In this document: one piece after another, positions 1 through 44,105 of the stretch
Numbering within the stretch: position 1 is the first letter of the stretch
Layout of the letters: each line of letters starts with the position of its first letter
Source: Candidatus Omnitrophota bacterium
GTDB taxonomy: Bacteria > Omnitrophota > Gorgyraeia > Zapsychrales > Fredricksoniimonadaceae
Direction of reading: 5' to 3'
Assembly (NCBI GenBank): GCA_015233375.1
Contig: JADFXW010000002.1
Coordinates: 1-44,105, forward strand
DNA length: 44,105 nucleotides
Program-made: the position numbers and the translations under genes
The notes under the pieces: model-generated
Databases searched by the model: none
Told to the model about the DNA's origin: nothing
Seen by the model: the letters and a program-made list of their open reading frames with translations, nothing else

Positions 1-1356
1 ATCTGAATTATATTTATACCCTAACCCGCCTTCAAAACCTTCATTGGTATCAGAGCGTTCGAATTTATGCTGCGCTTGTTGTTTTTGATTAAAAACGTAA
101 TCTGTCCAAGCACCCCTGGCCCCCACATTCATAAGCCAACGTTCGTCTAAGGTCAGCTCATCTAATAAATAAACGCCTTGGGCAGATTCATTCGCAAAAA
201 TAATGTCCTCAGGATTAACGCTTGCATCTAAATTGGTCGTATTCATCCGCCTTTTTTCCATATAATAAAAATAATCATAGCCCGTAGTCAGTTTATTATC
301 CAAACGATCTGTTAAGGGTGTTGATACAATGAGCTTTGGTTGAAACTCATAGGTCGCCTTCTCATAATTATCTAATGAAGGATTTCCCATCCCATTAACA
401 TTAGGATACAGAGAATTAAGATCATATTTTCTGGCTGATGTAAACAATGAGATTTCTATTTTGCTATTGGCTGCTTCAAACCTCACATGAGGCGTTACAT
501 CAAAATGAGAGTCTGACGTACTGCCTGAGCTTATGGCAAAAGGGTTTATCCCTGTACGCCCTACAGAAGACATCCCATCAATAGTTGTCCCATACCAAAA
601 ACTATAGATATTACCAGGATAAATACTGCCAGGAAGATGGTATCTGTCCAAATGATACCCTTGAGCAAAATCAAGGCCAAAGATGTCCGTGGGATTATAC
701 TCAATATGTGAATCATAATCATTGGCCCAATAATTACTATAGGCGCGGTAATTATTACTTTCCTGATGATTATAATTCAATTGATACGTCAAGCTCCTCA
801 ACCCTCCACTTAAAGCAAAACCATCCTTACTTCCTTTAAAACTGTCCACCTCACTGGTTAACGTGACCGAAGGTTTAGTGTTTGCTGACCCTTTCTTGGT
901 GATAATATTAATGACACCACCATCCGCGTTGTCCCCATAAAGCACAGTACCAGCGCTTTGAATAATTTCTATATGGTCAATCGTATTTAAATCAATCAAG
1001 GATAAATCAGGCCCAGCAATATCCGGCGAATTCAACCGCCGGCCATCAACCAAGACCACCACATGAGTCAAACCTGTTTCTCCAAACTGCCCCATATCTA
1101 TTTGCGTGTCTTTAATATTGCTGTTGACCCTTGCTACAATCGCAGGCTCTTTGCTTAAAAGTTGATATATATCCTTGGCCGGTGAATGGACTATGTCCTG
1201 GGCAGTAATGATGGCCACCTCTTTATTCATACACCCAACTGTATCCCCACTGCGCGAGGCCTCCACAACAATTTTATCCAGTTCCATGTTCTCCTGGGCC
1301 CACACGAGAGGAACCAACAAGCAAAACATCGCTAACAATAAACCTAAATTCTTCAT
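1..1356 (-). CDS. TonB-dependent outer-membrane receptor, N-terminal 452 codons (3' end runs off the window); BtuB-like by context
   Basis: Absent from the ORF track because the window edge truncates it. My translation from the ATG at 1354-1356 gives MKNLGLLLAMFCLLVPLVWAQE (signal peptide), DKIVVEASR (TonB-box-like) and IEIIQSAGTVLYGDNADGGVINIITKKG (plug-domain signature). The frame stays open to position 1. A cobalamin riboswitch sits directly 5'. Confidence 0.85.
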   Translation of the reverse strand, partial: MKNLGLLLAMFCLLVPLVWAQENMELDKIVVEASRSGDTVGCMNKEVAIITAQDIVHSPAKDIYQLLSKEPAIVARVNSNIKDTQIDMGQFGETGLTHVVVLVDGRRLNSPDIAGPDLSLIDLNTIDHIEIIQSAGTVLYGDNADGGVINIITKKGSANTKPSVTLTSEVDSFKGSKDGFALSGGLRSLTYQLNYNHQESNNYRAYSNYWANDYDSHIEYNPTDIFGLDFAQGYHLDRYHLPGSIYPGNIYSFWYGTTIDGMSSVGRTGINPFAISSGSTSDSHFDVTPHVRFEAANSKIEISLFTSARKYDLNSLYPNVNGMGNPSLDNYEKATYEFQPKLIVSTPLTDRLDNKLTTGYDYFYYMEKRRMNTTNLDASVNPEDIIFANESAQGVYLLDELTLDERWLMNVGARGAWTDYVFNQKQQAQHKFERSDTNEGFEGGLGYKYNSD

Positions 1357-1415
1357 AAAGTATTCCCTTTCAAAAATTGCTTCGGCCTGATAAAAAGCTG
1401 GCCTCGCAATGACAC

Positions 1416-1448
1416 AAAAAAACCCCAACCGTCAAAAAACGATTGAGG
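1416..1448 (-). terminator. Intrinsic terminator forming the riboswitch expression platform
   Basis: The minus strand reads CCTCAATCGT-tttttg-ACGGTTGGGG, a 10-bp stem with two G-T wobbles, followed by TTTTTTT. A second, weaker hairpin plus T-run (ATTGC..GGCC/GGCC..GCAAT then TTTTT) lies at about 1376-1410. Confidence 0.6.
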
Positions 1449-1602
1449 TGTTCCCTGTACAACCCAATATACTTGATCCAAACCTGCTCTCACGACAGGT
1501 TTATAAAATGGTGAATACCTATTCAGGCCTTCGGACTTCCTTATATATTAAGGTCACCGCAGCGGGACTGTTCTTGAATCACACAAGATTTCCCTGAAAA
1601 AG
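1416..1602 (-). promoter_or_regulatory. Cobalamin (B12) riboswitch
   Basis: The minus strand reads TTCAGGGAAATC TTGTGTGATTCAAGA ACAGTCCCGCTGCGGTGA CCTTAATATATAAGG AAGTCCGAAGGCCTGAA. It shows the GGGAA core, a GTCCCGC..GT segment, and a B12-box-like AGTCCGAAGGCCTG whose CCTGAA can pair with the 5' TTCAGG. A terminator follows, then a TonB-dependent receptor gene. Recognised by eye against the remembered consensus; no covariance-model search was run. Confidence 0.75.
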
Positions 1603-1608
1603 CATGAG

Positions 1609-1617
1609 ATTATAACA
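1609..1617 (-). promoter_or_regulatory. Extended -10 promoter element (TGTTATAAT) for the riboswitch and receptor transcript
   Basis: The minus strand reads TGTTATAAT (a perfect TATAAT with upstream TG) a few nt before the riboswitch 5' end. It overlaps the stop codon of 1610..2107. No convincing -35 element. Confidence 0.45.
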
Positions 1618-2107
1618 AACGGGCTAAAACCTTTGTGCCTTCAGCTCGTTTTATAAGCCATTCATATCCAGCAAAAAACGCCAGCGTATAGCCTATAGTA
1701 CTTACTAAACTACTCCTAAAGAATGGAATCGCTAAAACATAACAAGCTTTTAGCCCTGCAACTGTATGCGGATAAAAATAAATCCAGGCCCCAAAATTTG
1801 AGACCAAAAAGAAAATAACGGCAGACAGAAGGCTTCCTGAAAATACTGATACAAAACCCTTCTGATTTCTAAGAGCAAGACCTAAAAGACTAATAAAAAC
1901 CATGCTGCCCCATGTAAAAATCATGCCTGGATAAAAACCAATAATAAAATCACTCCCCACCATCAAGGCCAATGGAATCCATATAGCCTTGCGGCCTTTT
2001 AAGTACATCCCGCTTAAAAAAGCCATGCTTAACACCGGTGTAAAATTAGGCGTATGAATAATAAGACGGGATAATATACCAATAGTGATAATAAAGAAAG
2101 CTAACAT
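1610..2107 (-). CDS. Small polytopic membrane protein, DUF6580-like putative transporter
   Basis: 165 aa, almost entirely hydrophobic segments. The N-terminal SRLIIHTPNFTPVLSMAFLSG resembles the H-x-PNFTP signature I associate, from memory, with DUF6580 putative transport proteins. Confidence 0.55.
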   Translation of the reverse strand: MLAFFIITIGILSRLIIHTPNFTPVLSMAFLSGMYLKGRKAIWIPLALMVGSDFIIGFYPGMIFTWGSMVFISLLGLALRNQKGFVSVFSGSLLSAVIFFLVSNFGAWIYFYPHTVAGLKACYVLAIPFFRSSLVSTIGYTLAFFAGYEWLIKRAEGTKVLARLL

Positions 2108-2138
2108 GAAGGTTATTATAGATAAATATCTGATGCCG

Positions 2139-3269
2139 TCAAAGGATAATTATTTTGTCATGGATCATTTGATTGATAGAAACATAACTGCAATAACGAC
2201 ATTCCCTCCATTTTGGGGAAGAGGTCCTTATCCCATTGGACGCTTCAACTAAAATATGATGTAAAAAATCACTGTGAAACCATATCTCTTTAAAACTCTG
2301 CTCATTAACATTGCCCGCCACACAGACCCCCACATTATCACAAGGAGCAACCACCCTGCCCTTTTCATCAATATTGGCGTAAAACCAACCCGTATGACAA
2401 TGAATTTTCCCTCCCGTGCTGTCATAAAACAATAAACGATCATTATGCATCTTGGAATGCCTCATAGCCTCCACATCAACTAAAACTTGTTTATCTGAAA
2501 TCAGGTGATACAGTCCGTTTAAATCATGCTGAAAACTGTATGACTTTTGTAAGGCAGATTTAACGATGTTGCGTAATGAAATTAGCTGCTTTTTAGTAAA
2601 AACCAGGTCCTTCATCTGTTGAGTGGCCTTAAAAAATCGGATAACCACTTTATCAACACGACGCTGTTGGGCCATTTCTAAAAAAGCTTCTAATTCATGA
2701 AAATTACTGGAATAAAGGACAAAAGAAAGGACAATCTTGGGGGCCCCACGTTTTTGGCGGATAGCTAGAAGTCTCTCGATATTTTTTGACACAAGCTTGA
2801 AGGAAGCCCTGGACCCATGAATTTTCTTAAAAGATTCTTCGCTCATAGCAGAAAAATTCACGGTCAATTGAGAAGCTAAACATAAACCGGGCAAACAGCG
2901 GGGATTGACACCTAAATGGCTGTACACGACTAATTCCATCCCTAATTTTTTGACCATACGAAATGCTTGCAGCCACCCAGGATACAGCGTCACCTCGCCA
3001 CCTTCAAAATTAATTTGATCAACACCCATTTGGGCGCAGTCCTCTAACACCCTCTTTAACACCTTAAAATCCAACATCTTTTTGGGAGGATGACTTTTGA
3101 CGAATGGAGAAAAATACCAGCAAAACTCGCAACGATAATTGCAGGAATTGATGATATGGATATTAACGGACTTAGGCCCAATCAAAGGCTTGCCCATCAA
3201 GGCACTTTTGAGCCTAAGCTTGTCCTTTAAACGTGTATCTTTTATCTGCGAAATAAAATTAGTGGTCAT
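2139..3269 (-). CDS. Radical SAM protein with SPASM/twitch-like C-terminal Cys cluster
   Basis: INSCNYRCEFCWY carries the CX3CX2C motif. The C-terminus has CHTGW..APCDNVGVC..WRECRYC. Confidence 0.85.
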   Translation of the reverse strand: MTTNFISQIKDTRLKDKLRLKSALMGKPLIGPKSVNIHIINSCNYRCEFCWYFSPFVKSHPPKKMLDFKVLKRVLEDCAQMGVDQINFEGGEVTLYPGWLQAFRMVKKLGMELVVYSHLGVNPRCLPGLCLASQLTVNFSAMSEESFKKIHGSRASFKLVSKNIERLLAIRQKRGAPKIVLSFVLYSSNFHELEAFLEMAQQRRVDKVVIRFFKATQQMKDLVFTKKQLISLRNIVKSALQKSYSFQHDLNGLYHLISDKQVLVDVEAMRHSKMHNDRLLFYDSTGGKIHCHTGWFYANIDEKGRVVAPCDNVGVCVAGNVNEQSFKEIWFHSDFLHHILVEASNGIRTSSPKWRECRYCSYVSINQMIHDKIIIL

Positions 3270-3981
3270 AATGAATTTCGTTTAGAAAATCCGAAAATAA
3301 AATAATTTGCCAGCCCTTTGTATCTCTTAAGGACACAATATAATCAAAAAATTTGACTAATTCCTGACGCCGTTTTTCTGTTGAAAAATGTTTATGATGC
3401 AGCACAATCCCTGTAAAAGGCTTTTGTTGGGCATTTTTTACCAACATACGGACAACATCCATGGCCTTATAGAAAGTCATCTTACCCTGTTTATAAGAAC
3501 TAAACGAAACCTCTGCGGGCAGATTCATCAATTTATAATCGCCGCTAAACCTTCTGGATTTAGCTGAAAAAACCTTAAAACCTTGTTCCTCCACAAGCTT
3601 TAGCGTGTTTTTATCATACCCATGATACGGCGGAACAAAAGCTGGTGTAAAATGATCGCCAAAATCTGCCCTCATCTTTTTAAGGCCTTGGGCCATGTCT
3701 TGGCGTTGAACACTAAGAAGACGCCCTTTGCCAAACTCATATTTCATGTCTTTTGAAACAGAATGATTCGCATGAAGCCAGCCATGCTGGACAATATCCA
3801 GTAATTGCGGCATTTGTTCCTTGGCCTTATTAAGAAATTTAACAAGAGACCTATCCATTTTTCCTGGGATGACGGCATGGATAACTGGGACGTGACGATA
3901 TTGGGCTAAATTAAACAAAAACTTGAATTCTTTATCCAAGGTCCATACATCATCATTACGAATAAAAAGGCGTGCAGTCAT
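3259..3981 (-). CDS. Putative polysaccharide deacetylase-like protein (DUF2334/CE4-like)
   Basis: FIRNDDVW near the N-terminus and VQHGWLHANH resemble the metal-binding Asp and His motifs of deacetylase-fold proteins. The assignment is tentative. Confidence 0.5.
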   Translation of the reverse strand: MTARLFIRNDDVWTLDKEFKFLFNLAQYRHVPVIHAVIPGKMDRSLVKFLNKAKEQMPQLLDIVQHGWLHANHSVSKDMKYEFGKGRLLSVQRQDMAQGLKKMRADFGDHFTPAFVPPYHGYDKNTLKLVEEQGFKVFSAKSRRFSGDYKLMNLPAEVSFSSYKQGKMTFYKAMDVVRMLVKNAQQKPFTGIVLHHKHFSTEKRRQELVKFFDYIVSLRDTKGWQIILFSDFLNEIHYDH

Positions 3982-4009
3982 GATATTATTAAGTATACTA
4001 CTTTTTACT

Positions 4010-5200
4010 ATGCGTATCTTGTTCCATTATACCCATAAACAAACACTCGGCCATACAACACGTACCCATGCCCTTGTCAAGAGCCTTTGCCGCCACAAGG
4101 CCCAGGTCCTTCTTCTTCAAGGCGGGCTGCCTCAGCCTTTTGTCCGTTTTCCAAAAGAGTGTAAAATTTTAGACATCCCTGAACCTTTTGACGACCGCCG
4201 AAGCTTTCAATGGCACCAGCCCCCCGTTTCAGCAGTGAAACGTGCCCAATTTATTCTTAAAACAGCCGCTGATTTTTGCCCGGATGTTTTTATAACAGAA
4301 TTTTTCCCTTTTGGCCGCATGCCCTATATCCCGGAACTATTACCTGTGCTGCGCTTTCTTCGCAAAAAAAATACACGCATCATCGCAAGTATCGGCTATC
4401 CCTTAATCATTGACCTTAAACGTCTTTCAAATACAAAATTCGCTGCTTTGCACCAAGCCTTATTTGCCTTTTATGAAACCTTTTTAATTCATACGCCTGG
4501 CGATCTCGAGACCACCTATATTCAAAACAGCATTCAATCCCCTATTCTTGCTCAATCATACGCTCTTTTCATGAAAAAATTAAAAAAGAAAATCATCTAT
4601 ACTGGTTATGTTTTTCCTGAAAAAATGATGACCAAAGGCACCAAAATTTCCATTAAAAACAAAAAGAATCCCACGATTATCATCAGCCGCGGCGGCGGAT
4701 CGGTTTATCCAAAACTTATCACTAAGGCTATCGAAGCCCAACGCCTTCTTGATAATAATTGCAAGACCATTATCGCCTGTGGTCCTGCCACAACACCAAA
4801 AGAAATGGCTCTTTTCAAAGCCTGCCTTAAACAAAAAGACAGGCCCCGAGTTGTTTTAACTGATCATATTAATAATCTAGACGATGTGCTTAAGACCTGC
4901 AGCGTTTCAGTCAGTCTCTGCGGTTATAATACCTCTGTGCAATTAATGCGTTTTGGCACACCGTCTGTCATTGTCCCCTATAAAAACAACTTGTCTAGCG
5001 CCTCAACCAACGACCAAATCGCCCGTTCTAAGCTTCTGGTGGAACATTTCTCAAGCATCTGCCTTGACCACCAAAACCTCACAGCAAAATCCCTTGCGCT
5101 TGCTATCAAAGAACAACTAAGATCCCCAAGGCCACAACCCGCGCCTGAAAAATGGTTTAACGGCGCTGAAGCGTGTACGCGTTACGTTATGGGAAGATAA
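4010..5200 (+). CDS. GT28/MurG-like glycosyltransferase (COG4671-type)
   Basis: The ORF track runs from 3923. I prefer the ATG at 4010 (MRILFHYTHKQTLGHTTRTHAL), which matches the usual N-terminal strand and G-H loop of this family. The C-terminus has SRGGGS, LCGYNT and NDQ..R, typical of the GT28 C-domain. The 3' end overlaps the convergent gene 5182..6186 by 19 nt. Confidence 0.7.
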   Translation: MRILFHYTHKQTLGHTTRTHALVKSLCRHKAQVLLLQGGLPQPFVRFPKECKILDIPEPFDDRRSFQWHQPPVSAVKRAQFILKTAADFCPDVFITEFFPFGRMPYIPELLPVLRFLRKKNTRIIASIGYPLIIDLKRLSNTKFAALHQALFAFYETFLIHTPGDLETTYIQNSIQSPILAQSYALFMKKLKKKIIYTGYVFPEKMMTKGTKISIKNKKNPTIIISRGGGSVYPKLITKAIEAQRLLDNNCKTIIACGPATTPKEMALFKACLKQKDRPRVVLTDHINNLDDVLKTCSVSVSLCGYNTSVQLMRFGTPSVIVPYKNNLSSASTNDQIARSKLLVEHFSSICLDHQNLTAKSLALAIKEQLRSPRPQPAPEKWFNGAEACTRYVMGR

Positions 5201-6186
5201 GATAAATTGAAATCTTTCAAAAAACCATGATACGCCAAGCAGCCTGGACAATGGCCTTTGCGGGCTTTTTCGGCATAGGCCTCTCTCTTTAAATCCAACT
5301 TTTTGGGCAACTGACCACTTAAAGAAACCTTCCCTGCAGAGGGCCAGTACAGGCATGGATACACCTCTCGATAAGCATTAATAAACAAGGACTTTTCTGG
5401 CGTCAAGCATTGATGGATACAAGATTTGCTTTTTGACAACAAAACCAATAAAGCTTTAAGCATAGGGACATCGACCCCCTTGGAGCCTTCCTTTAATATC
5501 TTTGTTATCTGTTCATTGACTTCTTGTATCATCATGGGTGTGAGCATGGCCAAACTTTTTGCTTGCGGCATATCCTGTCGATGATAATAAGCAGATACGC
5601 CAGATTCCATGATTTTAGGCGAAAAACGCGCGTTCAAACGTTTCGCTAACTCATAAACATACCCGATCTCTTTAAAATTGACCCTGTTGACAGTAAACTT
5701 CAATTCCAAAATAATCTGATGCCCAAAATTTTTTGATAACCATTCCATTGTTTTTAAGGTCTTCTGAAACGCCCCTTTCCCTCGAATCCTGTCATGGATA
5801 TGAGGGGAACCATCAAGGCTTATCCCAACGTGGAGCCCAGATAAATCTTGTTCACAGGTGGAAAAAACCTTTCGGATGGACTCAAAAAAGGCGGCATTGG
5901 TATACACACCAAATCCTGTAATCTTTCCCTGTCTATATAAAACCGACAGGAGCTCCAAAATTCGGCCGCAATTCTTATTTAAAAAAGGCTCGCCACCTGT
6001 TATAGAAACAAAATTAAGCGTGTATCTCTCAAGAAAGGCTTGCATCAGACGAGCTACAAAGGAAGCTGTCATCTCATGAAGTGTCTTCTCAGTCCATATC
6101 CCGCAATGCCCACAACGCAACTGACAACGATTGGTGATTTCAATAGTAATGTCATTAAGCAAGGGTTTGATTATGTTTTTTCCCAT
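5182..6186 (-). CDS. Radical SAM protein with SPASM/twitch-like C-terminus
   Basis: TNRCQLRCGHCGIW carries the CX3CX2C motif. The C-terminus has CIHQC..YPC..GHCPGC. Confidence 0.85.
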   Translation of the reverse strand: MGKNIIKPLLNDITIEITNRCQLRCGHCGIWTEKTLHEMTASFVARLMQAFLERYTLNFVSITGGEPFLNKNCGRILELLSVLYRQGKITGFGVYTNAAFFESIRKVFSTCEQDLSGLHVGISLDGSPHIHDRIRGKGAFQKTLKTMEWLSKNFGHQIILELKFTVNRVNFKEIGYVYELAKRLNARFSPKIMESGVSAYYHRQDMPQAKSLAMLTPMMIQEVNEQITKILKEGSKGVDVPMLKALLVLLSKSKSCIHQCLTPEKSLFINAYREVYPCLYWPSAGKVSLSGQLPKKLDLKREAYAEKARKGHCPGCLAYHGFLKDFNLSYLPIT

Positions 6187-7712
6187 GCGTCAATTTCTCC
6201 ATCTGATACCTTAACTAAATTTCTTAAGGGAATGATTTTCTTGATATCCTCCATTGTAGATTGCCCTGGTATCTGATACATCAAAGAACAATACACCACA
6301 ACCCCTCTTAAGTCTGACAAATCTTTTTTCATCCTATTCATTTCTTTAAGATACGAAGAATTTGGCTTGAAAGACAACGGGTCCATTTTAAATGGAAAAG
6401 GGATTGCTTTAAGAGATAACCTGCTATAAAGCGCCATCACATTATTGGAATAAATCAACTTGGTCTTAGAAATTTTCTGGGCTTCCTTAATAATAGCTGA
6501 TTGGCTCCAAACCTTCCCATCATAAAAAAGCCCCTCATGATACCTGTTCATGCCCCATTGAAAAGCCCCAGGGACATTAATAGCAATCAAATATATCAAC
6601 AAACAAAACACAAAACAAAATTTCAAGAAATTCTGCTCTCTTACCACCGAGAATAAAATATGGACGGATCCTAAGCAAAACAACAAGCCAAAAACTTCTA
6701 TAGGAAAAAAATACCTGGTACTTTGGGCCAAGCCATCCATCCATCCAACAACAAAACCCCAAGATAATAAATAAAGACAAGAAAAAATAAATAAAACCCC
6801 TAGAAACCATATCTTTATCTCTGGGATGCCTTGAACCCTCGCGGCATCCCTATTTTTAAAAATACCCCATCCTGCGACCATCATGCCTGCTATTAATAAA
6901 ACCACGCTTGATATTGAAACTGCGAGGTGATTGGTCAGTAAGGCACAACCCTTAATGTCCGCAATTAAATAGGGATGAAAGGCGATGATGCGGTCTGTTA
7001 AATGGCCTGTGATAACCACATTGACCAGCATCCACGTCATCATGGGCAACAAAGCCGCGAAAGAAAATACCCCTGCGCGCTTGAGACCTATTGGCCAGCC
7101 TTCTCTGTTTTCTAATAACAAAATAATCCCCCCTGTTAAAACAAACGGGACACCTGCAAACCTTGTTAGACATGCTAAGGCCGCGGACATGGCAGAGGCC
7201 CAAAGAAATAAACTTCTTTTATTCTCAAGAAAATTCATCAAAAACACAAACCACAAAAGCCCTAAAAACATAAATAAAGGCTCAGACATGGCTTCTGAAT
7301 AGAAATACAAATTATCAATTTTTACCAACATCCATAAAAGAGCGGCCCAGGTCATCCAAAAGGCATTGGTGTATCTATAAATCAAAAAACCCACCAAGAA
7401 AATATTTATGCCAAAAAGCGTTGCATTCAACCATCTGGCTGCATCAACGGGACCCGGGCCGCCAAACCAATGGATAATAGCCAAAAAATAAGGAAACAGC
7501 GGCGGATAATGCTGCCAAACAAAGGTCCCCATGGTATAATCCCATCGACAAGAATCAAGGCCACTCAAACATTTGGCCATAAAGATATACATCACTTGAG
7601 GCTGCCCCACACCCCATTTCGAAGTCAGCAACATAATAAGGAAAAAGCCTGCTAAACTTAAAACAACAAGAAGAGCAAACCGTAGAAAATTTTTAAATAA
7701 AAAAGTATTCAT
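6171..7712 (-). CDS. GT-C-fold (ArnT/PMT-like) polytopic membrane glycosyltransferase, paralog of 11992..13563
   Basis: 513 aa with more than 10 hydrophobic segments and a soluble tail of about 100 aa. It aligns closely by eye with 11992..13563 (WQHYPPLFP, IHW.GGP, ARWLNA, LLYRYT, IDNLY.YS.AM.EPLF, CLTRFAG.P). Confidence 0.7.
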   Translation of the reverse strand: MNTFLFKNFLRFALLVVLSLAGFFLIMLLTSKWGVGQPQVMYIFMAKCLSGLDSCRWDYTMGTFVWQHYPPLFPYFLAIIHWFGGPGPVDAARWLNATLFGINIFLVGFLIYRYTNAFWMTWAALLWMLVKIDNLYFYSEAMSEPLFMFLGLLWFVFLMNFLENKRSLFLWASAMSAALACLTRFAGVPFVLTGGIILLLENREGWPIGLKRAGVFSFAALLPMMTWMLVNVVITGHLTDRIIAFHPYLIADIKGCALLTNHLAVSISSVVLLIAGMMVAGWGIFKNRDAARVQGIPEIKIWFLGVLFIFSCLYLLSWGFVVGWMDGLAQSTRYFFPIEVFGLLFCLGSVHILFSVVREQNFLKFCFVFCLLIYLIAINVPGAFQWGMNRYHEGLFYDGKVWSQSAIIKEAQKISKTKLIYSNNVMALYSRLSLKAIPFPFKMDPLSFKPNSSYLKEMNRMKKDLSDLRGVVVYCSLMYQIPGQSTMEDIKKIIPLRNLVKVSDGEIDAWEKT

Positions 7713-8821
7713 TAATGATGATTCCTAAAGAAAGCGCGACACGCGTCAATGACGAAACCTGCCTTCTCAACACTCATAAACGAAGGCAAGGGAAGATGTA
7801 GGGCTTGGGTAAAATATTTATCACTCACCTTAAATTGTTTTTTATTTAATCTCTTAAAAGCGGACATTTGGTGAAGGGGCACATAAGGCTTTTGAACCGT
7901 AATCCCTTTCTCTTTTAGAAACCATGACAATTTGTCTCTTTGAGAACAAAAAACCACAAAATTCTGCGCCACACTTTCTGTCAGAGGCTTATCTTTAAAA
8001 AAAGTCAACCCTTTAATGCCCTCAAGGCCTTGCTCATACAACGCCTTTATTTGATGACGGGATTGAATAATCTCAGGCAAATGCTTCCACTTGACCTCTA
8101 AGGCCATCAGATCCATAAAAGAAAGGGGCGCAAATCTCTGGCCCAGGCTTAAAAGATCCTCATCATCACGCCAATCCTCCTGCCAACGCCGGATTTGAGT
8201 ACCCTGTTGTTTATCACACACAACCATTCCCCCGCCACCCGCGCAAGATGAAAGAGGCTTATAATAAGAAAAAGAAAACACCGACATGTCCCCGAAACTT
8301 CCCAACATGCAGCCTTTATAACGCGAACTTTCTGCCTGGCAAACATCTTCAATAAAAACAATCCCCTTGCCCTTACATATTTTTTTGATAGCCTCCACAT
8401 CACAAGGCCGGCCAAACATATGAGCGCCAATCACTGCTTTTGTTTTTTTGGTTATAGCTAACCTTAGCAGCTGCGGGTCTATTTGGAGATCGTCAGCCCT
8501 GGCGTCAACAGGCACAGGCTTTGCCCCGCAATAAAAAACCGCTAAGGCAACCGCCTGATAGGTCAAATCAGGGACAATCACTTCATCCCCTTTTTTAACA
8601 CCAGCCAAAAGCAAGGCTATTTTCAAGGCGTCACTGCCCGAATTAACAGAAACCGCCTCTTTGACACCAATATACCTGGCAAAAGACCTTTCAAACTCAT
8701 AGGTCAGGGGTTTAATATCATTAAGACCACCTACCTTTTTTAGCGTTTTTTCCATCAAAGAGGCATACTCACGGGCAAGGGCCTTTTCTACCAAAATACT
8801 CTCGTATCTTATTTCTGACAT
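7712..8821 (-). CDS. DegT/DnrJ/EryC1/StrS-family PLP-dependent sugar aminotransferase
   Basis: SGSDALKIALLLAGVKKGDEVIVPDLTY, and FSFSYYKPLSS as the candidate PLP-lysine region. A strong SD (AAGGGGGAG) precedes the ATG. Confidence 0.85.
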   Translation of the reverse strand: MSEIRYESILVEKALAREYASLMEKTLKKVGGLNDIKPLTYEFERSFARYIGVKEAVSVNSGSDALKIALLLAGVKKGDEVIVPDLTYQAVALAVFYCGAKPVPVDARADDLQIDPQLLRLAITKKTKAVIGAHMFGRPCDVEAIKKICKGKGIVFIEDVCQAESSRYKGCMLGSFGDMSVFSFSYYKPLSSCAGGGGMVVCDKQQGTQIRRWQEDWRDDEDLLSLGQRFAPLSFMDLMALEVKWKHLPEIIQSRHQIKALYEQGLEGIKGLTFFKDKPLTESVAQNFVVFCSQRDKLSWFLKEKGITVQKPYVPLHQMSAFKRLNKKQFKVSDKYFTQALHLPLPSFMSVEKAGFVIDACRAFFRNHH

Positions 8822-8827
8822 TATTTC

Positions 8828-8876
8828 GAACTCCCCCTTGCCCCCCTCTTTAATCGCTTCGCAAAGAGGGGGAACT
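8828..8876 (-). repeat. Hairpin plus G-rich (SD-like) unit, copy 1 of 2
   Basis: The minus strand reads TTCCCCCTCTTT-gcgaagcgatt-AAAGAGGGGG-gc-AAGGGGGAGTTC. The same architecture occurs at 37905..37944 on the plus strand. Both copies lie immediately 3' of a stop codon in the direction of transcription. Confidence 0.7.
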
Positions 8877-8877
8877 A

Positions 8878-9888
8878 TTAATTGTAAAGAATCAGCATTT
8901 TTCTATCTATCTGCTCAATCTGTTCACATAACTCAATATAACTATTCACTCTTGACTTATAACACGAACCTGCTTTTGTTTCAACAGCCTTACGGGCGTT
9001 AAAATTGCTGACAGCCCTGTAACTGGATTGTGGATTTCTTGCAATAAAATTGCTTAAATCTGTAAAATATGATTTTGCCCCTTTTAAAAATTGCCCTGAA
9101 GGGCCTAAACCAAAATCCATCAAATAAAAGTCTTTTCGGACCTCTTCTGGAAACGATAATAATACCCAATTCCCAAGAACCTTGCCATTAGGTAAAGCTA
9201 ACATATCCCATATCCCTGTTGAAGGCTTGCTATATCCTCTTCCAATCAAGCCATATCTTTTTTCTTTTAACTCCCAAAGAGAAGACTCTCGATACAGGTC
9301 TAAGAATATTTTGGATGCTGATTTATCCCAATTTTCAAGGAAGGCAGGATGTACTTCAATAGACCTTAAACCAATGCTCGCCAAATATTTTAAATTTTCA
9401 AAAAGATTATCTACGGATTGGGGCCGAACTGTCATAGTCGCTGTCAATGGGCCTTTTGAGGACACCGCCAGATTAACCCCATGGACAATATCATCGAAAT
9501 CCCCGCCTTCAATGCCCGGCCTGTTTTTTATCGTGGTATCCTTTTTTCCATCAATCCCCACCTCAAGATTAATCCCGTTATCCAAAAAAAACTTCATCAA
9601 ATTATTATTTAATAAGGTCGCATTCGTTTGAACAGAAATATACCTGTCCAGCTTCTCATTCTTTATCCTTGTAATCATTTCACGAAGTAAATCAGCCTCT
9701 ATCAGAGGTTCCCCTCCTGAGAAAATAAATTCCAGAGGTGCTTGAGAACGAACAAATTCAAGGATATGTTTAAAAATACCGATATCCATGACTTCTTGGC
9801 GCGTACGGTGTTTGTAAAAACAATATCCGCAACCCAAATTGCAGCGGTCCGTGAAAAAAAGCCAGACGTGATTGATTTTATTGATCAT
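8878..9888 (-). CDS. Radical SAM protein, anSME-like N-terminus, no obvious SPASM cluster
   Basis: FTDRCNLGCGYCFYKH carries CX3CX2C in the CNLxCxYCF context typical of anSME/SPASM-family maturases, but the C-terminal half has few Cys. Tandem paralog of 9878..10915. Confidence 0.8.
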   Translation of the reverse strand: MINKINHVWLFFTDRCNLGCGYCFYKHRTRQEVMDIGIFKHILEFVRSQAPLEFIFSGGEPLIEADLLREMITRIKNEKLDRYISVQTNATLLNNNLMKFFLDNGINLEVGIDGKKDTTIKNRPGIEGGDFDDIVHGVNLAVSSKGPLTATMTVRPQSVDNLFENLKYLASIGLRSIEVHPAFLENWDKSASKIFLDLYRESSLWELKEKRYGLIGRGYSKPSTGIWDMLALPNGKVLGNWVLLSFPEEVRKDFYLMDFGLGPSGQFLKGAKSYFTDLSNFIARNPQSSYRAVSNFNARKAVETKAGSCYKSRVNSYIELCEQIEQIDRKMLILYN

Positions 9889-10915
9889 TTTTTATACAAA
9901 TCTTCACATGCGCACGTTGTAAAAATTTTAAAATATTATTGATGGCCCCGGCATTCAAATAAGCATAGCCCATCATTTTGTTGACCAACTTAAAATGATG
10001 CATCACAAATTCACGATAGGTCAAATAAGGACGGCCGTTATATAACCGCTTATACGCCTCCTGATAAAAAGACAATACTTCCTGTCGTATCTGGCCTGTT
10101 TTAATGTCCCAAATGCTAAACTCCTGGCGTTTATTTTCCGGTAAACATAAAAATGGATCTCCTGCCAACAGATGACCTGGTGGATGAAGGCTTAAATCCA
10201 TGTCTCCTGGACGTATCATTTCCTTGTCTTCTTGTGCATACATCAAAGAGCGTAAATCTTTATTTTTCAAGATAGCTAAATAATTCCGTTTAAAACATGC
10301 TTGGGCATCTTTGTCCCAAGTCATAAAAGCAGCAGGCGTCACATCCATATGAGGAAATCCTAAATCCTTCAAAAATGTTACCCCCTCCCTGATGCGCGAC
10401 GCTTCACGAGGATGCACCGTCATGGTCGTGCCACAGGCAAGATCCGCCTTCATACACTCTTTAATGTTATCAGTTAATCTGTTAAATGTGTCTGGCTTTA
10501 ATCCACGCCTATGCCTTGTCGTGACATCAAAATATCCGTCTATGCCAAATTCAAGGCTTACCTTAAGACTTTTAAGATATTTGATGTCCTTTTTATCAAT
10601 CAACACCCCATTGGTCTGAATATGTAAGGAGGTTTTCTTTAAAAAACGCTTGGCCTTTTCTAAAATTTGATACAGCAGGTCCTTGGCTAAAAATGGTTCT
10701 CCGCCGCTAAGAATTAAAGTGGAAGGTTCTGTTTGGTGATATTTAAATAATGAGAAAAACCTGTTAACAGCTTGGAGTGAAATGTCCTTCAAACCCTTGT
10801 GGCGAAAAAAACAATAATCACAGTGCAGATTGCAGCGCTCTGTCACATAAATCCAGGCATAATGGACTTTAATTCTATTGTTTTCTCGCGTCGATAAAAT
10901 ACCTGATTTTGCCAT
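9878..10915 (-). CDS. Radical SAM protein, anSME-like N-terminus, no obvious SPASM cluster
   Basis: VTERCNLHCDYCFFRH and GGEPFL. Its 5' end overlaps the upstream gene by 41 nt if the only in-frame ATG is used. Confidence 0.8.
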   Translation of the reverse strand: MAKSGILSTRENNRIKVHYAWIYVTERCNLHCDYCFFRHKGLKDISLQAVNRFFSLFKYHQTEPSTLILSGGEPFLAKDLLYQILEKAKRFLKKTSLHIQTNGVLIDKKDIKYLKSLKVSLEFGIDGYFDVTTRHRRGLKPDTFNRLTDNIKECMKADLACGTTMTVHPREASRIREGVTFLKDLGFPHMDVTPAAFMTWDKDAQACFKRNYLAILKNKDLRSLMYAQEDKEMIRPGDMDLSLHPPGHLLAGDPFLCLPENKRQEFSIWDIKTGQIRQEVLSFYQEAYKRLYNGRPYLTYREFVMHHFKLVNKMMGYAYLNAGAINNILKFLQRAHVKICIKNDQ

Positions 10916-12053
10916 TCAATGTCCGAGGGATTGCCCCTTCATGTTTTCTGATTTCAATACAACGATCTAGGCCGATTTTTTGAACCACCACATCCTTCAA
11001 AACCCTTAAATCTTTAGCCTGAAGTTTAACAATATTAATGAAAAGTTTATCATAATACCGTTGAGGGTCCTTATCAATCACAAAAAAGAAGCTGGGGTGC
11101 TTGAGGACATCATTCACCGTACGGATTAATTCCTGTTTTAAAACAACAACTCCATTGATAAGCAAGCTTTCCTGTATGCGACCTTGCACCTTAATCCATA
11201 AACCTTCTTTGTCCCTCTTGAGTTGGACGCGGTCTCCTAAACGATACCTGATAAAAGGCATGCACGTATTATTCAAATCCGTGACCAATAAATCCCCTTG
11301 ACCACTCTCTGATGCTAATTCATTATCGAGAACCTCCAACAAAAGCCCATCCGCCACCACCTTCATATATTCATCATGAGGCGCAAGCGCACACGCCAAA
11401 CCTGAAATCTCCATGGCCCCGTAGTGGTCATGAACACGTACGCCCCCCAAACATTCAATCCTTTGACGGTAATCTGGCCATAAAGGCTCTCCATTAACCA
11501 AACAGCGTTGAATAGAATGTTTTTTCCCTAATAGCGCAAAAAGGTCAAAAAGCTGATTGGTATACGCATTAACCAGGGTTGGTTTAAAAGTCTTGATAAG
11601 AAACACAGCTTCTTGTAATTTCTCAGCCGTGCTCACAGGTCCCAACGGTATCACCCCTGCACCTGCGGCCTTGAAAGCACTTTCCATAAGACGACCACCG
11701 CTGTTTAGATCATAGGAACATAGGTTTAAGCATAAAGCCCCCTCTTTAACGCCAAATAAACGATAAATCTTGACCAAACGGCTCAAATGAGCTTCATACG
11801 CTTGTCTTGAATGGGCAATCAGCAGCCTGGATGATGTTGAGCCAGAGGTTGCTGTCAGATTAAAAACCGTATCCGCAAAACCTGTCTTTAGAAAATCCTT
11901 CATCTGTTCTCTTGAAGTGACCGGGACACGCTTAAAATCATCCCAAGAGCGAAGATGGACCTTCCAACGCTTATCTTTCTTGGAAAAAAAATTAAATAGT
12001 TGATTTACTTTCTTTAATGCTTGGGGAGTAAACATATATTTGTCCATCAGCAA
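10875..12053 (-). CDS. PaaK/CapK/F390-synthetase-like adenylate-forming enzyme
   Basis: LTATSGSTSSRLL is the P-loop-like AMP-binding motif. The length and overall pattern fit the COG1541-type family. The start is uncertain (ATGs at 12053, 12047 and 12035); all three overlap the 3' end of 11992..13563. Confidence 0.7.
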   Translation of the reverse strand: MLMDKYMFTPQALKKVNQLFNFFSKKDKRWKVHLRSWDDFKRVPVTSREQMKDFLKTGFADTVFNLTATSGSTSSRLLIAHSRQAYEAHLSRLVKIYRLFGVKEGALCLNLCSYDLNSGGRLMESAFKAAGAGVIPLGPVSTAEKLQEAVFLIKTFKPTLVNAYTNQLFDLFALLGKKHSIQRCLVNGEPLWPDYRQRIECLGGVRVHDHYGAMEISGLACALAPHDEYMKVVADGLLLEVLDNELASESGQGDLLVTDLNNTCMPFIRYRLGDRVQLKRDKEGLWIKVQGRIQESLLINGVVVLKQELIRTVNDVLKHPSFFFVIDKDPQRYYDKLFINIVKLQAKDLRVLKDVVVQKIGLDRCIEIRKHEGAIPRTLNGKIRYFIDARKQ

Positions 12054-13563
12054 CTTTAACCAGCATTTTTAATGGGATTTCTTTTTTTAATTCTTCTTCA
12101 CTCACCATTCCAGGCATCTTAAATTTCATTAACCCATACACTAAAACGGCCCTTTGACGGGACAAAGCCTCCTTCATTTGCTTTATTTGATCATTATACG
12201 CTAAATTGGGCCTTAAAGATAACGGGTCTTTTTGATAAGCTAAAGGCAGCGCTCGACGTCCTGTTAAAAAATACAGGGCCATAAAATTGTTTGAATAAAT
12301 CAGAGTGTCTGCAGAAATCTTTTTTACCTCGCTTATAATAGCGGATTTGTCCCATTCCCTTCTATCAAACGCCACCCCTTCGTTATACCTTACAACTCCC
12401 CACGCTAATGCTCCTGGCAGATTTAAACCAATCACATAGGTCATCAAAAGAATGGCAAACGTGCTTTTTAGCAAACGAGAGGATCTGGTCACTGAAAACA
12501 ACAAATGCACGCACAAAAGACAAAAAAATAATTCAAAAACCTCCACAGGAAGAAAATATCTCCCCCTTTTAGCTAAACTATCCAAAAAACCAACAACAAT
12601 GCCCCATGACACAAAATAAAAGAATATAAAAAAAACTATTATCGTTATGAATCTCATTGTTGAGTTGGGGACACCCTTCAGGGCCCAAGAGTCTCTATTT
12701 CTAAAAATCATCCATCCTAATAAAACCATCCCCAGCATCAATACTAAGACAAGATCAGTCTCCCCAGTTGAGAGATGATTAATCAGCCCTGGATATCCTT
12801 TCATCCCTAAAATGGACAACGGATGAAAAGAAATCATCCGATCAGTCCAATGACCTGAATGTAAGAAATTCACAACGCCCCATAAGGTCAGTGGAAGTAA
12901 ACTTAAACACCCAAACGCAACCGCCCAAATACGTGATTTCAGCCAATCCTTTTGAAAAAACAAAAGCAATGCCCCTGTCAAAACCAACGGTATCCCCGCA
13001 AATCGGGTCAAACAGGCCAATCCAGCAGCCATTGAACAGAAGCCAAAAGATATCCTGCTTTTTGTTTCCATAAAATCTGTTATAAAAAACAACCAAAGAA
13101 GCGTTAAAAAAATAAACAAAGGTTCTGTCATGGCCATTGAGTAGGAATACAAATTGTCAATCCTCACCAGCATCCATGATACCCCTATCATTGAGAGCCA
13201 GAAATTCTTCGTATACCTATAAAGCAAAATACCAACCAAACAGATATTCATTCCAAAGAAAAAGGCATTGAGCCAGCGTGCGGTGTACAAAGGATCTGGG
13301 CCTCCCAGCCAATGAATCAAGGCCATTATTATGGGGAACAATGGTGGATAATGCTGCCATAAAGAAACACCTTGGGACGGCCAACCAAATAAATCCAAAC
13401 CACTTAAACACCTCGCCATATAAATATAAAAAACCCCATCACCCTCAACCCCTACCCCTCTTTTAGATGTCATCCATATAATGAGGACAAAACCAGCACA
13501 ACCAACTAAAAGAAAGGCGAGAATGCGCAGCCAACACTTTATCTTTTGTTCATCGGGTGTCAT
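11992..13563 (-). CDS. GT-C-fold (ArnT/PMT-like) polytopic membrane glycosyltransferase, paralog of 6171..7712
   Basis: 523 aa with the same architecture and shared motifs as 6171..7712. Carries the post-TM1 acidic/aromatic motif GDGVFYIYMARCLSGLD. Confidence 0.7.
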   Translation of the reverse strand: MTPDEQKIKCWLRILAFLLVGCAGFVLIIWMTSKRGVGVEGDGVFYIYMARCLSGLDLFGWPSQGVSLWQHYPPLFPIIMALIHWLGGPDPLYTARWLNAFFFGMNICLVGILLYRYTKNFWLSMIGVSWMLVRIDNLYSYSMAMTEPLFIFLTLLWLFFITDFMETKSRISFGFCSMAAGLACLTRFAGIPLVLTGALLLFFQKDWLKSRIWAVAFGCLSLLPLTLWGVVNFLHSGHWTDRMISFHPLSILGMKGYPGLINHLSTGETDLVLVLMLGMVLLGWMIFRNRDSWALKGVPNSTMRFITIIVFFIFFYFVSWGIVVGFLDSLAKRGRYFLPVEVFELFFCLLCVHLLFSVTRSSRLLKSTFAILLMTYVIGLNLPGALAWGVVRYNEGVAFDRREWDKSAIISEVKKISADTLIYSNNFMALYFLTGRRALPLAYQKDPLSLRPNLAYNDQIKQMKEALSRQRAVLVYGLMKFKMPGMVSEEELKKEIPLKMLVKVADGQIYVYSPSIKESKSTI

Positions 13564-13564
13564 A

Positions 13565-14596
13565 TTAATTATTCACAAAAATCTTTTCTAAAACCTCATT
13601 CTTCAAGTGCATGGCATCATAAAAATCATCTTGTGTAAAACCTCCCAACGCTGGATCATAAGAACCAACGATCTTTACACCTAATCTTTGACCAAGCTTT
13701 CGATAATAATTCTCAATTTTGATGATATCCATCCTTTTAGGCCATGGCGAGTCAAGAAGCCATTGATATTGTTTCGGATGAAACGGCAAAAGACAAAACG
13801 TCACCTGTTCATGATGGACTTTCATATATAATATGAATTTTTCCAGTGTGTTTTCCAAATTTTGATCTGTTTTCAGACCCCATGCCATTTGAGCCTGTTT
13901 CATATAATTCGGTGTCTTGATATCCCTGTCTTTAGAATTCATTGATGATACTTTTTGCCAAAGGCATCTGCCATCATGTAATAATAAGCATAAACCCTTG
14001 GGGACCTTTGTCTGGGTATCTCGTAATTTCTTTACTGATTCTTGAAAATAACTAAAGGAAAAAACATTCAACCATACAGGTGATAATACTGGCGGCTTTA
14101 TGGGCCCTGCTCTTTGCCCTAATCTTTGTAACATATCATCAACATCTTCTTTAACAGTCAACCACTTAGAATGATATAACGGCAAGGTAATCAACTGCGG
14201 ACTTAACAAAATAATCACGCGTTTAGGATACCAACCCCTTTTGACATACCCATCAAAAATGCCAAGATAATCAGGCAATGCCGCATTGGTGATCGAATTA
14301 TTTATAATCCTTTGTCCAGGAAATACATTGTCCCCTAACCCCATGATTTGGCTGGATCCAAGAACCAAGATATCTGGAATAGCCGTCAAATCCTCGATGA
14401 AATATTTCTGTAAAAGATTTTCATCCAGACCTTTAAAAATTTGGATATCTTGGCCTGAGGCTAAGGTTTTGGCTATGCCATATTCTTCCTGTTGACTTTT
14501 ATCCTTTTGACAATCATATAGGCCTTGAGGGTCAACTGAGATATTCACAAAAGCCACTAACAATAATATAGGTAAAAAAAAGAGAATTTTTACCAT
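13565..14596 (-). CDS. DltD/AlgJ-like SGNH-fold extracytoplasmic acyl-transfer protein
   Basis: N-terminal signal anchor MVKILFFLPILLLVAFV. LVLGSSQIMG (compare the DltD GSSE Ser motif), ILLSPQL, and C-terminal FYDAMHL (D-x-x-H). Sits directly downstream of an MBOAT gene. Confidence 0.6.
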   Translation of the reverse strand: MVKILFFLPILLLVAFVNISVDPQGLYDCQKDKSQQEEYGIAKTLASGQDIQIFKGLDENLLQKYFIEDLTAIPDILVLGSSQIMGLGDNVFPGQRIINNSITNAALPDYLGIFDGYVKRGWYPKRVIILLSPQLITLPLYHSKWLTVKEDVDDMLQRLGQRAGPIKPPVLSPVWLNVFSFSYFQESVKKLRDTQTKVPKGLCLLLHDGRCLWQKVSSMNSKDRDIKTPNYMKQAQMAWGLKTDQNLENTLEKFILYMKVHHEQVTFCLLPFHPKQYQWLLDSPWPKRMDIIKIENYYRKLGQRLGVKIVGSYDPALGGFTQDDFYDAMHLKNEVLEKIFVNN

Positions 14597-14617
14597 AAAT
14601 GAACAACGCTCCTGTTT

Positions 14618-16072
14618 CTAAAATTGAAAATAAAGAAACCTGTTTTGTCCATAACAACCCCAAAAGACCATTGCTAAAACTAATCCGTAATAATAAGTCC
14701 AGCGCACCCATGCTGGGCTTTTGGCAAATACAAATTCATCACCTGCATTTTCCTGCAATAAATCCATAATCAAAAGAAATGCGATTAACTCCACTGTCAA
14801 CAACCACCATCTTTGATCAAAACCTGAGAATATTCGCCCTTGATCCCACGCATGCCCCCAGCCCTGAGGCAAACGGCTAATAATATCAAAAGACTCGTCC
14901 AAACTCCTGGCCCTGTAGAAAAACGAGAAAAAACTAAACAAAAAGAAGCATGTCAATACTTGCCATAGTTGAACAAAAATGTTGTTCCTGTCTAAACCAA
15001 TCATTTGATATATTTTTTGCCTGATTTCGCAGGTTCCTCTTGAACAGACCACATATATCCCTAATAATAAAAAAGCAAGAATATAGGTCCAATCTGCACC
15101 ATGCCAAAAACCTGAAAATAAGAACGCCAGAAAAACCGCTATCCAGCGTTTATCACGTAAAAACTGATTTTGGCATAACGGCACATAAACATAGTCCTTG
15201 ACCCAGCTAAAAAAAGTTATATTCCAACGCGTCCAATATTCCGCAATCGATCGAGAAAAGAATGGAAATCTAAAATTATTCGTCAAACGAAACCCCATCG
15301 CCTTGGCGCTCCCAATCGCCATATCACAATAACCAGAAAAATCACAATAAATTTGAAATGCAAAAAGGACAGCCGCTATAACAAAGGCTGGGCCTTGAAA
15401 CTCATGCGGATTATCAAAAACCCTGTCCACCAAGTCTTTGAGGCGGTCTGCAATGACCACCTTCTTAAACATCCCCCAAGCCATTAATTTTAAAGCGTCC
15501 GTTATCCTTTGATAATCCACTTCATGTTTCTGACGAAGTTGAGGAATTAAATGATATGGTCTTTCAATAGGGCCTGCGACCAACTGCGGATAAAACATCA
15601 CATAAAGGGCATAAATACCAAAATGCCGTTCTGCTTTTTGCCTGCCACGGTATACTTCAATGACGTAAGAAAGGCTTTGTAAGGTATGAAAAGAAAGCCC
15701 TATGGGTAAAAGAAAACGGATGAGCTTTAAAGGATACTGCACACCAAAAAAACCTGCCAAAGCCCATATATTTGAACTAAAAAAGTTGAAATATTTAAAT
15801 ATAAACCAAACCACGCAGGTGGCTGCGATGCTCATTATTAAGTATCTTCTCGCATAACGGTTCTTAAGGCGCGCTTGCTCAATCAAAAGCCCCATCGCGT
15901 AATCAATCACAATCAATAGCAATAAAATAAAAATATATTGCGGCACAAACCACATATAAAAAACACAACTGGCCATCAAAAGCAAGGCCCAACGAAAACG
16001 ATGGGGACAAATAAAATAGGAAGCTGTCACAATCGGAAAAAAGATTAAAAAAGAAAAAGAATTAAAAAGCAT
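14618..16072 (-). CDS. MBOAT-family membrane O-acyltransferase (AlgI/DltB-like)
   Basis: 484 aa and polytopic. FSGFWHGADWTY holds the conserved MBOAT His. The overall AlgI/DltB-like pattern is present (YPQLVAGPIERP). Confidence 0.85.
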   Translation of the reverse strand: MLFNSFSFLIFFPIVTASYFICPHRFRWALLLMASCVFYMWFVPQYIFILLLLIVIDYAMGLLIEQARLKNRYARRYLIMSIAATCVVWFIFKYFNFFSSNIWALAGFFGVQYPLKLIRFLLPIGLSFHTLQSLSYVIEVYRGRQKAERHFGIYALYVMFYPQLVAGPIERPYHLIPQLRQKHEVDYQRITDALKLMAWGMFKKVVIADRLKDLVDRVFDNPHEFQGPAFVIAAVLFAFQIYCDFSGYCDMAIGSAKAMGFRLTNNFRFPFFSRSIAEYWTRWNITFFSWVKDYVYVPLCQNQFLRDKRWIAVFLAFLFSGFWHGADWTYILAFLLLGIYVVCSRGTCEIRQKIYQMIGLDRNNIFVQLWQVLTCFFLFSFFSFFYRARSLDESFDIISRLPQGWGHAWDQGRIFSGFDQRWWLLTVELIAFLLIMDLLQENAGDEFVFAKSPAWVRWTYYYGLVLAMVFWGCYGQNRFLYFQF

Positions 16073-16143
16073 TTAAACTCCATAATAGATACCCCGCCTT
16101 AACAAACATGGTTCTGATTATCTTTTAATTCACGCATGGCGTG

Positions 16144-16323
16144 TTTATAGACACATTGAAAGTTCTTTTAGAAACATTAAGGGATTTTTCGCCAAAAGTC
16201 GTCAAGGTTTTGCGCCCATTGTTTTCTAAAGCATCCTTAGTATATTTGGAAAACAATGGGCGCAAACCGTAGACGACGGCGAAAATATCCCGTTTCTAAA
16301 AGAACTTTCAATGTGTCTATAAA
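16144..16323. repeat. Long palindromic intergenic element E1 (subfamily I)
   Basis: TTTATAGACACATTGAAAGTTCTTTTAGAAAC...loop CTAAAGCATCCTTAGTATATTTGG...GTTTCTAAAAGAACTTTCAATGTGTCTATAAA. The outer and innermost stems are perfect; the mid-stem has conserved bulges. Homologous to E2 (33979..34160). Confidence 0.9.
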
Positions 16324-16331
16324 CCTCGCTC

Positions 16332-17255
16332 TCATCCACGCCTTGACAGACGTGGAATTCTCGCTTTGTTAAAACTACGTAAAACCATATCAAGCGCTGG
16401 TGTCTTTACGCCTATCTTGTGCGCTTCCTTCACTATAGCTTGTGTTATATAATCAATTTCTGTCGGACGACAGGCTTTTATATCTTGAAATAATGTCCCT
16501 CGATGAAGGATCCCTTTGAGATCCCCATGACGGACCCTCATTATCAGCTTCATAGGATCAAAACCAAGCTTTATCCCTAACGCTCTGGCTGTAGCCTTTC
16601 CTTCTTTGACGGCATCCTGGACTAATTTCCAAATATTCTTGTCCTTGGCTAAAATATCATATCCTTGATTCGTGATAACCGGCAAAGGGTTCATCACTGA
16701 GCTAAAAATAAGTTTTGCCCATACCACGCGGTCAGCCGCCCGGAAGACCTTACAGGGCATTTGGCATTGTTTAAAAATTCTTCCCACCATGGGGGCCCCA
16801 TCACCCCCAAGATACATCTGCCCTTGATAAAAAACATCCACTTCACCTGGGGCTTTTTCTTGGCACGCCATCGTGGTGGTGCCTCGGCAAATCAGCGCTT
16901 TTTTAAACAATTTTCCTGCCCAAGAGATATCAAACAAACCATTTTGAAGGAACAAAACACATCCAGGATTAAGAAATGCCACATCCTGAAGAGCTTTTCT
17001 AAAATCCATTATTTTGGTTGCTATAATCAGGACATCAACATCCAACCCTTGTAATTGGCTGATAGACTCAACAGAGTAGATTTGTGCCTTTCTTGACTGT
17101 CCCTTTTCTTTTAAAATGATCCTATTATTCTTAAGCGCTTTTCTTATAAAAAGGTTCTTGTCAAACACAGTCACATGCACCCTTCTAGACAAAAGAGCAG
17201 CCAAACTTTTTCCCAACGCCCCTTGACCAATCACAATAATCCTAAACATCCTCAT
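16332..17255 (-). CDS. 2-dehydropantoate 2-reductase (PanE/ApbA)-family NAD(P)-dependent oxidoreductase
   Basis: N-terminal Rossmann motif IIVIGQGALGKSLAALL. The C-terminal CRPTEIDYITQAIVKEAHKIGVKTP is typical of the ApbA C-domain. The last 13 codons lie inside repeat-module sequence. Confidence 0.75.
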   Translation of the reverse strand: MRMFRIIVIGQGALGKSLAALLSRRVHVTVFDKNLFIRKALKNNRIILKEKGQSRKAQIYSVESISQLQGLDVDVLIIATKIMDFRKALQDVAFLNPGCVLFLQNGLFDISWAGKLFKKALICRGTTTMACQEKAPGEVDVFYQGQMYLGGDGAPMVGRIFKQCQMPCKVFRAADRVVWAKLIFSSVMNPLPVITNQGYDILAKDKNIWKLVQDAVKEGKATARALGIKLGFDPMKLIMRVRHGDLKGILHRGTLFQDIKACRPTEIDYITQAIVKEAHKIGVKTPALDMVLRSFNKARIPRLSRRG

Positions 17256-18411
17256 AATAAATCAACCCCTCATCCTCAAAAAAACTTTTCTTGGTAAACC
17301 GCCCTTGCTTTAAGCCCTGTTGATAAAACGCCGTACCAGGCAATATCACAAGCTTATTGGTCCTCACCGTCACTCCAGACCCCATCTTTTGAAGGACTGA
17401 TAAGGTCTTATCCCTGTCCTTTTTTGTCTCCCCAGGATTTCCGTTTGTCATCATCACCTCAACATGAAGCCTTGCCTCTTTAGCCCAACGCACGGCATTT
17501 AATATTTCTTCAGACCCATATTTCTTTCCCAATTTCTTTAAAACACGCACTGAAGCAGATTCCACCCCAAAAGAAACAGCCCTGCAATGAGAATGGGCCA
17601 TCAATAAAAGCAGTTTTCTGCTGACCGAATCCACACACAACGAACATTCCCAAATAAAGCTCCCATTAATTTTCCGTAACCCTTCGCAAAGCTCAACTAA
17701 ACGCTTCTTGTCCCAGGCCAAATCTTCATCAAGAAACCTAACCCTTTGAGCATGATGGATTTCAACTAATTCCTTAATCTCATCTAATACATGAACAATA
17801 CTTCTGGCCCTTACCCCTTGCCCCCAAAGCACATGACGGTCACAAAAAACACAGTGATGCCTGCATCCTCTTGACGTCATGATAGAGACCGGACGATGCC
17901 CTTGTTTGTATAAGCAGGTCCCGATGGGTGGGATATCATCTAAATCCTTAAAAACACGCCTTGAGGTCTCGACCATTGTGTTTTCTTTTAAATAACATAT
18001 ATTCGGCACCTTGGGGCATACGCCTTTATGAAGCAGCATAGGCAGCACAAATTCAGGATCAGATAAAACAACAACATCTGCTAATTGACGCAACAAAATC
18101 TCCTCTTTAAACACAGAGGCAAACGGACCAAAAACAATGATACAAGACGGAGGATTCTTCCTCTGACGCATCTTGTGCATATGAGCAAAGACATTGGACT
18201 TGTTTCCAAAAAAGAGGGCATAACAACAAACATCCGTTTTCAACTTCTTGGCATGGACGCGAGGCATCTCTTTCCTCGGTAAAAAATCCACCATCCTTGC
18301 ATCAAATCCATTTTTAAGAAGTGATAGAAAAACACCTGCGGCACTGTAACGCATAAGCCCTGAGCCGCCGCATTCTGGACGAGTGTTATCTAAAAGAATG
18401 ACCTCAATCAA
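17242..18411 (-). CDS. B12-binding-domain (class B) radical SAM protein
   Basis: TSRGCRHHCVFCDRH carries CX3CX2C after an N-terminal flavodoxin-like region of about 170 aa (IIVFGPFAS..), as in cobalamin-dependent radical SAM enzymes. Confidence 0.8.
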   Translation of the reverse strand: MIEVILLDNTRPECGGSGLMRYSAAGVFLSLLKNGFDARMVDFLPRKEMPRVHAKKLKTDVCCYALFFGNKSNVFAHMHKMRQRKNPPSCIIVFGPFASVFKEEILLRQLADVVVLSDPEFVLPMLLHKGVCPKVPNICYLKENTMVETSRRVFKDLDDIPPIGTCLYKQGHRPVSIMTSRGCRHHCVFCDRHVLWGQGVRARSIVHVLDEIKELVEIHHAQRVRFLDEDLAWDKKRLVELCEGLRKINGSFIWECSLCVDSVSRKLLLLMAHSHCRAVSFGVESASVRVLKKLGKKYGSEEILNAVRWAKEARLHVEVMMTNGNPGETKKDRDKTLSVLQKMGSGVTVRTNKLVILPGTAFYQQGLKQGRFTKKSFFEDEGLIYYEDV

Positions 18412-18415
18412 TGTC

Positions 18416-19840
18416 TTATGCCCCTACTCTATAGTAAAGTGTTGTTAACCAATTATTGGCGTAGGCTTCAAGCCAAGATTGGCGTTTACTGTAATCACAC
18501 CGAGGGTCATATTGGCTAATAAAACGCTTCCGAAGCCGCCGTAAAAAATCCGGCTTAAACAAAACCCTTGAAAGAACAACATATTCACGGACGCGTTCAA
18601 ATTCCCATGGACCAGTAAATTTCCATACACTTTTTGAACAAGCAATCAGGCCTTGTTTCTTTAAATATTCCAAACCTTCCTGACAATGGTCAAGTACGCC
18701 CATGCCAAAACGTTTCAAGAAACCTTGAGATTTAAGCCCCTCGGTTATCATCGCCATGGCCGCGAAATGAGACATCACGTAAGTCTTATCTTCTGGACAG
18801 GCGTCAACGCCTGAGAAATCAGACATGGAGTCAAGGCCACGTGTCCGATAAAAAATGGATCCTGGAAACTGCCCCATAACCAAGGGGCCAAAACCAACCA
18901 CTGCTGCTTCCATACGCGTATACAATTCTTCCTGATATTCTTCTCCTTCACTATCAAGGGCATAGCTGCCAAGCCCTTTGCGTTTAAAACCAGCTTTCTG
19001 AAGAATAGCTATTGCTGTTTTTATAATAGCGTCCCGTCTCTTAATAAAATCCAAAACCTCTTCTGATGGAGCACATAATGCTTTAAGATTTTTTCCGCAA
19101 TAAGGATAAACATGGACGATATTAACTCCTTCATCAAGAAGCATTTTAAGGTCTTTCTTAATCCCTTGGACCGTCTGATACGGCAAGCCAGCGATAAGAT
19201 CTGCATTCACATGAGGCACCCCAGCCTTCAGGGCAGAACGCACACACCAAAGCACTTGTTTTTTAGTCTGAAAGCGTGCCACTTGTTTGATAATCTTTTC
19301 ATCAAGAGACTGAACCCCAATACTCAAACGAAATAATCCTCGCTTCACCAACACATCCAGTTTAGCTTGACTTAAAGAAGAAGGATTTGCTTCAAAAAGA
19401 ATTTTACGCTCCCTTACAGGAAAATTCTTATCCAACGCATCTAAAACAGTATCTAACTGGCTTTCATCAAGAATGGATGGCGTCCCCCCTCCAAAACAAA
19501 GGGTGGACGTATCCATGCCTTTTAAAACAGGAGAAAAGAATTTCATCTGATTCTTTAAGGAAGTGATATAGGCATCAATGTCCAAAGGCTGTTTCAATAC
19601 ACGCCTTGCACAATAACAAAACGCGCATGAGTTCTCACAAAACGGGACATGGACATACAAATGGGCCTTGGCAATAGATTGGACAAAAACATCATTTTCT
19701 CGTGAATTGTTAATAGATCGAGCGACATCCTCCCACTTCGAAGAAGTTGCCAATACCCCAATCAGAGAATCTTCGCTTGTCAAAGGCTTGATCTCGTTTA
19801 AAAAAAATAAAAAATTGCGCAAGTCTTTATCGTTAGACAT
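18416..19840 (-). CDS. HemN-like (class C) radical SAM protein
   Basis: HVPFCENSCAFCYC and CFGGGTPSIL. The ORF track extends to 19891. I prefer the ATG at 19840 (MSNDKDLRNFLFFLNEI), which aligns with the paralog start MNHNSSDSEKKNFLFFLNKV and removes the 37-nt overlap. Confidence 0.8.
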   Translation of the reverse strand: MSNDKDLRNFLFFLNEIKPLTSEDSLIGVLATSSKWEDVARSINNSRENDVFVQSIAKAHLYVHVPFCENSCAFCYCARRVLKQPLDIDAYITSLKNQMKFFSPVLKGMDTSTLCFGGGTPSILDESQLDTVLDALDKNFPVRERKILFEANPSSLSQAKLDVLVKRGLFRLSIGVQSLDEKIIKQVARFQTKKQVLWCVRSALKAGVPHVNADLIAGLPYQTVQGIKKDLKMLLDEGVNIVHVYPYCGKNLKALCAPSEEVLDFIKRRDAIIKTAIAILQKAGFKRKGLGSYALDSEGEEYQEELYTRMEAAVVGFGPLVMGQFPGSIFYRTRGLDSMSDFSGVDACPEDKTYVMSHFAAMAMITEGLKSQGFLKRFGMGVLDHCQEGLEYLKKQGLIACSKSVWKFTGPWEFERVREYVVLSRVLFKPDFLRRLRKRFISQYDPRCDYSKRQSWLEAYANNWLTTLYYRVGA

Positions 19841-19854
19841 CTTTCTTAGCCTCT

Positions 19855-21288
19855 TTACACCCCCATTTGATAATACAATGCCATCAGCCAATGATTCGAA
19901 AAAGAATGAAGCAGGGTCTTCCCTTTCCTGTAATCCGTCCCTGGATTATATTGCTTAGCATAACGCTTTTGAAGCTTTAATAAAAAATCTTCACCATATA
20001 AAACCCGAGAAAGAGCGATATACTCCCGAAGGTGTTCTATCTCCCAAGAGGCTGAAAACTTCCACACTCCTTTGAAAGAGCCCACTAAACCTAAAGATTT
20101 AAGATAATTTAAGCCCCCTTTGCATGCCTGTTTCAAAGAAACCCCAAATCTATTTAAAAAAACTTTTTCATCAAGACCGTCCGTAATGATTGCCATTATC
20201 GCATAACGAGCCATCACGAAACTTAAATCTTGTGGACAAGCCTCAAGGCTGTTAAAACCATTATCTTGACCTGAAGGCTTGGTCCTGTAAAAGAGGGCGC
20301 CAGGAAATTGGCCTATAGAATACGCCCCAAAACCAAGCACCGCTGATTCAAGACGTGTATACGCTTCTTCCTGATGATCTTCTCCGGCTTGATTCAGGGC
20401 ATAAGCACCTAGCCCTTTGCGTTTAAACCCGGAAGCTTTCAAAACCTTTGCGGCTTCATGCATCATGTCTGAACGTCTTTTAAAGAAATCAACAAACGTC
20501 TCTTGAGGACCACACAATTCATTGACAGGTAAACTGCTAAAGGGATGAACATGAACAATGTTAGCCCCTTCTTGAACAACTTTCTTAATATCCTCCAGAA
20601 GCCCTTGGATGCTCTGGCCTGGTAACCCGGACATCAAATCCACATTCACATAAGGAACGCCCGCAGCTCTGGCTACATATAAAGATGATAAAACTTTTTG
20701 CCTGGTCTGTGAACGAGCCACCTGTTTTAAGACGCAAGCCTCTAGCGACTCAACCCCCATACTCAAACGATAAAGTCCCCTATCCAATAAAAGGTCCAGT
20801 TTTGACCTTGTCCAAGAAGAAGGGTGTGTCTCAAAAAAGATTTTACGCCTCTGGACAGGATATGCGGCATCAGCCGCATCAAGAAGGAAGGTTATTTGTT
20901 TTTCATCCAAGAGAGACGGGGTCCCTCCACCAAAACAGATGTGAGATGCATCCATTCCCTCACAAGCCTTGGATTGACGTTCCATCTGGCGTGCAACGGC
21001 GTGAATATAAAGATCCAAATCCCTCTTGCTTTTAAGTAATCCTCGGGCACAATGGCAAAACTTACACAATCTCTCGCAAAAAGGCACGTGCACATATAAT
21101 TGCAGCTTCTTAATGGATGAAACAAAAGAAGAGGTTCGTCTTGCCTTTTGAAGCAGACCTGCCAGGCTACTCCATCTGGCAGGCCGCGTCAAAGCGCCAA
21201 TCACAGGGTCCTCAATGCTGGGCGGATGAACCTTATTAAGGAAAAATAAGAAGTTCTTTTTTTCTGAGTCTGATGAATTGTGATTCAT
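19855..21288 (-). CDS. HemN-like (class C) radical SAM protein, paralog of 18416..19840
   Basis: HVPFCERLCKFCHC and CFGGGTPSLL. Colinear similarity with the downstream paralog along the whole length. Confidence 0.8.
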   Translation of the reverse strand: MNHNSSDSEKKNFLFFLNKVHPPSIEDPVIGALTRPARWSSLAGLLQKARRTSSFVSSIKKLQLYVHVPFCERLCKFCHCARGLLKSKRDLDLYIHAVARQMERQSKACEGMDASHICFGGGTPSLLDEKQITFLLDAADAAYPVQRRKIFFETHPSSWTRSKLDLLLDRGLYRLSMGVESLEACVLKQVARSQTRQKVLSSLYVARAAGVPYVNVDLMSGLPGQSIQGLLEDIKKVVQEGANIVHVHPFSSLPVNELCGPQETFVDFFKRRSDMMHEAAKVLKASGFKRKGLGAYALNQAGEDHQEEAYTRLESAVLGFGAYSIGQFPGALFYRTKPSGQDNGFNSLEACPQDLSFVMARYAIMAIITDGLDEKVFLNRFGVSLKQACKGGLNYLKSLGLVGSFKGVWKFSASWEIEHLREYIALSRVLYGEDFLLKLQKRYAKQYNPGTDYRKGKTLLHSFSNHWLMALYYQMGV

Positions 21289-22436
21289 TTTTGCCTTGAA
21301 AAACTCAAATAAAATTTCCCTTTAAGCAGTCCTTTCTTTTGATAAAGCATAAACAAATCTTTTTTCAGCAACGCCTGGTTACCCGGACACTTAGGGAATA
21401 TTTGCGAGGCTTCTGTTAATCGATTATCCTGATACTCGACGAAATCAACATTATCAAAAAACCTCGCTAAATGAAGACACTTCTTAAAATCTTCCATCGT
21501 TTCTGTCGGGAAATTAATAATAAAGTGAGACTCCAGGCGGATCTTGGAATTATAAGCTTTAATCTCTTTGATGGTCTTCATCATCAATGAAAGAGAATAG
21601 GAACGTTTCATCAGTTTCAGGATTCGACTCGATCCACTTTGCAATGGAGTCAATAAATACGTGATTCTTTTATCCAAAATATGTTTCTTTAAAAAAGGAT
21701 AATATTTTAAGAATAAAGACGGATAAAAATTAAATAACCCTATCTTAATCCTTTTATCAATCCTCAAGATTTCATCCACCAACTCCACAATATTGGCGCC
21801 ACTATCATGCCCCCAACAACCGCAATCATCCGCAATCAACATCACCTCAAAACTTTTTTCTTTAATAAATCTCTTAATATCTTCAAGGATGTCCTTTTGA
21901 CAGCGGCTTTGAAGGGCTCCTTTCGCAATTTTAATATTACAATACGAACATTTATTCAAACAACCTTGCGCTATCAACAAAGGCCTTAAAGCCTTTTTCC
22001 CTACATAAGAAACAGTACACATTGAAGCTGAAACATCCTCTATCCTGACCCTATAATCAAAATAATCCGAAAATTGATGAATAGACCCAGGAGGGATTAA
22101 AATATGCCCGCTTTTTCTGATATCTTCAGACACCTTGCATAAACACCCAAACACAATCACCTTCTTTGGAGCTTTTACGAATTGATTAATATAGTTGTTA
22201 TTGATTTTGGCAAAGGCATCCGTAATGCCACAGGTATTAAAAATAAGGATATCTGCATGACTCGGACGTTTTACAACCGTATAATCATTCAATTTCAAAA
22301 ACAATGCGATTTTCTGAAAAAGCAGTGAACTCGACGCACACGACATCAGTCCACTGGCAGATACAGCATCCAATAAACAGACCCTCTGTGAGGCATCAAA
22401 TTTTCTCACGGATACCACCTTTAAGCGATGAGTCAT
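21285..22436 (-). CDS. MiaB/RimO-like methylthiotransferase-family radical SAM protein (no evident TRAM domain)
   Basis: N-terminal UPF0004-like Cys positions (RVCLLD, FNTCGITD, FGCLCK). Radical SAM motif AQGCLNKCSYCNIK. Paralog of the C-terminal half of 22396..24897. Confidence 0.7.
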   Translation of the reverse strand: MTHRLKVVSVRKFDASQRVCLLDAVSASGLMSCASSSLLFQKIALFLKLNDYTVVKRPSHADILIFNTCGITDAFAKINNNYINQFVKAPKKVIVFGCLCKVSEDIRKSGHILIPPGSIHQFSDYFDYRVRIEDVSASMCTVSYVGKKALRPLLIAQGCLNKCSYCNIKIAKGALQSRCQKDILEDIKRFIKEKSFEVMLIADDCGCWGHDSGANIVELVDEILRIDKRIKIGLFNFYPSLFLKYYPFLKKHILDKRITYLLTPLQSGSSRILKLMKRSYSLSLMMKTIKEIKAYNSKIRLESHFIINFPTETMEDFKKCLHLARFFDNVDFVEYQDNRLTEASQIFPKCPGNQALLKKDLFMLYQKKGLLKGKFYLSFSRQK

Positions 22437-24897
22437 TCAATACAAATTCTCCCTTAACCAGCCCCTTTTTCTTTGCAAATTCAAATATCCTTTTTTTTGC
22501 CTCCAGCTCCTCCAAAGAACACTTGGGTCGTATGCGACACGCTGGTGTTTGGGCATTTTCTCCGTACTCAATAAAGTTAGCATAATCAAAATACTTTGCT
22601 AAACCCAAGCTCTTTTTAAAGTCACTAGCTGTTTCTGTTGGGAAGTTGACCATAAAATGCGTGTATAACTGAATACCTGGATTGAGGCGTTTTATTTCTT
22701 GGACCTTGTCCATCATGGACGAAAGATTATAGGCTCGATTCATCAGTTTAAGTATCCTGAAAGAGGCGCTTTGTAAAGGAAGCAGCAAATACGTAATCCT
22801 TTTTTTCGCAATATGCTTTTTGAGACTTGAGTAATATTTTAAAAACAGGCTTGGATACATATTATAAATTTTTATCGTAATCTTTTCATGAGCTTTGAGA
22901 ATATTATCAATCAGATCAACAATATTCAAACCATTCTCATGCCCCCAACTTCCGCAATCCTCGGCAATCAGAAATATCTCATAACTTTTATCCTTAATAA
23001 ACAACTTGACCTCATGAAGAATCTCTTCAAGAGCCCGGCTTTTGACATCCCCTTTGGCGATCTTAATATTGCAATATGAGCATTTGTTGACGCAACCTTG
23101 GGCAATGACCAGGGGTCTGGCAGAAGCAAACGCCTGCGACGAAGGTATTTCTTTAATGCTTATCGTGTTTTCAAAATAATCAGAAAACTTATCAATTTCT
23201 GTTGAACCAATTAATAAGCACCCGCTCTTTTGGACCTCTGGTGATATCTTGCCCAAACAACCAAAAATAATCATCGTCTTTTGGGCTTTGGCGTATCTTT
23301 TGATAAAATCAAGATTGGTTTGGGCCCAGGCATCTGTCAAGCCGCAGGTATTAAAAAGAACAATATCCGCCTCCGGTACAGATTCCACCAGTCTATAACC
23401 ATTTAGCTTAAAAAATAATTTAATCCGTTCAAAAAATACAGAGCTTGAAAAACAATACCTCTTGTCATTAGCATATAATATGTCTAATAAACAAATTTTC
23501 TGCTGACGGTTAAACTGGCCCTGAATCTTTTTGGGAGTCATCCGTAATGCGTGTGTTTTGTTTGTTTTATAATAGTCTGGATCTTTAATGATACGACAGT
23601 ATCCCTGGATACGTTTGGCAGGCATCGACTGAGTATAAATAGGAAAATCGGGGCCGTTGTCTTTAAGCCAATAAGCCTCATCAAACCCCTCTTTAATCGC
23701 TTGATAATAAAGCTTGCCGCCTGGCATGATTTGCAAAGGCCTGACATGAAGTTTTATTTCCGGACGTAATTGCTTACGGAAAGAATACGTTTGGGCGACT
23801 GTTGAAGCGTCTTCACCAGGGAATCCAATTATCAAATTAGCATCAGCCTCAATAGCACTTTCGATGGTCAAATTAAGGTTTTTAACAGCAATCTCTGGTG
23901 AAAAATTCCGGCCTATGGCAGGCAATAGATGGCGGCAAAAGGAATCGACCCCATAATAAATCCTGCGGCAGCCCGCAGCCCTCATCGCTTGAAGCACTTC
24001 TTTGTCCACCAGATCAACCCTTGTCGATGTGGTCCACTCCAAAAAAGGAGATTCTTTCCTTAAAATATCACAAAATTCAAAGACCCGCTTTTTGTTAATA
24101 GTAAAATTGGTATCACAAAAAAAGACCTGCCTTGGACCAAAGAATCTATAAAGTTTGTGAACATACTCCAAGGCCTGTTTCGGACTTCTTTGAATGACTC
24201 GGCGTTCATCCTGGGCCATGCGGCTACAAAATAGACATCTATAAACGCAACCCCTGGCTGTTTCAACAGGAAGAGCGGAGATCATCGTATCCTTTGATTT
24301 CCAGGCTGGCAGGCCATCAATAAAAAAATCCTTAAAATCAAAAACCAAATCCCTATTCAGATCATCCTCAAGCAGACGCTGTGGGTTTTGATAAATGCGG
24401 TTTTTCTTATCCCGCCAGGTCAAACCACGAACAGAACTCATGGGGCTTTGATGAATGATGTTATTGATAACTTCTAAAAATGCACCCTCTGCGTACCCTC
24501 TCATGATCATGTCCACATCAGGATAATGCTTCATGATCTGAGTATCAAGAAAGGTGGCATGAGGCCCACCTAACACAACCTTGATTCCTGGGCTAACCTT
24601 CTTAACAATTTGAGCCAGCTCAAAACAGGCAAACCGGCTTTGAGTAAAACAGGTGATCCCAACAATATCCGGAACATAGGTACGGATAATTTCTTCAATT
24701 TTCTCAAGGGTATGATCTGGTTGATAATAAATATGGACAGGGCTCTGATACTCTAACCGAATCGCATTAGCTAAGGCAAAAACACCCAGAGGAAACCACT
24801 CCTCACGGCCAGATGTGCCAAACAAATCCTCGCCACCCAAATGCGGGTAAGGAGGAGAAAAAAATAAAACACGTAAACCCTTGTTAGCCTTTGACAC
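22396..24897 (-). CDS. Fusion protein: B12-binding radical SAM domain (N) plus MiaB-like radical SAM domain (C)
   Basis: 833 aa. The N-terminal half has VVLGGPHATF and ETARGCVYRCLFCSRM. The C-terminal half has FNTCGLTDAW, FGCLGK and AQGCVNKCSYCNIK. GTG start at 24895-24897, preceded by TAAGGAG. Confidence 0.8.
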   Translation of the reverse strand: MSKANKGLRVLFFSPPYPHLGGEDLFGTSGREEWFPLGVFALANAIRLEYQSPVHIYYQPDHTLEKIEEIIRTYVPDIVGITCFTQSRFACFELAQIVKKVSPGIKVVLGGPHATFLDTQIMKHYPDVDMIMRGYAEGAFLEVINNIIHQSPMSSVRGLTWRDKKNRIYQNPQRLLEDDLNRDLVFDFKDFFIDGLPAWKSKDTMISALPVETARGCVYRCLFCSRMAQDERRVIQRSPKQALEYVHKLYRFFGPRQVFFCDTNFTINKKRVFEFCDILRKESPFLEWTTSTRVDLVDKEVLQAMRAAGCRRIYYGVDSFCRHLLPAIGRNFSPEIAVKNLNLTIESAIEADANLIIGFPGEDASTVAQTYSFRKQLRPEIKLHVRPLQIMPGGKLYYQAIKEGFDEAYWLKDNGPDFPIYTQSMPAKRIQGYCRIIKDPDYYKTNKTHALRMTPKKIQGQFNRQQKICLLDILYANDKRYCFSSSVFFERIKLFFKLNGYRLVESVPEADIVLFNTCGLTDAWAQTNLDFIKRYAKAQKTMIIFGCLGKISPEVQKSGCLLIGSTEIDKFSDYFENTISIKEIPSSQAFASARPLVIAQGCVNKCSYCNIKIAKGDVKSRALEEILHEVKLFIKDKSYEIFLIAEDCGSWGHENGLNIVDLIDNILKAHEKITIKIYNMYPSLFLKYYSSLKKHIAKKRITYLLLPLQSASFRILKLMNRAYNLSSMMDKVQEIKRLNPGIQLYTHFMVNFPTETASDFKKSLGLAKYFDYANFIEYGENAQTPACRIRPKCSLEELEAKKRIFEFAKKKGLVKGEFVLNDSSLKGGIREKI

Positions 24898-24920
24898 TTA
24901 TTGCTCCTTAACACGCGTTT

Positions 24921-24949
24921 GATATAAGGCTTGGAAATTTTTTTATCAA
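24921..24949 (-). promoter_or_regulatory. Candidate sigma70-type promoter for the radical-SAM operon
   Basis: The minus strand reads TTGATA, 17 nt, TATATC, about 25 nt upstream of the SD and GTG start. The -35 overlaps the foot of the 24947..25057 palindrome. Confidence 0.4.
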
Positions 24950-25057
24950 CTACTGTTGCCCCGCCAATCTTCGTCACCGATTCTGAAAGACAGCCCGAAG
25001 GGCGTTGTCTTTCTGAAAAATTAGAAAAGATTGGCGGAAAAAGGCAACCCGTAGTTG
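24947..25057. repeat. 111-nt imperfect palindrome in the divergent control region
   Basis: Paired segments are CAACTAC/GTAGTTG, GTTGCC/GGCAAC, CCGCCAATCTT/AAGATTGGCGG and GAAAGACA..GCCC-gaa-GGGC..TGTCTTTC. Not obviously related to E1-E4. Confidence 0.75.
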
Positions 25058-25083
25058 AAAAAACAACTTCTAACCCTTATAGC
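25055..25083 (+). promoter_or_regulatory. Candidate sigma70-type promoter for the asnB-like/GT operon
   Basis: TTGAAA, 17 nt, TATAGC, ending about 14 nt before the ATG at 25098 (a very short leader with no SD). The -35 overlaps the other foot of the palindrome. Confidence 0.35.
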
Positions 25084-25097
25084 GAACACACTAGCTT

Positions 25098-26999
25098 ATG
25101 TGCGGTATCGCTGGATATATTCTAAATAAACCAATTCAACCTTCAAGTGAGGGGTTAGAGAGCTTATTGCAATCCATCCGTAAGCGTGGCCCTGATGATG
25201 AAGGGATTTGTCTTATTGAAAGTGCGCAAAATACGCATCGATTTTATAGGAATGATAACACCTATCAAGCCTTAGCCAGCTTACCGCATATCAAAGCCAG
25301 TGATGGTTATGTACATGACATTGCCTTGCTGCAAACCCGTTATGCTATTTTGGATTTGAGCCAGAAAGGTCATCAACCTTTTATCAGCCAAGATGGTTCT
25401 ATTATCGCTATCTTTAATGGTGAGATTTATAATTATCTCGAATTACGTAAGGAACTTGAAGCTTCAGGTGTTTCATTTTGTACCCAATGTGATACGGAAG
25501 TCCTGACTGAAGGGTATGCTCAATGGAAAGACGAGTTATGGGGCAAGATGAACGGGTTTTGGGCTGTTGTTCTCTATGATCGTCACACACACACACTTGT
25601 TTTGTCCCGAGACCGTATAGGAGTGGCACCCCTTTATTACAGGGAAACCCCGGAAGGCTTATTTTTTTCAAGCTATATTGCCTCCTTATTGGATAGCAAT
25701 GGACGTAAGGCAAATTTTAATGAAGATTCTATTCGAGGGTTTTTAGAAACAGGGCTTAAAGATATTGAATATTCAACTTATTATGAAGGTATTAAAACCC
25801 TGCCAGCAGCCAGTGTGGTCCATTTATCAGGCCCAAAACGTTTGGTCTCTGATGCCAAAAGGCATGATTTTTGGTCTTTGCCTGATACAAGGCTTGGGGA
25901 AAGGGACCTTTCTTTTGAATCTGCTGTTAAAAATTTTCGGGAAATATTTTTTAATGCCGTTGATATTCGTTTGCGCGCTGATGTGAAGCTGGCTTTTGAA
26001 TTAAGCGGTGGGCTTGATAGTTCTTCCGTCGTTGCCGCTGCAGCCTGCTTGGCAAAACAGAAGATAACAACTTATACCGCAAAGATCAAGGATGCCAATG
26101 AAGAACCTTACGCGCATTCTATCCTCAAGAAATATGATGTGGATTATCGCGTGATTGATAAAATCGAGGATCAGTTTATTCATGATTATATTTCATTCAC
26201 GCGCTTGATGGAGGAACCATACGATAATCCTAATGCGTATACGCATCACCAAATGTTGAGGCTGATGAAAGAAGAGGGAGTCAAAGTAGTTGTTACAGGA
26301 GCAGGCGGGGATGAGGTTTTAGCGGGTTATGAAGCAAGTTTTTGGCCTAAGGCGTATGAACAGTGGCGTCAAGAAGGGCCGTTAGGCTTCTTTAGGGCTG
26401 ATTGGTATGAATTTTGTCGTCGATTTAAAACGCCCAGGAGTGCGTTTAAGACATTAAAGCACTATATGATGGATCCAGGGAGAAGGATTTCAGGTTTTAA
26501 AAAAAAGGGCCCCAAAGTCCTTCAATCTCCTGGAGGCGGGAAGGCTTTAGAATATCAAAATCAATACGACAGCCTCACCTTTGATCAACAAAGGCGTTTT
26601 CATTTTAATGTGGCGCTTTTACCCTTCTATATGCGCAGCAGTGATCATTTCACGATGGGTATTCCTATAGAACACCGGTTTCCTTTGCTTGATTATAGGA
26701 TAATTGAGTTTTGCCTAAGGTTGCCCATCAGTTATCTGTTTAGAAATGGTTGGACAAAGTATATTTTAAGAAAAGCCATGGAACCCTATTTGCCCTCTAA
26801 AATTGTCTGGCGCAGGCAGAAAATGGGGTTCCAATTTCCCTATAGCAGGTATTTTAAAATGCATCGCAATACCTTTGAACCTGTTTTGAAGGCTGGTTAT
26901 CCAGATTGTGATTATCAACAGATGCTGACCACAGATCCGATAAAGTTGTGGCGGTATCTTTCAACAGTTATTTGGCGGCAGAATAATGAGGATTTATGA
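25098..26999 (+). CDS. Asparagine synthase (glutamine-hydrolysing) family amidotransferase, AsnB-like
   Basis: MCGIAGY provides the N-terminal Cys nucleophile. The SGGLDSS PP-loop is present. 633 aa. Confidence 0.9.
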   Translation: MCGIAGYILNKPIQPSSEGLESLLQSIRKRGPDDEGICLIESAQNTHRFYRNDNTYQALASLPHIKASDGYVHDIALLQTRYAILDLSQKGHQPFISQDGSIIAIFNGEIYNYLELRKELEASGVSFCTQCDTEVLTEGYAQWKDELWGKMNGFWAVVLYDRHTHTLVLSRDRIGVAPLYYRETPEGLFFSSYIASLLDSNGRKANFNEDSIRGFLETGLKDIEYSTYYEGIKTLPAASVVHLSGPKRLVSDAKRHDFWSLPDTRLGERDLSFESAVKNFREIFFNAVDIRLRADVKLAFELSGGLDSSSVVAAAACLAKQKITTYTAKIKDANEEPYAHSILKKYDVDYRVIDKIEDQFIHDYISFTRLMEEPYDNPNAYTHHQMLRLMKEEGVKVVVTGAGGDEVLAGYEASFWPKAYEQWRQEGPLGFFRADWYEFCRRFKTPRSAFKTLKHYMMDPGRRISGFKKKGPKVLQSPGGGKALEYQNQYDSLTFDQQRRFHFNVALLPFYMRSSDHFTMGIPIEHRFPLLDYRIIEFCLRLPISYLFRNGWTKYILRKAMEPYLPSKIVWRRQKMGFQFPYSRYFKMHRNTFEPVLKAGYPDCDYQQMLTTDPIKLWRYLSTVIWRQNNEDL

Positions 27000-28210
27000 C
27001 CATTATTTTTTTAGTCGACATATTTCCGTCTATTTCAGAGACCTTCATCCTTAATCAGGTTACAGGGATGATTGATTTAGGTCATGAGGTGTTTATTTTC
27101 TCAGCTTCACGATCTGATGAACCAAATTTTCATGATGATGTCCGCAAATATGACCTGCTTAAAAGAACCTATTTTCATAATGATATACCCTCGAGTAAAT
27201 GGAAACGCTTTTTGTGGGCGCTTTTTATGGTGTTTTCTTATGGGCATCGTAACCCACGTGCTATTTTGAATGCATTAAATTTTTTTAAGTACGGCAAGGA
27301 GGCCTTATCTTTAACTTATTTGTATAAGGTGATGTTGTTTTTAGGTGTGAATAAGGCGGATGTCCTTTATGGCCATTTTGGACATAATGGGAATTTCGCG
27401 GCATTGATGAAGGAATTAGGCATTGCGGGTAAGGTAGTGACCATGTTTCATGGCTACGATATTAGACGCGGTATTAAGAACAAAGATTTGTATAAGCCTT
27501 TATTCAAGTATGCGGATGCGATATTAAGTATTTCTGATTACAACTATCAACACTTGGTTGAGTTTGGCGCGCCTGTAGAAAGAATCTATAATCATCCTGT
27601 AGGTATTCATGTTGGGCGATATGTTTCATTGCCGTTGAAAACACCTGAACAAGGTGAGGTTATTCGTATTTTGAGTGTTGGCAGGCTTGTTGAAGAAAAG
27701 GGTTTTGGGTATGCCATTGATGTTATCCACCAATTGGTCTATGAACGAGGCTTAACTCATATTGAATATTGTATTATCGGCGACGGCCCATTAAGAGAAG
27801 AATTGCAGGCAAAGGTCAAGTCCTTGAAACTCACGGATAAGGTTTTTTTCTTAGGGTATCAGCCTCAAGATGGGGTGGAGCAATCCCTGGCTTGCGCACA
27901 TTTGTTTTTACTTTCGAGTGTGGCAGAGGCACTGCCAGTTGTCTTGATGGAGGCCCAGGCGTCCGGGCTTCCGGTGGTTGCCACCCGTGTGGGCAGTGTT
28001 CATCAATTAGTGATGGACGGTGTTAGTGGTTTTATAGTTGCCCCAGAAGATGTTCATGGGATGTGTGATAAATTAGAATATTTGATACGTCATCCTTTTC
28101 AATGGAAGGCGATGGGTCAAGAAGGACGCAGGTCTATACAAGAACATTATGATGTTAAGGCATTAAATTTAAAACTTGATAAAATATTTAAGGAAATAAT
28201 TCTCAAATAA
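26996..28210 (+). CDS. GT4 glycosyltransferase, WcaL-like
   Basis: The N-terminal FPSISETFILNQVTGMIDLGHEV resembles WcaL-type transferases. The C-terminal E-x7-E region is SVAEALPVVLMEAQASGLPVVATRVGS. Confidence 0.8.
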   Translation: MTIIFLVDIFPSISETFILNQVTGMIDLGHEVFIFSASRSDEPNFHDDVRKYDLLKRTYFHNDIPSSKWKRFLWALFMVFSYGHRNPRAILNALNFFKYGKEALSLTYLYKVMLFLGVNKADVLYGHFGHNGNFAALMKELGIAGKVVTMFHGYDIRRGIKNKDLYKPLFKYADAILSISDYNYQHLVEFGAPVERIYNHPVGIHVGRYVSLPLKTPEQGEVIRILSVGRLVEEKGFGYAIDVIHQLVYERGLTHIEYCIIGDGPLREELQAKVKSLKLTDKVFFLGYQPQDGVEQSLACAHLFLLSSVAEALPVVLMEAQASGLPVVATRVGSVHQLVMDGVSGFIVAPEDVHGMCDKLEYLIRHPFQWKAMGQEGRRSIQEHYDVKALNLKLDKIFKEIILK

Positions 28211-29131
28211 ATGATGAATACTCCAATCCCTATTGTCAGTGTTGTGGTGACCACCTATAATCGCCGAGAAAAATTAGAGCGCGCCTTAAAAAGTGTTTTG
28301 ACTCAAACCTTAAAGGAGCTAGAGGTGATTGTGGTTGATAATGCTTCTGTAGACCACACACAAGAATTGGTGGAAGGCCTGAAGGATGATCGCATTAAGT
28401 ATATCCGCCATGCCACTAATAAAGGGGGGCCTGCAGCACGAAATACCGGCATTAAGGCGGCCCGTGCATCGTTGATTGCTTTTTTAGATGATGATGACCA
28501 ATGGCAGCCTGAAAAATTGGAACTTCAGGTGAATAAATTTAAAGATTTGTCACTATCTGTAGGGGTTGTTTATGTGGGTGCTGAAATTTTCGATGAACTC
28601 AAACAAAAGGTGTTAAAGACAAACCTGCCGCAGTGGCGCGGGCACGTTTATCAAAGGCTTCTGTTAGGAACAATGTTAAGCTCTGTGAGCAGTGTTTTAG
28701 TTAGAGCTGAATGTTTTCAAAAGGTTGGGCTGTTTGATGAGGATTTAACAAGCTGCCAGGATTGGGACATGTGGTTGCGGATTTCAAAGCAGTATGAATT
28801 TGATTATGTAAATGAGGTCTTGGCTCGCATTAATATGCATGGGAAACAGATTTCAACGAATTTTGCGGCCATGATACCAGGGCGGACCCGCATGGTTGTC
28901 AAACACCAACAGGAGTTTGCCAAGTTTCCAGCTATTTATGTGATTCATTTGAAAAGATTAGGCAAGATGCATTGTATTAATGGCACATGGCGTCTTGGGA
29001 TAGAATGGTTTATGAAAGCCATTAAGGTCAATCGTTTTGAGGCTTTTAAAATTGTAGCGTGGTGTGTTTTGGAATTACCTGTTGTTAAATTCACATCAAA
29101 TTTAAAGGGCTTTAAGAGATATGAAAATTGA
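28211..29131 (+). CDS. GT2 family glycosyltransferase
   Basis: VSVVVTTYNRREKLERALKSVLTQT, VVDNAS and FLDDDD. Confidence 0.85.
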   Translation: MMNTPIPIVSVVVTTYNRREKLERALKSVLTQTLKELEVIVVDNASVDHTQELVEGLKDDRIKYIRHATNKGGPAARNTGIKAARASLIAFLDDDDQWQPEKLELQVNKFKDLSLSVGVVYVGAEIFDELKQKVLKTNLPQWRGHVYQRLLLGTMLSSVSSVLVRAECFQKVGLFDEDLTSCQDWDMWLRISKQYEFDYVNEVLARINMHGKQISTNFAAMIPGRTRMVVKHQQEFAKFPAIYVIHLKRLGKMHCINGTWRLGIEWFMKAIKVNRFEAFKIVAWCVLELPVVKFTSNLKGFKRYEN

Positions 29132-30089
29132 TGTTTTGATGTATCATGGCTTCACTGATAAAGAAAAACATCCTGGTATTGAAAATCACCATGGCAAACA
29201 TTTGTTTATCCAGAAATTTGAAGATCAAATTGTATTCTTAAAGAATAATTATAATGTCATATCAGTAAAAGAGTTGAAAGAGTTTTTTGCTGAAGGAAGA
29301 AAATTTGAGAAGCCTTCTGTGTTGATAACTTTTGACGATGGGTATCGATCTAATTTTAGACTCGCCTTTCCTGTGCTTCAAAGGCACCAGGTCCCGGCAG
29401 TTGTTTTTGTGACAACGGATTTTATTGATAAGAAAATGCCTTTATGGTTTGACCGTATTGAATATGCCTTGGAAAGGTCAACCAGGAAAGTCCTTGAGTT
29501 TGATTTTGATGGTAAGGCTCATCAATTTGATCTTCGTTCTTTGTATGATCGGATTCAGACAGAACACAAGATTAAAGACATGATAAAGTCTACTTCAGGG
29601 CAGAAAGACCAGATCCTTTTACAGATTGAAAAGGCTTTGGGGGAATCTTTGGATATTAATCATTGTCCTGACATTTTTGCCCCATTATCCTGGGATGAAA
29701 TACGCATGATGAAAACCAGTGGACTTCTGACCATTGGAAGTCATACCTGTTCACATGCTATATTGACCAGATGTCCTCAAGAAGATATCAAAAAAGAATT
29801 GGTTGAATCGCGTAAGCGCATTGAAGAAGAAATTCAAGCCCCATGTGTTGATTTTAGTTATCCCAATGGAGAAAAGGATGATTTTAGTAATACCACGCAT
29901 TATCTGTTAAGCAAATGCGGGTATAGATTGGCCTTTGTTTCGATCGTTGGTTCTAATGATCAGTTAAGTAATCGGTATGAATTAAAACGCTTGAATATCC
30001 ATAATGCGGGAGACTTACACGGGTTTAAGCGCACATTATCTGGCTTTTTTCGTTCTCTAAGATTGGTGAAAAAATGGAAGTTATATTAA
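29121..30089 (+). CDS. Polysaccharide deacetylase (CE4/NodB family)
   Basis: ITFDDGYRSN (motif 1) and GSHTCSH (His motif). Confidence 0.85.
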   Translation: MKIDVLMYHGFTDKEKHPGIENHHGKHLFIQKFEDQIVFLKNNYNVISVKELKEFFAEGRKFEKPSVLITFDDGYRSNFRLAFPVLQRHQVPAVVFVTTDFIDKKMPLWFDRIEYALERSTRKVLEFDFDGKAHQFDLRSLYDRIQTEHKIKDMIKSTSGQKDQILLQIEKALGESLDINHCPDIFAPLSWDEIRMMKTSGLLTIGSHTCSHAILTRCPQEDIKKELVESRKRIEEEIQAPCVDFSYPNGEKDDFSNTTHYLLSKCGYRLAFVSIVGSNDQLSNRYELKRLNIHNAGDLHGFKRTLSGFFRSLRLVKKWKLY

Positions 30090-31108
30090 AACAAGAGTGG
30101 AAAGATATCAACCCTCATGAATGGGATGATCTTCTGTTAAAGAGCCCCACTCAAACTGTTTTTCAACTCTTTGGCTGGCATCAGTCCTGGTGGGAACATT
30201 TTTCTATTGGTAAACAATTATTCTTGATTCAAGTATTTGAAGACAAAAAATTGATTGGTTTAGCACCTCTTTACAGGATAACTAAAGGGCCTTGGCGTAT
30301 CCTGAAGTTTATCGGATCTGGGCATTCGGATTATTGTGATTTTCTGTATCCCTTAGACAATCCAGCAGTATTATCTGCTATTCTTAAATGGTTGGCTCTT
30401 CATCAACAATGGTGGGATGTTCTTGTTTTTGATTATATCCCTGAAAGATCAATGTCGATGGCCCTAATGAATGAGGCTTTCAAGGATAGTGGATTGGGTT
30501 TAAGAAAATATTCTGAGATCCAATGCCCGGCAGTTTTGTTTGATAGGGCCATTGCCGGAGAGTTAATCGACAAACAAAGCCTGCGCAGGCATGCTAAGCA
30601 TTTTCAAGTTTTAGAGGGTTATAAGGTCTTACACTTGAACGCCTGGGAAGATATTGAGCCATGGCTAGAACAGTTCTTTGGGCAGCATATCGAGCGTTGG
30701 CATCATTCGAGTCATAAAAGTTTATTTATTAAAAGTGAGAATGTGGCTTTTTACAGGTCATTTATCAAGTGTTTATGCGCAAAAGGGAATGTTGTTTTTT
30801 CCGTTATTCAATCTCAAGGTCAACCCATTGCGTTTCATATCGGGTTGTTGTTTGGAAAGGATTTTATTTGGTATAAGCCTTCGTTTGATATTTCTTTATC
30901 ACGATATTCGCCAGGCGAGGTGCTTTTAAGGGAACTTTTTATTTATGCCTGTTCTCAAGGTATAAGTAAGTTTGATTTTTCGATTGGTGATGAGCCTTTT
31001 AAAAGGCGGTTTGCTAATGCCTATGAGAAGAATGTTTCGTTTAAGGTGTTTAAATCAAGAGGCCTGGGTTTGTTAGATGCTCTATTGATGATAAGGCATA
31101 GGATATAA
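30074..31108 (+). CDS. GNAT-fold acyltransferase, FemAB/CelD(BcsL)-like
   Basis: The size and the pattern ..FLIQVFEDKKLIGLAPLY.., ..IAFHIGLLFGKDFIWYKPSFD.. and SPGEVLL fit the Acetyltransf_6-type family. Assigned from memory. Confidence 0.6.
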   Translation: MEVILKQEWKDINPHEWDDLLLKSPTQTVFQLFGWHQSWWEHFSIGKQLFLIQVFEDKKLIGLAPLYRITKGPWRILKFIGSGHSDYCDFLYPLDNPAVLSAILKWLALHQQWWDVLVFDYIPERSMSMALMNEAFKDSGLGLRKYSEIQCPAVLFDRAIAGELIDKQSLRRHAKHFQVLEGYKVLHLNAWEDIEPWLEQFFGQHIERWHHSSHKSLFIKSENVAFYRSFIKCLCAKGNVVFSVIQSQGQPIAFHIGLLFGKDFIWYKPSFDISLSRYSPGEVLLRELFIYACSQGISKFDFSIGDEPFKRRFANAYEKNVSFKVFKSRGLGLLDALLMIRHRI

Positions 31109-31109
31109 A

Positions 31110-32123
31110 ATGAAAATATTATTAGTCGGATACCACAATCCTCATTTTACCAACACCATGGTCTGGCGTGAAAAGGCCGTTGAATATTTAGGCCATGAGC
31201 TGTTAACCTTTGATGACAGGAGTTTTTTGTTCCCAGGCCGTCTGAGGGATAAAAGCCCGTTTTTACATCAATGGGATTTGGAGCGACTCAATAAGTCTCT
31301 GGTCCAATTTGTTGATAAACATTCACCTGATATTTGCTTAATAGTTGGGGGACAGAGAATTTTATCTTCTTCGGTTATTGAAATCAAGAAAAGAGGGATA
31401 TGGACAGCGTTATGGACATCAGATGTCCCTATCGATTTCAAGAATATTTTACAGGCAGCCCCTTTTTATGATCATTTATTTTGCGCGGGGAGTGAGGCTG
31501 TTGATATTTTTCATAAGGAAGGATATCGTCAAGTGACCTGGTTGCCGTTTGCATGCGATCAGAATTTTCATAAGCCTTTTTCTTTAACAGGTAAAGAAGC
31601 CAAGGCCTATGGAAGGGACCTTGTGTTTGTAGGGTCCTATTATCCTAACCGCGCCAAGACCCTGGAGTCGCTAGCGGCTTTTGATATAGGTGTTTGGGGG
31701 CCGTATTGGTCAAAATTATCATTTGATTCTAAACTGAAATTAAAAGCAGTAGACGTTAAAATGAATTTTGACCAATGGGTCAAGATTTATAGCGCCTCCA
31801 AGATTTGTGTGGTCATTCATTATCAAGACGAAAATTGCCTCTGCCATCAGATAAGTCCGAAGGTCTTTGAAGCCATGGCTTGTGGATGTTTTGTCTTAAC
31901 AGACAGGCAAAAGGATGCCTCGAAGGTGTTTCAAGATAAAGAACATCTTGTGTTTTTTGATAACGAGTCTGATCTCTGCCAAAAAGCCCAGTATTATTTA
32001 GATAACGATGAGAAGCGAAGGCAAATAGCGCGGGATGCACAAGCTTTTGTGTTGGCCTCTCACCGATATCAGGATAGGATTAAAAAAATTTTAGACACTT
32101 TTCAAGGGAAGGTGGGGTTATGA
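31110..32123 (+). CDS. CgeB-family glycosyltransferase (Glyco_trans_1_2-like C-domain)
   Basis: ISPKVFEAMACGCFVLTD and KEHLVFFDNESDL..YYL.NDEKRRQIA are typical of the CgeB/DUF3880 family. Confidence 0.65.
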   Translation: MKILLVGYHNPHFTNTMVWREKAVEYLGHELLTFDDRSFLFPGRLRDKSPFLHQWDLERLNKSLVQFVDKHSPDICLIVGGQRILSSSVIEIKKRGIWTALWTSDVPIDFKNILQAAPFYDHLFCAGSEAVDIFHKEGYRQVTWLPFACDQNFHKPFSLTGKEAKAYGRDLVFVGSYYPNRAKTLESLAAFDIGVWGPYWSKLSFDSKLKLKAVDVKMNFDQWVKIYSASKICVVIHYQDENCLCHQISPKVFEAMACGCFVLTDRQKDASKVFQDKEHLVFFDNESDLCQKAQYYLDNDEKRRQIARDAQAFVLASHRYQDRIKKILDTFQGKVGL

Positions 32124-32848
32124 GCGACTGTCGAAAAAAGCTGTTTGACGCGTATCATGAGGCTGTTTATAAACAAAGTAATTCCTTAACCCAAGAACAG
32201 TTTGAATGGGCTTGTGGGACATTTGAACATGAGTGGGGAGGCTTTATCCCAGAGACTAAAGATGCGGTTATCCTTGATTTTGGTTGTGGGGTCGGGGATT
32301 TCTTATATTATTTGAAGAAAAACGGATACACCAACTTTTATGGTATTGATACTTCTGCTGGGCAGATTGAGTATTGCAGGCTTAAGGTCAGTGATAAGGC
32401 CCAAGTTATTGACGGAAGAGAGTTTCTTAAAGACAAGGCAGGCATTTATGATTTTATCATGGTTAAGGATGTCTTGGAGCATATACCTAAGAATGAGGTT
32501 ATTGAACTTCTTGGGTTGCTGCATCAAGCCCTTAAAGCTCACGGTAAACTTGTAATCCGTGTGCCGAATATGAGTAATCCTTTTGGATTAGACGCTCGTT
32601 TCAATGATTTTACCCATGAAACAGGTTTTACCTCAAAGAGCCTTAATCAGGTGTTGATTACCGCTGGATTTACTGATGTGCAGATCCTGCCAGACCAAAA
32701 AATGGTTATCCGTTCTTTTAAAAATTGGATACGGAGCATCTTGGTCTGGAAGTTACGTCATTTGATCCGTTTTTGTTATTACATCCAAGATTACACCGTA
32801 CCCAATAATTTGGATAAAAACATTGTTGCTGTGAGTATCAAATCATGA
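32120..32848 (+). CDS. Class I SAM-dependent methyltransferase
   Basis: ILDFGCGVGDF is motif I. VKDVLEHI is the post-motif II/III region. Confidence 0.85.
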   Translation: MSDCRKKLFDAYHEAVYKQSNSLTQEQFEWACGTFEHEWGGFIPETKDAVILDFGCGVGDFLYYLKKNGYTNFYGIDTSAGQIEYCRLKVSDKAQVIDGREFLKDKAGIYDFIMVKDVLEHIPKNEVIELLGLLHQALKAHGKLVIRVPNMSNPFGLDARFNDFTHETGFTSKSLNQVLITAGFTDVQILPDQKMVIRSFKNWIRSILVWKLRHLIRFCYYIQDYTVPNNLDKNIVAVSIKS

Positions 32849-33933
32849 GTCCAACTGTCAAAAAAATTAAGGTTTTACATTTATTGGAATGGTGTGAGTT
32901 GGGCGGCGGCCTTGAAATCATGACCAAGGAGATTGTTTGTGGTTTAGACAAAGAAAAATTTGAGGTGGAGGTATGGTGCTTGTACCGTGGCGGGCTCATG
33001 GCTGAAGAAATCCATCAACAGGGCCTCCCTGTCCGCGTTTTGAATATTTCGACTTACCATAATCCATGTAATATCCTTAAATTAATTTATTTATTTAAAG
33101 AAGCAAGGCCGGATATTATTCATACTCATGTGTATTTTGCTTCTACGATAGGCAGAATCGCTGCCAAATTAGCAGGGGTTAAGGTGTGTATTAATCATGT
33201 CCATAGTTCCTATTGGCATTATTCTAAATGGAACCTGATGATTGAGCGGGTTTTGAGTGTGTGGACGGAAAAGATAATTTGTGTTTCTCAAAGCGTGCGT
33301 GATTTTGTGGTTCAGTATGAGAAGATCCCTTCATCCAAAGTCTTGGTTATCTATAACGGTATTACACGCAAAGAAATCAATAGCCAACCCAATCATGATT
33401 TTATTGTCACCATTGTGGCCAGTTTATTTGCTAACAAAGGCCATCGGGTCTTATTAGAGGCTATAGCTTCCTTAAAAAACAAACATCCGTCTTTAAAATG
33501 TTGGATGGTGGGTGAAGGACAAGAGGGGCTTGGTTTAAGAGCGCTTTGTGAAGAGTTGGGTATTGTAGACAGGGTTGTTTTTTGGGGGGTTCGCTGGGAT
33601 ATTCCAGAGATTTTAGCCCAAAGCCAGTTGTTTGTCTTGACTTCCACCCAAAGGGAAGGGTTAGGGGTCGCTATTCTAGAGGCTATGGCTTATGGCCTGC
33701 CGGTCATTGCAAGCCGTGTGGGAGGTATTCCTGAGATAATTGAGGACGGAAAGAATGGATGCTTGGTCCCTCCAGGGGATTCTCAAAAGTTAGCGGAATG
33801 TATTGATAGGCTGATCCAAAACACAGATGAGCGCCAACGTCTGGCATCAGCAGGCAGGCAAACATTTGAAGAACGTTTTCAGGCTAAATACATGATTGAA
33901 AAGATTCAAGAACTGTATTTATCGGCAATTTAA
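32845..33933 (+). CDS. GT4 glycosyltransferase
   Basis: REGLGVAILEAMAYGLPVIASRVGGIPEII. The TAA stop codon is the first three bases of a conserved junction motif. Confidence 0.85.
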   Translation: MSPTVKKIKVLHLLEWCELGGGLEIMTKEIVCGLDKEKFEVEVWCLYRGGLMAEEIHQQGLPVRVLNISTYHNPCNILKLIYLFKEARPDIIHTHVYFASTIGRIAAKLAGVKVCINHVHSSYWHYSKWNLMIERVLSVWTEKIICVSQSVRDFVVQYEKIPSSKVLVIYNGITRKEINSQPNHDFIVTIVASLFANKGHRVLLEAIASLKNKHPSLKCWMVGEGQEGLGLRALCEELGIVDRVVFWGVRWDIPEILAQSQLFVLTSTQREGLGVAILEAMAYGLPVIASRVGGIPEIIEDGKNGCLVPPGDSQKLAECIDRLIQNTDERQRLASAGRQTFEERFQAKYMIEKIQELYLSAI

Positions 33934-33978
33934 CTTACGCGAGAACTTCATGTTTGTTACGGCGTGGATTATAGTGAG

Positions 33979-34160
33979 GTTTATGGACGCTGTAAAAGTT
34001 TTTTCCGAAACGGGATATTTTCGCCGTCATCTACGGTTTGCAACAATTGTTTTCTAAAGTATGCTTAGTATATTTGGAAAACAATTGTTGCAAAACCTTG
34101 ACGACTTTTGGCGAAAAATCCCTTAATGTTTCGGAAAAAACTTTTACAGCGTCCATAAAC
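33979..34160. repeat. Long palindromic intergenic element E2 (subfamily I)
   Basis: GTTTATGGACGCTGTAAAAGTTTTTTCCGAAAC...loop CTAAAGTATGCTTAGTATATTTGG...GTTTCGGAAAAAACTTTTACAGCGTCCATAAAC. Its core is homologous to the reverse complement of E1. Confidence 0.9.
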
Positions 34161-34182
34161 CTGCATCACGTGGATGGAAAGA

Positions 34183-34290
34183 AAATTGGCTCTTTGAAAT
34201 TTTGAATGGGTAGCAAAGCTTAATCTTACGCGAGGCCAAGCCACCCGCTAATCTATACCATTCCTACCCATTCAAAATTCAAAAGAATCA
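34183..34290 (+). repeat. Mosaic repeat unit: T-motif hairpin enclosing junction motifs ('empty' copy)
   Basis: CTTTGAAATTTTGAATGGGTAG ... CTACCCATTCAAAATTCAAAAG form a 22-nt stem. Positions 34183-34260 are near-identical to 43907-44105, except that the latter carries an extra GC-rich hairpin. Confidence 0.85.
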
Positions 34291-34317
34291 GAAAATTAGA
34301 TAAGGACGAAGAATTTT

Positions 34318-35043
34318 ATGAGATATGGAATTATTTCAGATATTCACTCCAACCTGGAAGCTTTTGAGGCAGTGATGACTGAATGTCGTCAGTTAAAAAT
34401 AGAGACCTTGTTATGTTGCGGGGATATTGTGGGCTATGGAGCTGATCCCAAAGCTTGTATTCATTTGGTCAAAAAAGGGAACATAGTTTCTGTTGCTGGT
34501 AACCATGATTGGGCGGTGTCAGGACGGCTTGACTTTTCTTATTTTACTCCCAATGGCCAGGCTGCGGTCTTATGGACCAGATCGCAACTGGGTATGGAAG
34601 ATATGATTTATTTAAACAATCTGCCTTCATGGCTGAAGAACAAAGACTGTACCCTTGTCCATGGGACCTTGCAATCACCGGGCCAGTTTACTTATTTGAC
34701 CAACATTGAGAAAGCCTCCCAAACCTTTGCCCTTATGGAAAACAAGGTGTGTTTTGTAGGGCATACCCATGTGCCTCAAGTGTATATCGAGCGTGAGGGG
34801 AGGATTTATTCGAGTGATATTTTAGATATTGATATTCAACCTGATTGCAGATATATCATTAATGTGGGAAGTGTCGGACAGCCGAGGGACAGGAATCCTT
34901 TGGCCAGTTTTTGTGTTTATGATACCCAATTAGAGATGATTGAAAATCACAGGGTCCCTTATGATATTGAAAGGGCCCAACAGAAAATATTAGAGGCAGG
35001 TTTGCCTCAAGCCTTGGGCCTGCGTTTAAGAGAGGGACGATAA
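34318..35043 (+). CDS. Metallophosphoesterase (YfcE/MJ0936-like)
   Basis: ISDIHSN, CCGDIVGYG, GNHD and GHTH. Confidence 0.85.
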   Translation: MRYGIISDIHSNLEAFEAVMTECRQLKIETLLCCGDIVGYGADPKACIHLVKKGNIVSVAGNHDWAVSGRLDFSYFTPNGQAAVLWTRSQLGMEDMIYLNNLPSWLKNKDCTLVHGTLQSPGQFTYLTNIEKASQTFALMENKVCFVGHTHVPQVYIEREGRIYSSDILDIDIQPDCRYIINVGSVGQPRDRNPLASFCVYDTQLEMIENHRVPYDIERAQQKILEAGLPQALGLRLREGR

Positions 35044-36128
35044 TGCGCGTAGGGATTGATGCTCGTGAAATCCAAAATGGCGTTTATACAGGGATAGGCC
35101 GGCCATTGGCTAATTTTCTTCATTATTTTGCTTCACTCGATAATGAGGATACCTGTGTCCTGTTTTCTGCTCAAGAAATCCCCATTGATTTTGGCCCTAA
35201 GGTCAAGAAGGTGGTTATCCCTGAAAAATTGACTTTTTATTGGGACCAGTGGCAATTACCAGAGCAGTTAAAGAAAGAGGGGGTTGAGATTTTTTATTCC
35301 CCTTATTATAAAATTCCTTTTTTAAAGCCTTGTCGTTGTGTCAGCTCCATCTTGGATTTGATGTATTTAACGTTTGGGCCTTACTACAAGCGTATGCCCT
35401 GGTGGTCTAAATTATATTACGCTACTTTTGGGAGGGCTTTTGCACATCGATCAGATAGGGTGTTGACATGCTCAGAATATTCTCAGAGAGATATCCAGCG
35501 TATTTATGGAGTGAAGCCTGAGAAAATCAAGTTAATTCCTTTAAGTTTGGGTGATATTTACCGACCAGAATCGGGCGCTTCACCAGTGAAGGGGCGATAT
35601 CTTTTGTATGTGGGTAATTTTAAGATACATAAGAATGTGATAAATATTATTAAGGCTTTTGCGTTATTAGAAAACGAGTTTCCTGATTTGAAATTGGTAT
35701 TAGCTGGCCCTCGGGAATACGAGTATAACGCCTTAGTGGCAAAGGTCCATGATTGTCATCTGGACCAGAAGGTCATTTTTTTAGGGAAGATTACCCAGGA
35801 AGATAAGCCTCATCTTTTATATAGCGGGGCAGAGGTGTTTGTGATGCCTTCTTTGTATGAGGGTTTTGGCCTGCCGCCTTTAGAAGCCATGGCTTGTGGG
35901 GTGCCGGTCGTTGCCTCGAATACAACATCGATTCCTGAGGTGGTTAAAGACGCGGGATTGCGGGTTGACCCTATGGATGTAAAAGCTATTGCTGAGGCCA
36001 TCAAGAGGATTTTGAAGGACCATGTTTTAAAGCAGGAGCTGATTGCCCGTGGTTTGCGTTATGCCAAGGAATACGAGGCCACAAAGGTGTCTCGAATGCT
36101 TTATGATTTTTTGAAAGGCTTAAGTTAA
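35043..36128 (+). CDS. GT4 glycosyltransferase
   Basis: YEGFGLPPLEAMACGVPVVASNTTSIPEVV. The TAA stop (36126-36128) begins junction motif TAATCTATACGCGCGG. Confidence 0.85.
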   Translation: MRVGIDAREIQNGVYTGIGRPLANFLHYFASLDNEDTCVLFSAQEIPIDFGPKVKKVVIPEKLTFYWDQWQLPEQLKKEGVEIFYSPYYKIPFLKPCRCVSSILDLMYLTFGPYYKRMPWWSKLYYATFGRAFAHRSDRVLTCSEYSQRDIQRIYGVKPEKIKLIPLSLGDIYRPESGASPVKGRYLLYVGNFKIHKNVINIIKAFALLENEFPDLKLVLAGPREYEYNALVAKVHDCHLDQKVIFLGKITQEDKPHLLYSGAEVFVMPSLYEGFGLPPLEAMACGVPVVASNTTSIPEVVKDAGLRVDPMDVKAIAEAIKRILKDHVLKQELIARGLRYAKEYEATKVSRMLYDFLKGLS

Positions 36129-36141
36129 TCTATACGCGCGG

Positions 36142-36321
36142 GGCTTGAGGGAGGGCTATTATGTTTTCAGAACAATAAGGGATTTTTGGCCAAATGTTTG
36201 CGAGGGCTTACAATAAATTTTTTCTAAATATACTAAGGATGCTTTAGAAGAAATTTATTGTAAACCGAAGCAAACGGCCAAAATATCCCGTTCAGAAAAC
36301 ATAATAGCCCTCCCTCAAGCC
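36142..36321. repeat. Long palindromic intergenic element E3 (subfamily II, inner segment inverted relative to E4)
   Basis: GGCTTGAGGGAGGGCTATTATGTTTTC...loop CTAAATATACTAAGGATGCTTTAG...GAAAACATAATAGCCCTCCCTCAAGCC. Confidence 0.9.
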
Positions 36322-36365
36322 TTGCGTGATTTACCCAATCAAAATTTTCAACAGAATTCATATAT

Positions 36366-37895
36366 ATGGTTTACTTTTCAAAAATATTATTGATGGTCTG
36401 GGGCATGAGATTATTGTTCGTGCTGATAGCAGCCGCCTCAAAATTAAATCAGTTCTTCCTTTTATCATCTTTTCTTTTTGTCCTCATGGTCTTTCATGCC
36501 TGTAATGGAGTCTGGTGTGGTGATTTTTGGATACATGCTGTGGTGGTGCGTGAGTTGGCCACACATCCGTTTGCCCCTCAACATCCTCAAATGTTAATGA
36601 ATGCGGCGCACGCCTTTTATTCACCTTATACGTTAGGTGTTGCCTGGCTTGTCAGGATATTCTCTTTAAGCCCCATCCAAGCCCTTTCTATGGCAGGGCT
36701 TTTTAATTTTCTTCTTTTTATGAGTGGTTTAAAAATATTTGTAACGCTTTTACTGGGGCCAGGCCGGCGGGCTTTTTATACGCTTTTATTGACCCTTTTT
36801 TTATGGGGGCAGACACCGTGGTTTTTTAGCGGTTTTTTTCATTTTAAGGTTTTAGGATATGTGTTGCCCTATCCATCAACCTTTGCCATGGCCCTTGTTT
36901 TTTATGGGTTATCAATGGTGATTTTATTTTTGCGCCAAAGAAGTTGGTGGATGCTTTTCGCCCTGTATTTGTTAAGTACCGTTGTTCTTTTGACGCACAC
37001 ATTAAGCGCTGTTGTTTTATATGTAGGGTTTTTGGCTCTTGCGGTTGGATGTTCACAAGAAAAAGTGATGGACGGTGTTTTAGTTCTTTTGCTTGTTCCA
37101 TTGTCTCTTTTCCTGGCAATGGCCTGGCCTTATTATTCCATATCACAACTTTTTATGACAAAAGGGGCCTTTATAGATGCTGAAAATATATGTATGTATC
37201 AAGGGGTGTGGGGGAGTATCGGACCTTCTTTTATCGGTTTCTGGCCTCTTTTTTTAAGGATAAAATCTAATAAAAGAGATCCATTAGTTTTAATGTTTAT
37301 AGCGTTAGCGTTTATTTATGTTTATGGGGGCATCACGGGTCATTATTCTTGTGGCCGGGTGATCTCCTTCTTGGTTTTTGTTTTGCATCTGGCTATTGCG
37401 GATTGGATTTCAAATCATGAAAGATTCTTTGAACAGAAGTTTATAGAAAAAAGTCTTTTTCTTTTGATTACGGGTTTCTTCATATTGGGGTTGTTTTATA
37501 ACTGTGCCCCCCAGGCAAGGGTGTATTGGCCTGGGATCAAGAATAGTTATAACCAGTATTTGTTCTTAGGAAAATATACCAAGCAATACGATGTCATTCT
37601 TGCTGACTTAGAAACCAGTGATTATGTGCCTGTGTTTGGAGGCAAGGTGGTGGCGTATAAGCATTCGAGACCTTTTGTGAAGGACAGTCAAGAACGAATC
37701 AATGATGTGAATGCCTTTTTTGACAAACAAGCATCTCTAAAAGAGCGTCAAGCAATCATCAATAAGTATCATGTTCATTTTATATTGATAAGTAAAGAAA
37801 AACAAAGTCAGGGGCCCTCAGTGAAGGATTTTGCTTCTTTGGGGCAGGCAGTATATGTTGATCAGAAGTTCGCGTTGATTAAATTTACACCGTAG
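36366..37895 (+). CDS. Polytopic membrane protein, GT-C-like architecture
   Basis: 509 aa with many TM segments and a soluble C-terminal domain of about 110 aa. Post-TM acidic/aromatic motif GDFWIHAVVVREL. The function is inferred only from architecture. Confidence 0.5.
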   Translation: MVYFSKILLMVWGMRLLFVLIAAASKLNQFFLLSSFLFVLMVFHACNGVWCGDFWIHAVVVRELATHPFAPQHPQMLMNAAHAFYSPYTLGVAWLVRIFSLSPIQALSMAGLFNFLLFMSGLKIFVTLLLGPGRRAFYTLLLTLFLWGQTPWFFSGFFHFKVLGYVLPYPSTFAMALVFYGLSMVILFLRQRSWWMLFALYLLSTVVLLTHTLSAVVLYVGFLALAVGCSQEKVMDGVLVLLLVPLSLFLAMAWPYYSISQLFMTKGAFIDAENICMYQGVWGSIGPSFIGFWPLFLRIKSNKRDPLVLMFIALAFIYVYGGITGHYSCGRVISFLVFVLHLAIADWISNHERFFEQKFIEKSLFLLITGFFILGLFYNCAPQARVYWPGIKNSYNQYLFLGKYTKQYDVILADLETSDYVPVFGGKVVAYKHSRPFVKDSQERINDVNAFFDKQASLKERQAIINKYHVHFILISKEKQSQGPSVKDFASLGQAVYVDQKFALIKFTP

Positions 37896-37904
37896 GAAAT
37901 TCCT

Positions 37905-37944
37905 TTTCCCCCTCTTTTTTTAAAGAGGGGGAAAGGGGGAGTTC
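37905..37944 (+). repeat. Hairpin plus G-rich (SD-like) unit, copy 2 of 2
   Basis: CCCCCTCTTT-tttt-AAAGAGGGGG then AAAGGGGGAGTTC. Same architecture as the minus-strand copy at 8828..8876. Confidence 0.7.
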
Positions 37945-38018
37945 TCGTTGAAGTTTGTCGTAAGCGCTAAGTTTAGTTTCTTGTATTTTCTTTGGTGGAC
38001 AAGCACTCTATGTGCGTA

Positions 38019-38197
38019 GGCTGGCGGGAGGGCTATTATGTTTTCGGAATGGGATATTTTGGCCGTTTGCGTCTGTTACAATAAATTTTTTCTAAAGCAT
38101 CCTTAGTATATTTGGAAAAAATTTATTGTAAATCCTCGCAAACATTTGGCCAAAAATCCCTTATTGTTCCGAAAACATAATAGCCCTCCCGCCAGCC
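38019..38197. repeat. Long palindromic intergenic element E4 (subfamily II)
   Basis: GGCTGGCGGGAGGGCTATTATGTTTTC...loop CTAAAGCATCCTTAGTATATTTGG...GAAAACATAATAGCCCTCCCGCCAGCC. Confidence 0.9.
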
Positions 38198-38244
38198 CTG
38201 CATGATTTACCCATTCAAAATTTTAAAGAGCCTTTAATTTTTAT

Positions 38245-39255
38245 ATGCTTAAATCAAATGAAGGTAGAATTCCAGAATTAGACGTCCTGCGCGGCTTGGC
38301 AGCGCTGGCTGTATTGTGTGTTCATTATACGACCAGTTATACGGAAGAATATTTTCCGCCTTATCCGACTTTGTTTGATTTTTCCAAAGGAGGATATGGG
38401 GTCCATTTGTTCTTTATGATTTCTGGTTTTGTGATTTTTATGACCTTGGAGAAGACAAAGAAACCCATGGATTTTTTTGTTTCAAGATTCTCAAGACTTT
38501 ATCCCGCTTATTGGGTTGCGGTTATTATTACATTTTGTTCTGTGAGGTTTTTTCATCTGCCTCTGCCTTTAGGGGATGTAACCAATAAGGAAGCCTTGGT
38601 TAATTTAACAATGTTCCAGGAATGGTTTGATATGCGTAATGTGGACAGGGCTTATTGGACGCTTACGGTGGAACTTTCTTTTTATATCCTTATGTTTGTT
38701 CTTTTTCTAAAAAAGGGCCTTAAACATATTGAATGGTTAGGCTTATTGTGGTTAATGGTCATGGTGGTCACCTCCAGGCTTTATTGGTATGGGCATATTC
38801 ATATGCCTATGTGGATAAGGCATTCTCAGATGTTAAATTATGGCCATTTATTTTTTGCGGGTATTTTATTTTATAATTTAAAGAATAAAGGTGATGTTTG
38901 GTATAGGTATTTAGGGCTGGGTCTTTGTTTGATCACTGGATTTTTAGTCAGGAAACATAGTGCAGACATATATTTTGAAGCAGCTTTTTTTATTATCTTC
39001 TTTCTTTTTATCAGAGGGTATCTGTCCTGGCTGGTGATGCGACCGCTGGTTTTTTTGGGGACTATTTCTTATAGCTTATATCTAACTCATGAGTATATTG
39101 GATTTATTATTATCAGGTATTTATTTTCAATAAAAATGAATGCCTGGGTGTGTTTTCTCCTCCCCACCGCATGCGCCATAGGATTGGCTACAACAATTAC
39201 ATATTTTATTGAAAAGCCGGCCATTAAATGGATAAGAAGGAAACCGTTGAGTTGA
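38245..39255 (+). CDS. Acyltransferase family 3 (OafA/NolL-like) membrane O-acyltransferase
   Basis: LDVLRGLAALAVLCVHY..GVHLFFMISGFVI. 336 aa and polytopic. Confidence 0.85.
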   Translation: MLKSNEGRIPELDVLRGLAALAVLCVHYTTSYTEEYFPPYPTLFDFSKGGYGVHLFFMISGFVIFMTLEKTKKPMDFFVSRFSRLYPAYWVAVIITFCSVRFFHLPLPLGDVTNKEALVNLTMFQEWFDMRNVDRAYWTLTVELSFYILMFVLFLKKGLKHIEWLGLLWLMVMVVTSRLYWYGHIHMPMWIRHSQMLNYGHLFFAGILFYNLKNKGDVWYRYLGLGLCLITGFLVRKHSADIYFEAAFFIIFFLFIRGYLSWLVMRPLVFLGTISYSLYLTHEYIGFIIIRYLFSIKMNAWVCFLLPTACAIGLATTITYFIEKPAIKWIRRKPLS

Positions 39256-39286
39256 TAAGGAATTTTACTAAGCCCTAAAAAGGTTG

Positions 39287-39295
39287 TGTTATACT
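39287..39295 (+). promoter_or_regulatory. Extended -10-like element TGTTATACT
   Basis: Lies 25 nt upstream of the ATG at 39321. No clear -35 element. Confidence 0.3.
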
Positions 39296-39320
39296 AAAGC
39301 TAAGAAAATAGGATGATAAA

Positions 39321-39554
39321 ATGATAAAAATATCAAAAAAGCAGGCACTTATCTATAAACAAAGATGGAATCGTGTGCGGCAGGTTCAAAACCTGGAACT
39401 GGGGTCGGATTCTATCCTTTTAAAATTTAAACAACTTTGTTTCCTTATGGATTCCTTTTGCTTAGCACCTGTTGATCAGAACAGAGAAAATGAAATAAGC
39501 CGGATAAGGCAACATTGGAAAATTCTGAAAAAACAACACCATAATGCCAGTTAA
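39321..39554 (+). CDS. Hypothetical small protein
   Basis: 77-aa basic ORF with AGGA 8 nt upstream. Overlaps the next ORF by 11 nt. No motif recognised. Confidence 0.4.
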   Translation: MIKISKKQALIYKQRWNRVRQVQNLELGSDSILLKFKQLCFLMDSFCLAPVDQNRENEISRIRQHWKILKKQHHNAS

Positions 39555-39843
39555 GAAAAAAATATTATTTTTGAATGGGTTATTGCCTTTTGAAGAAGAA
39601 AGCATGAAGCGTAGGATATTTCACCAGATTGGGACTTTAAGAATCCCTTTGCCTACACCGGAAGATCTGATTATCATGAAAATGATCGCCCATAGGCCTC
39701 AAGATATGATAGATATAAAAGTTATTTTGGAGGCCTTTCCTAAGTTGGATCGCAAAAGGATCCAAAAATGGGTGAAAGAATTTTCTATTGCATTGGAAAA
39801 TTCAGAAATCTTGTCCGATTTGAAAGCTTTAATGAAGCATTAA
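39544..39843 (+). CDS. Hypothetical protein resembling only the C-terminal half of nucleotidyltransferase-fold (DUF2204/AbiEii-like) proteins; possibly a remnant
   Basis: PTPEDLIIMKMIAHRPQDMIDIKVIL matches the E-D-L-I..K..A.R.QD..D pattern I remember from the C-terminal region of such proteins. No N-terminal GG..D.D nucleotidyltransferase motif is present in any frame upstream. Confidence 0.35.
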   Translation: MPVKKKILFLNGLLPFEEESMKRRIFHQIGTLRIPLPTPEDLIIMKMIAHRPQDMIDIKVILEAFPKLDRKRIQKWVKEFSIALENSEILSDLKALMKH

Positions 39844-39849
39844 ATAGCG

Positions 39850-41271
39850 TCATGTCAAAACGGACTTGGATGATTTCTTCTCGGGAGTCGTGAAAATTAG
39901 CTTAAATGCCAGAATGCAGAATATCAAGATAATCGCATTGAATGGCAGGCGCATGCGATCTCCTGCGGCGCCTGTAAAGAGGGCGGTTGCAAGGACGCTC
40001 AACAGGGTTGGGAAATATAAAAATAGAGACTGAAAGACAGGTTGATGATTCTGTTTTCTATATCTTTGAAAAACAATGATAGGAAAAGCTAAAAAGCTCA
40101 ACAGGAGTATCCATTTATAAACCCTTGAAATTTGAAATAATACCTGCCGAATCTTTCCATGATTATTGTATTCATCGCTTGAGGTGCTGACGAATTTCAT
40201 GCGTTCGTTGATAGGTTTTGTGAGAAGTACGACGGCATCAGAGATATCAAAATAAGAATATAAGAAGAAGGTGCGAATTTCCTCCAGTGCATTCTTAACG
40301 AATAGAAGAGGATGATGTTGATAGGTGGTAAATACAGTATTTTTTAATTGCGCATCAACCAAGGCCTCTGTTTGGCTAAATGTTTTGCCTGATTTTAATT
40401 CTTTCATAAAAAGATCTGAATAGGAGGCATGGCCTGTTGAAGAATCACTTCCTATGTGAACATGATGAAGGACAGAACCACCTTGGCTTGACAGTGTCCA
40501 GTGATTAGTAAGATGGTGGTTACGATATGCCCATGCGCCTAAGGTAAGACAAAAGGCTAGTAATACGCAAAACATCCTGGGTAAAATATTTTTTTCTCGT
40601 TTGATGAGGCCTACGACCAAAGCCGTTAGGATTGAAGAGACGGTATAAATAATCAAATTGCTGCGAGTGAAATTAGCCATTATTCCCAATATACAGGCCA
40701 TGAATAAATGGTTTCTGGAGGCCTGGTCCTTATTTCGCATCAGATGATACGTAAAGCCTGTTATACAAAATCCAGCCATGAATTCTGTTCCAATCCCCCA
40801 ACGGACAAAATACAGGGGGCTGAATACTAATAAAAAATGATAAATTTTTTGCCATCTCGTCTGATCAAGAAAAAGGCGGCCTAAAAGAAATCCATAAATA
40901 CAAATGCCGATATAGAACAGATAGTTTAAAATAAGAGCAACCCATGGTGAGTCCCAAATAAAACGTAATAAGCAAAGAAGAAAAGGATAACCTGGCAAGC
41001 GAACGGTGCAAGGGATGATGGAAGGGACAAGATTTAAAGAGTCAAGTTTTTCTAAATGAAAAAGGGGATAGAATTTAGGCGCGGTATATGCAAATTGATG
41101 AAGAGACAAGAGATTGCCGGCTAAATGCCAATACTCATAACCATCTGAGCCCAGGCCTACTGGATTAAGGACAGGGTGGACATAGGAGACTACAAAAAGG
41201 GTGAGGGTTATCAATCCAGATAGTAAGAAAGCTAGATTCATACCTTTTATATTATCAAAATATGAACACAC
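39850..41271 (-). CDS. GT-C-like (ArnT/PMT_2-like) polytopic membrane glycosyltransferase
   Basis: 473 aa and polytopic. Post-TM1 motif GSDGYEYWHLAGNLL. The start may instead be the ATG at 41241 (MNLAFLLSG), which would remove the 10-nt head-to-head overlap with 41262..42413. Confidence 0.55.
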   Translation of the reverse strand: MCSYFDNIKGMNLAFLLSGLITLTLFVVSYVHPVLNPVGLGSDGYEYWHLAGNLLSLHQFAYTAPKFYPLFHLEKLDSLNLVPSIIPCTVRLPGYPFLLCLLRFIWDSPWVALILNYLFYIGICIYGFLLGRLFLDQTRWQKIYHFLLVFSPLYFVRWGIGTEFMAGFCITGFTYHLMRNKDQASRNHLFMACILGIMANFTRSNLIIYTVSSILTALVVGLIKREKNILPRMFCVLLAFCLTLGAWAYRNHHLTNHWTLSSQGGSVLHHVHIGSDSSTGHASYSDLFMKELKSGKTFSQTEALVDAQLKNTVFTTYQHHPLLFVKNALEEIRTFFLYSYFDISDAVVLLTKPINERMKFVSTSSDEYNNHGKIRQVLFQISRVYKWILLLSFLAFPIIVFQRYRKQNHQPVFQSLFLYFPTLLSVLATALFTGAAGDRMRLPFNAIILIFCILAFKLIFTTPEKKSSKSVLT

Positions 41272-42413
41272 GCATATCTAAAATTAGGATTTTATATTTG
41301 CATAACATGACTCAAATCAGTGGAGGGGAGCAGAGCCTTTTAAATCTTTGGGCAAAACTGGACCGTCAGCGATTTGAGCCTTTTTTAATAATCCCTGAGG
41401 AAGGTGATTTAAGTCGTGCTGCTAAAATCCTTGGTGTTCCAGTGGCTTTTCTTGATGTGCCGCCGCTTCATTCTGAGAATTGGAGGCAGATTTTGCAAAC
41501 GGCCCTTCTATTAAGAAAATATTTACGTTTAAACAGGATTGACCTCATCCATTCGTATTCACCCCGTAATAATATTTTAAGCGCCCTGGTGGCCAGGTTT
41601 TTAGGCCTGCCTGTTATTTGGCATGAGCGTAACCTTATTTTTGGTGATGAGCCGGATAGAAGCAGGCAATTTTTTTATTTACCATCCCGTATCATTTGTA
41701 ATTCTCAAGCCGTGTCAAAGCGTTTTGAAGGAGTCAATGGTTTTAACCAGAAGGTGAGGGTTATTCTTAATGGGGTTGACTTGGAGGAATTTAAGCCGCT
41801 TGATGCCAATCTTAAAATTCAAAATAAGTTTGGGCTTGTTGATAAGAAGGTGGTAGGCATGGTCTCTAATCTTAATGCAAGAAAGCGAATTGAGTTCTTG
41901 ATAGAGACAGCTCCCTTGGTTGTTGAAAAAATGCCTGATGTTAAATTTTTAATTATTGGGGGAGAATTTCCAGATGAAAGGGGTTGGCGGCTTAAAGAAC
42001 TGAAAGCCCAGGCTAAGCGTGCAGGAGTCCTTGATCATATCGTATTTGCCAATTTTCAGGACGATGTTTGTCCATTCTTGAATGTTCTTGATCTTGTTGT
42101 TCATGTGACCCCCAAAGAAGCCTGTAGCAGGGCGATTCTGGAGGCGATGTCTTGTGCTAAGCCCGTGGTGGCCATGAATGATGGGGGGAACCCTGAATTG
42201 GTGAAGGATGGACATACAGGCGTTTTAGTCACTCTTGATGACAAAGAAGTTTTGGCCGAAACTATTATTAATCTTCTCTGTGATGATTCAAGGCGTTTAA
42301 TGATGGGCCAGCAAGGACGGCAAAGGGTGGAACAATTGTTCGATGTGAAAAGAAATGCCCAAGAAACCCAAAAGGTTTATTTAGAATGCGTTTCCTCATC
42401 GATTTCTTCTTAA
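41262..42413 (+). CDS. GT4 glycosyltransferase
   Basis: IRILYLHN..GGEQS and KEACSRAILEAMSCAKPVVAMNDGGNPELV. Confidence 0.85.
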   Translation: MNTRISKIRILYLHNMTQISGGEQSLLNLWAKLDRQRFEPFLIIPEEGDLSRAAKILGVPVAFLDVPPLHSENWRQILQTALLLRKYLRLNRIDLIHSYSPRNNILSALVARFLGLPVIWHERNLIFGDEPDRSRQFFYLPSRIICNSQAVSKRFEGVNGFNQKVRVILNGVDLEEFKPLDANLKIQNKFGLVDKKVVGMVSNLNARKRIEFLIETAPLVVEKMPDVKFLIIGGEFPDERGWRLKELKAQAKRAGVLDHIVFANFQDDVCPFLNVLDLVVHVTPKEACSRAILEAMSCAKPVVAMNDGGNPELVKDGHTGVLVTLDDKEVLAETIINLLCDDSRRLMMGQQGRQRVEQLFDVKRNAQETQKVYLECVSSSISS

Positions 42414-43906
42414 AGAATTTTTATGCATGGGTCATGGCAGGATTAGTGGTCTATATCTTTTCAGGCCTGGCCTTTTGCCAATTATTATCAGCGGACGCTT
42501 GCAATTACCTTAATATAGCCCAGAACATTGCCCATCATAAAGGCTTTGTGATTAGTTATAATTCCGCGCAAATTTTTAATACCCTGTATTATCCTATTTG
42601 GCCCTATTATCAATTTTTATACCCACTTTTTTGTTCTTTGTTTATTGCGCACGGCGGGATCATTGGGGTGATAAAGGTCAATGTCGTTTTGTTTGCTGTG
42701 AATGCGGCCATCATCTTTTATGTTATTCAGAAATTAATCCCAACACGATTAAATATCTTGTTTCTCCTGTATCTGGTATTCAGCACGAACGTTTATCTTT
42801 CCGCTATTTATCCGTGGACTGAACAGCTGCATTTTTTATGTTTTATTTTAACCTTCATGGCTTTTTTAAAATATGCCCATAATCAAAAAGCTTTGGTGTT
42901 GTTAGGTTTTTTAAATAGCGTCTTGCTTCTGTTGAGGGAATCTCATTCCTTTATTATTTTAGGTTATTTATTATTTATCCTTATGGGAGGGCTGCCCATC
43001 CAGGGCCGTATCAAATCCTTAGTGTCTTTTATCACAGGGGTTCTTTTATTTTATGTCCCCTACCAGTGGTGGTGTTATGGGTCAACCCACGCTTTTTATC
43101 CACAAAATGCCAAAGGGTCTATAATTTTCTCAATGTCAGGTTATACGAATCGTGTGATTTATGATATTTCAAAGGTTGGTCCGCAACTGACCCTAAGTCC
43201 TTTTTTTACAATTGAGCATATGATAAATATTAAGAAACATATTTCTGATATCTTGCATCAAATGTCGGCCTTTATGATTCCTTGTTTTTTTTATTATTTA
43301 TTGCCTGAGCAAAAAAGAAAGGATGGAGGGCTGGTTGGGCTTGCGTTTTGTCAAAGCCTTACGGGGATTTTGGGTTTTTCTTTATCATTTTATATGTTTG
43401 ATTATTTTGATGCCATCAGGTATTCGATGGTCCATTTTATTTTAATTAGTATCGCAGGCTGGTATTGTTTGTATCAAGGATTGGCTATTTCAGCATCGAG
43501 GGTCTGGCGGACAATCATGGTTATTGTCTTGGTTGTTTTAGTGTTGCCTTTAAGTATTCAATTTTTTGATAATAGAGAAGCTTTATTAAGAAATCCCCGA
43601 TGGGTTTCTCTGCCCTATGAGAAGGATTTGTTTGCGGCGTATCAATGGATTGATAATAATTTGCCCCCAGAGGCCTTGATTGCCTCAGATGAAAGACAGG
43701 AAGCGTATTTGATGCATCGTCCATTTGTGAATGTGCCTGAAGGCAAGGCCTTTACTTGTGAGAATTTATCGAGGTTTCAAAAGATTTATGCACCAGATTA
43801 TTATCTATTGTCTGACAAGATTTTAGGTACTTGTTTGGAGCCTGCCAATTATTCAGTGATATTCGTTAATCACCATTTAAGGCTTTTAAAATCTAAAACC
43901 AGTTAA
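42386..43906 (+). CDS. GT-C-like (ArnT/PMT_2-like) polytopic membrane glycosyltransferase
   Basis: 506 aa and polytopic with a soluble C-terminal domain. Post-TM1 motif ADACNYLNIAQNIAHHKGF resembles the D-x-x-x-Y..A.N...G.G loop of ArnT-like enzymes. An alternative start at 42434 avoids the 28-nt overlap. Confidence 0.6.
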   Translation: MRFLIDFFLKNFYAWVMAGLVVYIFSGLAFCQLLSADACNYLNIAQNIAHHKGFVISYNSAQIFNTLYYPIWPYYQFLYPLFCSLFIAHGGIIGVIKVNVVLFAVNAAIIFYVIQKLIPTRLNILFLLYLVFSTNVYLSAIYPWTEQLHFLCFILTFMAFLKYAHNQKALVLLGFLNSVLLLLRESHSFIILGYLLFILMGGLPIQGRIKSLVSFITGVLLFYVPYQWWCYGSTHAFYPQNAKGSIIFSMSGYTNRVIYDISKVGPQLTLSPFFTIEHMINIKKHISDILHQMSAFMIPCFFYYLLPEQKRKDGGLVGLAFCQSLTGILGFSLSFYMFDYFDAIRYSMVHFILISIAGWYCLYQGLAISASRVWRTIMVIVLVVLVLPLSIQFFDNREALLRNPRWVSLPYEKDLFAAYQWIDNNLPPEALIASDERQEAYLMHRPFVNVPEGKAFTCENLSRFQKIYAPDYYLLSDKILGTCLEPANYSVIFVNHHLRLLKSKTS

Positions 43907-44105
43907 AAATTGTGGCTCTTTGAAATTTTGAATGGGTAGCAAAGCTTAATCTTACGCGGGGCCTGTCTTGGCCGGCGTGTTAACGTGCTCCTCTTGGCGA
44001 ATGGCAACCCTATCAGCGGCCAGAAAGGGGGTTTCCCTTTACCGCTGACTTGGGCACTGGTCGTGCGCTCGTTAACACGCCGGCCAAGACACCCGCTAAT
44101 CTATA
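43907..44105 (+). repeat. Mosaic repeat unit ('filled' copy), truncated by the window end
   Basis: AAATTGTGGCTCTTTGAAATTTTGAATGGGTAGCAAAGCTTAATCTTACGCGGGG ... CACCCGCTAATCTATA matches 34183-34260 on both sides of an inserted hairpin. Confidence 0.85.
43965..44090. repeat. GC-rich 126-nt hairpin nested in the repeat unit
   Basis: A perfect 21-bp outer stem GTCTTGGCCGGCGTGTTAACG / CGTTAACACGCCGGCCAAGAC. An inner hairpin TCAGCGG..AAAGGG-ggttt-CCCTTT..CCGCTGA. Markedly more GC-rich than its surroundings. Confidence 0.8.

Follow-up and report, generated by a model that had tools for sequence, protein, structure and literature searches.

The window analysed here, 44,105 nucleotides of a Candidatus Omnitrophota bacterium, carries on its minus strand most of the genes listed in Table 1. 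Between 5182 and 13563 the minus-strand genes overlap or sit at most 57 bp apart and therefore look like one operon. Their order was as originally predicted, namely a GT-C protein of 523 aa, a PaaK-like enzyme, two tandem radical-SAM enzymes, a DegT aminotransferase, a second GT-C protein of 513 aa and a third radical-SAM protein, with open reading frames as listed. The radical-SAM and DegT assignments were upheld by Pfam, which detected Radical_SAM in all three proteins. Pfam also confirmed the predicted nine radical-SAM proteins with ten domains on the 23-kb minus strand; the tenth domain comes from an 833-aa protein, a B12-radical SAM protein fused to a MiaB-like domain, which has two Radical_SAM stretches. 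A polysaccharide operon with GT4, GT2 and deacetylase genes makes up the other half of the window.

Table 1. Genes of the radical-SAM-rich cluster and its upstream block in the window.
Feature	Position	Strand	Evidence and remarks
Radical SAM/SPASM, 376 aa, last core gene	2139..3269	-	Pfam Radical_SAM 52.4 bits; SPASM 32.7 bits (cut-off 21.5 bits)
DUF2334 protein, 240 aa, NodB-type polysaccharide deacetylase-related, core gene	3259..3981	-	Pfam DUF2334 49.3 bits
GT-B glycosyltransferase, GT28 C-terminal (MurG-type) domain-like, core gene	4010..5200	+	Pfam Glyco_tran_28_C 42.2 bits
rSAM334, twitch-type radical SAM, 334 aa, core gene	5182..6186	-	Pfam Radical_SAM 61.4 bits; CX3CX2C and four invariant C-terminal Cys
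GT-C paralog, 513 aa	6171..7712	-	no family Asp behind TM1 (GVG--QPQVMY); sits in the variable DegT-rSAM334 slot
DegT/DnrJ/EryC1 PLP sugar aminotransferase, 369 aa, core gene	7712..8821	-	Pfam DegT_DnrJ_EryC1 254.9 bits
rSAM336, radical SAM, 336 aa (CNLGCGYCFY), core gene	8878..9888	-	Pfam Radical_SAM 59 bits; invariant C321
rSAM345, radical SAM, 345 aa (CNLHCDYCFF), core gene	9878..10915	-	paralog of rSAM336; near-invariant C257
PaaK-like adenylate-forming enzyme, 386-392 aa, first core gene	10875..12053	-	NCBIfam PaaK about 70 bits (cut-offs 646-700 bits)
GT-C glycosyltransferase, 523 aa, ArnT/PMT-like	11992..13563	-	D42 intact; accessory module between PanE-like and PaaK-like genes
p343, 343 aa, one N-terminal TM helix, accessory module	13565..14596	-	travels with MBOAT gene
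MBOAT membrane O-acyltransferase, 484 aa, DltB-like, accessory module	14618..16072	-	Pfam MBOAT 89.6 bits
PanE/ApbA-family NAD(P)H reductase	16332..17255	-	Pfam ApbA and ApbA_C
Upstream radical-SAM block: B12-radical SAM 389 aa; HemN-like 491 and 477 aa; MiaB-like 383 aa; 833-aa fusion	17242..24897	-	Pfam and NCBIfam

In its AF2 model (pLDDT 92.7) the 523-aa membrane protein is predicted to have a GT-C fold with ArnT as the closest solved structure. Foldseek ranked ArnT first (5F15; E = 2.4e-7, TMq 0.58), followed by DPY19, STT3/PglB, AftA and Pmt4, and GT-C enzymes made up 36 of the 37 top matches; the Pfam PMT profile scored 21.5 bits, slightly under its cut-off of 22.7 bits. The 513-aa protein shares 48% identity with it over 504 residues (E = 1e-158), in agreement with the proposed paralogy. 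The two copies were sisters in 200/200 NJ bootstraps and, judged from this tree, are lineage-specific sister paralogs. In the model of the 523-aa protein TM1 spans residues 3-31 and the next helix begins at D42. Asp occupies this column in 49 of 50 aligned family members, the sole exception being the 513-aa copy, which retains P74, E147, R187 and R335. All GT-C_A enzymes carry, at the tip of JM helix 1, an Asp that is essential for catalysis (PMC12041299). We equated D42 with this residue from its position and conservation rather than by superposing structures, which counts against the reading preferred below. Since the near-universal Asp after TM1 is missing, the 513-aa copy is probably not a working transferase. 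Two further, more remote GT-C-like proteins are encoded at 39850-41271 and 42386-43906.

The tandem radical-SAM proteins rSAM345 and rSAM336 are 28% identical (E = 7e-39). They had been described as anSME-like without a SPASM tail, and both the fold and the loss of cysteines were borne out; the description needs correction in that each protein keeps one conserved C-terminal Cys. In rSAM345 this is C257, and in rSAM336 C321 is the sole conserved Cys beyond CX3CX2C, the auxiliary-cluster cysteines being absent. The pair is anSME/CteB-like in fold, without SPASM cysteines: the closest folds to the rSAM345 model (AF2, pLDDT 93.5) were CteB, ChlB and anSME (TMq about 0.63), and rSAM336 scored 59 bits against anSME TIGR03942 (cut-off 349 bits). 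BtrN and DesII, named in the original prediction as further comparisons, fared worse; the top 50 structural matches did not include BtrN, and the TMq of DesII was only 0.55-0.59; both results count against our preferred reading. Inactivity of the pair had also been considered. However, the radical-SAM enzymes of the cluster share invariant motifs, CX3CX2C and GGE among them, and by these they look active. Among 1.84 billion representatives the rSAM345 family comprises 47 clusters (50% identity) at E <= 1e-30; its named homologs are Omnitrophota without exception, and in the loci compared its gene is always coupled to the PaaK-like gene. rSAM334, earlier called SPASM-like, is a radical-SAM protein, but its four C-terminal Cys (C260, C278, C313 and C316, invariant in 12/12 homologs) make it twitch-like with one auxiliary cluster rather than a full seven-Cys SPASM protein, a pattern that fits the published twitch definition (PMC6231123). 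Its profile matches SkfB (E = 5e-22) and anSME over residues 16-308. In the 376-aa protein C291, C310, C357 and C360 are invariant.

The PaaK-like assignment was sustained by NCBIfam and by a sequence search of the PDB (E = 4e-17 to 5e-13 against PaaK), despite a weak AMP-binding match in Pfam. The protein contains the motifs TSGSTS, YGAMEISG, YRLGDRV and NGK, and the named members of its family are found only in Omnitrophota. The nearest solved relatives of DegT are the sugar 3-aminotransferases QdtB, DesV and WbpE, and it stays under the cut-offs of the NCBIfam equivalogs LegC, PseC, ArnB and DesI. The lysine of its SFSYYK motif is present, and both DegT and the PaaK-like enzyme appear intact. 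The GT-B enzyme scored only 25.8 bits against MurG TIGR01133 (cut-off 250 bits). The ATG at 4010 is its probable true start, the mechanical ORF beginning at 3923; in every close locus its ortholog (394-402 aa, 56-69% identity) is likewise encoded opposite to the rest of the core. The DUF2334 protein has a weak Polysacc_deac_1 match in Pfam and syntenic orthologs of 47-56% identity.

We compared 12 related loci, 11 of them independent; all named ones belong to Omnitrophota. The conserved core runs from the PaaK-like gene over rSAM345, rSAM336, DegT, rSAM334, the GT28-like GT-B gene (opposite strand) and DUF2334 to the radical SAM/SPASM gene. This order is constant at 54-72% identity in L001, L032, L035, L114 and L117-L119. 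In L033 (Ca. Velamenicoccus archaeovorus), L038, L039, L115 and L116, where identity is 30-48%, the genes are shuffled. Orthologs of the 376-aa protein (55-64% identity) occupy the same position in all loci with constant order, and in the window this last core gene reaches position 2139. The original prediction had taken a module bracketed by the GT-C genes, with 5182 as its lower boundary, as the unit. Neither proposal held, as the conserved unit extends from the PaaK-like gene through 2139-3269 and the GT-C genes are accessory, in two variable slots of the core. In the window, MBOAT, p343 and the 523-aa GT-C gene are inserted between the PanE-like and PaaK-like genes, and the 513-aa GT-C gene between DegT and rSAM334. 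In other genomes the slots hold unrelated GT-C families or extra SPASM enzymes, or are empty. L035/L117 and L119 carry unrelated GT-Cs in the same slot or its surroundings, and that of L119 adjoins a GT2 gene and an oxidoreductase-DegT fusion. Where the accessory module is missing, the PanE-like gene lies directly upstream of the PaaK-like gene (L114, L119; nearly so in L032). In L114 and L119 the gene next after DegT is that of rSAM334, which indicates that the two were ancestrally adjacent. The window MBOAT is 68% identical to that of L035/L117, where two tandem p343 homologs (42% identity) lie downstream of the MBOAT gene; it scored 118.9 bits against DltB TIGR04091 (cut-off 375 bits), and p343 has no Pfam or NCBIfam match. 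Co-occurrence with the operon at 16.3-24.9 kb, raised in the original prediction, was found: in L001, L032, L114 and L118 the core is immediately preceded by homologs of the upstream block with 50-62% identity, and L115 has weaker ones.

Most likely, with a probability of roughly 0.5, this Omnitrophota-specific cluster serves to make or modify, without oxygen, an envelope glycoconjugate that contains an amino sugar. The sugar 3-aminotransferases nearest to DegT and the polysaccharide operon in the other half of the window speak for such a product. A hexosamine-type sugar would be put onto a carrier by the GT-B enzyme and de-N-acetylated by the DUF2334 protein. The radical-SAM enzymes would carry out oxidation, epimerisation or deoxygenation, replacing SDR or O2-dependent enzymes used elsewhere; an SDR dehydratase or oxidoreductase was not found in the window. 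A BtrN-like dehydrogenase, for which rSAM334 beside DegT is the best candidate, would make a keto group that DegT could aminate. The PaaK-like enzyme might adenylate a carboxylate for N-acylation or amidation, a step already in the original prediction and drawn solely from the PaaK-like fold. The uronic-acid derivative also considered in the original prediction was not supported; the window has no uronic-acid- or NDP-sugar-forming enzyme. In lineages with GT-C genes, an Asp-bearing GT-C may transfer the lipid-linked product outside the cytoplasmic membrane, the Asp-less 513-aa copy may serve as its non-catalytic partner, and MBOAT and p343 may O-acylate the product extracytoplasmically. The proposed periplasmic transfer gains support from the comparison of loci: of 13 clusters, with the window included and the near-duplicates L035 and L117 counted as two, 6 have GT-C genes inside the core or next to it, and these genes belong to three or more unrelated families. 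The 513-aa copy, however, lacks the Asp. Neither a GtrB/ArnC-type polyprenyl-phosphate sugar synthase nor a flippase candidate is present in the window, which counts against the glycoconjugate, as does the absence of a nucleotidyltransferase and an NDP-sugar dehydratase from the window. No cluster protein reached an NCBIfam equivalog cut-off, so that no step has an assigned substrate. This also counts against the glycoconjugate and agrees with the earlier statement that the sequence does not reveal the specific chemistry.

A membrane lipid or glycolipid is an unlikely product, albeit the most serious competitor. Here alkyl chains would be the substrate of the radical-SAM enzymes, the B12-, HemN- and MiaB-like ones among them; the sugar enzymes would contribute no more than a head group, and GT-C and MBOAT would decorate the lipid. 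The clusters of L035 and L117 contain MBOAT, a GDSL lipase and, in their accessory module, KS-KS-ACP, which points to a lipid moiety and counts against the glycoconjugate; however, the window and most loci have no KS-ACP genes, and the core has no acyltransferase or lipid-synthase gene. At about 110 bits each, the top two NCBIfam matches of the 389-aa protein are TIGR04013 and TIGR04072 ('lipid biosynthesis B12-binding/radical SAM protein'), but the lipid-family matches are all well under cut-off. ArnT, the closest fold, modifies lipid A. The core often adjoins the housekeeping genes PGK-TIM-SecG, which leaves room for a cofactor or lipid role, again to the detriment of the glycoconjugate; together with phylum-wide conservation, such neighbours suit a structural envelope component. 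A lipid product would overlap the glycoconjugate rather than exclude it.

Maturation of a peptide or protein (a RiPP, or a surface protein such as a pilin), with the radical-SAM enzymes acting on a polypeptide and the PMT-like GT-C glycosylating it in the periplasm, seems improbable. In NCBIfam, PDB and Foldseek searches rSAM336, rSAM345 and rSAM334 match peptide maturases best (PapB, CcpM, CteB, ChlB, SkfB and anSME), and since PapB, CteB, ChlB, SkfB and anSME, the nearest characterised relatives, act on peptides, this counts against the glycoconjugate. However, these matches span only the generic radical-SAM core and are all far under the family cut-offs, the tandem pair is without SPASM cysteines, and the domain searches did not detect an RRE. 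A prepilin-peptidase-like (A24) and radical-SAM gene pair lies beside the cluster in L001, L003, L114, L116 and L118, and protein O-mannosyltransferase is the nearest Pfam family of the GT-C. On the other hand, the narrow gaps in 5182-13563 leave no space for a precursor gene, a small-ORF screen yielded only antisense artefacts, and the invariant partners (DegT, GT-B and the NodB-like protein) are sugar-type.

Also quite improbable is a diffusible small molecule, aminoglycoside- or aminocyclitol-like, or a cofactor, instead of an envelope component. By analogy, glycosyltransferase, deacetylase, radical-SAM enzymes and DegT would parallel the steps from paromamine to neamine and those of butirosin, as known from the BtrN/BtrS and NeoL/NeoM pathways. 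Genes for APH-family kinases are found repeatedly next to the cluster, and DegT also matches 2-deoxy-scyllo-inosose and scyllo-inositol aminotransferases; however, the window yielded neither an inosose synthase nor any other gene for cyclitol formation. GT-C and MBOAT, as enzymes embedded in the membrane, and the adjoining polysaccharide operon favour an envelope product, and conservation throughout a phylum with reduced genomes would be uncommon for a secondary metabolite. A conventional route to an O-antigen or capsule containing a known sugar (pseudaminic acid, legionaminic acid, Ara4N or a dideoxy-amino sugar) is very improbable, because the best NCBIfam matches of DegT (LegC, PseC and dTDP-4-amino-4,6-dideoxygalactose transaminase, 160-170 bits) are far under the cut-offs of 375-631 bits, PseB, PseI, PseF, ArnA, ArnC and RmlABCD-type genes are absent from the 44 kb despite a DegT and GT-C pairing that resembles ArnB and ArnT, and for seven of the families in the core and accessory modules either all named relatives belong to Omnitrophota or Pfam has no family.

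A literature search found no paper describing the Omnitrophota cluster. As far as the sequence comparison reaches, the window region is the local version of a so far undescribed cluster, conserved across the uncultured phylum Omnitrophota, in which many radical-SAM enzymes accompany a set of enzymes of amino-sugar type.

The genes form a near-gapless run on the minus strand, from 24897 down to 1610. The gene order, the duplicated membrane proteins and the tandem radical-SAM paralogs described in the original prediction were all borne out by ORF calls, Pfam and NCBIfam searches and pairwise identities. The superfamily of each protein encoded between 5182 and 13563 was confirmed with Pfam and NCBIfam; none of them reached an equivalog (family-specific) cut-off in NCBIfam. 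The two membrane proteins are 48% identical to each other (E = 1e-158), and the tandem radical-SAM paralogs, rSAM345 and rSAM336, share 28% identity (E = 7e-39). On the minus strand, nine radical-SAM proteins comprising ten domains had likewise been counted correctly. The idea of a unit bracketed by GT-C proteins did not hold: the bracketing is a local accident of two insertion slots.

Positions of the features discussed, in the window and in related loci (L numbers)
Feature	Locus	Position	Strand
523-aa polytopic membrane protein (GT-C)	window	11992-13563	minus
PaaK-like adenylate-forming enzyme	window	10875-12053	minus
Radical SAM, 345 aa (rSAM345), CNLHCDYC	window	9878-10915	minus
Radical SAM, 336 aa (rSAM336), CNLGCGYC	window	8878-9888	minus
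DegT/DnrJ/EryC1 aminotransferase	window	7712-8821	minus
513-aa membrane protein (GT-C)	window	6171-7712	minus
Radical SAM, 334 aa (rSAM334)	window	5182-6186	minus
GT28-like protein, mechanical ORF	window	3923-5200	plus
833-aa radical-SAM fusion protein	window	22396-24897	minus
GT2	window	28211-29131	
509-aa membrane protein	window	36366-37895	
Remote GT-C-like protein, first	window	39850-41271	minus
Remote GT-C-like protein, second	window	42386-43906	plus
Palindrome	window	16143-16324	
Cobalamin riboswitch (RF00174)	window	1505-1637	minus
Terminator-like hairpin	window	1449-1422	minus
TonB-dependent receptor gene, partial	window	1356-1	minus
Peptidase_A24 gene	L001	1-315	
Peptidase_A24 gene	L003	4032-4910	
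Region with Peptidase_A24 gene and overlapping radical-SAM gene	L114	35-1959	
Region with Peptidase_A24 gene and overlapping radical-SAM gene	L116	2171-4344	
Region with Peptidase_A24 gene and overlapping radical-SAM gene	L118	1848-3742	
Cluster with three GT-C-type proteins	L117	480-19184	
Arn-like triad	L119	2562-6872	

ORFs were called in 12 related loci and compared with the window proteins. In the close loci (L001, L032, L035, L114 and L117-L119; 54-72% identity to the window) the order is PaaK-like, rSAM345, rSAM336, DegT, rSAM334, a GT28-like GT-B on the opposite strand, DUF2334 and a radical-SAM/SPASM gene, which matches the window from 12053 down to 2139. The distant loci (L033 from Ca. 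Velamenicoccus, L038, L039, L115 and L116) contain the same genes in shuffled order. Just upstream of this core there is usually a PanE-like reductase gene together with B12- and HemN-like radical-SAM genes; thus, the question of whether the module co-occurs with the upstream operon, raised in the original prediction, has a positive answer. Two slots are variable. Between DegT and rSAM334, the window and L001 carry a GT-C of the window's family, the near-identical L035 and L117 an unrelated 530-aa protein with a weak PMT_2 match, L003, L032 and L118 one or two SPASM enzymes, and L114 and L119 have no gene there. The other slot, which separates the PanE-like from the PaaK-like gene, is empty in L114 and L119, contains MBOAT, p343 (a 343-aa single-TM protein) and the 523-aa GT-C in the window, and in L035 and L117 contains a GT-C (34% identical), two ketosynthase-type (KS) genes, ACP, MBOAT, two p343 homologs and GDSL. 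A third PMT_2 protein is encoded between the GT28-like gene and DUF2334 in L035 and L117. The GT-Cs are accessory and located in the two variable slots. Furthermore, no radical-SAM cluster gene was ever found in the GT-C family loci of Chloroflexota and other phyla (L005-L031), and therefore the GT-C family is not intrinsically tied to the cluster. The repeated recruitment of non-orthologous GT-Cs is indirect evidence that the cluster product can be handed to a periplasmic GT-C, and the KS-KS-ACP genes, MBOAT, the two p343 homologs and the GDSL lipase of L117 and L035 suggest that the product there bears an acyl or polyketide group. The unit is redrawn here: instead of the GT-C-bracketed interval, it comprises the conserved core (2139-12053), the PanE-like gene and the radical-SAM block upstream. 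As separate observations, three GT-C-type proteins from three different families occur within one cluster in L117 and in L035, and an Arn-like triad, composed of a GFO/IDH/MocA oxidoreductase-DegT fusion (695 aa), a GT2 (249 aa) and a PMT_2 GT-C (487 aa), lies directly upstream of the PanE-PaaK core in L119.

Profile searches of the PDB with the GT-C alignments found no significant match. Since sequence profiles reached no solved structure, the GT-C fold was taken from structure prediction. The AlphaFold2 model of the 523-aa protein (pLDDT 92.7, built on 50 homologs) matched ArnT 5F15 best in Foldseek (E = 2.4e-7, TMq 0.58), followed by DPY19, STT3/PglB/AglB, AftA, ALG9/12 and Pmt4; GT-C enzymes made up 36 of the 37 best PDB matches, and the multi-helix membrane module of the GT-C fold is present in the predicted structure. 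In Pfam, PMT stayed below its gathering score in this protein (21.5 versus 22.7 bits) and the PMT_2 cut-off was not reached either, the 513-aa protein matched neither PMT nor PMT_2, and many homologs at ~30% identity carry precomputed PF13231 or PF02366 matches. Asp42 (D42) of the 523-aa protein is conserved in 49 of 50 aligned family sequences (consensus GVxPDSxxY); in the model, TM1 spans residues 3-31 and D42 starts the next helix (42-53). According to PMC12041299, catalysis in all GT-C_A enzymes depends on an Asp at the tip of the juxtamembrane helix that comes first after TM1, and the same placement was described for several solved GT-Cs (PMC11127046). Judged by its position and conservation, D42 would be the GT-C_A catalytic Asp. 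The sole exception among the 50 sequences is the 513-aa paralog (GVG--QPQVMY), which has a Pro in the D42 column and a two-residue deletion, and retains the other near-invariant residues P74, E147, R187 and R335. A phylogeny of the paralogs, also proposed in the original prediction, placed the two window copies as sisters in 200/200 neighbour-joining bootstraps, so the duplication is specific to the window's lineage; the 513-aa copy has the slightly longer branch. The 513-aa copy is maintained, but its transferase activity was probably lost. The pair is a natural case for testing if non-catalytic partners can evolve among GT-C enzymes. Another two polytopic proteins that lack a Pfam match aligned to the GT-C family in hhalign (first, probability 93.6%, E = 2e-7; second, 96.8%, E = 2.5e-10), and both keep an Asp aligned with D42. 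With these remote relatives added to the 523/513 pair, the window encodes four GT-C-like proteins; the 509-aa membrane protein has no relation to the family.

The CX3CX2C motif is present in rSAM336, rSAM345 and rSAM334 and invariant in their homologs (CNLGCGYC, CNLHCDYC, CQLRCGHC). The rSAM345 family is tight, and its named members are all Omnitrophota, with Ca. Velamenicoccus archaeovorus among them. An exhaustive search over 1.84 billion representatives gave only 47 clusters at E <= 1e-30. CX3CX2C, GGE, QTNG, GxDG, MTVHP, DxTPAAF and DLSLHPP are among the invariants of the family. When metagenomes were scanned with the rSAM345 alignment, most of the loci obtained were generic radical-SAM ones, and only about six belonged to the family. 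The exhaustive search also picked up proteins of 700-1300 aa in which rSAM345-like cores are repeated 2-4 times. A single conserved C-terminal Cys was found in rSAM345 (C257) and in rSAM336 (C321), and four invariant ones in rSAM334 (C260, C278, C313 and C316). A twitch domain holds one auxiliary cluster, fully ligated as in BtrN, and the seven-Cys SPASM domain binds two (PMC6231123). The Cys pattern of rSAM334 appears twitch-like, fitting the definition of a domain with one auxiliary cluster; its profile matches SkfB, and its alignments with anSME and CteB run on through the C-terminal domains of both. The seven-Cys SPASM motif is absent from rSAM336, rSAM345 and rSAM334, none of which has a Pfam SPASM match, and the anaerobic sulfatase maturase model TIGR03942 stayed below its cut-off (59.0 and 59.2 versus 349.45 bits). 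The closest structures to the rSAM345 model (pLDDT 93.5) are CteB, ChlB, anSME, SkfB and SuiB at TMq ~0.6, followed by the sugar/nucleotide enzymes BlsE, viperin and DesII. Thus, of the three enzymes for which a comparison had been proposed, anSME and DesII were among the structural matches, and BtrN was not within the top 50. The tandem pair had accurately been called anSME-like without SPASM cysteines, given the fold matches and the one conserved C-terminal Cys in each; rSAM334, predicted to be radical-SAM/SPASM-like, is a radical-SAM enzyme with the four twitch-like Cys in place of a full SPASM. The idea that the tandem pair are inactive pseudo-enzymes is unlikely, because all catalytic motifs are intact in the sequences. 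Apart from these enzymes, the 833-aa protein combines a B12-binding radical-SAM module with one that is MiaB-like (UPF0004 plus radical SAM). In L001 the homolog (62% identity) spans just the first half (453 aa), and therefore the fusion may be lineage-specific.

DegT scored 254.9 bits with PF01041 (cut-off 19.8), the PLP lysine is seen in its sequence (SFSYYK), and its nearest PDB relatives are QdtB and DesV. None of the sugar aminotransferase equivalogs LegC, PseC, ArnB, DesI and WecE reached its NCBIfam cut-off with DegT; LegC came best (169.8 versus 420 bits), and PseC (164.2 versus 423.5), ArnB (126.3 versus 631) and DesI (127.2 versus 650) were also far lower. The PaaK-like enzyme shares only the adenylate-forming fold and motifs with PaaK (70.5 and 69.4 bits with the NCBIfam phenylacetate-CoA ligase models, cut-offs 700 and 646), and PDB sequence searches with the GT28-like and DUF2334 proteins gave no significant match. 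In general, every specific family tested fails and membership holds at the superfamily level alone (GT-C_A fold, DegT, radical SAM, adenylate-forming). The mechanical ORF of the GT28-like protein is probably 29 codons over-long (homologs, 394-402 aa), and the apparent true N-terminus is MRILFHYTHKQTLGH at 4010. An N-terminal TM helix predicted for this ORF was rejected as an artefact of the over-extension; with a start at 4010, neither the helix nor an overlap with the start of the divergent DUF2334 gene would remain.

We infer that the cluster makes an amino-sugar conjugate without oxygen. In the proposed pathway, the GT-B would attach a hexosamine, DUF2334 would remove the acetyl group, the radical-SAM enzymes would perform oxidation, epimerisation or deoxygenation, DegT would transaminate, and the PaaK-like enzyme would adenylate a carboxylate that is then used in N-acylation or amidation; beyond the cytoplasmic membrane, the GT-C that has the Asp would act, as would the MBOAT/p343 pair. 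No SDR dehydratase/oxidoreductase, nucleotidyltransferase or 4,6-dehydratase was found in the 44 kb and, because of this, the putative twitch enzyme rSAM334 beside DegT is a plausible BtrN-like source of the keto group. A radical-SAM gene next to a DegT-family aminotransferase gene is common to BtrN with BtrS/BtrR and to DesI with DesII, and rSAM334 resembles BtrN in its four-Cys auxiliary site. A DesI/DesII-type deamination is the alternative. DesII has no auxiliary cluster. The tandem pair is similar in this respect, and DesII and BlsE are both neighbours of the rSAM345 model; however, the NCBIfam DesII model gave no match for the three radical-SAM enzymes and, in contrast to the aminoglycoside and deoxysugar pathways, neither a 4,6-dehydratase nor an inosose synthase is encoded. 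Weak points of the sugar pathway are that the nearest characterised radical-SAM relatives are peptide maturases, that some related loci carry lipid-type KS-ACP modules, and that neither a synthase for lipid-phosphate sugars nor a flippase turned up in the window. With anSME, CteB and SkfB, the closest folds and profile matches of rSAM345, rSAM336 and rSAM334, the enzymes agree in the CX3CX2C core and in overall topology, and the likeness takes in part of the C-terminal domain; they differ in that the tandem pair has one conserved Cys each instead of the seven-Cys motif and in that an RRE domain is missing. A RiPP cluster, with a precursor peptide and an RRE-containing maturase, would suit such relatives, but intergenic gaps between 5182 and 13563 are at most 57 bp, a small-ORF conservation screen gave only antisense or alternative-frame artefacts of conserved genes, and no RRE or PqqD match was obtained in Pfam.

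Compared with known systems, the putative amino-sugar cluster resembles the Arn pathway (ArnB/ArnC/ArnT, L-Ara4N on lipid A) in that a DegT-family aminotransferase is encoded with a GT-C; ArnT itself matches the 523-aa protein best in structure, and the Asp after TM1 is conserved. However, the 523-aa protein is only 12% identical to ArnT, equivalents of ArnA, ArnC, ArnD, ArnE and ArnF are missing (the ArnB and ArnC models are far below cut-off), the aminotransferase is embedded among radical-SAM enzymes, and the GT-C is duplicated with one copy lacking the Asp. In three-component periplasmic glycosylation systems (GtrA/GtrB/Gtr* or polyprenyl-P-ribose synthase/MATE/GT136), the donor expected for the accessory GT-Cs is a sugar linked to polyprenyl phosphate, used outside the cytoplasm (Kelly et al. 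2024, PMC11127046). The window GT-C is likewise an accessory add-on within a glycan locus. A GtrB/ArnC-like polyprenyl-phosphate GT2 was not found in the window, whose sole GT2 matches TuaG and WcaA best, scores 27.3 versus 529 bits with ArnC and has no TM helix; L119, unlike the window, has a GT2 adjoining its GT-C. Flippase families (GtrA, SMR, MATE) were not detected by Pfam in window ORFs of >= 100 aa, where the only small membrane protein was a DUF6580 protein. Two paralogous GT-Cs encoded together also recall the heteromeric GT-C pairs Pmt1-Pmt2 and EmbA-EmbB, and Pmt and Emb structures are both among the Foldseek matches of the 523-aa model. Pmt1-Pmt2 and EmbA-EmbB keep the catalytic residues in both subunits, unlike the window pair with its Asp-less copy. 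The Dlt system (DltA/B/C/D) is similar in that the gene of an MBOAT protein, with DltB as best match, has those of an adenylating enzyme and of a membrane partner with a single pass for neighbours, and in L117 a carrier protein adjoins MBOAT; however, MBOAT scores 118.9 bits against the DltB cut-off of 375, no carrier protein is encoded in the window, and p343 does not match DltD. A Dlt-like role of the PaaK-like enzyme was set aside, because its gene is part of every core, with or without MBOAT.

Several features flank or accompany the cluster. A nested near-perfect palindrome of ~182 nt, unique in the window (33-nt arms, 100% and 88% complementarity; as RNA one long hairpin of -110 kcal/mol, z = -18.4), sits exactly in the PanE/MBOAT gap, where the conserved core meets the inserted MBOAT-p343-GT-C module; it may represent a terminator, a processing site or a MITE-like scar. 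The cobalamin riboswitch (32.3 bits, gathering score 31.5) is followed by the terminator-like hairpin and by the partial TonB-dependent receptor gene (Plug domain, 56.5 bits), which runs off the window; it looks like B12 uptake is encoded beside a cluster with B12-dependent radical-SAM enzymes. The other strand carries a polysaccharide operon (GT4, GT2, NodB deacetylase, GNAT-type Acetyltransf_6, methyltransferase and Acyl_transf_3). A prepilin-peptidase-like (Peptidase_A24) gene lies beside the cluster in five loci and overlaps a radical-SAM gene in L114, L116 and L118. APH-family kinases and small Asn_synthase/QueC-like proteins are recurrently encoded nearby, and in L033 and L116 the cluster is flanked by PGK-TIM-SecG.

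A description of the cluster was not found in the literature searched, which included the two large Omnitrophota genomics papers. We rate it as a putative envelope glycoconjugate tailoring cluster with an unusually heavy radical-SAM complement, and its interesting parts are the conserved core and the Asp-less GT-C. It is tempting to speculate, at a probability of roughly one in four, that this is an O2-independent pathway of the whole phylum Omnitrophota and that three or more uncharacterised radical-SAM families in it (two of them anSME-like and cluster-less with one conserved Cys) act on a sugar instead of a peptide and, together with DegT, the PaaK-like ligase, GT-B and the NodB-like enzyme, make an envelope amino-sugar conjugate not seen elsewhere, that GT-Cs were recruited several times independently, and that the catalytically dead paralog is here an obligate partner of its active sister. 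Omnitrophota are widespread, uncultured and ultra-small, and predatory or parasitic lifestyles are suspected (PMC10066038). Four to nine radical-SAM enzymes acting on an apparent amino-sugar conjugate would point to a phylum-specific envelope molecule and would add new radical sugar chemistry, including that of SPASM-less anSME-like enzymes.

Follow-up and report, generated by a model that had tools for sequence, protein, structure and literature searches.

A dispersed, apparently undescribed family of long palindromic repeats at gene junctions of Candidatus Omnitrophota

Known palindromic repeats and the Omnitrophota elements

ERIC (IRU) sequences of ~127 bp and the 168-bp YPAL/RU-2 sequences are long imperfect palindromes that are intergenic, lie within transcription units and occur in either orientation (PMC3184786). 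ERIC sequences are found in many species of one lineage, include longer and shorter derivatives and have no linked transposase, and as hairpins in mRNA they reportedly change its RNase E-dependent stability; ERIC-type copies additionally have terminal inverted repeats, target duplications and a TA at both ends (PMC3184786). Bacterial MITEs such as Correia, RUP, Nezha and Chunjie are non-coding sequences of 100-400 bp that form long stem-loops, are intergenic and are known from filled and empty sites (PMC3184786). For REPINs, the whole hairpin is the unit of selection, and their mechanism has been proposed to act on a single strand and to recognise structure (PMC3116915).

Here we describe four palindromes, E1 to E4, that lie among the genes of a sugar-polymer locus in a stretch of 44,105 nt of Omnitrophota DNA that was analysed as a whole and is called the window below. 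They belong to a dispersed non-coding palindromic repeat family of Candidatus Omnitrophota that has apparently gone undescribed hitherto. By analogy, the nearest known kinds would be ERIC, REPIN and BIME. Like ERIC, the Omnitrophota elements are intergenic, lie within operons in either orientation, are lineage-wide and have no linked transposase, but they occur in another phylum, no duplication or conserved terminus was found for them, and their outer 33 bp, though unrelated from one subfamily to the next, remain fully compensated. Hulton et al. in 1991 are said to have found the centre of ERIC to be its best-conserved part. The 127-bp enterobacterial ERIC consensus presumably bears no resemblance to the Omnitrophota elements, the likeness being one of kind only. 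The elements also resemble REPINs in being non-autonomous intergenic hairpins with several subfamilies per genome. However, the REPIN plan of conserved REP palindromes at the ends and a variable spacer in the centre is reversed, with variable ends and invariant alignment columns 46-58 and 138-153; REPINs moreover are mobilised by RAYT transposases (IS200-like Y1 enzymes) and cluster beside a RAYT gene, and no such gene was found among 390 neighbour ORFs (window plus first 44 loci). BIMEs are likewise intergenic mosaics of repeat types with alternating palindromic units, but the BIME unit is the 35-40 bp REP whereas the Omnitrophota unit is a 180-bp structured hairpin, the copies of which form head-to-head doublets with unrelated repeats adjoining.

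The family shares with MITEs its size, non-coding nature and long stem-loop, and filled as well as empty orthologous sites were found. In contrast to MITEs, the Omnitrophota element is wholly one palindrome, and terminal repeats shared with a parent IS were not found; no IS bearing these ends was present in 131 sequences. Conserved terminal inverted repeats are lacking, the outermost ~15-30 bp being unrelated between subfamilies and the centre conserved. A target-site duplication is not evident either: direct repeats around the copies have no fixed length, and the longest direct repeat in 14-nt flanks has a mean of 3.86 nt versus 3.50 +/- 0.12 when permuted, a slight excess that is due to a shared RYGCRY/REP-like flank motif. 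Two inter-species comparisons give a possible 5-nt duplication (ATGAA and GTATG), but flank identity is just ~75%.

Structure, orientation and distribution

An inverted-repeat scan of the window yields exactly four large, near-perfect palindromes of ~180 bp each (Table 1), which lie within 1-5 nt of the four coordinates given in the original prediction, and a profile search of the whole window gives no fifth copy. E1 folds into a single hairpin of ~80 bp with an energy of -110.2 kcal/mol versus -34.6 +/- 4.0 for shuffles (z = -19), in agreement with the long stem that had been proposed. The shared GGGAT(A)TTTTSGCC box and loop sequence were also seen as first described, as were the two outer-arm types (I in E1 and E2, II in E3 and E4) and the self-complementarity of the outer arms, which is 100% in E1, E2 and E4. 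The E3 palindrome is perfect over 36141-36322 and has a weaker extension out to 36137-36326, its scan arms (36137-36173 / 36290-36326) being 92% complementary. Inner arms are 85-88% complementary in each element. When placed in a common orientation, E3 and E4 are 91% identical and E1 and E2 81%, with 60-72% identity across types.

Table 1. Coordinates of the palindromes E1-E4 and of associated flanking features in the window
Feature	Position	Strand	Description
E1	16143-16324	+	type I outer arms; inverted-repeat scan, fold, profile
E1 outer stem	16143-16175 / 16292-16324		100% complementary
E1 5-nt bulge	16176-16180		ATTAA
E1 box	16181-16193		GGGATTTTTCGCC, paired with GGCGAAAATATCCC at 16278-16291
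E1 apical loop	about 16226-16249		flipped relative to arms
E2	33977-34162	-	type I; outer arms 33977-34011 / 34128-34162, 100% complementary
Post-E2 stretch	34186-34286	.	two inverted TACCCATTCAAAATT module copies, 34198-34212 (-) and 34265-34279 (+)
E3 left-flank module	36126-36140	+	TAATCTATACGCGCG; overlaps stop codon of gene 35043-36128
E3	36141-36322	+	type II outer arms (GGCTTGAGGGAGGGCTATTATG...)
E3 right-flank module	36323-36346	+	TTGCGTGATT TACCCAATCAAAATT; 20 nt before ATG at 36366
E4 left flank	38004-38018		related to E3 left flank
E4	38019-38197	-	type II; outer arms 38019-38049 / 38167-38197, 100% complementary
E4 right-flank module	38198-38222	+	CTGCATGATT TACCCATTCAAAATT; 23 nt before ATG at 38245

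The description of the elements as palindromes holds insofar as they are near-perfect ones, but they are not simple or symmetric, as conserved bulges orient every element. Compared with its own reverse complement, each of E1-E4 agrees at only 79-82% of positions, and each has a profile score of about 111-135 bits on one strand versus about 40-45 on the opposite strand, and thus each has an orientation (E1 +, E2 -, E3 +, E4 -). Genome-derived copies score about 160 bits on one strand versus about 50 on the other. The conserved, orientation-defining module is the central ~110 nt, which is kept across the phylum and is composed of a 5-nt bulge, a 13-bp GGGATTTTTSGCC helix with one bulged A, a 4-nt bulge, a 6-bp helix, a 2x3 internal loop and the apical domain. 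Orientation of the apical loop is coupled to arm asymmetry in 116 of the 117 unique copies, E1 being the sole exception. On the oriented strand there are 152 G-U versus 53 A-C cells (52 versus 27 distinct events), a modest bias in a count of phylogenetically non-independent copies, and this strand is the better folder in 81 versus 34 copies as RNA and in 88 versus 25 as DNA. Arm asymmetry and loop coupling are additions to what had been noted earlier, as is the observation that the repeat units run 20-45 nt beyond the palindrome.

The outer arms (~33 nt per side) are unrelated between subfamilies yet still paired. Changes on both sides occur in 45 of the 66 consensus pairs, paired cells amount to 95.4% versus 74.8% in shuffles, and the covariation score is 0.526, where shuffles reach 0.143 and slid controls about 0.09. 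Covariation is also seen at the one position left free in the search pattern (CG 18, GC 16, UA 9). The only requirement on the outer ~33 bp is base-pairing. Palindrome length is nearly fixed at 165-186 nt, and the least conserved part is the termini, the usual binding place of a transposase.

A homolog count, which had been suggested as a check, places the exact two-box pattern in 44 stretches from 14 Omnitrophota species genomes, with 14 of these stretches in one MAG alone, and in 86 metagenome stretches, and a profile search recovers 141 copies of which 117 are unique. Judged by these sequence matches, all of which fall in Omnitrophota, the family appears to be restricted to this phylum, and viral contigs, phage and plasmid collections gave zero matches. 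The original prediction could not put a name to the family and the same holds here: the sole Rfam match in the window, a cobalamin riboswitch, lies away from the elements, a permissive Rfam search gives only generic hairpin (miRNA-precursor) matches of 28-48 bits against thresholds of 67-195, and a literature search found no paper describing the family.

Gene junctions, flanks and turnover

Copies for which both neighbouring genes were called are nearly all intergenic, with median distances of 33 nt past the stop codon and 54 nt ahead of the start codon, in compact genomes where the median gap between genes is 4 nt. Co-directional junctions account for 89% of all gene junctions in these genomes versus 91% of element junctions, figures so alike that the elements merely occupy ordinary junctions, and at such junctions 34 copies are sense and 50 antisense to transcription. 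A terminator scan found none at element ends and the flanks have no T-runs, so the elements are not rho-independent terminators; a convincing promoter at the elements was not found either. The proposal that the elements divide the locus into cassette-like blocks at operon boundaries stands in part, in that gene-content differences adjoin elements, but no terminator or convincing promoter marks operon boundaries. Integron-style arrays of uniformly oriented cassettes were not seen. The elements are non-coding, as had been claimed, with no conserved ORF or preserved frame (by frame, 17, 20 and 18 of 52 copies) and no gene between the arms in any copy. Also in line with the original prediction, Pfam recognises no transposase or integrase in the window, several ORFs of which have no Pfam match, and among about 390 ORFs (window plus first 44 loci) no transposase, integrase or recurrent gene adjoins the copies.

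The flanks have repeats of their own. The E3 right-flank module is oriented as the downstream gene and not as the palindrome, and E4 is inverted compared with E3 relative to the same plus-strand flanking modules; a core inverted against identical flanks is also seen in L017/L019 against L026. The JADFXH flank module occurs also without the palindrome, and several copies are adjoined by short REP-like CACGC...GCGTG hairpins. The two inverted modules that follow E2 (Table 1) enclose an apparent deletion derivative of a separate conserved element, F (43917-44105). Close element pairs comprise 8 arranged (-,+), 4 in the same orientation and 0 arranged (+,-).

Gene junctions in these very compact genomes have seen both multiplication and turnover of the family, with copies in either orientation to transcription. 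Nine near-identical copies with unrelated flanks are present in JADFXH, and a 95% identical copy of E2 has different flanks in L088. The comparison of orthologous sites that had been proposed gives three sites that are filled in one species and empty in another (L118/L043, L069/L007 and L031/L019), and one of the empty sites is a TAATATG gene junction. The junction orthologous to E2 in JADFXH010000008 (L026 1989-2137) has an element in the same orientation with unrelated outer arms, between genes whose DNA identity is only ~70%. At one and the same orthologous junction the subfamily or the apical domain differs from species to species, the arms of orthologous copies L076/L074 differ by compensated changes, and internally deleted and truncated copies are present. 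In the two related loci that were compared, every gene-content difference directly adjoins an element. Where the window has the methyltransferase gene at 32120-32848, L026 has an element, past the E2 orthologue L026 also carries an additional GT2 gene, and in L033 the genes between conserved GT4 and acyltransferase genes differ.

Explanations for the family

On balance we lean slightly toward the view that E1-E4 belong to a phylum-restricted family of dispersed repeats, non-autonomous and non-coding, each copy of which works as a single long hairpin. A protein encoded elsewhere in the genome would recognise the folded core on one strand, and further spread would be limited to copies with an intact hairpin; we propose that arm sequence would therefore drift between subfamilies yet stay complementary. 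Since the copies lack T-tracts and lie inside operons, transcription through them is expected, and read-through may produce ~80-bp RNA hairpins leading to RNase III cutting or altered mRNA stability. Being long and nearly identical, the copies are also expected to form hot spots at which adjacent genes are deleted, inverted or exchanged, and such recombination could give the glycan locus its "cassette-like" look. Against this reading are the absence of a transposase, integrase or recurrent gene beside the copies of the window and the first 44 loci, the lack of any gene between the arms of a copy, the absence of a consistent target-site duplication and the poor conservation of the termini that a transposase would normally bind. 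Additionally, recombination between shared flank modules would be an alternative route of spread, and core conservation among species with flanking genes of only ~70% DNA identity, together with the compensated arms of L076/L074, could equally reflect a host-level function.

The latter possibility, to which we give appreciably less credence, is that the elements are not selfish but host cis-acting structures, in the form of either a DNA cruciform or a folded intercistronic RNA, that selection maintains to insulate, process (RNase III) or differentially stabilise operon segments and that, as part of the same proposal, spread via recombination and gene conversion and not transposition. It is consistent with a core kept in 14 species genomes, with compensatory changes between orthologous copies, with the element at the E2-orthologous junction despite diverged flanking genes, with the nearly always intergenic position, with flank modules that follow the orientation of the downstream gene 20-40 nt ahead of its start, and with the failure to find either transposase or target duplication. 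However, the elements occur in both orientations despite clear asymmetry, many orthologous junctions have no element and the neighbour genes are functionally unrelated, degenerate or truncated copies are common, and near-identical copies arise in bursts inside one genome.

It is unlikely, in our estimation, that the conserved bulged core is the substrate of a novel structure-specific enzyme acting on the folded strand, such as an ssDNA transposase/recombinase or an RNA-processing enzyme, which would be guided by shape and a small number of core bases and not by terminal sequence. If true, element pairs could mobilise or invert intervening genes, resulting in a dispersed, integron-like reshuffling of surface-glycan genes.

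We regard as improbable a literal reading of the "cassettes", whereby the elements are attC-like sites at which a recombinase acts on the folded bulged strand to insert, excise or invert gene blocks. As in attC sites, structure is conserved over sequence, the outer stem being free, and conserved bulges provide extrahelical bases that set the strand, with sites between gene "cassettes". Single genes are bracketed by two elements at several loci, close pairs favour a single inverted arrangement, gene-content differences adjoin elements, and the core is flipped against identical flanks (E3 versus E4, and L017/L019 versus L026). However, attC sites are 57-141 nt long, and at 180 nt the Omnitrophota elements are about twice the usual length. 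They have no R/L box consensus: in place of RYYYAAC / GTTRRRY the stem base reads CGAAAC/GTTTCG, CGGAAC/GTTCCG and the like, and a fit to R' occurs in the GTTGAGC subfamily alone, where it is due to chance. An attC array beside intI is not what the window contains, as orientations are mixed (+, -, +, -), no Pfam integrase is among its ORFs and none is among the neighbour genes examined. The copies are instead mostly solitary and dispersed genome-wide between housekeeping genes, and among the genes bracketed by elements are hisB, a housekeeping gene, and a cysD-like gene.

Harder still to credit is that the copies are independent small-RNA genes with their own promoter on the oriented strand, specifying a long hairpin RNA such as a small-RNA precursor or protein sponge. 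The excess of G-U over A-C pairs on the oriented strand and the more favourable folding energy of that strand point in this direction, as do element orientation independent of the host operon and a sigma-70-like TTTACA-16-TATACT inside E2-E4 on the oriented strand. But this promoter-like match is tied to the loop variant of the window and is missing from the commonest loop, CCAAATGAAGAGAATCTTTAG, its -35-like hexamer sits in a paired stem, no terminator follows the 3' arm, and the region has 12 promoter-like sites versus 10.4 in shuffles, which is no enrichment. Finally, an assembly artefact from fold-back chimeric reads, suggested by nothing more than the palindromic shape, has a negligible chance of being correct, given that independent assemblies of 14 genomes, and 86 metagenome stretches, the work of different projects, all contain the family, in unique flanks and at orthologous positions, with conserved asymmetric bulges beyond what fold-back could create.

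The oriented palindrome family of Omnitrophota

Re-reading of the four regions together with an inverted-repeat scan of the window bore out the original prediction of the intergenic palindromes E1 to E4, including their coordinates, the shared box GGGAT(A)TTTTSGCC, the loop sequence and two types of outer arm (type I in E1 and E2, type II in E3 and E4). Complementarity of the outer arms (31-37 nt) is 100% in E1, E2 and E4 and 92% over the extended span of E3, and that of the inner arms is 85-88% in all four elements. E1 is predicted to fold as a single ~80-bp hairpin of -110.2 kcal/mol (z = -19 versus dinucleotide shuffles). A search with the family profile returned no fifth copy in the window.

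Coordinates of the palindromes, of close palindrome pairs and of associated elements; L numbers denote family-bearing loci outside the window
Feature	Location	Strand	Remark
E1	16143-16324	+	palindrome by inverted-repeat scan of window
E2	33977-34162	-	palindrome by inverted-repeat scan of window
E3	36141-36322	+	palindrome by inverted-repeat scan of window; weaker extension to 36137-36326
E4	38019-38197	-	palindrome by inverted-repeat scan of window
Close pair	L040 976-1369
Close pair	L079 229-598
Close pair	L080 1040-1559
Close pair	L089 5039-6105
Close pair	L097 4-1041
Close pair	L117
Close pair	L128
Close pair	L037 5071-5809
Close pair	window E2-E3
Further short repeat	L008 ~6680-6760
Further short repeat	L034 ~4790-4860
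Further short repeats	right flanks of L040 (976), L046, L052, L059, L066, L104, L105, L107, L112, L125
Element F	43917-44105		cut by window end
F homologue	L031 1285-1455
F homologue	L019 3444-3594
F homologue	L023 4819-4968
F homologues	L046, L075, L087, L091, L098, L103

The four palindromes are members of an oriented, structure-constrained, non-coding repeat family that is confined to Omnitrophota. An exact pattern of two invariant boxes 70-100 nt apart was found in 44 stretches from 14 assemblies of a species-representative genome collection and in 86 metagenomic stretches, an ascertainment under which the true breadth of the family may exceed these counts and the invariance of the boxes is partly built in. 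All 14 assemblies are labelled Candidatus Omnitrophota, some of them as 'Planctomycetales' MAGs, and a single Omnitrophota MAG, JADFXH, supplies 14 of the 44 stretches. The nhmmer count proposed with the original prediction gave 141 copies, 117 of them unique. A phage, plasmid or virus origin was rejected, as the two-box pattern had no match in viral contigs and E3 had no BLAST match in phage and plasmid collections. A known RNA family was likewise rejected since Rfam searches at gathering and permissive thresholds found no matching family, the latter returning only generic hairpin (miRNA-precursor) models far below threshold. Our literature searches found no description of the family either, in keeping with the earlier failure to match the palindromes to any named repeat.

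Total palindrome length is near constant (165-186 nt) and the conserved part is the central ~110 nt. Conservation of the box helix is partly due to ascertainment; the neighbouring helices and bulges lie outside the search pattern and are conserved too. The outer ~33 nt on each side are wholly different between subfamilies, and these variable arms are common to members of a subfamily and across genomes rather than unique, which weighs against a spacer-like role. There are about five types of apical domain. RNAalifold predicts 66 pairs, of which 45 have both sides changed, with 95.4% paired cells versus 74.8% after shuffling of columns. Covariation scores 0.526, a value reached by none of 500 shuffles (0.143), and sliding the partners by 1-3 columns lowers it to ~0.09. 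Covariation is perfect even at the one base that the search pattern left free (CG 18, GC 16, UA 9).

A feature missed by the original prediction is the orientation of the elements. Alignment of the four window copies, and later of 47 copies, established that the two arms differ in a fixed manner, with one arm reading GAAAC-AWTMA-GGGATTTTTSGCC-AAAW-GTCNNC-RA-GG-N-TTTAC and its partner GTAAA-CC-GNN-GNNGAC-GGCSAAAATATCCC-GTTTC. Because the arms differ, a 5-nt bulge, a bulged A, a 4-nt bulge, a 2x3 internal loop and a 1-nt bulge occur on constant sides. Identity between a window element and its own reverse complement is only 79-82%, and the family profile scores the window copies at ~111-135 bits on one strand and ~40-45 on the other; the strands in the table follow this arm asymmetry. 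On the oriented (A) strand the apical loop reads CCAAAT...CTTTAG, and its orientation relative to the arms is constant in 116 of the 117 unique copies, the sole exception being E1 with its ~24-nt loop inverted. E3 and E4 are 91% identical, yet inverted relative to the same plus-strand flanks.

Moderate evidence suggests that one strand is the folding strand, or is single-stranded more often than the other. The A strand has 152 G-U cells versus 53 A-C cells (52 versus 27 counting each column and type once), and the A-strand hairpin is predicted to be the more stable in 81 versus 34 copies with RNA parameters and 88 versus 25 with DNA parameters, the copies behind these counts being related and the trials therefore not independent. 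The folding difference between the A and B strands averages only 3 kcal/mol of ~89.

Multiplication, turnover and occupied gene junctions

The family has multiplied within genomes and has been gained, lost or replaced at gene junctions. Nine JADFXH copies are near-identical over ~240 nt in unrelated flanks, the repeat unit overshooting the palindrome by ~35 nt on the left and 22 nt on the right, and a 95%-identical copy of E2 lies in different flanks on a peat metagenome contig. Three comparisons of orthologous sites, a check also proposed earlier, revealed junctions holding an element in one species and none in another: L118 versus L043, with a tight TAA-T-ATG junction as the empty site, L069 versus L007, and L031 versus L019. 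One orthologous junction can also hold different subfamilies or apical domains by species, as in L076/L074, L018/L123/L005 and L020/L084, and as for E2 versus L026 1989-2137. Decay products include L032 2229-2318, from which the apical 80 nt are deleted, and L018 4474-4536, which lacks one half; in L037 5615-5810 the apical domain is replaced. Flank modules of one kind enclose the palindrome in both orientations (E3/E4; L017 and L019 versus L026).

At two entered junctions, both tight stop-ATG junctions with the element inside, a potential ribosome-binding site is visible. For L069 8930-9140 (versus L007 3906-3935) a Shine-Dalgarno-like GGAG lies just 5' of the hairpin base and the start codon just 3', and for L118 2390-2600 (versus L043 7803-7820) there is instead a new AAAGGAA in the flank. 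Hairpin folding may hold ribosome-binding site and start codon close together at such junctions.

E3 and E4 are preceded by CTATRYGCG and followed by YTGCRTGATT-TACCCAWTCAAAATT, 20-23 nt ahead of the next ATG, and inverted copies of the same flank module border F, a separate conserved non-coding element of the window. The analogous JADFXH module, ATATCAGTATCAGCCTG / CAAGAATTTTGACAGAAC, can also be contiguous and palindrome-free, ~35 nt ahead of start codons. Thus, such modules would be targets of the palindromes or else be spread together with them through recombination. No fixed target duplication is present across 56 unique copies with clean borders. Direct repeats in the flanks show a slight excess (3.86 versus 3.50 nt) that stems from two features occurring on both sides, a quasi-palindromic RYGCRY motif together with short REP-like CACGC...GCGTG hairpins; these also account for apparent TGCRT direct repeats that we rejected as target-site duplications. 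The CATCACAACCYCCGGRGGTTGTGATGG hairpins constitute one further short repeat family adjoining the palindromes and the TGGATTCCCGCTTTCGCGG(GAATG) hairpin motif another; intergenic regions are therefore mosaics of several repeat types.

Gene context was analyzed over 8-15 kb around each copy using simple longest-ORF calls. Among 92 copies with both neighbour genes called, 84 occupy co-directional junctions (34 sense, 50 antisense), 5 convergent and 3 divergent ones, at a median of 33 nt past the upstream stop and 54 nt ahead of the downstream start. Element-free junctions of the same loci are 89% co-directional with a median gap of 4 nt. An enrichment at co-directional (operon-internal) junctions was consequently withdrawn (91% versus 89%, p = 0.62), and the elements occupy ordinary operon junctions of very compact genomes.

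Several functional candidates were rejected. The hairpins are not intrinsic terminators, as no T-tract follows them. An internal sigma-70 promoter (TTTACA-16-TATACT) in E2-E4 depends on their loop variant, and promoter-like sites are not more frequent than in shuffles. A small ORF of ~38 aa in some copies also failed, since an ATG-ORF is kept in only 17, 20 and 18 of 52 copies in the three frames; with no reading frame kept among these copies, the elements lack coding capacity as originally described. No recurrent gene family lies beside the elements, all-against-all clustering of 390 neighbouring ORFs yielding only glycosyltransferases of syntenic loci. An autonomous parent was rejected because no half-element pair encloses a gene and solo halves are deletion products. 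By Pfam, no transposase or integrase gene was recognisable in the window, and none lies between element pairs. The main rival to a mobile repeat is a cis-element selected by the host, a reading kept plausible by the deep conservation of the core and by the lack of any mobilising enzyme or insertion signature in the 8-15 kb around copies.

Gene-content breakpoints in the glycan locus

The window locus is devoted to glycan biosynthesis and modification (GT4/GT2 glycosyltransferases, MBOAT, acyltransferase_3, deacetylase, methyltransferase, aminotransferase) and also holds many radical-SAM enzymes. Its palindromes are located at gene-content breakpoints. For example, L026 (JADFXH010000008) is collinear with window positions 27.0-36.1 kb, with gene products 43-71% identical, and carries an element at the E2 junction, an extra GT2 gene immediately after it, and a second element exactly at the position of the window's methyltransferase gene 32120-32848. 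L033 and the window have in common a GT4 gene (35043-36128) and an acyltransferase gene (38245-39255), between which L033 has two other genes and one element and the window has E3, a 509-aa gene and E4. Thus, in the two comparisons available each gene-content difference abuts an element, consistent with long repeats that serve as breakpoints.

Elsewhere, two elements can bracket a single gene, and the genes so placed are hisB, a PAPS-reductase-like gene, DUF58, a methyltransferase and unknowns. Pairs <1.3 kb apart comprise eight (-,+), four of the same orientation and no (+,-). This bias is strong, and in the favoured pairs the 5' ends of the oriented strands face each other. Such inverted pairs recall the alternating units of BIMEs or the ends of composite transposons. 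Together with the gene-content differences and bracketed genes, the pair bias keeps alive the reading of the elements as recombination sites, that is, of literal cassettes. By attC criteria this reading fails, as R boxes and integrase are absent and orientation is mixed, and the bracketed genes include housekeeping ones. The "cassette-like blocks" of the original prediction therefore hold insofar as differences abut elements in L026 and L033, but not as attC-type cassettes.

Candidate mechanism, relatives and other non-coding elements

The nearest known kinds of repeat are ERIC/YPAL, REPINs, MITEs and BIMEs (PMC3184786, PMC3116915). The family lacks the conserved termini and target duplication that define MITEs, and its conservation pattern is the reverse of that in REPINs. 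With ERIC it has in common an intergenic, lineage-wide and, here presumably, co-transcribed palindrome and the lack of a linked transposase. As a mobile repeat, the family may rely on a protein acting in trans, with the folded core of one strand as its recognition target. If only intact hairpins propagate, this would explain the free but compensated arms. Elements within operons would be transcribed through, yielding long hairpins in the RNA that RNase III may act on or that may alter its stability. The elements may also promote rearrangements.

Omnitrophota bacteria, which are uncultured, have very small cells and tightly packed genomes. The median gene gap in family-bearing loci is 4 nt, and 180-240-bp repeats between operon genes are therefore a conspicuous investment. 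With its conserved asymmetric core, free but compensated stems and 45 covarying pairs, the family represents a natural experiment in hairpin-dependent selection. It can also serve to type strains, to locate rearrangement hot spots within surface-polysaccharide loci and as a concrete bait for its recognising protein. If that protein turned out to read structure, as a recombinase or nuclease, it would hold mechanistic and possibly technological interest. Otherwise this is another ERIC-like family mainly useful for annotation, in which its copies are to be masked as repeats instead of being annotated as genes or sRNAs.

Element F is a second conserved non-coding element of ~150 nt (82% identity between window and L031) whose predicted fold is a long hairpin with bulges (-68 kcal/mol, z = -4.2). 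Inverted TACCCATTCAAAATT modules flank F, which in several loci lies just upstream of a ribosome-binding site and ATG. Rfam gives no match to F even at E <= 5, and it could be an unclassified leader/riboswitch or 6S-like RNA. The spacer after E2 (34186-34286) repeats the F flanks (GGCTCTTTGAAATTTTGAATGGGTAGCAAAGCTTAATCTTACGCG ... CCCGCTAATCTATA) with the ~130-nt F core missing, and has the appearance of an F copy scarred by deletion between two GGCC repeats. Another conserved stretch, of 115 nt at 24945-25066 and without an Rfam family, lies in the intergenic region from which a B12-binding radical-SAM gene and asparagine synthase diverge; its identity to L038 3781-3895 is 87%, and it is predicted to form nested helices (-55 kcal/mol, z = -9.5). 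Radical-SAM genes are unusually dense at 2139-10915 and 17242-24897 (at least 10, two with B12-binding or UPF0004 domains), and this locus rich in B12-binding and radical-SAM enzymes also contains a cobalamin riboswitch at 1505-1637 on the minus strand (Rfam RF00174, 32.3 bits, just over the gathering score). Finally, a separate G+C-rich 18-bp hairpin at 37900-37939, immediately behind gene 36366-37895 and ahead of E4, is the best terminator-like site of the region, although its T-run is weak.

Follow-up and report, generated by a model that had tools for sequence, protein, structure and literature searches.

The window analysed here, a stretch of 44,105 nt, is contig C132 of an Omnitrophota MAG that comprises 1.76 Mb in 209 contigs, with 64% completeness and 42% G+C. 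It carries four copies of a palindromic repeat, E1 to E4, each of which is intergenic within one surface-glycan cluster whose genes include an MBOAT acyltransferase, GT4 glycosyltransferases, an acyltransferase-3, a ketopantoate-reductase-like gene, and a radical-SAM operon (Table 1). E1 is a 182-nt palindrome with outer arms of 33 nt that are 100% complementary and lie 116 nt apart, and its 111-nt core has an orientation that is set by asymmetric arms. On the canonical strand, the left arm of the core reads GGGAT[A]TTTTCGCC-GTCGTC-TACGG, and the right arm reads CCTTG-GACGAC-[TTTT]-GGCGAAAAATCCC, followed by a TTAAT bulge. The inner stem of E1 contains CCC/GGG pairs found in no other copy of the family. 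Its arm has a higher G+C content than any other in the family (8/18 compared to a median of 4/18), a property that is suggestive only and may have favoured hairpin extrusion; by fold energy, this stem ranks only 7th of 75.

Table 1. Positions of the repeat copies, their parts, and neighbouring features in the window.
Feature	Position	Strand	Remarks
Cobalamin riboswitch	1505–1637	−	32.3 bits, just above the Rfam gathering threshold of 31.5
E1, whole palindrome	16143–16324		A-type; arms − / loop +
E1 outer arm, left half on +	16143–16175		pairs perfectly with 16292–16324
E1 core, 111 nt	16181–16291	− (canonical orientation)	set by asymmetric arms
E1 inner perfect inverted repeat, left half	16209–16226		TTTGCGCCCATTGTTTTC on +
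E1 inverted tip, 22 nt	16227–16248	+	reads TAAAGCATCCTTAGTATATTTG on + though arms are minus
E1 inner perfect inverted repeat, right half	16249–16266		GAAAACAATGGGCGCAAA on +
E1 outer arm, right half on +	16292–16324		partner of 16143–16175
A-type conserved flank beside E1	16325–16385	−	also present left of E2
Ketopantoate-reductase-like ORF	16332–17255	−	
E2	33977–34162	+	A-type; arms + / loop +; usual arm-tip relation
Empty shell palindrome	34187–34293		adjoins E2
E3	36137–36326	−	B-type; arms − / loop −; arm-tip relation usual, whole core inverted relative to asymmetric outer flanks
E4	38019–38197	+	B-type; arms + / loop +; usual arrangement
Shell palindrome at window end	43913–44105		different ~125-nt hairpin in loop, arms 43964–43988 / 44067–44091

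The conserved flank of the repeat supplies the last ~12 codons and the stop codon (16332–16372, minus strand) of the ketopantoate-reductase-like ORF next to E1, and the repeat seems to have taken the place of the 3′ end of this gene. We also sought this locus elsewhere. The collections searched yielded neither an orthologous site nor a nearly identical strain. Homologues of the flanking reductase in the genus were at most 54% identical and none had an adjoining repeat; no other record of the exact flanking protein was found, its protein cluster being a singleton with the next relative 55% identical; and the stem pattern specific to E1 was not found in the metagenome contigs searched. Homologues of the ORF align only up to about residue 294–298 of 307. 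Beside E2, the same A-type flank is non-coding.

A family of bulged palindromic repeats

E1–E4 belong to a dispersed, intergenic palindromic repeat that is probably non-autonomously mobile and is confined to one Omnitrophota genus. We catalogued 104 occurrences, which reduced to 96 distinct copies, 22 of them in this MAG and the rest in 15 congeneric genomes and a few metagenome contigs. The 22 full copies in the MAG lie on 20 contigs. In a BLAST search of 17 genomes of the genus, the family was present in 16, with 0 to 33 matches per genome, a spread that fits recent lineage-specific bursts. The congener G043, which is 94% complete, had 0 matches and G042 had 33. Copies are almost always intergenic, and 71 of the 96 distinct copies lie between co-directional genes (48 in canonical and 23 in reverse orientation).

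The family has a ~111-nt core, perfect outer arms that vary, and conserved flanks, for a whole element of ~185 bases; the flanks reach beyond the palindrome, and the ends of the element are fuzzy. Every copy has one arm with the sequence GGGAT[A]TTTT-SGCC, followed directly by GTYNKC and T[A/T]CGG, and the other reads CCT[T/C]G, GMNRAC, a 4-nt bulge [A/T]TTT, GGCS-AAAAATCCC, and a 5-nt bulge (TTAAT, TTATT, or TGAAT). The canonical tip is either TAAAGYATCCTTAGTATATTTG (22 nt) or TAAAGNTTCTCTTYATTTG (19 nt, the commoner form in the genus), and a T·G mismatch closes both. The MAG has at least two subfamilies. A-type (E1 and E2) and B-type (E3 and E4) are told apart by their outer arms and inner stems, and two further copies in the MAG belong to neither.

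The inner arms vary between copies and match within them. The 75 copies compared have 45 distinct left inner arms, which differ on average at 4.3 positions per 18 nt, and the two inner arms of a given copy are nonetheless perfectly complementary in 36/75 and have a single mismatch in 26/75 (at most one in 62/75). In copy L114 (G050:C34, ~6908–7034), the 5×5 internal loop is now perfectly paired (GGCAAGGTTTTAC / GTAAAACCTTGCC), and one arm appears to have been rewritten from the other by arm homogenisation. Fold energy is lower on the canonical strand in 66 of the 96 copies (mean 1.7 kcal/mol), a weak bias, whereas inner-arm mismatches on that strand in 75 copies comprise 28 C·A and 8 G·T, which is opposite to the tolerance of RNA from that strand. 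Fold energy and mismatch types therefore point to opposite strands of function; many of the mismatches are shared by descent, and the C·A/G·T bias may lack meaning.

We read this apparently undescribed family as a dispersed palindromic repeat of the REP/ERIC/Correia kind. An assignment to REP elements mobilised by a RAYT was considered and rejected, as the RAYT-like gene of the MAG carries a different repeat. This gene (G000:C168:6402–7085; locus L132 1438–2121) encodes a 227-aa IS200/RAYT-like Y1 transposase (Y1_Tnp) with intact flanks, and a 25–31-nt inverted repeat particular to it, GGTGACACACGACGTAACCT, surrounds it in at least four copies and is unlike the E1 family; the second Y1_Tnp match, on C110, lies 4.4 kb from the nearest family copy. 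Integron attC sites form an array in one orientation beside an integron integrase and have R''/R' core sites RYYYAAC / GTTRRRY. The attC reading was also rejected, because the copies point either way with respect to genes, are spread across 20 contigs, and have no integrase; the GAAAC/GTTTC boxes do not fit the core-site consensus, and the only tyrosine recombinase of the MAG is on a contig other than C132. In Rfam, the repeat matched no family at gathering score, and far sub-threshold matches were to microRNA precursors only, as is generic for long hairpins. No consistent terminator signal was found in the family.

Opposite orientations of tip and arms in E1

The asymmetric arm bulges define the canonical strand of each copy independently of the tip. 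A sequence-only reading of the window had used a shared flank to place E1 on the minus strand relative to E2, and this assignment holds. The flank common to E1(−) and E2(+) is real and extends over ~45 nt of alignment; the arms of E1(−) align to those of E2(+) without gaps at 64/76 positions on the left and 73/84 on the right (137/160), whereas E1(+) requires 10 gap positions per arm (20 in total) to match at only 60/85 and 61/85 positions. In the orientation defined by its arms, the tip of E1 reads CAAATATACTAAGGATGCTTTA. This sequence matches the E2 tip at 7/22 positions directly and 20/22 when reverse-complemented, and it matches the commonest tip of this genome, TAAAGCATCCTTAGTATATTTG, at 8/22 positions directly and 22/22 when reverse-complemented, with a length of 22 in both. 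The tip of E1 is thus the exact reverse complement of the commonest tip between untouched arms, in agreement with the earlier proposal that the loop had flipped independently of the arms. The inner inverted repeat that had been described around the loop is also real and extends to 18 perfect bp. The loop is clearly asymmetric: just 8/22 positions agree between the commonest tip and its reverse complement, and 6 of these come from the AAA/TTT ends. The inversion of the E1 tip relative to its arms is therefore confirmed, in a state that rests on one assembled contig of the 64%-complete MAG.

The closing T·G mismatch is included in the inverted tip of E1 and becomes C/A in the arm orientation, and the asymmetric 5×5 internal loop that adjoins the 18-bp stem on its outer side has kept its orientation; the inverted segment is therefore 22–58 nt long (minimum 16227–16248, maximum 16209–16266). 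On the minus strand, the assembled state is marked by ...CGGTTTGCGCCCATTGTTTTCC..., where the usual state would read ...CGGTTTGCGCCCATTGTTTTCT....

E1 is the sole copy with an inverted tip among the 96 distinct copies. The usual relation of tip to arms was found in 21 of the 22 full copies of the MAG, E1 being the exception. By occurrence, 96/104 have a TAAAG...ATTTG tip in the usual orientation; 3/104 have a variant tip, [G/A]ATAG[A/T]CTCTCT[T/G]TATTTG, also in the usual orientation; 4/104 have unrelated GC-rich tips of about the same length that are assignable to neither state, three of them with the motif CTATCGCGATAAGGCATACGCGG; and 1/104, E1, is inverted. When 168 genomes of the order were searched for the exact patterns, the inverted form was returned once (E1) and the usual form 16 times (15 in this MAG, 1 in a congener). 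With a pattern that accepts either tip orientation, the 7 copies found on 6 other public genome or metagenome contigs were all usual, and no inverted tip was present among ~74 copies fetched from congeners. E1 accordingly belongs to no lineage of copies fixed in its state, and its state is not one of two that are both commonly populated. Inversion at the middle level, that of the 5×5 internal loop, occurred in none of the catalogued copies. Under equally likely states, the probability of at most one inverted copy among 22 is 5e-6, a value that is indicative only as the copies are related by descent.

The four copies in the window had been described as three nested inversion states. As a description of E1–E4 this stands, but a reading of them as 'isomeric states' of a switching system is not supported, given that the state of E1 is a singleton, the contig has no recombinase gene, and the inner repeats are not conserved. 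E3 differs from E2/E4 in another respect, in how the whole core is oriented between its flanks. The core, arms and tip together, is inverted relative to the outer flanks in 2 of 11 B-type copies, E3 and G000:C165:9111–9221, which are flanked by '...TCTATGTGCGT' on the left and 'TAAGCATGATTTACCC...' on the right. In the nine remaining B-type copies this relation is reversed. This pattern may result from in-place inversion between the 31–35-bp perfect outer arms, or the cores may instead have been inserted, in one orientation or the other, into a distinct 'shell' palindrome, GGCTCTTTGAAATTTTGAATGGGTA ... TACCCATTCAAAATTCAAAAGA. B-type elements sit in this kind of shell, an empty copy of which adjoins E2, and the shell copy at the end of the window holds a different hairpin in its loop, an arrangement suggesting that one hairpin can insert into the loop of another. 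Whichever the origin, the reversed core is a fixed property of a few copies and is no demonstration of switching.

Origin of the inverted tip

We consider it likely, from the sequence of E1 and its relatives, that the tip was inverted in place by a single historical event mediated by the inner inverted repeat, and that E1 is not a regulated switch. In an ancestor of the MAG, a nascent strand would have switched template within the perfect 18-bp inner repeat during replication and then switched back, leaving the tip of E1 inverted. Alternatively, the two inner arms of E1 could have recombined with each other, which would give the same sequence product; template switching and inter-arm recombination have identical outcomes and are indistinguishable from sequence. 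Inversion via the repeat arms is indicated by the exact reverse complement, the unchanged length, breakpoints that are hidden in the perfect repeat, and the intact outer asymmetry, and the T·G mismatch carried along with the tip places the switch points inside the stem. Only paralogous copies are available for comparison, and judged from them the change at E1 would have run from the usual to the inverted state. The inversion would be a fixed mutation, as judged from the assembled sequence. Other marks of hairpin-driven mutation are found in the family, namely arm homogenisation and the conversion of the internal loop of L114 to perfect pairing.

A contrasting explanation is that the nested perfect repeats invert repeatedly, making E1 an active and reversible flip-flop with a mixed population, possibly with effects on expression of the flanking glycan genes. 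Such behaviour would account for inversion at two nested levels (the tip in E1 and the core in E3 and the G000:C165 copy, 2/11 of the B-type) and would suit the position of E1 inside a surface-glycan gene cluster. We regard it as improbable. Frequent flipping predicts that both states should be found, whereas the states are observed at 95 to 1, and the E3-type difference may reflect insertion in either orientation into the shell palindrome. No recombinase gene was found on contig C132, and the MAG, at 64% completeness, has a single Resolvase-family match, on C175, and a single Phage_integrase-family match, on C143. The inner repeats vary between copies (45 left arms among 75, that of E1 being unique) and thus are not a conserved recombination site. 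The tip also has no conserved promoter-like site: no consistent sigma-70-like promoter was found across copies, and the sequence TTTACA-N16-TATACT, on the non-canonical strand, is present only in copies with both the 22-nt tip and a TTTACA stem and is judged to be a chance match in AT-rich DNA. On these four grounds (the ratio of states, the recombinase, the repeats, and the promoter), we do not read E1 as a switch. It would be a more far-fetched proposal still, and one to which we give very little credence, that each copy is a low-frequency, recombinase-free invertible element, that E1 is heterogeneous, and that the orientation of tip or core affects how far the surface-glycan operon transcript is read through or how stable it is; were this true, low-frequency invertible copies would constitute hairpin-based phase variation in a host-dependent bacterium.

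The sequence of E1 could also have arisen by ectopic gene conversion, in which a second copy lying the other way round in the genome paired with E1 through the palindromic inner stems and overwrote its tip. Donors with an identical tip occur in the genome in both orientations, and on the plus strand the tip of E1 reads as in E2, E4, and other copies. However, the CCC/GGG pairs unique to E1 flank the tip and leave only 9 bp per side (ATTGTTTTC / GAAAACAAT) in common with donors. Nine base pairs is very short for homologous conversion, and the local 18-bp perfect repeat is a better substrate; this limited homology makes conversion an unlikely source of the inverted tip. Palindromes commonly cause difficulty in assembly and amplification, and the inverted state is present in one contig only, such that a tip mis-set by the assembler or hairpin-induced chimeric reads might be suspected. 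We consider an assembly or library artefact very unlikely, because the 18-bp repeat is below the usual smallest k-mers and the inner stem of E1 is unique in the genome, which should prevent confusion with reads from other copies. A k-mer of at least 21 across stem and tip should reach the asymmetric internal loop and fix the orientation, and the usual state is shown by each of the 21 other copies in this assembly.

Relation to known systems

Template switching between inverted-repeat arms inverts loops in bacterial rRNA-gene hairpins and microRNA loci (Monttinen & Loytynoja 2022, PMC8794818) and, in yeast genes, acts likewise on inverted-repeat spacers (Abraham & Hazkani-Covo 2021, PMC8604942), with published loop inversions being mostly 2–8 nt (PMC8794818, PMC8604942). 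As in those cases, the segment between the perfect arms of E1 reads as the exact reverse complement of the usual tip at the same length, the arms exceed 9 bp, are perfect, and overlap both stem halves, and the event seems rare and lineage-specific, in a family that also contains homogenised arms. E1 differs from them in the size of the inverted piece (22–58 nt compared to 2–8 nt), in its location in a multi-copy non-coding repeat rather than an rRNA or protein-coding gene, and in that its ancestral state is drawn from paralogues, with 95/96 in the other state, instead of from an orthologous outgroup.

Several other systems share individual features with E1. Kelchner and Wendel, in 1996, reportedly described minute inversions at hairpins in chloroplast non-coding DNA, with loops of tens of bases and short inverted repeats, that recur without a recombinase; those inversions are in an organelle, at orthologous single-copy sites, and often parallel, whereas E1 is a single case. 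In the terminal hairpins of parvoviruses, which exist in flip and flop forms, an inner part of the hairpin is likewise inverted relative to the outer stem, but both forms arise about equally in each round of replication and at the ends of a linear genome, whereas E1 is chromosomal and internal and its family shows the two states at 95 to 1. Like fimS, hin, and shufflons, E1 has a DNA segment bounded by inverted repeats in the opposite orientation. Unlike them, it has no adjacent recombinase gene, its repeats are not conserved between copies, the segment contains no promoter or coding sequence, and inversion in 1 of 96 copies does not amount to a mixed population.

As a family, the copies resemble REP/REPIN, ERIC, Correia, RPE, and bcr1-type elements in being dispersed, intergenic, imperfect palindromes of 100–200 nt, present in both orientations, mostly inside operons, with subfamilies per genome and variable copy number among congeners. 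They differ from REP/REPIN-type elements in that no associated transposase was found in the MAG, where the RAYT-like gene is flanked by a different repeat, and from REP/ERIC-type repeats in having arms with strongly conserved asymmetric bulges and a tip sequence that is conserved genus-wide.

The inversion in E1 belongs to a known class of mutation and involves no new mechanism, although the repeat family in which it occurs has not been described in the literature. E1 provides a clean and unusually large (at least 22 nt) natural example of hairpin-tip inversion between short perfect inverted repeats. The palindromic repeats of these Omnitrophota would, on this evidence, evolve largely by hairpin-driven mutation, comprising arm homogenisation, tip inversion, and core inversion. 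Only where reads reveal heterogeneity should copies of this kind be taken for genetic switches. The conserved asymmetric bulges of the arms serve as orientation markers, and they separate a true in-place inversion from a difference in the orientation of a copy.

Follow-up and report, generated by a model that had tools for sequence, protein, structure and literature searches.

The window, by which we mean the whole 44,105-nt stretch of DNA analysed, comes from an Omnitrophota MAG and carries a surface-polysaccharide locus, inside which sits a cluster dense in radical-SAM (rSAM) genes. Six co-directional minus-strand ORFs at its front end span 16332-24897, with the coordinates given by an earlier, sequence-only reading:

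22396-24897, minus strand: 833-aa two-module protein; Pfam B12-binding, Radical_SAM in two stretches, UPF0004
21285-22436, minus strand: TRAM-less MiaB-like protein, 383 aa; Pfam UPF0004 and Radical_SAM, motif GCLNKCSYC
19855-21288, minus strand: HemN-like (class C) rSAM protein, copy 1, 477 aa; motifs FCERLCKFC and GGGTPS, Pfam Radical_SAM only
18416-19891, minus strand: HemN-like (class C) rSAM protein, copy 2, 491 aa; motifs FCENSCAFC and GGGTPS, Pfam Radical_SAM only
17242-18411, minus strand: rSAM protein with degenerate B12-like N-terminal domain, 389 aa; motif GCRHHCVFC
16332-17255, minus strand: ApbA/PanE-fold NAD(P)H-dependent reductase, 307 aa; Pfam ApbA and ApbA_C

Taking the longest ORFs, the genes are joined by overlaps of 41, 4, 37 and 14 nt and by one 4-nt gap; with the deposited start codons (374 aa for P0121, 474 aa for P0241) the junctions agree with the earlier description, in which all overlap or lie at most 14 nt apart. 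ORF calls and deposited starts bear out the tight packing, and there is, as claimed, no space within the block for a precursor-peptide gene. All motifs quoted in that reading are found in the translations, namely those listed above, with GGGTPS twice, and GCVYRCLFC and GCVNKCSYC in the 833-aa fusion. Pfam, NCBIfam and PDB matches confirm six rSAM domains of three classes, and Pfam the terminal PanE-like reductase. Of the domains for which a Pfam/TIGRFAM search had been proposed, Radical_SAM, UPF0004, ApbA and, in the fusion, B12-binding (67 bits, above threshold) were detected, but HemN_C was found in neither HemN-like protein. The B12-binding match of the 389-aa protein is below threshold (16.2 versus 32.1 bits), so that its cobalamin binding is uncertain. 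No protein attains the curated or equivalog NCBIfam cutoff for any characterised enzyme and no pathway with a matching gene set was found in the literature searched, in keeping with the claim that no characterised pathway combines these genes.

The N-terminal half of the fusion is a class-B B12-binding rSAM module (GCVYRCLFC) with 57-65% identity to stand-alone proteins of 454-458 aa in loci L001, L089, L098 and L101, and the C-terminal half is a TRAM-less MiaB-like UPF0004 and rSAM module (GCVNKCSYC); PDB matches of the whole protein are to MiaB/RimO and TokK/AprD4. At the junction (HALR followed by MTPKK) an ATGA start/stop overlap is present in another frame. The separate 383-aa protein is 52% identical to the C-terminal half and conserves the auxiliary-cluster cysteines C33, C69 and C98 together with the rSAM cysteines C159, C163 and C166. 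Both MiaB-like modules are part of a sizeable uncharacterised TRAM-less subfamily with repeated fusions to other rSAM domains: B12-rSAM and MiaB-like modules are fused in the window, adjacent in L008 and fused again in the distant P0361. With MiaB, MtaB and RimO, which are their best PDB and NCBIfam matches, the window modules share an N-terminal UPF0004 domain with three auxiliary-cluster cysteines and a central rSAM domain with CX3CX2C. They differ in lacking TRAM, which is present neither in them, as the sequence-only reading had stated, nor in any of 74 sampled relatives (74/74 without it), in scoring 181-195 bits against a TIGR00089 subfamily cutoff of 251, in a neighbourhood free of tRNA and ribosomal genes, and in their pairing or fusion with further rSAM domains. 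For these four reasons RNA is an unlikely substrate.

The two HemN-like proteins are 49% identical to each other, and the HemN family is the best NCBIfam and PDB match of both. Class C enzymes of this kind (HemN, HemW, ChuW/HutW, NosN/NocN, TbtI, Jaw5/C10P, MqnK/MenK) have a repertoire of C1 transfer, cyclopropanation and decarboxylation (PMC10114718). The window proteins share with them the rSAM motif and GGGTPS, and about 240-260 aa can be aligned with HemN (1olt) and NocN (9p2u), the PDB matches of copy 2. Unlike them, they miss all curated cutoffs, carry a conserved N-terminal RNFLFFLN and a distinctive C-terminal 190 aa, and fall into a tight clade of their own, in which the family of copy 2 comprises about 45 clusters at 46-60% identity before a drop to 31%, the upper limit of identity to anything else. 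All members with organism names (six rows) are labelled Omnitrophica or Omnitrophota.

The six genes are not, as had been supposed, a self-contained operon ending at the reductase. They form the front end of a cluster of about 23 kb (24897 to 1610) with roughly 19 genes, among which four further rSAM genes on the same strand bring the window total to nine rSAM proteins and ten rSAM domains:

16143-16324, no strand assigned: nested palindromic element in which a perfect 33-nt inverted repeat surrounds a second 33-nt repeat
14618-16072, minus strand: MBOAT (DltB/AlgI-like) membrane O-acyltransferase, an insertion specific to the window
13565-14596, minus strand: 343-aa positional partner of the MBOAT, of unknown family, with a single hydrophobic segment at the N-terminus
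11992-13563, minus strand: 9-TM membrane protein whose PMT/GT-C-like match is weak; 48% identical to its paralog at 6171-7712
10875-12053, minus strand: PaaK/F390-synthetase-like adenylate-forming enzyme, 69% identity in L089 and L101
9878-10915, minus strand: rSAM protein (Fer4_12 type), 58-59% identity in L089 and L101
8878-9888, minus strand: rSAM protein (Fer4_12 type), 59-64% identity in L001, L089 and L101
7712-8821, minus strand: DegT/LegC/PseC-type sugar aminotransferase, 67-71% identity in L089 and L101
6171-7712, minus strand: 9-TM membrane protein, paralog of 11992-13563
5182-6186, minus strand: rSAM protein (Fer4_12 type), 57-60% identity in L089, L091 and L101
3923-5200, plus strand: MurG-like GT28 glycosyltransferase, 68-69% identity in L091 and L101, its opposite orientation kept in relatives
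3259-3981, minus strand: DUF2334/polysaccharide-deacetylase-like protein, 56% identity in L091 and L101
2139-3269, minus strand: rSAM protein with SPASM domain, 55-64% identity in L091 and L101
1610-2107, minus strand: small DUF6580 membrane protein, 4 hydrophobic segments
1505-1637, minus strand: cobalamin riboswitch, 32.3 bits versus a gathering score of 31.5
25098-36128, plus strand: divergently transcribed polysaccharide genes

The riboswitch precedes a gene for a BtuB-like TonB-dependent receptor that runs past the contig end. The divergent genes encode an AsnB-type amidotransferase, GT4 and GT2 glycosyltransferases, a polysaccharide deacetylase, a FemAB-like GNAT, further glycosyltransferases, a methyltransferase and a metallophosphoesterase. 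The palindromic element (RNA fold of -110 kcal/mol, z = -18) fills the only sizeable gap of the cluster (259 nt), and its position is the point where the window leaves synteny with L089 and L101.

Other Omnitrophota contigs carry the cluster too, with identities of 55-71%. Because a conserved core of B12-rSAM, HemN-like and B12-like rSAM genes is found in at least 10 other loci, the gene combination is no one-off. As to the six-gene order, for which a recurrence check had been proposed, the core recurs, but both MiaB-like modules, the second HemN-like gene, the ApbA reductase and also the MBOAT block are variable accessories added to it, and besides the window only L096 among the recurring loci has a MiaB-like gene. 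The B12-like rSAM gene directly follows the HemN-like gene in 10 of 10 informative loci (44-61% identity to the 389-aa protein in L001, L089, L093-L099 and L101). Reductase orthologs are present in L089, L095 and L098, with none in L101. Both L089 and L101 share with the window, in order, B12-rSAM (61-65%), HemN-like (55-59%), B12-like rSAM (56-61%), AMP-ligase (69%), two rSAMs (58-64%), DegT (67-71%) and a further rSAM (57-59%), and L101 continues with GT28 (68%), DUF2334 (56%) and rSAM-SPASM (64%), genes before which the compared L089 stretch stops. The downstream half lies in L091 and L100 beside genes for GT2, PMT_2, an epimerase and a UDP-sugar dehydrogenase. This conserved synteny, in which AMP-ligase, DegT, GT28 and DUF2334 genes adjoin rSAM genes in other Omnitrophota contigs, strengthens the previously suggested link to flanking glycan and acyl-transfer genes.

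Conserved sugar-handling neighbours also argue against tetrapyrrole or cofactor metabolism, with a porphyrin, corrinoid or quinone as the substrate of BchE-like and HemN/ChuW-like enzymes, a reading that we consider very improbable. NCBIfam matches to BchE (145 bits), HemN (127-137) and ChuW/HutW (113-131), a PNPOx-fold gene ahead of the core in L001, L089 and L101 and the nearby cobalamin riboswitch would be in line with it, but the matches all stay under cutoffs (325-481 bits), neither the scanned window ORFs nor the syntenic loci yielded a further gene for making heme, chlorophyll, corrin or quinone, and the narrow HemN-like family described above is a poor fit with housekeeping.

Relatives of the MiaB-like modules also occur in multi-rSAM clusters of another make-up (L003, L006 and L008). 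Like the window these are dense in rSAM genes and carry a TRAM-less MiaB-like gene (36-42% identity), which in L008 has a B12-rSAM gene directly upstream; unlike it they have HxsD, O-methyltransferase and PPDK_N-type genes in place of sugar genes, and no further orthologs in common with it. RimO is a methylthiotransferase that acts on a protein, and together with HxsD, HxsB/C-like rSAMs and ORFs of 63-91 aa beside the MiaB-like relatives it lends some substance to peptide or protein maturation (a RiPP, or tailoring of a pilin or surface protein), with rSAMs that methylate, cross-link or thiolate side chains. RiPP maturases are the best NCBIfam matches of several members (ApyD 160, PapB 89-101 bits), albeit far under cutoffs (340-750 bits), and a prepilin peptidase and T2SS-F adjoin the cluster in L101. 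We nevertheless think this improbable: neither the six-gene block nor its immediate surroundings offer a candidate precursor ORF, and the palindromic element takes up the only gap; the window, L089 and L101 share no conserved small ORF; Pfam detects SPASM in only one of the four downstream rSAMs; and the ORFs scanned yielded no peptidase, transporter or leader-recognition (RRE) gene.

The HxsD-containing (HXS) system is an rSAM-dependent anti-phage system (PMC13128918). Since it adjoins related clusters, Omnitrophota polysaccharide cassettes are hypervariable and PADLOC gives matches to pVip and PDC-M51A, an HXS-like or viperin-like anti-phage or conflict system within a variable surface locus was also weighed. 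It is the reading to which we give least credence, as the PADLOC matches span the generic rSAM core only (20-80 bits), a Pfam scan of 34 window ORFs gave no HxsD match, and gene order is kept across distinct Omnitrophota contigs, at the identities given above, together with biosynthetic sugar genes.

The whole cluster is previously undescribed and common to uncultured Omnitrophota, the six genes being the form of it that one lineage has expanded, and its product is most likely an unusual chemical decoration of the cell surface. We infer that the enzymes most likely use anaerobic radical chemistry to modify a sugar or acyl building block that goes into a surface glycoconjugate. We give an even chance to the proposal that a conserved, rSAM-dense cluster specific to Omnitrophota serves surface glycoconjugate synthesis by the mechanism outlined below, with the six genes as its variable front module. 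The chemical steps of this proposal are each drawn from superfamily membership. In a strictly anaerobic lineage, radical chemistry would tailor an amino sugar, or a carboxylic acid meant to acylate one. Class-B and class-C enzymes would attach C1 units to carbons that are unactivated or sp2, and the TRAM-less MiaB-like modules, with their auxiliary-cluster cysteines kept, would introduce sulfur or a methylthio group into a substrate other than RNA. The B12-like rSAM and the ApbA-fold reductase could carry out a radical dehydration or oxidation followed by keto-reduction, for which AprD4/AprD3 would be a precedent. The product would next be adenylated or attached, then glycosyl-transferred and exported; in the window, the inserted MBOAT would also O-acylate it onto a surface glycan or glycolipid.

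In favour of this proposal, the core stays together with further rSAM genes and with those for an adenylating enzyme, a DegT sugar aminotransferase, a deacetylase-like protein and a MurG-like glycosyltransferase, B12-rSAM and MiaB-like modules are coupled as described above, and the riboswitch and BtuB-like receptor at the cluster's end would provide for B12 supply. The lack of TRAM and of neighbouring tRNA or ribosomal genes is also in keeping with it, as is the negative Pfam result for ACP, KS and FabZ in the 34 window ORFs scanned. Speaking against it, the MiaB-like relatives beside HxsD and small ORFs look peptide-directed rather than sugar-directed, orphan members of the HemN-like family exist away from the cluster (L090, P0257), and the GT-C assignment of the 9-TM proteins is sub-threshold (Pfam, 21.5 versus 22.7 bits). 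In addition, transcription may stop at the 182-nt hairpin that follows the reductase gene, in which case expression of the six genes could be separate from that of the remaining cluster.

The MBOAT and several polytopic membrane proteins would also suit modification of a membrane lipid or its head-group, with rSAMs acting on a lipid-linked sugar or hydrocarbon chain and the glycosyltransferase, deacetylase-like protein and aminotransferase building the head-group. Precedents are the hopanoid side-chain enzymes HpnH/G/O/I/K/J, calditol synthase, GDGT-modifying enzymes and the ladderane B12-rSAM, other lipid rSAMs in Omnitrophota are Mss/Hbs homologs, and the combination of these three enzymes with a B12-type rSAM may by analogy resemble hopanoid cyclitol-ether logic (PMC13459092). 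We regard this as unlikely. NCBIfam matches to TIGR04072 (ladderane-associated lipid B12-rSAM, 110 bits), HpnJ (86-123) and HpnH (44) are weak, far under curated cutoffs (360-578 bits) and no better than those to unrelated B12-rSAM families; squalene/hopene cyclase, Tes/Mss, polyprenyl-synthesis and, by Pfam, ACP, KS and FabZ were not found in the 34 window ORFs scanned or the syntenic loci; and the neighbouring genes are typical polysaccharide genes.

Among known systems, the fusion N-half resembles class B enzymes (TokK, GenK, BchE, HpnJ/P/R, PhpK) and AprD4 in combining an above-threshold B12-binding domain with rSAM, and TokK and AprD4 are its PDB matches; AprD4 and 9ccb are those of the 389-aa protein. 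Differences from class B lie in the sub-threshold B12 domain of the latter (16 bits) and in the equivalog cutoffs, none of which is attained (best ApyD, 160 versus 750 bits). AprD4 and AprD3 are an rSAM and NAD(P)H reductase pair for sugar deoxygenation, and the order of an rSAM followed by such a reductase in the window may be analogous. The window reductase is ApbA-fold (134.9 bits to TIGR00745, cutoff 141.35), whereas AprD3 is not known to be. Compared with Arn (L-Ara4N lipid A modification), the cluster differs in its radical-SAM enzymes, which Arn pathways do without, in that ArnA and ArnE/F were not found among the window ORFs scanned, and in its sub-threshold GT-C assignment; shared with Arn is a logic in which genes for a glycosyltransferase, a DegT-family aminotransferase, polytopic GT-C-like membrane proteins and a deacetylase/deformylase-like protein are clustered.

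An ORF scan returned six successive minus-strand ORFs at 16332–24897, in agreement with the six co-directional genes of the sequence-only reading. With the longest ORFs, the junctions consist of overlaps of 41, 4, 37 and 14 nt and one 4-nt gap. The deposited start of the 383-aa ORF lies nine codons downstream of the longest-ORF start, and with the start codons of the public annotation (P0121, 374 aa; P0241, 474 aa) all junctions overlap or are at most 14 nt apart, as that reading had put it. The quoted CX3CX2C motifs (6/6) and GGGTPS motifs (2/2) were all seen in the translations, and the proposed division into three radical-SAM (rSAM) classes was upheld when the HMM check was run, by Pfam and NCBIfam as well as PDB matches. 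The window covers an Omnitrophota MAG contig in full (44,105 bp). Public records name the window proteins merely “radical SAM protein”, and no protein of the block attains the curated cutoff of any NCBIfam model. Judged by these profiles, the block proteins are best described as divergent members of known superfamilies; the name of an established enzyme fits none of them.

The operon had been proposed to end at the reductase, but the genes continue downstream on the same strand to a DUF6580 gene and the unit is larger. The reductase gene is followed by genes for an MBOAT protein, a 343-aa unknown, a protein with nine transmembrane helices (9-TM) and a PaaK/F390-synthetase-like adenylating enzyme, then by two rSAMs of ~340 aa, a DegT/LegC/PseC-type aminotransferase, a second 9-TM protein and another rSAM. 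The cluster closes with a MurG-like GT28 glycosyltransferase (opposite strand), a deacetylase-like DUF2334 protein, an rSAM-SPASM protein and the DUF6580 membrane protein. The genes upstream are divergently oriented and form a standard polysaccharide set (AsnB-type amidotransferase, GT4, GT2, polysaccharide deacetylase, FemAB-like GNAT and methyltransferase). Four rSAM genes thus lie beyond the block described earlier:

Further rSAM genes downstream of the six-gene block
9878–10915, minus strand: rSAM gene, Fer4_12 type
8878–9888, minus strand: rSAM gene, Fer4_12 type
5182–6186, minus strand: rSAM gene, Fer4_12 type
2139–3269, minus strand: rSAM gene with SPASM domain

Their products show 55–64% identity to counterparts in syntenic Omnitrophota loci, and their addition brings the window to nine rSAM proteins with ten rSAM domains. 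The two 9-TM proteins (6171–7712 and 11992–13563, minus strand) are paralogs with 48% identity, whose sole family match is PMT at 21.5 bits, just under threshold. No homologs of them were found in the fetched syntenic loci, one of which (L091) has a 519-aa protein at the equivalent position, and AlphaFold2 modelling of a 9-TM protein from a two-sequence alignment gave a mean pLDDT of 39. Nothing usable came from Pfam at E ≤ 1 on the proteins starting at 6171, 13565, 11992, 36366, 39850 and 42386, from a PDB search with 11992, or from BLAST of those six, the MBOAT protein (14618) and the DUF6580 protein (1610) against the fetched loci. Elsewhere in the window, ~600 nt separate an acyltransferase-3 gene from a gene for a polytopic membrane protein, and two small ORFs (77 and 99 aa; 39321–39843, plus strand) are located there.

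The gene set is less singular than the sequence-only reading suggested. Neighbourhood comparison showed that it recurs as a core with accessories in other Omnitrophota loci. Two long contigs, L089 (GCA_015233675.1) and L101 (GCA_041643075.1), are collinear with the window; L089 as fetched stops short of the positions of the GT28, DUF2334 and rSAM-SPASM genes, which are compared in L101 only.

Window proteins and their counterparts in L089 and L101 (identity to the window protein)
PNPOx-fold protein: present in L089 and L101; no window counterpart in a Pfam scan of 34 ORFs
B12-rSAM: L089/L101, 61–65% to the N-terminal half of the 833-aa fusion
HemN-like protein: L089/L101, 55–59%
B12-like rSAM: L089/L101, 56–61%
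AMP-ligase: L089/L101, 69%
Two rSAMs: L089/L101, 58–64%
DegT: L089/L101, 67–71%
rSAM: L089/L101, 57–59%
GT28, opposite strand: L101 only, 68%
DUF2334: L101 only, 56%
rSAM-SPASM: L101 only, 64%

In two further loci (L091 and L100) the downstream half stands beside GT2, PMT_2, epimerase and UDP-sugar dehydrogenase genes, and short views of the core were available from L001 and eight JGI metagenome contigs. The B12-like rSAM gene directly follows the HemN-like gene in 10/10 informative loci. Ahead of the HemN-like gene stands a stand-alone B12-rSAM in six loci and a MiaB-like gene in one (L096). An ApbA reductase gene directly follows the B12-like rSAM in L095 and L098, the latter also with a second HemN-like copy, and comes two genes later in L089; it is absent from L101. 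According to this comparison, the window relative to L101 gained two MiaB-like modules, the second HemN-like protein, the reductase, the block of MBOAT, unknown and 9-TM proteins and the second 9-TM paralog; one rSAM and the PNPOx gene were lost from it. In L089, two genes (4503–6739) separate the B12-like rSAM from the ApbA reductase, one for a 282-aa weakly methyltransferase/DUF3419-like protein and one for a 463-aa rSAM; as these are without window counterpart, the slot after the B12-like rSAM is variable.

The reductase and MBOAT genes are separated by the sole gap in the cluster, which is occupied by a nested palindrome of 182 nt (16143–16324). The outer part of the palindrome is a perfect inverted repeat of 33 nt whose arms stand 116 nt apart, and in its interior is a second 33-nt repeat with 88% complementarity; as RNA, the palindrome would fold with −110 kcal/mol (z = −18). 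Its position is the exact start of the MBOAT block that is specific to the window in comparison with L089 and L101. The window carries a single copy, and neither the fetched loci nor a plasmid collection gave a match. The element may represent a terminator, a processing site or the scar of a MITE-like insertion. At the other end of the cluster, a cobalamin riboswitch (RF00174, 1505–1637, minus strand) scored 32.3 bits, barely above its gathering score, just downstream of the DUF6580 gene and directly upstream of a TonB-dependent receptor ORF with a BtuB-like plug domain (1 to ~1370, minus strand), which runs off the left contig end. Riboswitch and receptor look like a putative unit for B12 uptake next to the B12-domain rSAMs of the cluster, which would fit the B12 demand predicted for it and indirectly supports the putative use of cobalamin by its class B enzymes.

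HemN-like class C enzymes bind two SAM molecules and catalyse C1 transfer or decarboxylation. The 477- and 491-aa HemN-like proteins, which are 49% identical to each other, match only Radical_SAM in Pfam. Both have CX3CX2C followed by GGGTP(S); their best NCBIfam matches are the STM4012, HemN and ChuW/HutW models, and their best PDB matches are HemN (1olt, E = 1e-28, residues 76–312) and NocN (9p2u). HemN_C was not detected by Pfam in the window proteins, and the family member P0246 carries a precomputed PF06969 match. All scores stay below the curated cutoffs of HemN, HemW, ChuW/HutW, HemZ and STM4012, with 152–154 versus 380 bits for STM4012, the best equivalog, 127–137 versus 325 for HemN and 113–131 versus 400 for ChuW/HutW. 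For all this likeness to HemN, we consider it very improbable that the cluster serves tetrapyrrole or cofactor chemistry; a Pfam scan of 34 window ORFs revealed no tetrapyrrole genes. In a database of 5.8 billion proteins, the HemN-like clade comprises ~45 clusters with 46–60% identity inside and then a sharp fall to 31%, and its organism-named members (six rows) are all Omnitrophica/Omnitrophota. The gene also occurs solitary (L090, P0257). A GTDB scan with the full-length HemN-like alignment yielded, among the matches listed, ordinary HemN/HemW only, at ≤39% identity (generic “LYVHVPFC”), and four loci that were inspected (L009, L018, L054 and L069) turned out to be unrelated.

As for the B12-type proteins, the N-terminal half of the fusion has an rSAM domain and a B12-binding domain (PF02310, 67.1 versus a threshold of 32.1 bits), and the 389-aa protein has Radical_SAM with a B12-binding match below that threshold (16.2 bits). 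A further B12-rSAM (P0005, locus L002) lies in an unrelated neighbourhood. The 307-aa reductase matches ApbA (64.2 bits) and ApbA_C (79.3 bits), both above gathering scores, and narrowly misses the generic PanE subfamily model TIGR00745 (134.9 versus 141.35 bits), a score above which would speak for a true 2-dehydropantoate reductase, with all equivalog models well below cutoffs; pantothenate genes were likewise lacking in the Pfam scan of 34 window ORFs.

MiaB, RimO and MtaB methylthiotransferases carry a C-terminal TRAM domain that binds RNA or substrate, and three cysteines of their UPF0004 domain ligate an auxiliary [4Fe-4S] cluster. Both MiaB-like modules of the window, the 383-aa protein and the C-terminal half of the fusion, have UPF0004 (PF00919, 36–38 bits, gathering score 27) and an above-threshold Radical_SAM domain (PF04055) with the motifs GCLNKCSYC and GCVNKCSYC. 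C33, C69 and C98 match cysteines of MiaB, RimO and MtaB in position and are invariant or ≥90% conserved across 74 relatives; the rSAM cysteines are conserved as well. Neither module has a Pfam match to TRAM (PF01938, PF18693), and the proteins end ~60–70 residues short of canonical MtaB, RimO and MiaB in the alignment. That these proteins lack TRAM and any tRNA or ribosomal context was thus borne out by Pfam, the alignment and the 34 window ORFs. With 194.9 and 180.7 bits they fall short of the TIGR00089 subfamily cutoff of 251, and no equivalog cutoff was attained. A word-indexed search returned about ten relatives and an exhaustive HMMER search of 1.84 billion representatives far more, namely 343 matches at E < 1e-30, many of them full-length at 350–400 aa. 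The 74 relatives sampled have Radical_SAM in 74/74, UPF0004 in 73/74 and TRAM in 0/74 cases; the TRAM-less class amounts to at least 74 clusters at 50% identity.

The 833-aa protein (B12-binding, 67 bits; two Radical_SAM stretches; UPF0004) matches TokK/AprD4 with one half and MiaB/RimO with the other in the PDB. It had seemed to be unique until the exhaustive search overturned this: P0361, a 1,005-aa protein, has the same architecture (B12-binding, rSAM, UPF0004, rSAM). Because a B12-rSAM and a TRAM-less MiaB-like module are fused in the window, encoded by adjacent genes in L008 (B12-rSAM immediately upstream) and fused in the distant P0361, their coupling is recurrent. TRAM-less MiaB-like modules also occur in giant multi-rSAM fusions of 680–1,900 aa (P0303, P0309, P0315, P0316, P0325, P0341, P0354, P0361 and P0411), one combining MurB_C with two UPF0004 and two rSAM domains and another with four rSAM stretches in 1,260 aa. 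At the junction of the window fusion (23500–23600, minus strand) the protein reads “...HALR-MTPKK...”, the second half opening with “MT...” like the stand-alone paralog, and the DNA reads “cggATGAct”, an ATGA start/stop overlap in another frame, directly preceded by the A-rich tract “ataaaacaaacaaaacacac”. The protein may therefore be a recent real fusion or an assembly error in two overlapping genes, a single-base indel apart. Loci of MiaB-like relatives are dense in rSAMs (at least nine in L003; seven in L006, one of them an rSAM-B12-rSAM fusion). Because of the at least 74 clusters, the rSAM-dense loci (L003, L006, L008) or rSAM fusions and the window fusion with a B12-rSAM, we tentatively raise the possibility, in itself rather unlikely, that the TRAM-less proteins are methylthiotransferase-fold enzymes with a function of their own, inserting sulfur or methylthio groups into a substrate other than RNA or ribosomal protein (a sugar, acyl chain or other small molecule).

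HxsD-domain genes, HxsB/C-like rSAMs and ORFs of 63–91 aa adjoin the MiaB-like relatives in L003 and L006/L007 as well as the syntenic cluster in the upstream part of L101. That HxsD and small ORFs accompany relatives speaks for peptide or protein maturation, which we nevertheless regard as improbable: no precursor ORF was present among the 34 window ORFs scanned, the block offers no room for one with junctions of at most 14 nt, as anticipated from sequence, the sole gap holds the palindrome without a credible ORF, and no small ORF is common to the window and L089 or L101. A 90-aa ORF in L001, considered as carrier or precursor, had no recognisable features and no window counterpart. HXS consists of the HxsA repeat protein, HxsD and the rSAM pair HxsB/HxsC. 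A defence function after the model of HXS, a recently published anti-phage system (PMC13128918), is hardly credible for the cluster, as HxsD is missing from the window ORFs scanned with Pfam, the HxsB/C matches reach 52–66 bits against cutoffs of 268–370, and the PADLOC matches represent generic rSAM-core similarity.

The enzyme classes, the extent of the cluster and its conserved linkage to sugar-handling genes are observations; the latter also strengthens the proposed association with the flanking glycan and acyl-transfer genes. From them we infer, at about even chances, that block and cluster encode a pathway in which radical chemistry tailors a building block destined for a surface glycoconjugate, and all functional statements on the cluster are genomic in this sense. 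Enzymes with the MiaB fold introduce sulfur or methylthio groups into their substrates, and the MiaB-like modules may do the same. AprD4/AprD3, which act on a sugar, set a precedent for an rSAM with an NAD(P)H reductase behind it; by analogy, the pair in the window could also act in sugar chemistry. C1 transfer, rearrangement and ring formation are the reactions of class B and class C rSAMs (PMC10114718, PMC13459092), and those of the cluster would catalyse such steps on the building block. Modification of a lipid or head group following a hopanoid/calditol-like logic is a doubtful alternative, since the matches supporting it are all far sub-threshold; ACP/KS/FabZ genes were also absent among the 34 window ORFs scanned (Pfam).

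No description of the cluster was found in the literature on Omnitrophota, rSAM lipid enzymes, HemN-like proteins and rSAMs with glycans, nor was a TRAM-less methylthiotransferase described in the literature searched. The view that no characterised pathway has this gene set held in that literature, and no NCBIfam cutoff was attained. To our knowledge, there are few rSAMs with sugar, acyl-group or glycolipid substrates, and each gave new chemistry (GenK, AprD4, BtrN, calditol synthase, HpnJ). By sequence, the cluster is a predicted rSAM tailoring cluster holding two new, well-delimited subfamilies, the HemN-like/B12-like pair of Omnitrophota and the TRAM-less MiaB-like clade. It is rich in candidate chemistry, recurrent in a poorly known phylum and known from uncultured genomes. 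With nine rSAM proteins, which represent at least four architectural types, inside one glycan locus conserved across Omnitrophota, the cluster offers candidate new reactions in concentrated form. The TRAM-less subfamily, probably not tied to RNA, raises the question of the substrate range of the methylthiotransferase fold; if it were a new class, it would, together with the HemN-like/B12-like pair, point to an unprecedented C-methylated, thio-functionalised cell-surface residue. Omnitrophota are an uncultured phylum of ultra-small, host-dependent bacteria, and the cluster may indicate an unusual surface structure relevant to host attachment.

Arn-type modification of lipids with an aminosugar involves an ArnB-like aminotransferase, a polyprenyl-P glycosyltransferase, an ArnD-like deformylase and the GT-C transferase ArnT. 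Compared with Arn, the window DegT scores 126 versus 631 bits on the ArnB model, no ArnA was found among the window ORFs scanned, the deacetylase-like protein belongs to DUF2334 and the 9-TM proteins have a sub-threshold PMT match. As a set, the DegT protein, the adenylating enzyme, GT28, the deacetylase-like protein and the polytopic membrane proteins bear some resemblance to Arn-type and N-acyl-aminosugar pathways.

Follow-up and report, generated by a model that had tools for sequence, protein, structure and literature searches.

A fused B12-type radical-SAM and TRAM-less MiaB-like open reading frame in a radical-SAM-rich locus of an uncultured Omnitrophota bacterium

To our knowledge, every methylthiotransferase (MTTase) characterized so far modifies either tRNA or ribosomal protein S12 and carries a TRAM domain. 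Among radical-SAM (rSAM) enzymes with a B12-binding-like domain, AprD4 is a cobalamin-independent dehydratase, and MgmA is the methyl-coenzyme M reductase glutamine C-methyltransferase (QCMT). Polypeptides that combine two rSAM domains have a well-described precedent in FO synthase, FbiC, a natural fusion of CofG and CofH, which occur as a split pair in other organisms (PMC11917521). For the methylthiolation of small molecules such as coenzyme F430, the responsible enzyme has yet to be identified (PMC10702137). In a literature search that was thin on subscription journals, neither TRAM-less MTTases nor fusions between B12-type rSAM enzymes and MTTases turned up.

We analyzed a 44,105-nucleotide stretch of DNA, hereafter the window, from an uncultured Omnitrophota bacterium. 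The first-pass annotation of this DNA had reported an 833-aa open reading frame (ORF) in which a half with a B12-binding plus rSAM pattern is followed in frame by a MiaB-like half, giving two complete rSAM cores in a single chain. This ORF is present, NCBI annotates the same intact product, and Pfam recovered the domains of both halves:

22396..24897, minus strand: the fused ORF (833 aa; NCBI MBF0510754.1), in which a TRAM-less MiaB-like rSAM module comes after a B12-type rSAM module, from Pfam, the AF2 model and fold matches
24469..24807, minus strand: B12-binding (Rossmann-like) domain, residues 31-143 (Pfam PF02310, 67 bits against a cutoff of 32, E = 1.7e-18)
23779..24264, minus strand: first radical-SAM core, residues 212-373, with CX3CX2C at C217/C221/C224 (Pfam PF04055)
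23521..23562, minus strand: junction or tether, residues 446-459 (NKTHALRMTPKKIQ), with an A-rich tract and an in-frame ATG (M453, 23539-23541) within an ATGA motif
23239..23430, minus strand: UPF0004 (MTTase N-terminal) domain, residues 490-553 (Pfam PF00919, 36 bits against a cutoff of 27)
22600..23112, minus strand: second radical-SAM core, approximately residues 596-766, with CX3CX2C at C602/C606/C609 (Pfam; aligned to residues 166-375 of MiaB, 7mjz, and to the core of RimO)
21285..22436, minus strand: TRAM-less MiaB-like paralog encoded as a gene of its own, 383 aa when counted from its first ATG (374 aa in NCBI, starting at V10)

The fused ORF begins at a GTG codon with an AAGGAG motif 7 nt upstream, and its first residue aligns with residue 1 of P0002, the closest ortholog of the N-terminal half (N-half), a stand-alone protein of 458 aa with 59% identity. 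Pfam places Radical_SAM on two stretches of the ORF (125 bits), and both cores are complete within one reading frame. Relatives' loci were searched with separate alignments, A2 and A3, the latter being the family alignment of the C-terminal half (C-half), as a combined alignment (A1) had no conserved stretch. C217, C221 and C224 are invariant across A2. The C-half carries its auxiliary-cluster cysteines at C482 (RYCFSSS), C518 (NTCG) and C547 (FGCLGK), the last two in motifs that the first-pass annotation had already named, and all six of its cysteines (6/6) are invariant in A3. The two-half layout was thus called correctly, but the sizes first given, 455 and 365 aa, are better put at approximately 446 and 381 aa.

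For the structure of the fusion, we built an AF2 model on a shallow, correctly registered alignment of eight sequences (A6), after dropping two deeper full-length alignments (A4 and A5) in which MAFFT had superimposed the rSAM cores of two homolog groups. The shallowness of A6 limits the quality of the model, which has a pTM of 0.48 and shows no confident interface between the modules. Within it, the B12-binding domain has the alternation of strands and helices, residues 446-459 at the junction have a pLDDT below 50, and the C-terminus (residues 795-833) forms a helix and a short strand. The N-half resembled OxsB, TsrM, TokK, MgmA and CysS in fold, and the C-half those of MiaB, MtaB and RimO, with TM-scores of approximately 0.57-0.60 when normalized to the target.

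The first-pass annotation had also proposed that the C-half is a paralog of the gene that follows it, and we confirmed this: the two are 52% identical with 372 aa aligned (E = 3e-141). The 3′ end of the fusion and the start of the free paralog share 41 nt, or 14 nt with the NCBI start. In a neighbor-joining tree, the C-half and the free paralog are sisters at 53% identity, with P0157, 49% identical to both, as outgroup, indicating that the duplication is lineage-specific. Such a duplication, linked to the fusion, fits the sequences, but the order originally proposed, duplication and then fusion, fits them no better than the reverse. Between the two copies, pN is 0.295 and pS, which is saturated, is 0.752; both are under purifying selection.

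We defined the junction as the place where homologs of the N-half stop and homologs of the C-half begin. P0002 ends at the equivalent of residue 453 and stand-alone homologs of the C-half begin at approximately residues 459-468; the tether between the modules spans approximately 14 residues, which are modeled with low confidence. At the DNA level, an A-rich tract (tattataaaacaaacaaaacacac) runs up to an ATGA at the junction. Ahead of the junction the +1 frame is open, and it ends at the TGA of the ATGA at M453, and codon K444 (AAA) is one change away from TAA. This exact fusion was seen only once, in a single protein from a single contig: its closest N-half ortholog and the best relatives of its C-half are all unfused, and a scan of relatives for a second copy of the junction returned only the unfused relative at L001/L006. 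Small overlaps are common between the genes of the operon (one of 4 nt, others of 11-62 nt). All of these features speak for an alternative in which a single-base consensus error or a minority variant in the metagenome-assembled genome has merged a B12-type rSAM gene of approximately 445-452 aa with a MiaB-like gene of approximately 375-381 aa, the two being parted in the organism by a stop codon or an ATGA-type overlap. Because a single substitution or a one-base indel in the A-rich junction could create the read-through, we take this alternative seriously, while considering it unlikely. Against it, ORFs tile the window with no obviously broken or frameshifted gene, the junction lies outside repeated DNA, and M453 is not preceded by an SD-like motif, unlike the neighboring starts; equivalent fusions also occur naturally in another lineage, as described below. 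A chimera driven by repeats is unlikely given that the paralogs are 64.5% identical in DNA and share no long exact repeat, and we ruled out repeat-mediated misassembly on these grounds. Were the fusion no more than a product of misassembly, the single-chain architecture in this organism would fall, and the points made on gene linkage and at the level of the family would hold.

The near-uniqueness that the first-pass annotation implied for this architecture did not survive a homolog search. One protein of 1005 aa (P0292) has the same order of B12-binding, rSAM, UPF0004 and rSAM domains, and another of 1903 aa (P0171) combines three B12-rSAM modules with one MiaB-like module. At a further locus (L141), P0304 is followed by a separate 509-aa MiaB-like gene, adjacent and co-oriented; P0171 is collinear with this pair at 49% and 48% identity, and P0292 at 47% and 45%. 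Like the window, these proteins and the L141 pair sit in rSAM-rich clusters, but P0171 and P0292 are only approximately 25-26% identical to the window protein and have a longer C-terminal extension. Their MiaB-like modules fall in a separate clade, indicating that they were fused independently. Many further multi-rSAM fusions appeared in the same search, and from these sequences the fusion of B12-rSAM and MiaB-like modules appears to be rare and is not unique.

A second alternative accepts the ORF as real and holds that its MiaB-like module and the free paralog work mainly as a hetero-oligomeric pair, with the fusion serving to dock the B12-type module and sequential action not required. Tandem MiaB-like genes (approximately 370 and 390 aa) followed by an rSAM gene of approximately 510 aa do recur across many metagenome loci, including L002, L003, L090, L095, L097 and L098, with the A and B positions forming separate clades, and the window likewise keeps two copies, both constrained. 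However, its two copies arose by their own recent duplication and not by the A/B split; as they are sisters in the tree, we ruled out that they represent the conserved A/B cassette. Several relatives are also single genes (L004, L005, L086, L087), leaving this arrangement, in our judgment, quite improbable.

As for what kind of enzyme the C-half is, the label "MiaB-like" fits in part, as for the layout of UPF0004 and rSAM domains. Pfam found no TRAM match (PF01938) in the C-half, and the match to the MiaB/RimO family model TIGR00089 stops at profile position 352 of 429 and scores 194.9 against a cutoff of 251. Both MiaB-like copies lack this RNA-binding domain, which is present in the canonical relatives P0150, P0151 and P0153 from the same search. 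Scores against the MtaB, RimO and MiaB equivalogs were approximately 130-156, with cutoffs of 315-357. As the NCBIfam matches listed are all below their cutoffs, no function transfers. The C-half family has motifs of its own (DDCGSYG and PKC among them), and its members are found in rSAM-rich or sugar clusters rather than among translation genes: relatives adjoin B12-type rSAM genes in L004, L005, L086, L094, L097 and L114, and a more distant branch occurs in DegT/glycosyltransferase clusters (L110, L113, L116, L117, L123, L128). We assign the C-half and its paralog, by these sequence criteria, to a small uncharacterized family, the substrate of the C-module being probably neither RNA nor S12. 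That either copy is an ordinary tRNA or ribosomal-protein methylthiotransferase of the MiaB, MtaB or RimO type, present in this cluster by chance, would agree with its best NCBIfam, PDB and fold matches and with the conservation of all six cluster cysteines, but the missing TRAM domain, the missed cutoffs, the identity of only approximately 21-22% to MiaB and RimO, the family-specific motifs and the gene contexts make this very improbable.

The fusion belongs to an array of nine rSAM genes, with ten rSAM domains, that lie on one strand over approximately 23 kb in a glycan-type locus, with a cobalamin riboswitch and the gene of a TonB-dependent receptor at its end:

19855..21288, minus strand: HemN-like (class C type) rSAM gene, copy a, whose ortholog follows the N-half ortholog in L001
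18416..19891, minus strand: HemN-like rSAM gene, copy b, 49% identical to copy a
17242..18411, minus strand: 389-aa rSAM protein related to B12-type enzymes, with no significant B12-domain match; its ortholog is kept in L001
2139..10915, minus strand: further same-strand array genes, including four rSAM genes and, within this interval, one gene of DUF2334/deacetylase-like type and one of 513 aa with no known function (both minus strand)
9878-10915, minus strand: rSAM gene
8878-9888, minus strand: rSAM gene
7712-8821, minus strand: DegT aminotransferase gene
5182-6186, minus strand: rSAM gene
3923-5200, opposite strand: glycosyltransferase family 28-type (GT28) gene
2139-3269, minus strand: rSAM gene, SPASM type
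1505..1637, minus strand: cobalamin riboswitch aptamer (RF00174), borderline at 32.3 bits against a gathering score of 31.5
1..1356, minus strand: BtuB-like TonB-dependent receptor gene, 5′ part (Plug domain, E = 4.4e-15)

The receptor gene lies downstream of the riboswitch and is cut by the end of the window; its top NCBIfam match, a TonB-dependent vitamin B12 receptor, scores below cutoff owing to this truncation. Searching for plasmid sequences with positions 1-1504 gave no match, and a search for regulatory RNA upstream of the fusion (24700-25300) gave only a sub-threshold match to a plant miRNA, which we took as noise. In L001, the closest relative, the N-half gene is unfused and is followed by the ortholog of HemN-like copy a. 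Together with the DegT and glycosyltransferase genes, MBOAT and a PaaK-like ligase in the cluster point to nucleotide-sugar and lipid-linked compounds as candidate substrates. AprD4 is among the closest solved relatives of the N-half, an analogy that cautions against reading a B12-binding-like domain alone as proof of cobalamin use. The riboswitch and the BtuB-like receptor at the end of the array are circumstantial pointers to such use by the N-module.

The domain content, the cofactor-ligand motifs, the paralogy, the recurrent linkage of B12-type rSAM and MiaB-like genes and the independent fusions are established by the comparisons above. On balance, we lean towards the fused ORF being a genuine bifunctional enzyme whose two modules work one after the other on a single substrate that is not RNA; from here on we infer the substrate, the actual chemistry, the binding of cobalamin and the single-chain product. 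The gene may have arisen by in-frame joining of a stand-alone B12-type rSAM gene with the leading member of a tandem pair of TRAM-less MiaB-like duplicates, which would have needed the loss of a stop codon or of a very short spacer. Each module retains its own SAM-cleaving [4Fe-4S] site, and the C-module retains in addition the three-cysteine site for an auxiliary cluster that is typical of methylthiotransferases. The enzyme probably modifies a sugar or a lipid rather than tRNA, the probable substrate being an intermediate, linked to a sugar or a lipid, from the envelope-glycan pathway of this locus. On this substrate, the N-module would use cobalamin in a radical alkylation, in all likelihood a methylation, and the C-module a MiaB-type sulfur insertion or methylthiolation via its auxiliary cluster. 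The short flexible tether would hold the modules close and at 1:1 stoichiometry, and the free paralog might catalyze the C-module's reaction at another position or pair with the fused copy.

A bolder extension, which we put forward as speculation and regard as rather doubtful, is that the TRAM-less MiaB-like proteins are the first MTTase-type enzymes to act on small molecules, sugars or lipids, that the operon with its ten rSAM domains builds a heavily C-alkylated, thio-functionalized envelope glycoconjugate or lipid, and that the repeated, independent fusions mark an obligate two-step module for alkylation and thiolation. If true, partners of the B12, HemN and SPASM types would contribute to this product, which would represent a hitherto undescribed class of compound. 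The TRAM-less clade, linked or fused to cobalamin-type rSAM enzymes in sugar- or lipid-type clusters, offers a concrete candidate for non-macromolecular sulfur insertion, and the natural fusions show which partner enzyme to co-express. Ten rSAM domains within approximately 23 kb also mark an uncharted pathway in Omnitrophota.

Among known systems, FbiC resembles the fusion in joining two complete rSAM domains that act on one pathway in one polypeptide, but there is no sequence relationship between them: FbiC has neither B12 nor UPF0004 domains, and CofG, CofH and FbiC models were absent among the best 25 of 35 matched NCBIfam families. We treat this resemblance as an analogy only. With class B enzymes (TokK, TsrM, OxsB, MgmA, CysS and BchE-like enzymes), the N-half shares a B12-binding Rossmann-like domain followed by a CX3CX2C core, but it falls far below the cutoffs of the named equivalogs (BchE, 145 against 481; ApyD, 160 against 750; HpnJ, 123 against 578), and among the NCBIfam matches listed it reached the cutoff of no named class B subfamily (BchE, HpnJ, ApyD, PhpK, QCMT and others). 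The C-half shares with MiaB, RimO and MtaB an N-terminal UPF0004 domain, three cysteines to ligate an auxiliary [4Fe-4S] cluster and, centrally, an rSAM core with CX3CX2C, and its sequence matches the solved structures of MiaB (7mjz, E = 3.7e-24) and RimO (4jc0, E = 1.7e-22). Whereas those enzymes carry TRAM, the C-half family does without it in proteins of approximately 370-420 aa encoded in rSAM-rich or sugar clusters, and in the window the MiaB-like module is fused to a B12-type rSAM module.

The minus-strand ORF at 22396-24897 encodes an 833-aa protein from a GTG start with an AAGGAG motif 7 nt upstream, and its N-terminus aligns from residue 1 on with that of its closest ortholog, P0002. 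NCBI annotation lists the same 833-aa product intact (MBF0510754.1), with Candidatus Omnitrophica/Omnitrophota as its source and on a contig of 44,105 bp, equal in length to the window. The first-pass annotation had described this protein as a B12-binding-type radical SAM half joined to a MiaB-like radical SAM half, lying beside a free-standing paralog of the latter. Pfam searches placed the following domains in the single ORF:

Residues 31-143: B12-binding
Residues 490-553: UPF0004
Two stretches: Radical_SAM

The chain contains two CX3CX2C motifs (C217/C221/C224 and C602/C606/C609), as well as three UPF0004 cysteines (C482, C518 and C547) that are invariant throughout the C-half family. The next gene (21285-22436, minus strand) also carries UPF0004 and Radical_SAM domains and matches the C-half with 52% identity over 372 aa (E = 3e-141). 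The domains, motifs and paralogy of the earlier description therefore stand, with the lengths of the two halves slightly corrected.

Stand-alone homologs of the N-half stop at the equivalent of residues 440-453 (P0002, 458 aa, 59% identical; P0156, 439 aa, 47% identical), and those of the C-half start at approximately residue 459-468, indicating that two native proteins were joined almost end to end. In the MAFFT alignment, fusion residues 447-452 (KTHALR) pair with MTHRLK, where the paralog starts. At M453 the junction DNA (tat tat aaa aca aac aaa aca cac gca tta cgg ATG Act) has an ATGA motif, whose TGA closes the +1 frame, open up to that point, and codon K444 (AAA) is one substitution from TAA. 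One nucleotide change, be it evolutionary or technical, is therefore all that lies between the fused and the split state. That proximity, in an A-rich stretch, is one reason to ask whether the read-through is an artefact, as are the occurrence of the fusion as a singleton protein on one contig and the unfused state of the closest ortholog of its N-half. We nevertheless consider an artefact unlikely. Across the 44-kb window the ORFs follow one another with short overlaps and none of the genes is obviously broken, equivalent fusions are known elsewhere (P0292 and P0171, described below), and the internal ATG at M453 has no Shine-Dalgarno-like motif before it, whereas the starts of both the fusion and the paralog do. 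A repeat-driven chimera is also unlikely, as the two MiaB-like paralogs are only 64.5% identical in DNA and share no long exact repeat.

An AlphaFold2 model of the fusion, built on an eight-sequence alignment (mean pLDDT 71.5, pTM 0.48), predicted two folded modules. The low confidence of residues 446-459 (pLDDT <50) points to a short, flexible tether, and the final ~40 residues were modelled as a helix and a strand rather than a TRAM barrel. Foldseek matched the N-module to OxsB, TsrM, MgmA, TokK, AprD4 and CysS and the C-module to MiaB, MtaB and RimO, with no solved chain among these matches spanning both modules. PDB sequence searches concurred for each module.

The C-half and its paralog are members of a small protein family (~370-420 aa) that combines UPF0004 and radical SAM domains and lacks TRAM. 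Their score with the MiaB/RimO family model was 194.9, under the cutoff of 251, and the match ended at profile position 352 of 429. The closest relatives are single genes adjoining a ~411-aa B12-type radical SAM gene (loci L005 and L086). In a second branch the genes come as conserved tandem A/B pairs with a ~510-aa radical SAM gene after them (L002, L003, L090 and L094-L098), sometimes with a B12-type radical SAM gene in addition, and a more distant branch (~400-420 aa) lies in DegT/GT4/GT2 sugar clusters (L110, L113, L116, L117, L123 and L128). In a neighbor-joining tree the two copies in the window were sisters (53% identity), with P0157 as outgroup (49% to both), so the duplication is lineage-specific and distinct from the older A/B split. 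All six cluster cysteines are kept in both copies, and selection has maintained both, as pN is 0.295 and pS, although saturated, is 0.752.

The family alignment also shows conserved motifs absent from MiaB, notably DDCGS(Y/W)G, with C648 of the fusion, and, close to the C-terminus, P-K-C, with C793; extra metal or substrate ligands might come from these motifs. At L002 (1-21004) and L003, a conserved cassette encodes a 301-aa radical SAM protein, a 288-aa protein, MiaB-like A and B, and a 509-aa radical SAM protein; DUF3467 genes and giant ORFs lie on either side of it, with one ORF called at 9,253 aa and the others at >2,200 aa. At L004 (873-9837), a MiaB-like relative adjoins several B12-type radical SAM genes and a nitrogenase-like trio made up of one NifH-like and two Oxidored_nitro genes, and at L140 a NifH-like gene follows the fused protein P0292. 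Nitrogenase-like reductases may be recurrently tied to these radical SAM clusters, or the genes may simply belong to a bacteriochlorophyll-type cluster.

A long minus-strand array begins with the fusion:

Array and flanking features, with array genes in order from the fusion
22396-24897, minus: fusion (gene 1)
21285-22436, minus: MiaB-like paralog (gene 2)
Next, minus: two HemN-like radical SAM paralogs, mutually 49% identical
Next, minus: 389-aa B12-related radical SAM protein
Next, minus: PanE-like reductase
Next, minus: MBOAT (DltB-like) protein
Next, minus: unknown protein
Next, minus: PMT/ArnT-like protein
Next, minus: PaaK-like ligase
Next, minus: two SPASM-type radical SAM genes
Next, minus: DegT aminotransferase
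Next, minus: second unknown protein
Next, minus: another radical SAM protein
Next, minus: DUF2334/deacetylase-like protein
Next, minus: radical SAM-SPASM gene
Last, minus: DUF6580 protein
Within the array stretch, opposite strand: one GT28-like gene
1505-1637, minus: borderline cobalamin riboswitch (RF00174, 32.3 bits, gathering score 31.5)
1-1356, minus: TonB-dependent receptor gene, cut by the left window edge (Plug domain; best family match, vitamin-B12 receptor)
From 25098, divergent: typical glycan operon with an AsnB-like gene, several glycosyltransferases, deacetylase, GNAT, methyltransferase and acyltransferase

Nine minus-strand radical SAM genes with ten radical SAM domains, CX3CX2C intact in all, fall within ~23 kb (2139-24897), and three paralog pairs are present (MiaB-like, HemN-like and SPASM-type, the last 28% identical). 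The receptor gene starts ~150 nt downstream of the riboswitch, and together these two elements, both lying at the end of the array opposite the fusion, give circumstantial support to a local demand for cobalamin.

GC skew tracks gene orientation in the window. Its sign flips exactly where the fusion and AsnB-like genes diverge, in a 200-bp intergenic region (~24900-25100) that is also the cumulative skew minimum. The intergenic region between the SPASM-type radical SAM and DegT genes (8822-8877) holds a G/C-rich inverted repeat (CCCCCTCTTT...AAAGAGGGGGG) that could form an intra-operon hairpin with a role as attenuator, terminator or RNA-processing site. Two predicted same-strand ORF overlaps are unusually long, 62 nt (10875-12053 / 11992-13563) and 41 nt (9878-10915 / 10875-12053); ORF calling was mechanical and may have misplaced the TTG starts of the PaaK-like and neighboring genes.

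The closest related cluster, L001 (on one contig with L006 and labeled an uncultured Planctomycetales MAG), has orthologs in the order SPASM radical SAM, N-half, HemN-like copy a and 389-aa radical SAM, and no MiaB-like gene. We therefore infer that a MiaB-like gene was acquired in the window lineage (or lost in L001) and duplicated, and that the B12-type gene became fused to one of the copies.

The architecture had also been called unusual. When 1.84 billion cluster representatives were searched exhaustively, no close full-length ortholog was returned, only one-sided best matches (P0156 covering the N-half, P0157 the C-half), although fusions can hide inside clusters in this library, as the query itself was apparently represented by an unfused protein. 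In word-indexed searches of 5.8 billion clusters, no other protein among the relatives of either half combined PF02310 and PF00919. However, two distant proteins are precedents: P0292 (1005 aa) has the order B12-binding, radical SAM, UPF0004, radical SAM, and P0171 (1903 aa) has three B12-radical SAM modules followed by one MiaB-like module. At locus L141 the three-module part has its ortholog in P0304 (1496 aa); next to it comes a separate MiaB-like gene (509 aa), the two overlapping by 8 nt. Both genes are collinear with P0171 (49% and 48% identity) and with P0292 (47% and 45%), a clear split/fused (Rosetta-stone) pair. The MiaB-like modules of P0171 and P0292 form a separate clade, so the window protein was fused in an independent event. 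The exhaustive search also returned many other multi-radical SAM fusions, namely chains with two, three or four B12-radical SAM modules, with two MiaB-like modules, and with a MiaB-like module plus a SPASM-type radical SAM, and FbiC is a well-known fusion of two radical SAM domains (PMC11917521). The architecture is thus rare, not unprecedented.

The fusion is most likely a two-module enzyme that would perform successive radical reactions on one non-RNA substrate of the surrounding envelope-glycan or lipid pathway. The N-module, with putative cobalamin binding, would catalyze a cobalamin-assisted alkylation and the C-module a MiaB-type sulfur insertion or methylthiolation via its auxiliary cluster; the tether would enforce closeness and 1:1 stoichiometry, and the free paralog would either serve a second site or form a pair with the fused module. 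A non-RNA substrate is supported by the absence of TRAM, the genomic contexts of the family and its repeated linkage to B12-type radical SAM genes. More worth pursuing than the single chain is what this suggests for the family: a TRAM-less methylthiotransferase-like clade, coupled to cobalamin-type radical SAM proteins in radical SAM-rich sugar/lipid clusters, could comprise the first small-molecule methylthiotransferases, a kind of enzyme still sought for methylthio-F430, for instance (PMC10702137).

Compared with known systems, the N-module has the class-B radical SAM architecture and is a member of no named subfamily. The C-module is probably methylthiotransferase-like in its working, yet lacks TRAM and scores below the curated cutoff. 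For the whole fusion, the closest analogues are the uncharacterized P0171 and P0292 and, conceptually, FbiC.

Follow-up and report, generated by a model that had tools for sequence, protein, structure and literature searches.

A genus-restricted palindromic repeat of uncultured Omnitrophota with a conserved asymmetric box in its stem

The window analysed here, a stretch of 44,105 nt, is contig C132 of a MAG of 1.76 Mb (209 contigs, 64% complete). It contains four copies, E1 to E4, of a long imperfect palindrome (Table 1). The copy of main interest, E2, is a hairpin of 186 nt situated in the spacer between a glycosyltransferase-like gene (32845-33933) upstream and the next plus-strand gene (34318-35043) downstream. 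Its two outer arms, 35 nt each, are 100% complementary. The RNA fold of E2 has an energy of -112.2 kcal/mol for the plus strand and -108.5 kcal/mol for the minus strand, while the ssDNA fold (-72.8 kcal/mol) is identical for both strands, with z of about -18 to -19. As no T-run was found 3' of the hairpin, E2 is not an intrinsic terminator.

When the four copies were aligned as they lie, their asymmetric features seemed to switch arms; with E2 and E4 reverse-complemented, all four came into register. The element therefore has an intrinsic orientation, and the asymmetries place E2 on the minus strand. The apical tip of E1 is inverted with respect to the rest of the element, a state seen in this copy only among 75 classifiable copies.

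A sequence-only reading of the locus had described two asymmetries in the four copies, and both were recovered: a 4-nt bulge on one arm (CGCC-AAAA-GTCGTC in E1 and E2, GGCC-AAAT-GTTTGC in E3 and E4) and one extra base on the opposite arm (GGGATATTTT versus GGGATTTTT). Its further observation, that the 6-bp helix next to the bulge differs between subfamilies with both arms altered together (GTCGTC/GACGAC versus GTTTGC/GCAAAC), was reproduced as well. A third asymmetry, larger than those two, had escaped that reading: the arm with the 4-nt bulge also carries one of 5 nt (ATTAA or AATAA). Below we refer to the 5-nt bulge (A-W-T-M-A), the 4-nt bulge (AAAW) and the one extrahelical T on the other arm as the asymmetries of the box.

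Table 1. Palindromic elements in the window, structural parts of E2 and the neighbouring MITE
Feature	Position	Strand	Remarks
E1	16143..16324	(+)	Subfamily I; apical tip (~24 nt) inverted relative to the box
E2	33977..34162	(-)	Subfamily I; copy of main interest
E3	36137..36326	(+)	Subfamily II; relative to the flanks, box flipped compared with E4
E4	38019..38197	(-)	Subfamily II
E2, 5-nt one-sided bulge ATTAA	34123..34127	(-)	Family consensus A-W-T-M-A; in 64/64 parsed and 59/59 unbiased copies
E2, helix 2, 5' arm GGGATTTTTCGCC	34110..34122	(-)	Near-invariant 13-bp helix separating both large bulges
E2, 4-nt one-sided bulge AAAA	34106..34109	(-)	Family AAAW; 4-nt bulge in 59/59 unbiased copies
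E2, helix 3, 5' arm GTCGTC	34100..34105	(-)	Partner GATGAC at 34026-34031; one G.T
E2, apical stem and loop	34037..34095	(-)	Variable; short forms do without
E2, single extrahelical T of the 3' arm (GGCGAAAA-T-ATCCC)	34017..34017	(-)	T in 45/45 and 58/58 copies
E2, helix 2, 3' arm GGCGAAAATATCCC	34012..34025	(-)	
Solo frame, a 102-bp MITE	34188..34289	(+)	~25-bp terminal inverted repeats (GGCTCTTTGAAATTTTGAATGGGTA)
8-bp target duplication AGAAAATT of the solo frame	34180-34187 / 34290-34297		

An nhmmer search of the window's genome retrieved 22 near-full copies, with scores of 110-185 bits for the better strand and 34-101 bits for its complement, a roughly twofold difference. The exact-pattern scan of species-representative genomes yielded 41 loci in 14 MAGs, most of them labelled Candidatus Omnitrophota and six labelled 'uncultured Planctomycetales'. 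By BLAST, 15 of 16 genomes of the same genus contained the element, whereas 15 genomes sampled from other genera in the family or order all lacked it; all genomes compared were MAGs. A thin phylum-wide sample of 300 genomes, with two candidates scored per genome, gave no further match, and neither did viral contigs, plasmids and phages. In Rfam nothing reached the gathering score, the only matches being sub-threshold ones to miRNA-precursor hairpins. The literature searched contained no description of such repeats in Omnitrophota. The hairpin is thus an undescribed repeat restricted to one genus of uncultured Omnitrophota. Recent multiplication is evident in one relative, genome G303, where about 40 copies were found, 11 of them 95-100% identical over 205 nt.

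Conservation of the asymmetries was determined in two sets of copies. Among 64 copies parsed by module, the 5-nt bulge was present in all 64 (ATTCA in 26, ATTAA in 13, AATCA in 9, AATAA in 7, and rare variants), the 4-nt bulge read AAAW in 62 and AAAG in 2, and the extra T was again found in 64 of 64. The pattern used for collection had itself required GCCAAANGT and AAAATATCCC and is partly circular for two of the bulge features. For those two bulges the pattern-collected set was discarded, and conservation was retested on copies found by BLAST with gapped alignment and no motif demanded. All three asymmetries were present in each of the 59 full copies of this unbiased set, which come from 15 other species, a regularity that chance does not remotely explain; the 4-nt bulge appeared as AAAT (36), AAAA (20), AGAT (2) and AAAG (1). 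The sequence-only reading had named as its refutation a larger set of copies in which the bulges lack conservation; this is not what the larger set shows. Column by column (n=58), the extrahelical position is T in 58; the 4-nt bulge has A in 58, 56 and 58 copies followed by W; the 5-nt bulge has A in 54, W, T in 58, M and A in 54. No covariation of the bulges with candidate pairing partners was detected; folds in which the bulges would pair elsewhere (a 'clover' fold with a T-run, or a bulge-loop contact) were considered and rejected, having no supporting covariation.

The stems behave in the opposite way to the bulges, in that their sequence changes while pairing persists. In the mixed set of 45 copies (alignment A3) 97.0% of cells are paired and 48 of 69 pairs have changed on both sides; the covariation score is 0.562 versus 0.146 for shuffled alignments (reached in 0 of 500 shuffles) and 0.08-0.10 for slid partners. 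The unbiased set of 58 copies (alignment A4) gave nearly the same picture: paired cells amount to 94.8%, two-sided changes affect 53 of 69 pairs, and the score is 0.550 versus 0.157 when shuffled (again 0 of 500) and 0.07-0.11 with slid partners. These values were obtained from copies that are not phylogenetically independent and from outer-stem alignments that are imperfect.

Variation is unevenly distributed along the stem. The outer stem is the most variable part, with 28-29 of 31 pairs changing on both sides. The 6-bp helix occurs in at least nine perfectly paired versions (including GTCTGC, GTTTGC, GTCGTC, GTTGGC, GTCCGC, GTCGGC, GTCTTC, GTCTTG and GTTGGT); what is maintained there is the pairing itself. 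The most conserved part is the 13-bp helix 2, in which the unbiased set nevertheless shows two-sided changes at 6 of 13 pairs. Its variants include GGGG…/…CCCC, GGAA…/…TTCC and …TTTC/GAAA…; the pairs adjoining the extra T covary around it, and the T itself is fixed throughout. Unpaired bases free of constraint would be expected to drift like the outer stem. As the bulge bases are near-invariant while the pairs of the outer stem have changed repeatedly on both sides, the asymmetries are under purifying selection, beyond what inheritance alone would give.

Compensation is also fast. Within subfamilies at least 92% identical we counted 63 compensated double changes and 65 single changes, where about 1.2 double changes are expected from independent mutation at the observed per-site frequency of 3.75%, inherited changes being counted repeatedly in these figures. 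Slow compensation in two steps, among repeats each of which is dispensable, does not account for an excess of this size. The simplest reading is that a templated process acting across the hairpin (repair or synthesis) would keep the arms paired. For very rapid compensatory evolution of DNA hairpins, the data set offers a clean example from nature.

The same excess may be taken as an argument that no selection is needed: the asymmetries could be inherited from a founder, and since arm-to-arm conversion cannot cross indels, the bulges would persist passively. A conversion-like process does probably exist, given the 63 compensated changes, and precise indels are rarer than substitutions. We nevertheless regard passive persistence as very improbable. 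The bulge bases belong to the most conserved columns of an alignment in which the outer-stem pairs are saturated with change, and loss of a bulge was seen in none of 92 unique full copies, spanning 17 species (the window's own and 16 others), despite double changes directly adjoining the bulges (A4 columns 44/45/50/51). A templated process should erase small bulges, yet none was lost in the 92 copies; this suggests that only copies bearing the box persist or spread.

Short forms of the element also speak against passive persistence, as they selectively keep the kernel. Three such forms occur in the window's genome (C154:18954, C135:11178 and C99:12114) and one was examined in G303, where split matches suggest that there are more. 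What all of them retain is the outer stem, helix 2 including the extra base, and the 5-nt bulge; they close directly at a palindromic GGCC or GCCAA, so that the 4-nt bulge and the apex are lost. One copy in another relative, G307, has an unrelated GC-rich apex above an intact box.

The constraint could act on DNA or on RNA, and our data favour the DNA level. Paired cells comprise 2958 Watson-Crick pairs versus 52 G.T and 26 A.C, plus one conserved apical C.A; strict Watson-Crick pairs make up 95% of paired cells and wobbles about 1.7% of cells, a fraction that is very low for RNA. RNA minimum free energy was better on the oriented strand in 33 copies and on the opposite strand in 31. In E2 itself the sequence-only reading had noticed an A-C mismatch on the plus strand and taken it as a weak hint of a minus-strand RNA. 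The mismatch is real: it lies in helix 3 (GTCATC/GACGAC) and becomes G.T on the minus strand. At the apex, however, a T.G pair of the plus strand is C.A on the minus strand, leaving one wobble per strand; the hint thus cancels out, and across the family no strand preference linked to transcription was seen.

The RNA-level alternative supposes that co-transcribed hairpins serve as signals for mRNA processing or stability, e.g. as RNase III substrates in which the bulges would position or block cleavage; pairing and bulges alike would then be preserved by selection for the folded RNA. The genomic setting of the copies may be cited in its favour: among 92 unique copies, 81 had a resolvable gene context and 75 of these lay between co-directional genes, at a median of 48 nt past the stop codon and 70 nt ahead of the start codon. 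The RNA folds are also very stable and the covariation is strong. Still, co-directional spacers already account for 83-89% of all spacers in the window's genome, so the enrichment is slight. With respect to the flanking genes, moreover, the box has the same direction in 31 copies and the opposite direction in 44 (75 copies); in roughly one transcript out of two the conserved bulges would therefore appear as their complement.

The modest excess of G.T over A.C (124 versus 85 unique events, p=0.008) leads to the same conclusion. It has the same sign in co-oriented copies (65:35) and in anti-oriented copies (69:52), and so follows the element and not transcription. There is one observation that may link the element to transcription. 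Within young subfamilies the orientation is uniform, and it differs between subfamilies: same versus opposite to the genes is 0:6 in the window genome's own subfamily I and, in G303, 7:1 in subfamily III and 2:7 in subfamily IV (permutation p=0.005 for bias within subfamilies). This bias lends the RNA-level alternative some weight, although a direction that changes from one subfamily to the next counts against it, as do the scarcity of wobbles with no preference for the transcribed strand, the lack of an Rfam match and the lack of a T-run for an intrinsic terminator. On balance we consider an RNA-level role unlikely. A bias relative to the replication strand was considered and set aside: GC skew is confounded with gene direction, and the strand bias seen within G303 contigs is explained by subfamily-specific gene orientation.

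Some subfamilies appear to travel in larger units. In the G303 burst the copies agree over 33 nt on the left and 24 nt on the right of the element; a short direct repeat lies within these flanks, which stop 23-26 nt ahead of the next start codon. In the window's genome the subfamily II hairpins occupy the apex of the same frame that is found as a solo MITE, with its own target duplication, next to E2 (Table 1). The terminal repeat of the frame is almost confined to one species and the box is genus-wide; it follows that the hairpin is not simply part of one MITE and, as the carriers are local, that it is older than any one carrier. The termini of the hairpin differ between subfamilies, and no clean duplication could be defined for the hairpin itself. 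An autonomous IS partner for the frame was not found in our searches; an IS6-like partner was rejected after the IS6-family gene of the window's genome proved to have no matching ends. An autonomous version with a gene between the arms was likewise rejected, as the half copies are gene-free internal deletions between short direct repeats.

Frames of this kind, which a DDE transposase would handle as duplex, raise the possibility that the conserved insertions, on one arm, create a binding site in the ordinary duplex, used by a nucleoid protein or by a cofactor of a transposase, with pairing kept for an unrelated reason. The IHF consensus is WATCAR-N4-TTR, and AATCAGGGATTTT resembles it; the bulge bases are conserved as sequence, with no covarying partner, and the orientation relative to transcription is irrelevant. 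The commonest variant of the 5-nt bulge, ATTCA, disrupts the IHF-like match, however. A duplex motif also leaves unexplained the conserved extra T on the opposite arm and the covariation of neighbouring pairs that preserves helix 2, and it needs a separate cause for the strong maintenance of pairing. We therefore hold a duplex motif to be distinctly unlikely.

The explanation we favour, to which we would assign about an even chance of being correct, is that the element is a proliferating, non-coding, genus-specific palindromic repeat in which selection maintains the folded single-strand form of DNA and the box is read by a structure-specific protein. Direct support is that the asymmetries are conserved and the stems covary, that near-identical copies have recently arisen in bursts, that the DNA strands are symmetrical and that the element is independent of the direction of transcription. 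The folded form, a hairpin or a cruciform, would be the object of selection. Within it the central asymmetric box (GAAAC, the bulge A-W-T-M-A, the 13-bp helix with its extrahelical T, and the bulge AAAW) would most likely be the recognition module for a DNA-binding or DNA-cutting protein specific for structure, a candidate protein needed for copying or keeping the element. In the outer and apical stems pairing alone would be required, complementarity of the arms being kept by a fast and probably templated process (repair or synthesis across the hairpin), and propagation would be limited to copies with an intact box. From these patterns we infer that the box is read by a protein, that it is read on ssDNA, and that this reading is needed for propagation.

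Several facts weigh against the favoured explanation: besides the larger units described above (flanks ending shortly before a start codon, and the MITE frame with an 8-bp duplication), a DDE transposase acting on duplex ends would need no box, and no recogniser emerged from our searches of Y1 loci, integron integrases and neighbouring genes. The earlier suggestion that the folded form is recognised by something, as ssDNA or as RNA, is accordingly upheld in part: the folded form does matter, with DNA favoured over RNA, and the recogniser was not found.

REPINs, which are inverted REP doublets, are reportedly mobilised by RAYT Y1 transposases (Bertels & Rainey 2011, PMC3116915). Y1 (HUH) genes, IS200-like and RAYT-like, are present in 14 of 17 genomes of the genus. 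In these 14 MAGs 22 Y1 loci were inspected together with at most about 1.5 kb of flanking sequence; the box brackets none of them, and a RAYT or IS200 partner was rejected on this ground. The RAYT-like gene of the window's genome (locus L042) has its own unrelated 31-nt inverted repeats, which are absent elsewhere in the genome; at L117 an IS200-like copy merely abuts a diverged element; the box motif at L120 lies inside a coding gene and is thus a chance match. For integron integrase (TIGR02249) none of the 17 genus genomes had a match above the cut-off, the matches obtained being generic Xer-like ones, as in all 14 control genomes; an integron was discarded for want of IntI and for the mixed orientation of the copies. 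A Xer/dif-like reading of the stems was dropped too, the similarity being short and wrongly positioned. Next to the elements lie housekeeping genes, including rpoC, rplQ, dnaK, lpxC/lpxD and glycosyltransferases, with no protein family recurring among them, and a recurrent neighbour as partner was rejected. A partner gene could be absent through incompleteness of the MAGs (64% completeness for the window's genome).

Long imperfect palindromes of intergenic regions are well known in bacteria. ERIC/IRU, bcr1, Correia/NEMIS and YPAL are intergenic imperfect palindromes of 100-190 bp, often co-transcribed, present in either orientation and showing compensatory changes. Correia and bcr1 are defined by conserved termini and target duplications, ERIC by overall sequence conservation. 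Our element belongs to this broad class; it differs in that its termini vary by subfamily and species and its central bulged box is fixed. In its manner of working it is most like the hairpins recognised as ssDNA (attC, REP/REPIN and IS200/IS605 ends), one-sided unpaired bases being retained within a fold whose sequence drifts, yet it lacks the defining features of each of these families.

In attC sites the R box reads 5'-RYYYAAC-3' / 5'-GTTRRRY-3' at the base of the hairpin, and extrahelical bases, an unpaired central spacer and a variable terminal structure complete a site of 57-141 bp (PMC5027507); the recombinogenic strand shows a G:T excess of the same kind as ours (PMC5027507). The likeness of the element to attC includes conservation of structure over sequence, one-sided unpaired features that mark the strand, a conserved extrahelical T, a variable apex, a small G:T excess on one strand, and A-rich unpaired bases on that strand. 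On the other hand, the element is about 180 nt long, and the helix by the 5-nt bulge is CGAAAC/GGAAC/GGCAC and not RYYYAAC, with AAC changed to CAC in 21 of 58 copies (A4 column 34). A variable stem of about 30 bp lies outside the box. E2(-), E3(+) and E4(-) alternate in direction among plus-strand genes, and the overall proportion of 31:44 is not that of an array with one orientation; copies are scattered in housekeeping operons, with no integrase in the 17 genomes.

Two conserved REP sequences, inverted relative to each other, form the ends of a REPIN and enclose a spacer that varies; the whole folds as ssDNA into a long hairpin and commonly shows compensatory changes on both sides (PMC3116915). 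The element shares with REPINs a non-coding, dispersed and lineage-restricted hairpin, compensatory changes, near-identical populations within a genome and, for most of the genus genomes, the presence of Y1 genes. Its layout is that of a REPIN turned inside out, with a conserved central box, a hypervariable outer stem and a dispensable apex, and no RAYT gene is flanked by the box.

Elements of the IS200/IS605 group insert 3' of a fixed tetra- or pentanucleotide, without duplication. They offer the idea of an HUH enzyme recognising single-stranded DNA as an imperfect hairpin with an extrahelical base, and IS200-like genes do occur in the genus. However, two distinct short subterminal hairpins are found there (PATE), unlike the single hairpin of about 180 nt here; young copies of our element are flanked by a short direct repeat and not by IS605-type ends; and those IS200-like copies that we inspected carry their own GC-rich hairpins. 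The comparison with attC and IS200/IS605 ends made in the sequence-only reading therefore holds for the logic of one-sided extrahelical bases and fails for membership in either family. A bolder version of the favoured explanation is that the bulged box is the site of a new structure-specific ssDNA recombination or transposition system, with attC-like logic (extrahelical bases selecting strand and site) and a different enzyme, which would copy hairpins and perhaps exchange operon genes. We mention it as a speculation with little chance of being right.

Long palindromic repeats commonly count as selfish DNA in which the ends are the important part. In the present family the ends vary freely and a small bulged module at the centre of the stem stays constant, a pattern that would be the signature of a structure-specific reader. 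Identification of such a reader would add a protein-DNA recognition system in a phylum without a cultured model, and would also explain how tightly packed operons are invaded by repeats without harm; if no reader exists, the family would be one more REP/ERIC-like repeat.

Comparison with G303 gives a view of turnover at the E2 locus. The G303 orthologue of E2 has the same position and orientation and an unrelated outer stem; the outer stem of E2 matches about eight paralogues within the window's genome. This points either to replacement of one paralogue by another or to repeated occupation of the same site. In the glycosyltransferase locus, the window has an extra gene (32120-32848) at a point that an element occupies in G303; conversely, the small MITE of the window corresponds in position to an additional glycosyltransferase gene that G303 carries next to its E2 orthologue. 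Elements at this locus thus sit at places where gene content differs between the window and G303.

Beside E2, one of the two subfamily I hairpins of the window, lies a small MITE, the solo frame, flanked by a perfect target duplication (see the table). Its terminal repeats also enclose the subfamily II hairpins, as well as a GC-rich hairpin at window 43914-44105. Matches to the terminal repeat numbered nine in the window's genome and two in the related genome G303, with none in 15 other genomes; the repeat is thus almost restricted to the window's species.

Element sites were seen to coincide exactly with differences in gene content between species (window 32120-32848 and 34163-34317 compared with locus L070, on contig C30 of G303). 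The window's gene for a 242-aa protein (32120-32848) is replaced in G303 by a hairpin element, while the E2 orthologue in G303 is adjoined by an additional glycosyltransferase gene, where the window (34163-34317) has only the small MITE.

At the apex of E1, the other subfamily I copy, the tip sequence is reverse-complemented relative to that of all other copies, and E1 is alone in this among 75 classifiable copies. Short derivatives are products of deletion between the two GGCC/GCCAA repeats; the outer stem, the 5-nt bulge and helix 2 remain, the helix still with its extra base, and the rest of the element is lost.

Coordinates of element variants, the solo frame and neighbouring mobile-element or recombinase genes
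Feature	Location	Description
Short derivatives	G000 C154:18925-19035, C135:11150-11260, C99:12085-12200; L032:2205-2345	~105 nt
E1 apex, inverted tip	window 16220-16253	~24 apical nt, CTAAAGCATCCTTAGTATATTTGG
Solo frame	window 34188-34289	102-bp MITE; TIRs ~25 bp, GGCTCTTTGAAATTTTGAATGGGTA; 8-bp target duplication
Target duplication	window 34180-34187 and 34290-34297	AGAAAATT, 8 bp, perfect; flanks of solo frame
RAYT-like Y1 gene	L042 (G000:C168:4965-8297), 1438-2121	227 aa; HUH and Y motifs
Tandem pair of identical IS200-like copies, with the adjoining diverged hairpin element	L117 (G307:C7:233692-237057), 1477-2442 and 2489-2666	142-aa TnpA
Xer-like tyrosine recombinase gene	G303:C11 9358-10137	within 9095-10338

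The RAYT-like gene of the window's genome is enclosed by 31-nt inverted repeats (AATTTTGGTGACACACGACGTAACCTAAATT) and followed by tandem GAATTCTGGTGA repeats and by an incomplete, degenerate duplicate of its own 5' end; its repeats did not occur elsewhere in that genome. In the related genome G307 each IS200-like copy carries GC-rich subterminal hairpins, and the end of the second copy directly adjoins a diverged hairpin element. The Xer-like gene of G303 lies between a full hairpin element (9095-9299) and a short form (10211-10338); a second Xer-like gene, on contig C10 of genome G302 (8532-9350), is followed by an element at 9404-9535. Chance alone would be expected to give ~1.3 adjacencies of this kind, so the association is not significant as it stands.

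The common right flank of the subfamily III burst in G303 terminates in AATTTTGACAGAAC (loci L003, L006, L013, L016 and L028), which contains a perfect TTGACA and is situated 23-26 nt upstream of the start codon of the next gene, immediately before the ribosome-binding site. Elsewhere, at window 1505-1637 (minus strand), a cobalamin riboswitch was detected with 32.3 bits, barely over the Rfam gathering score of 31.5.
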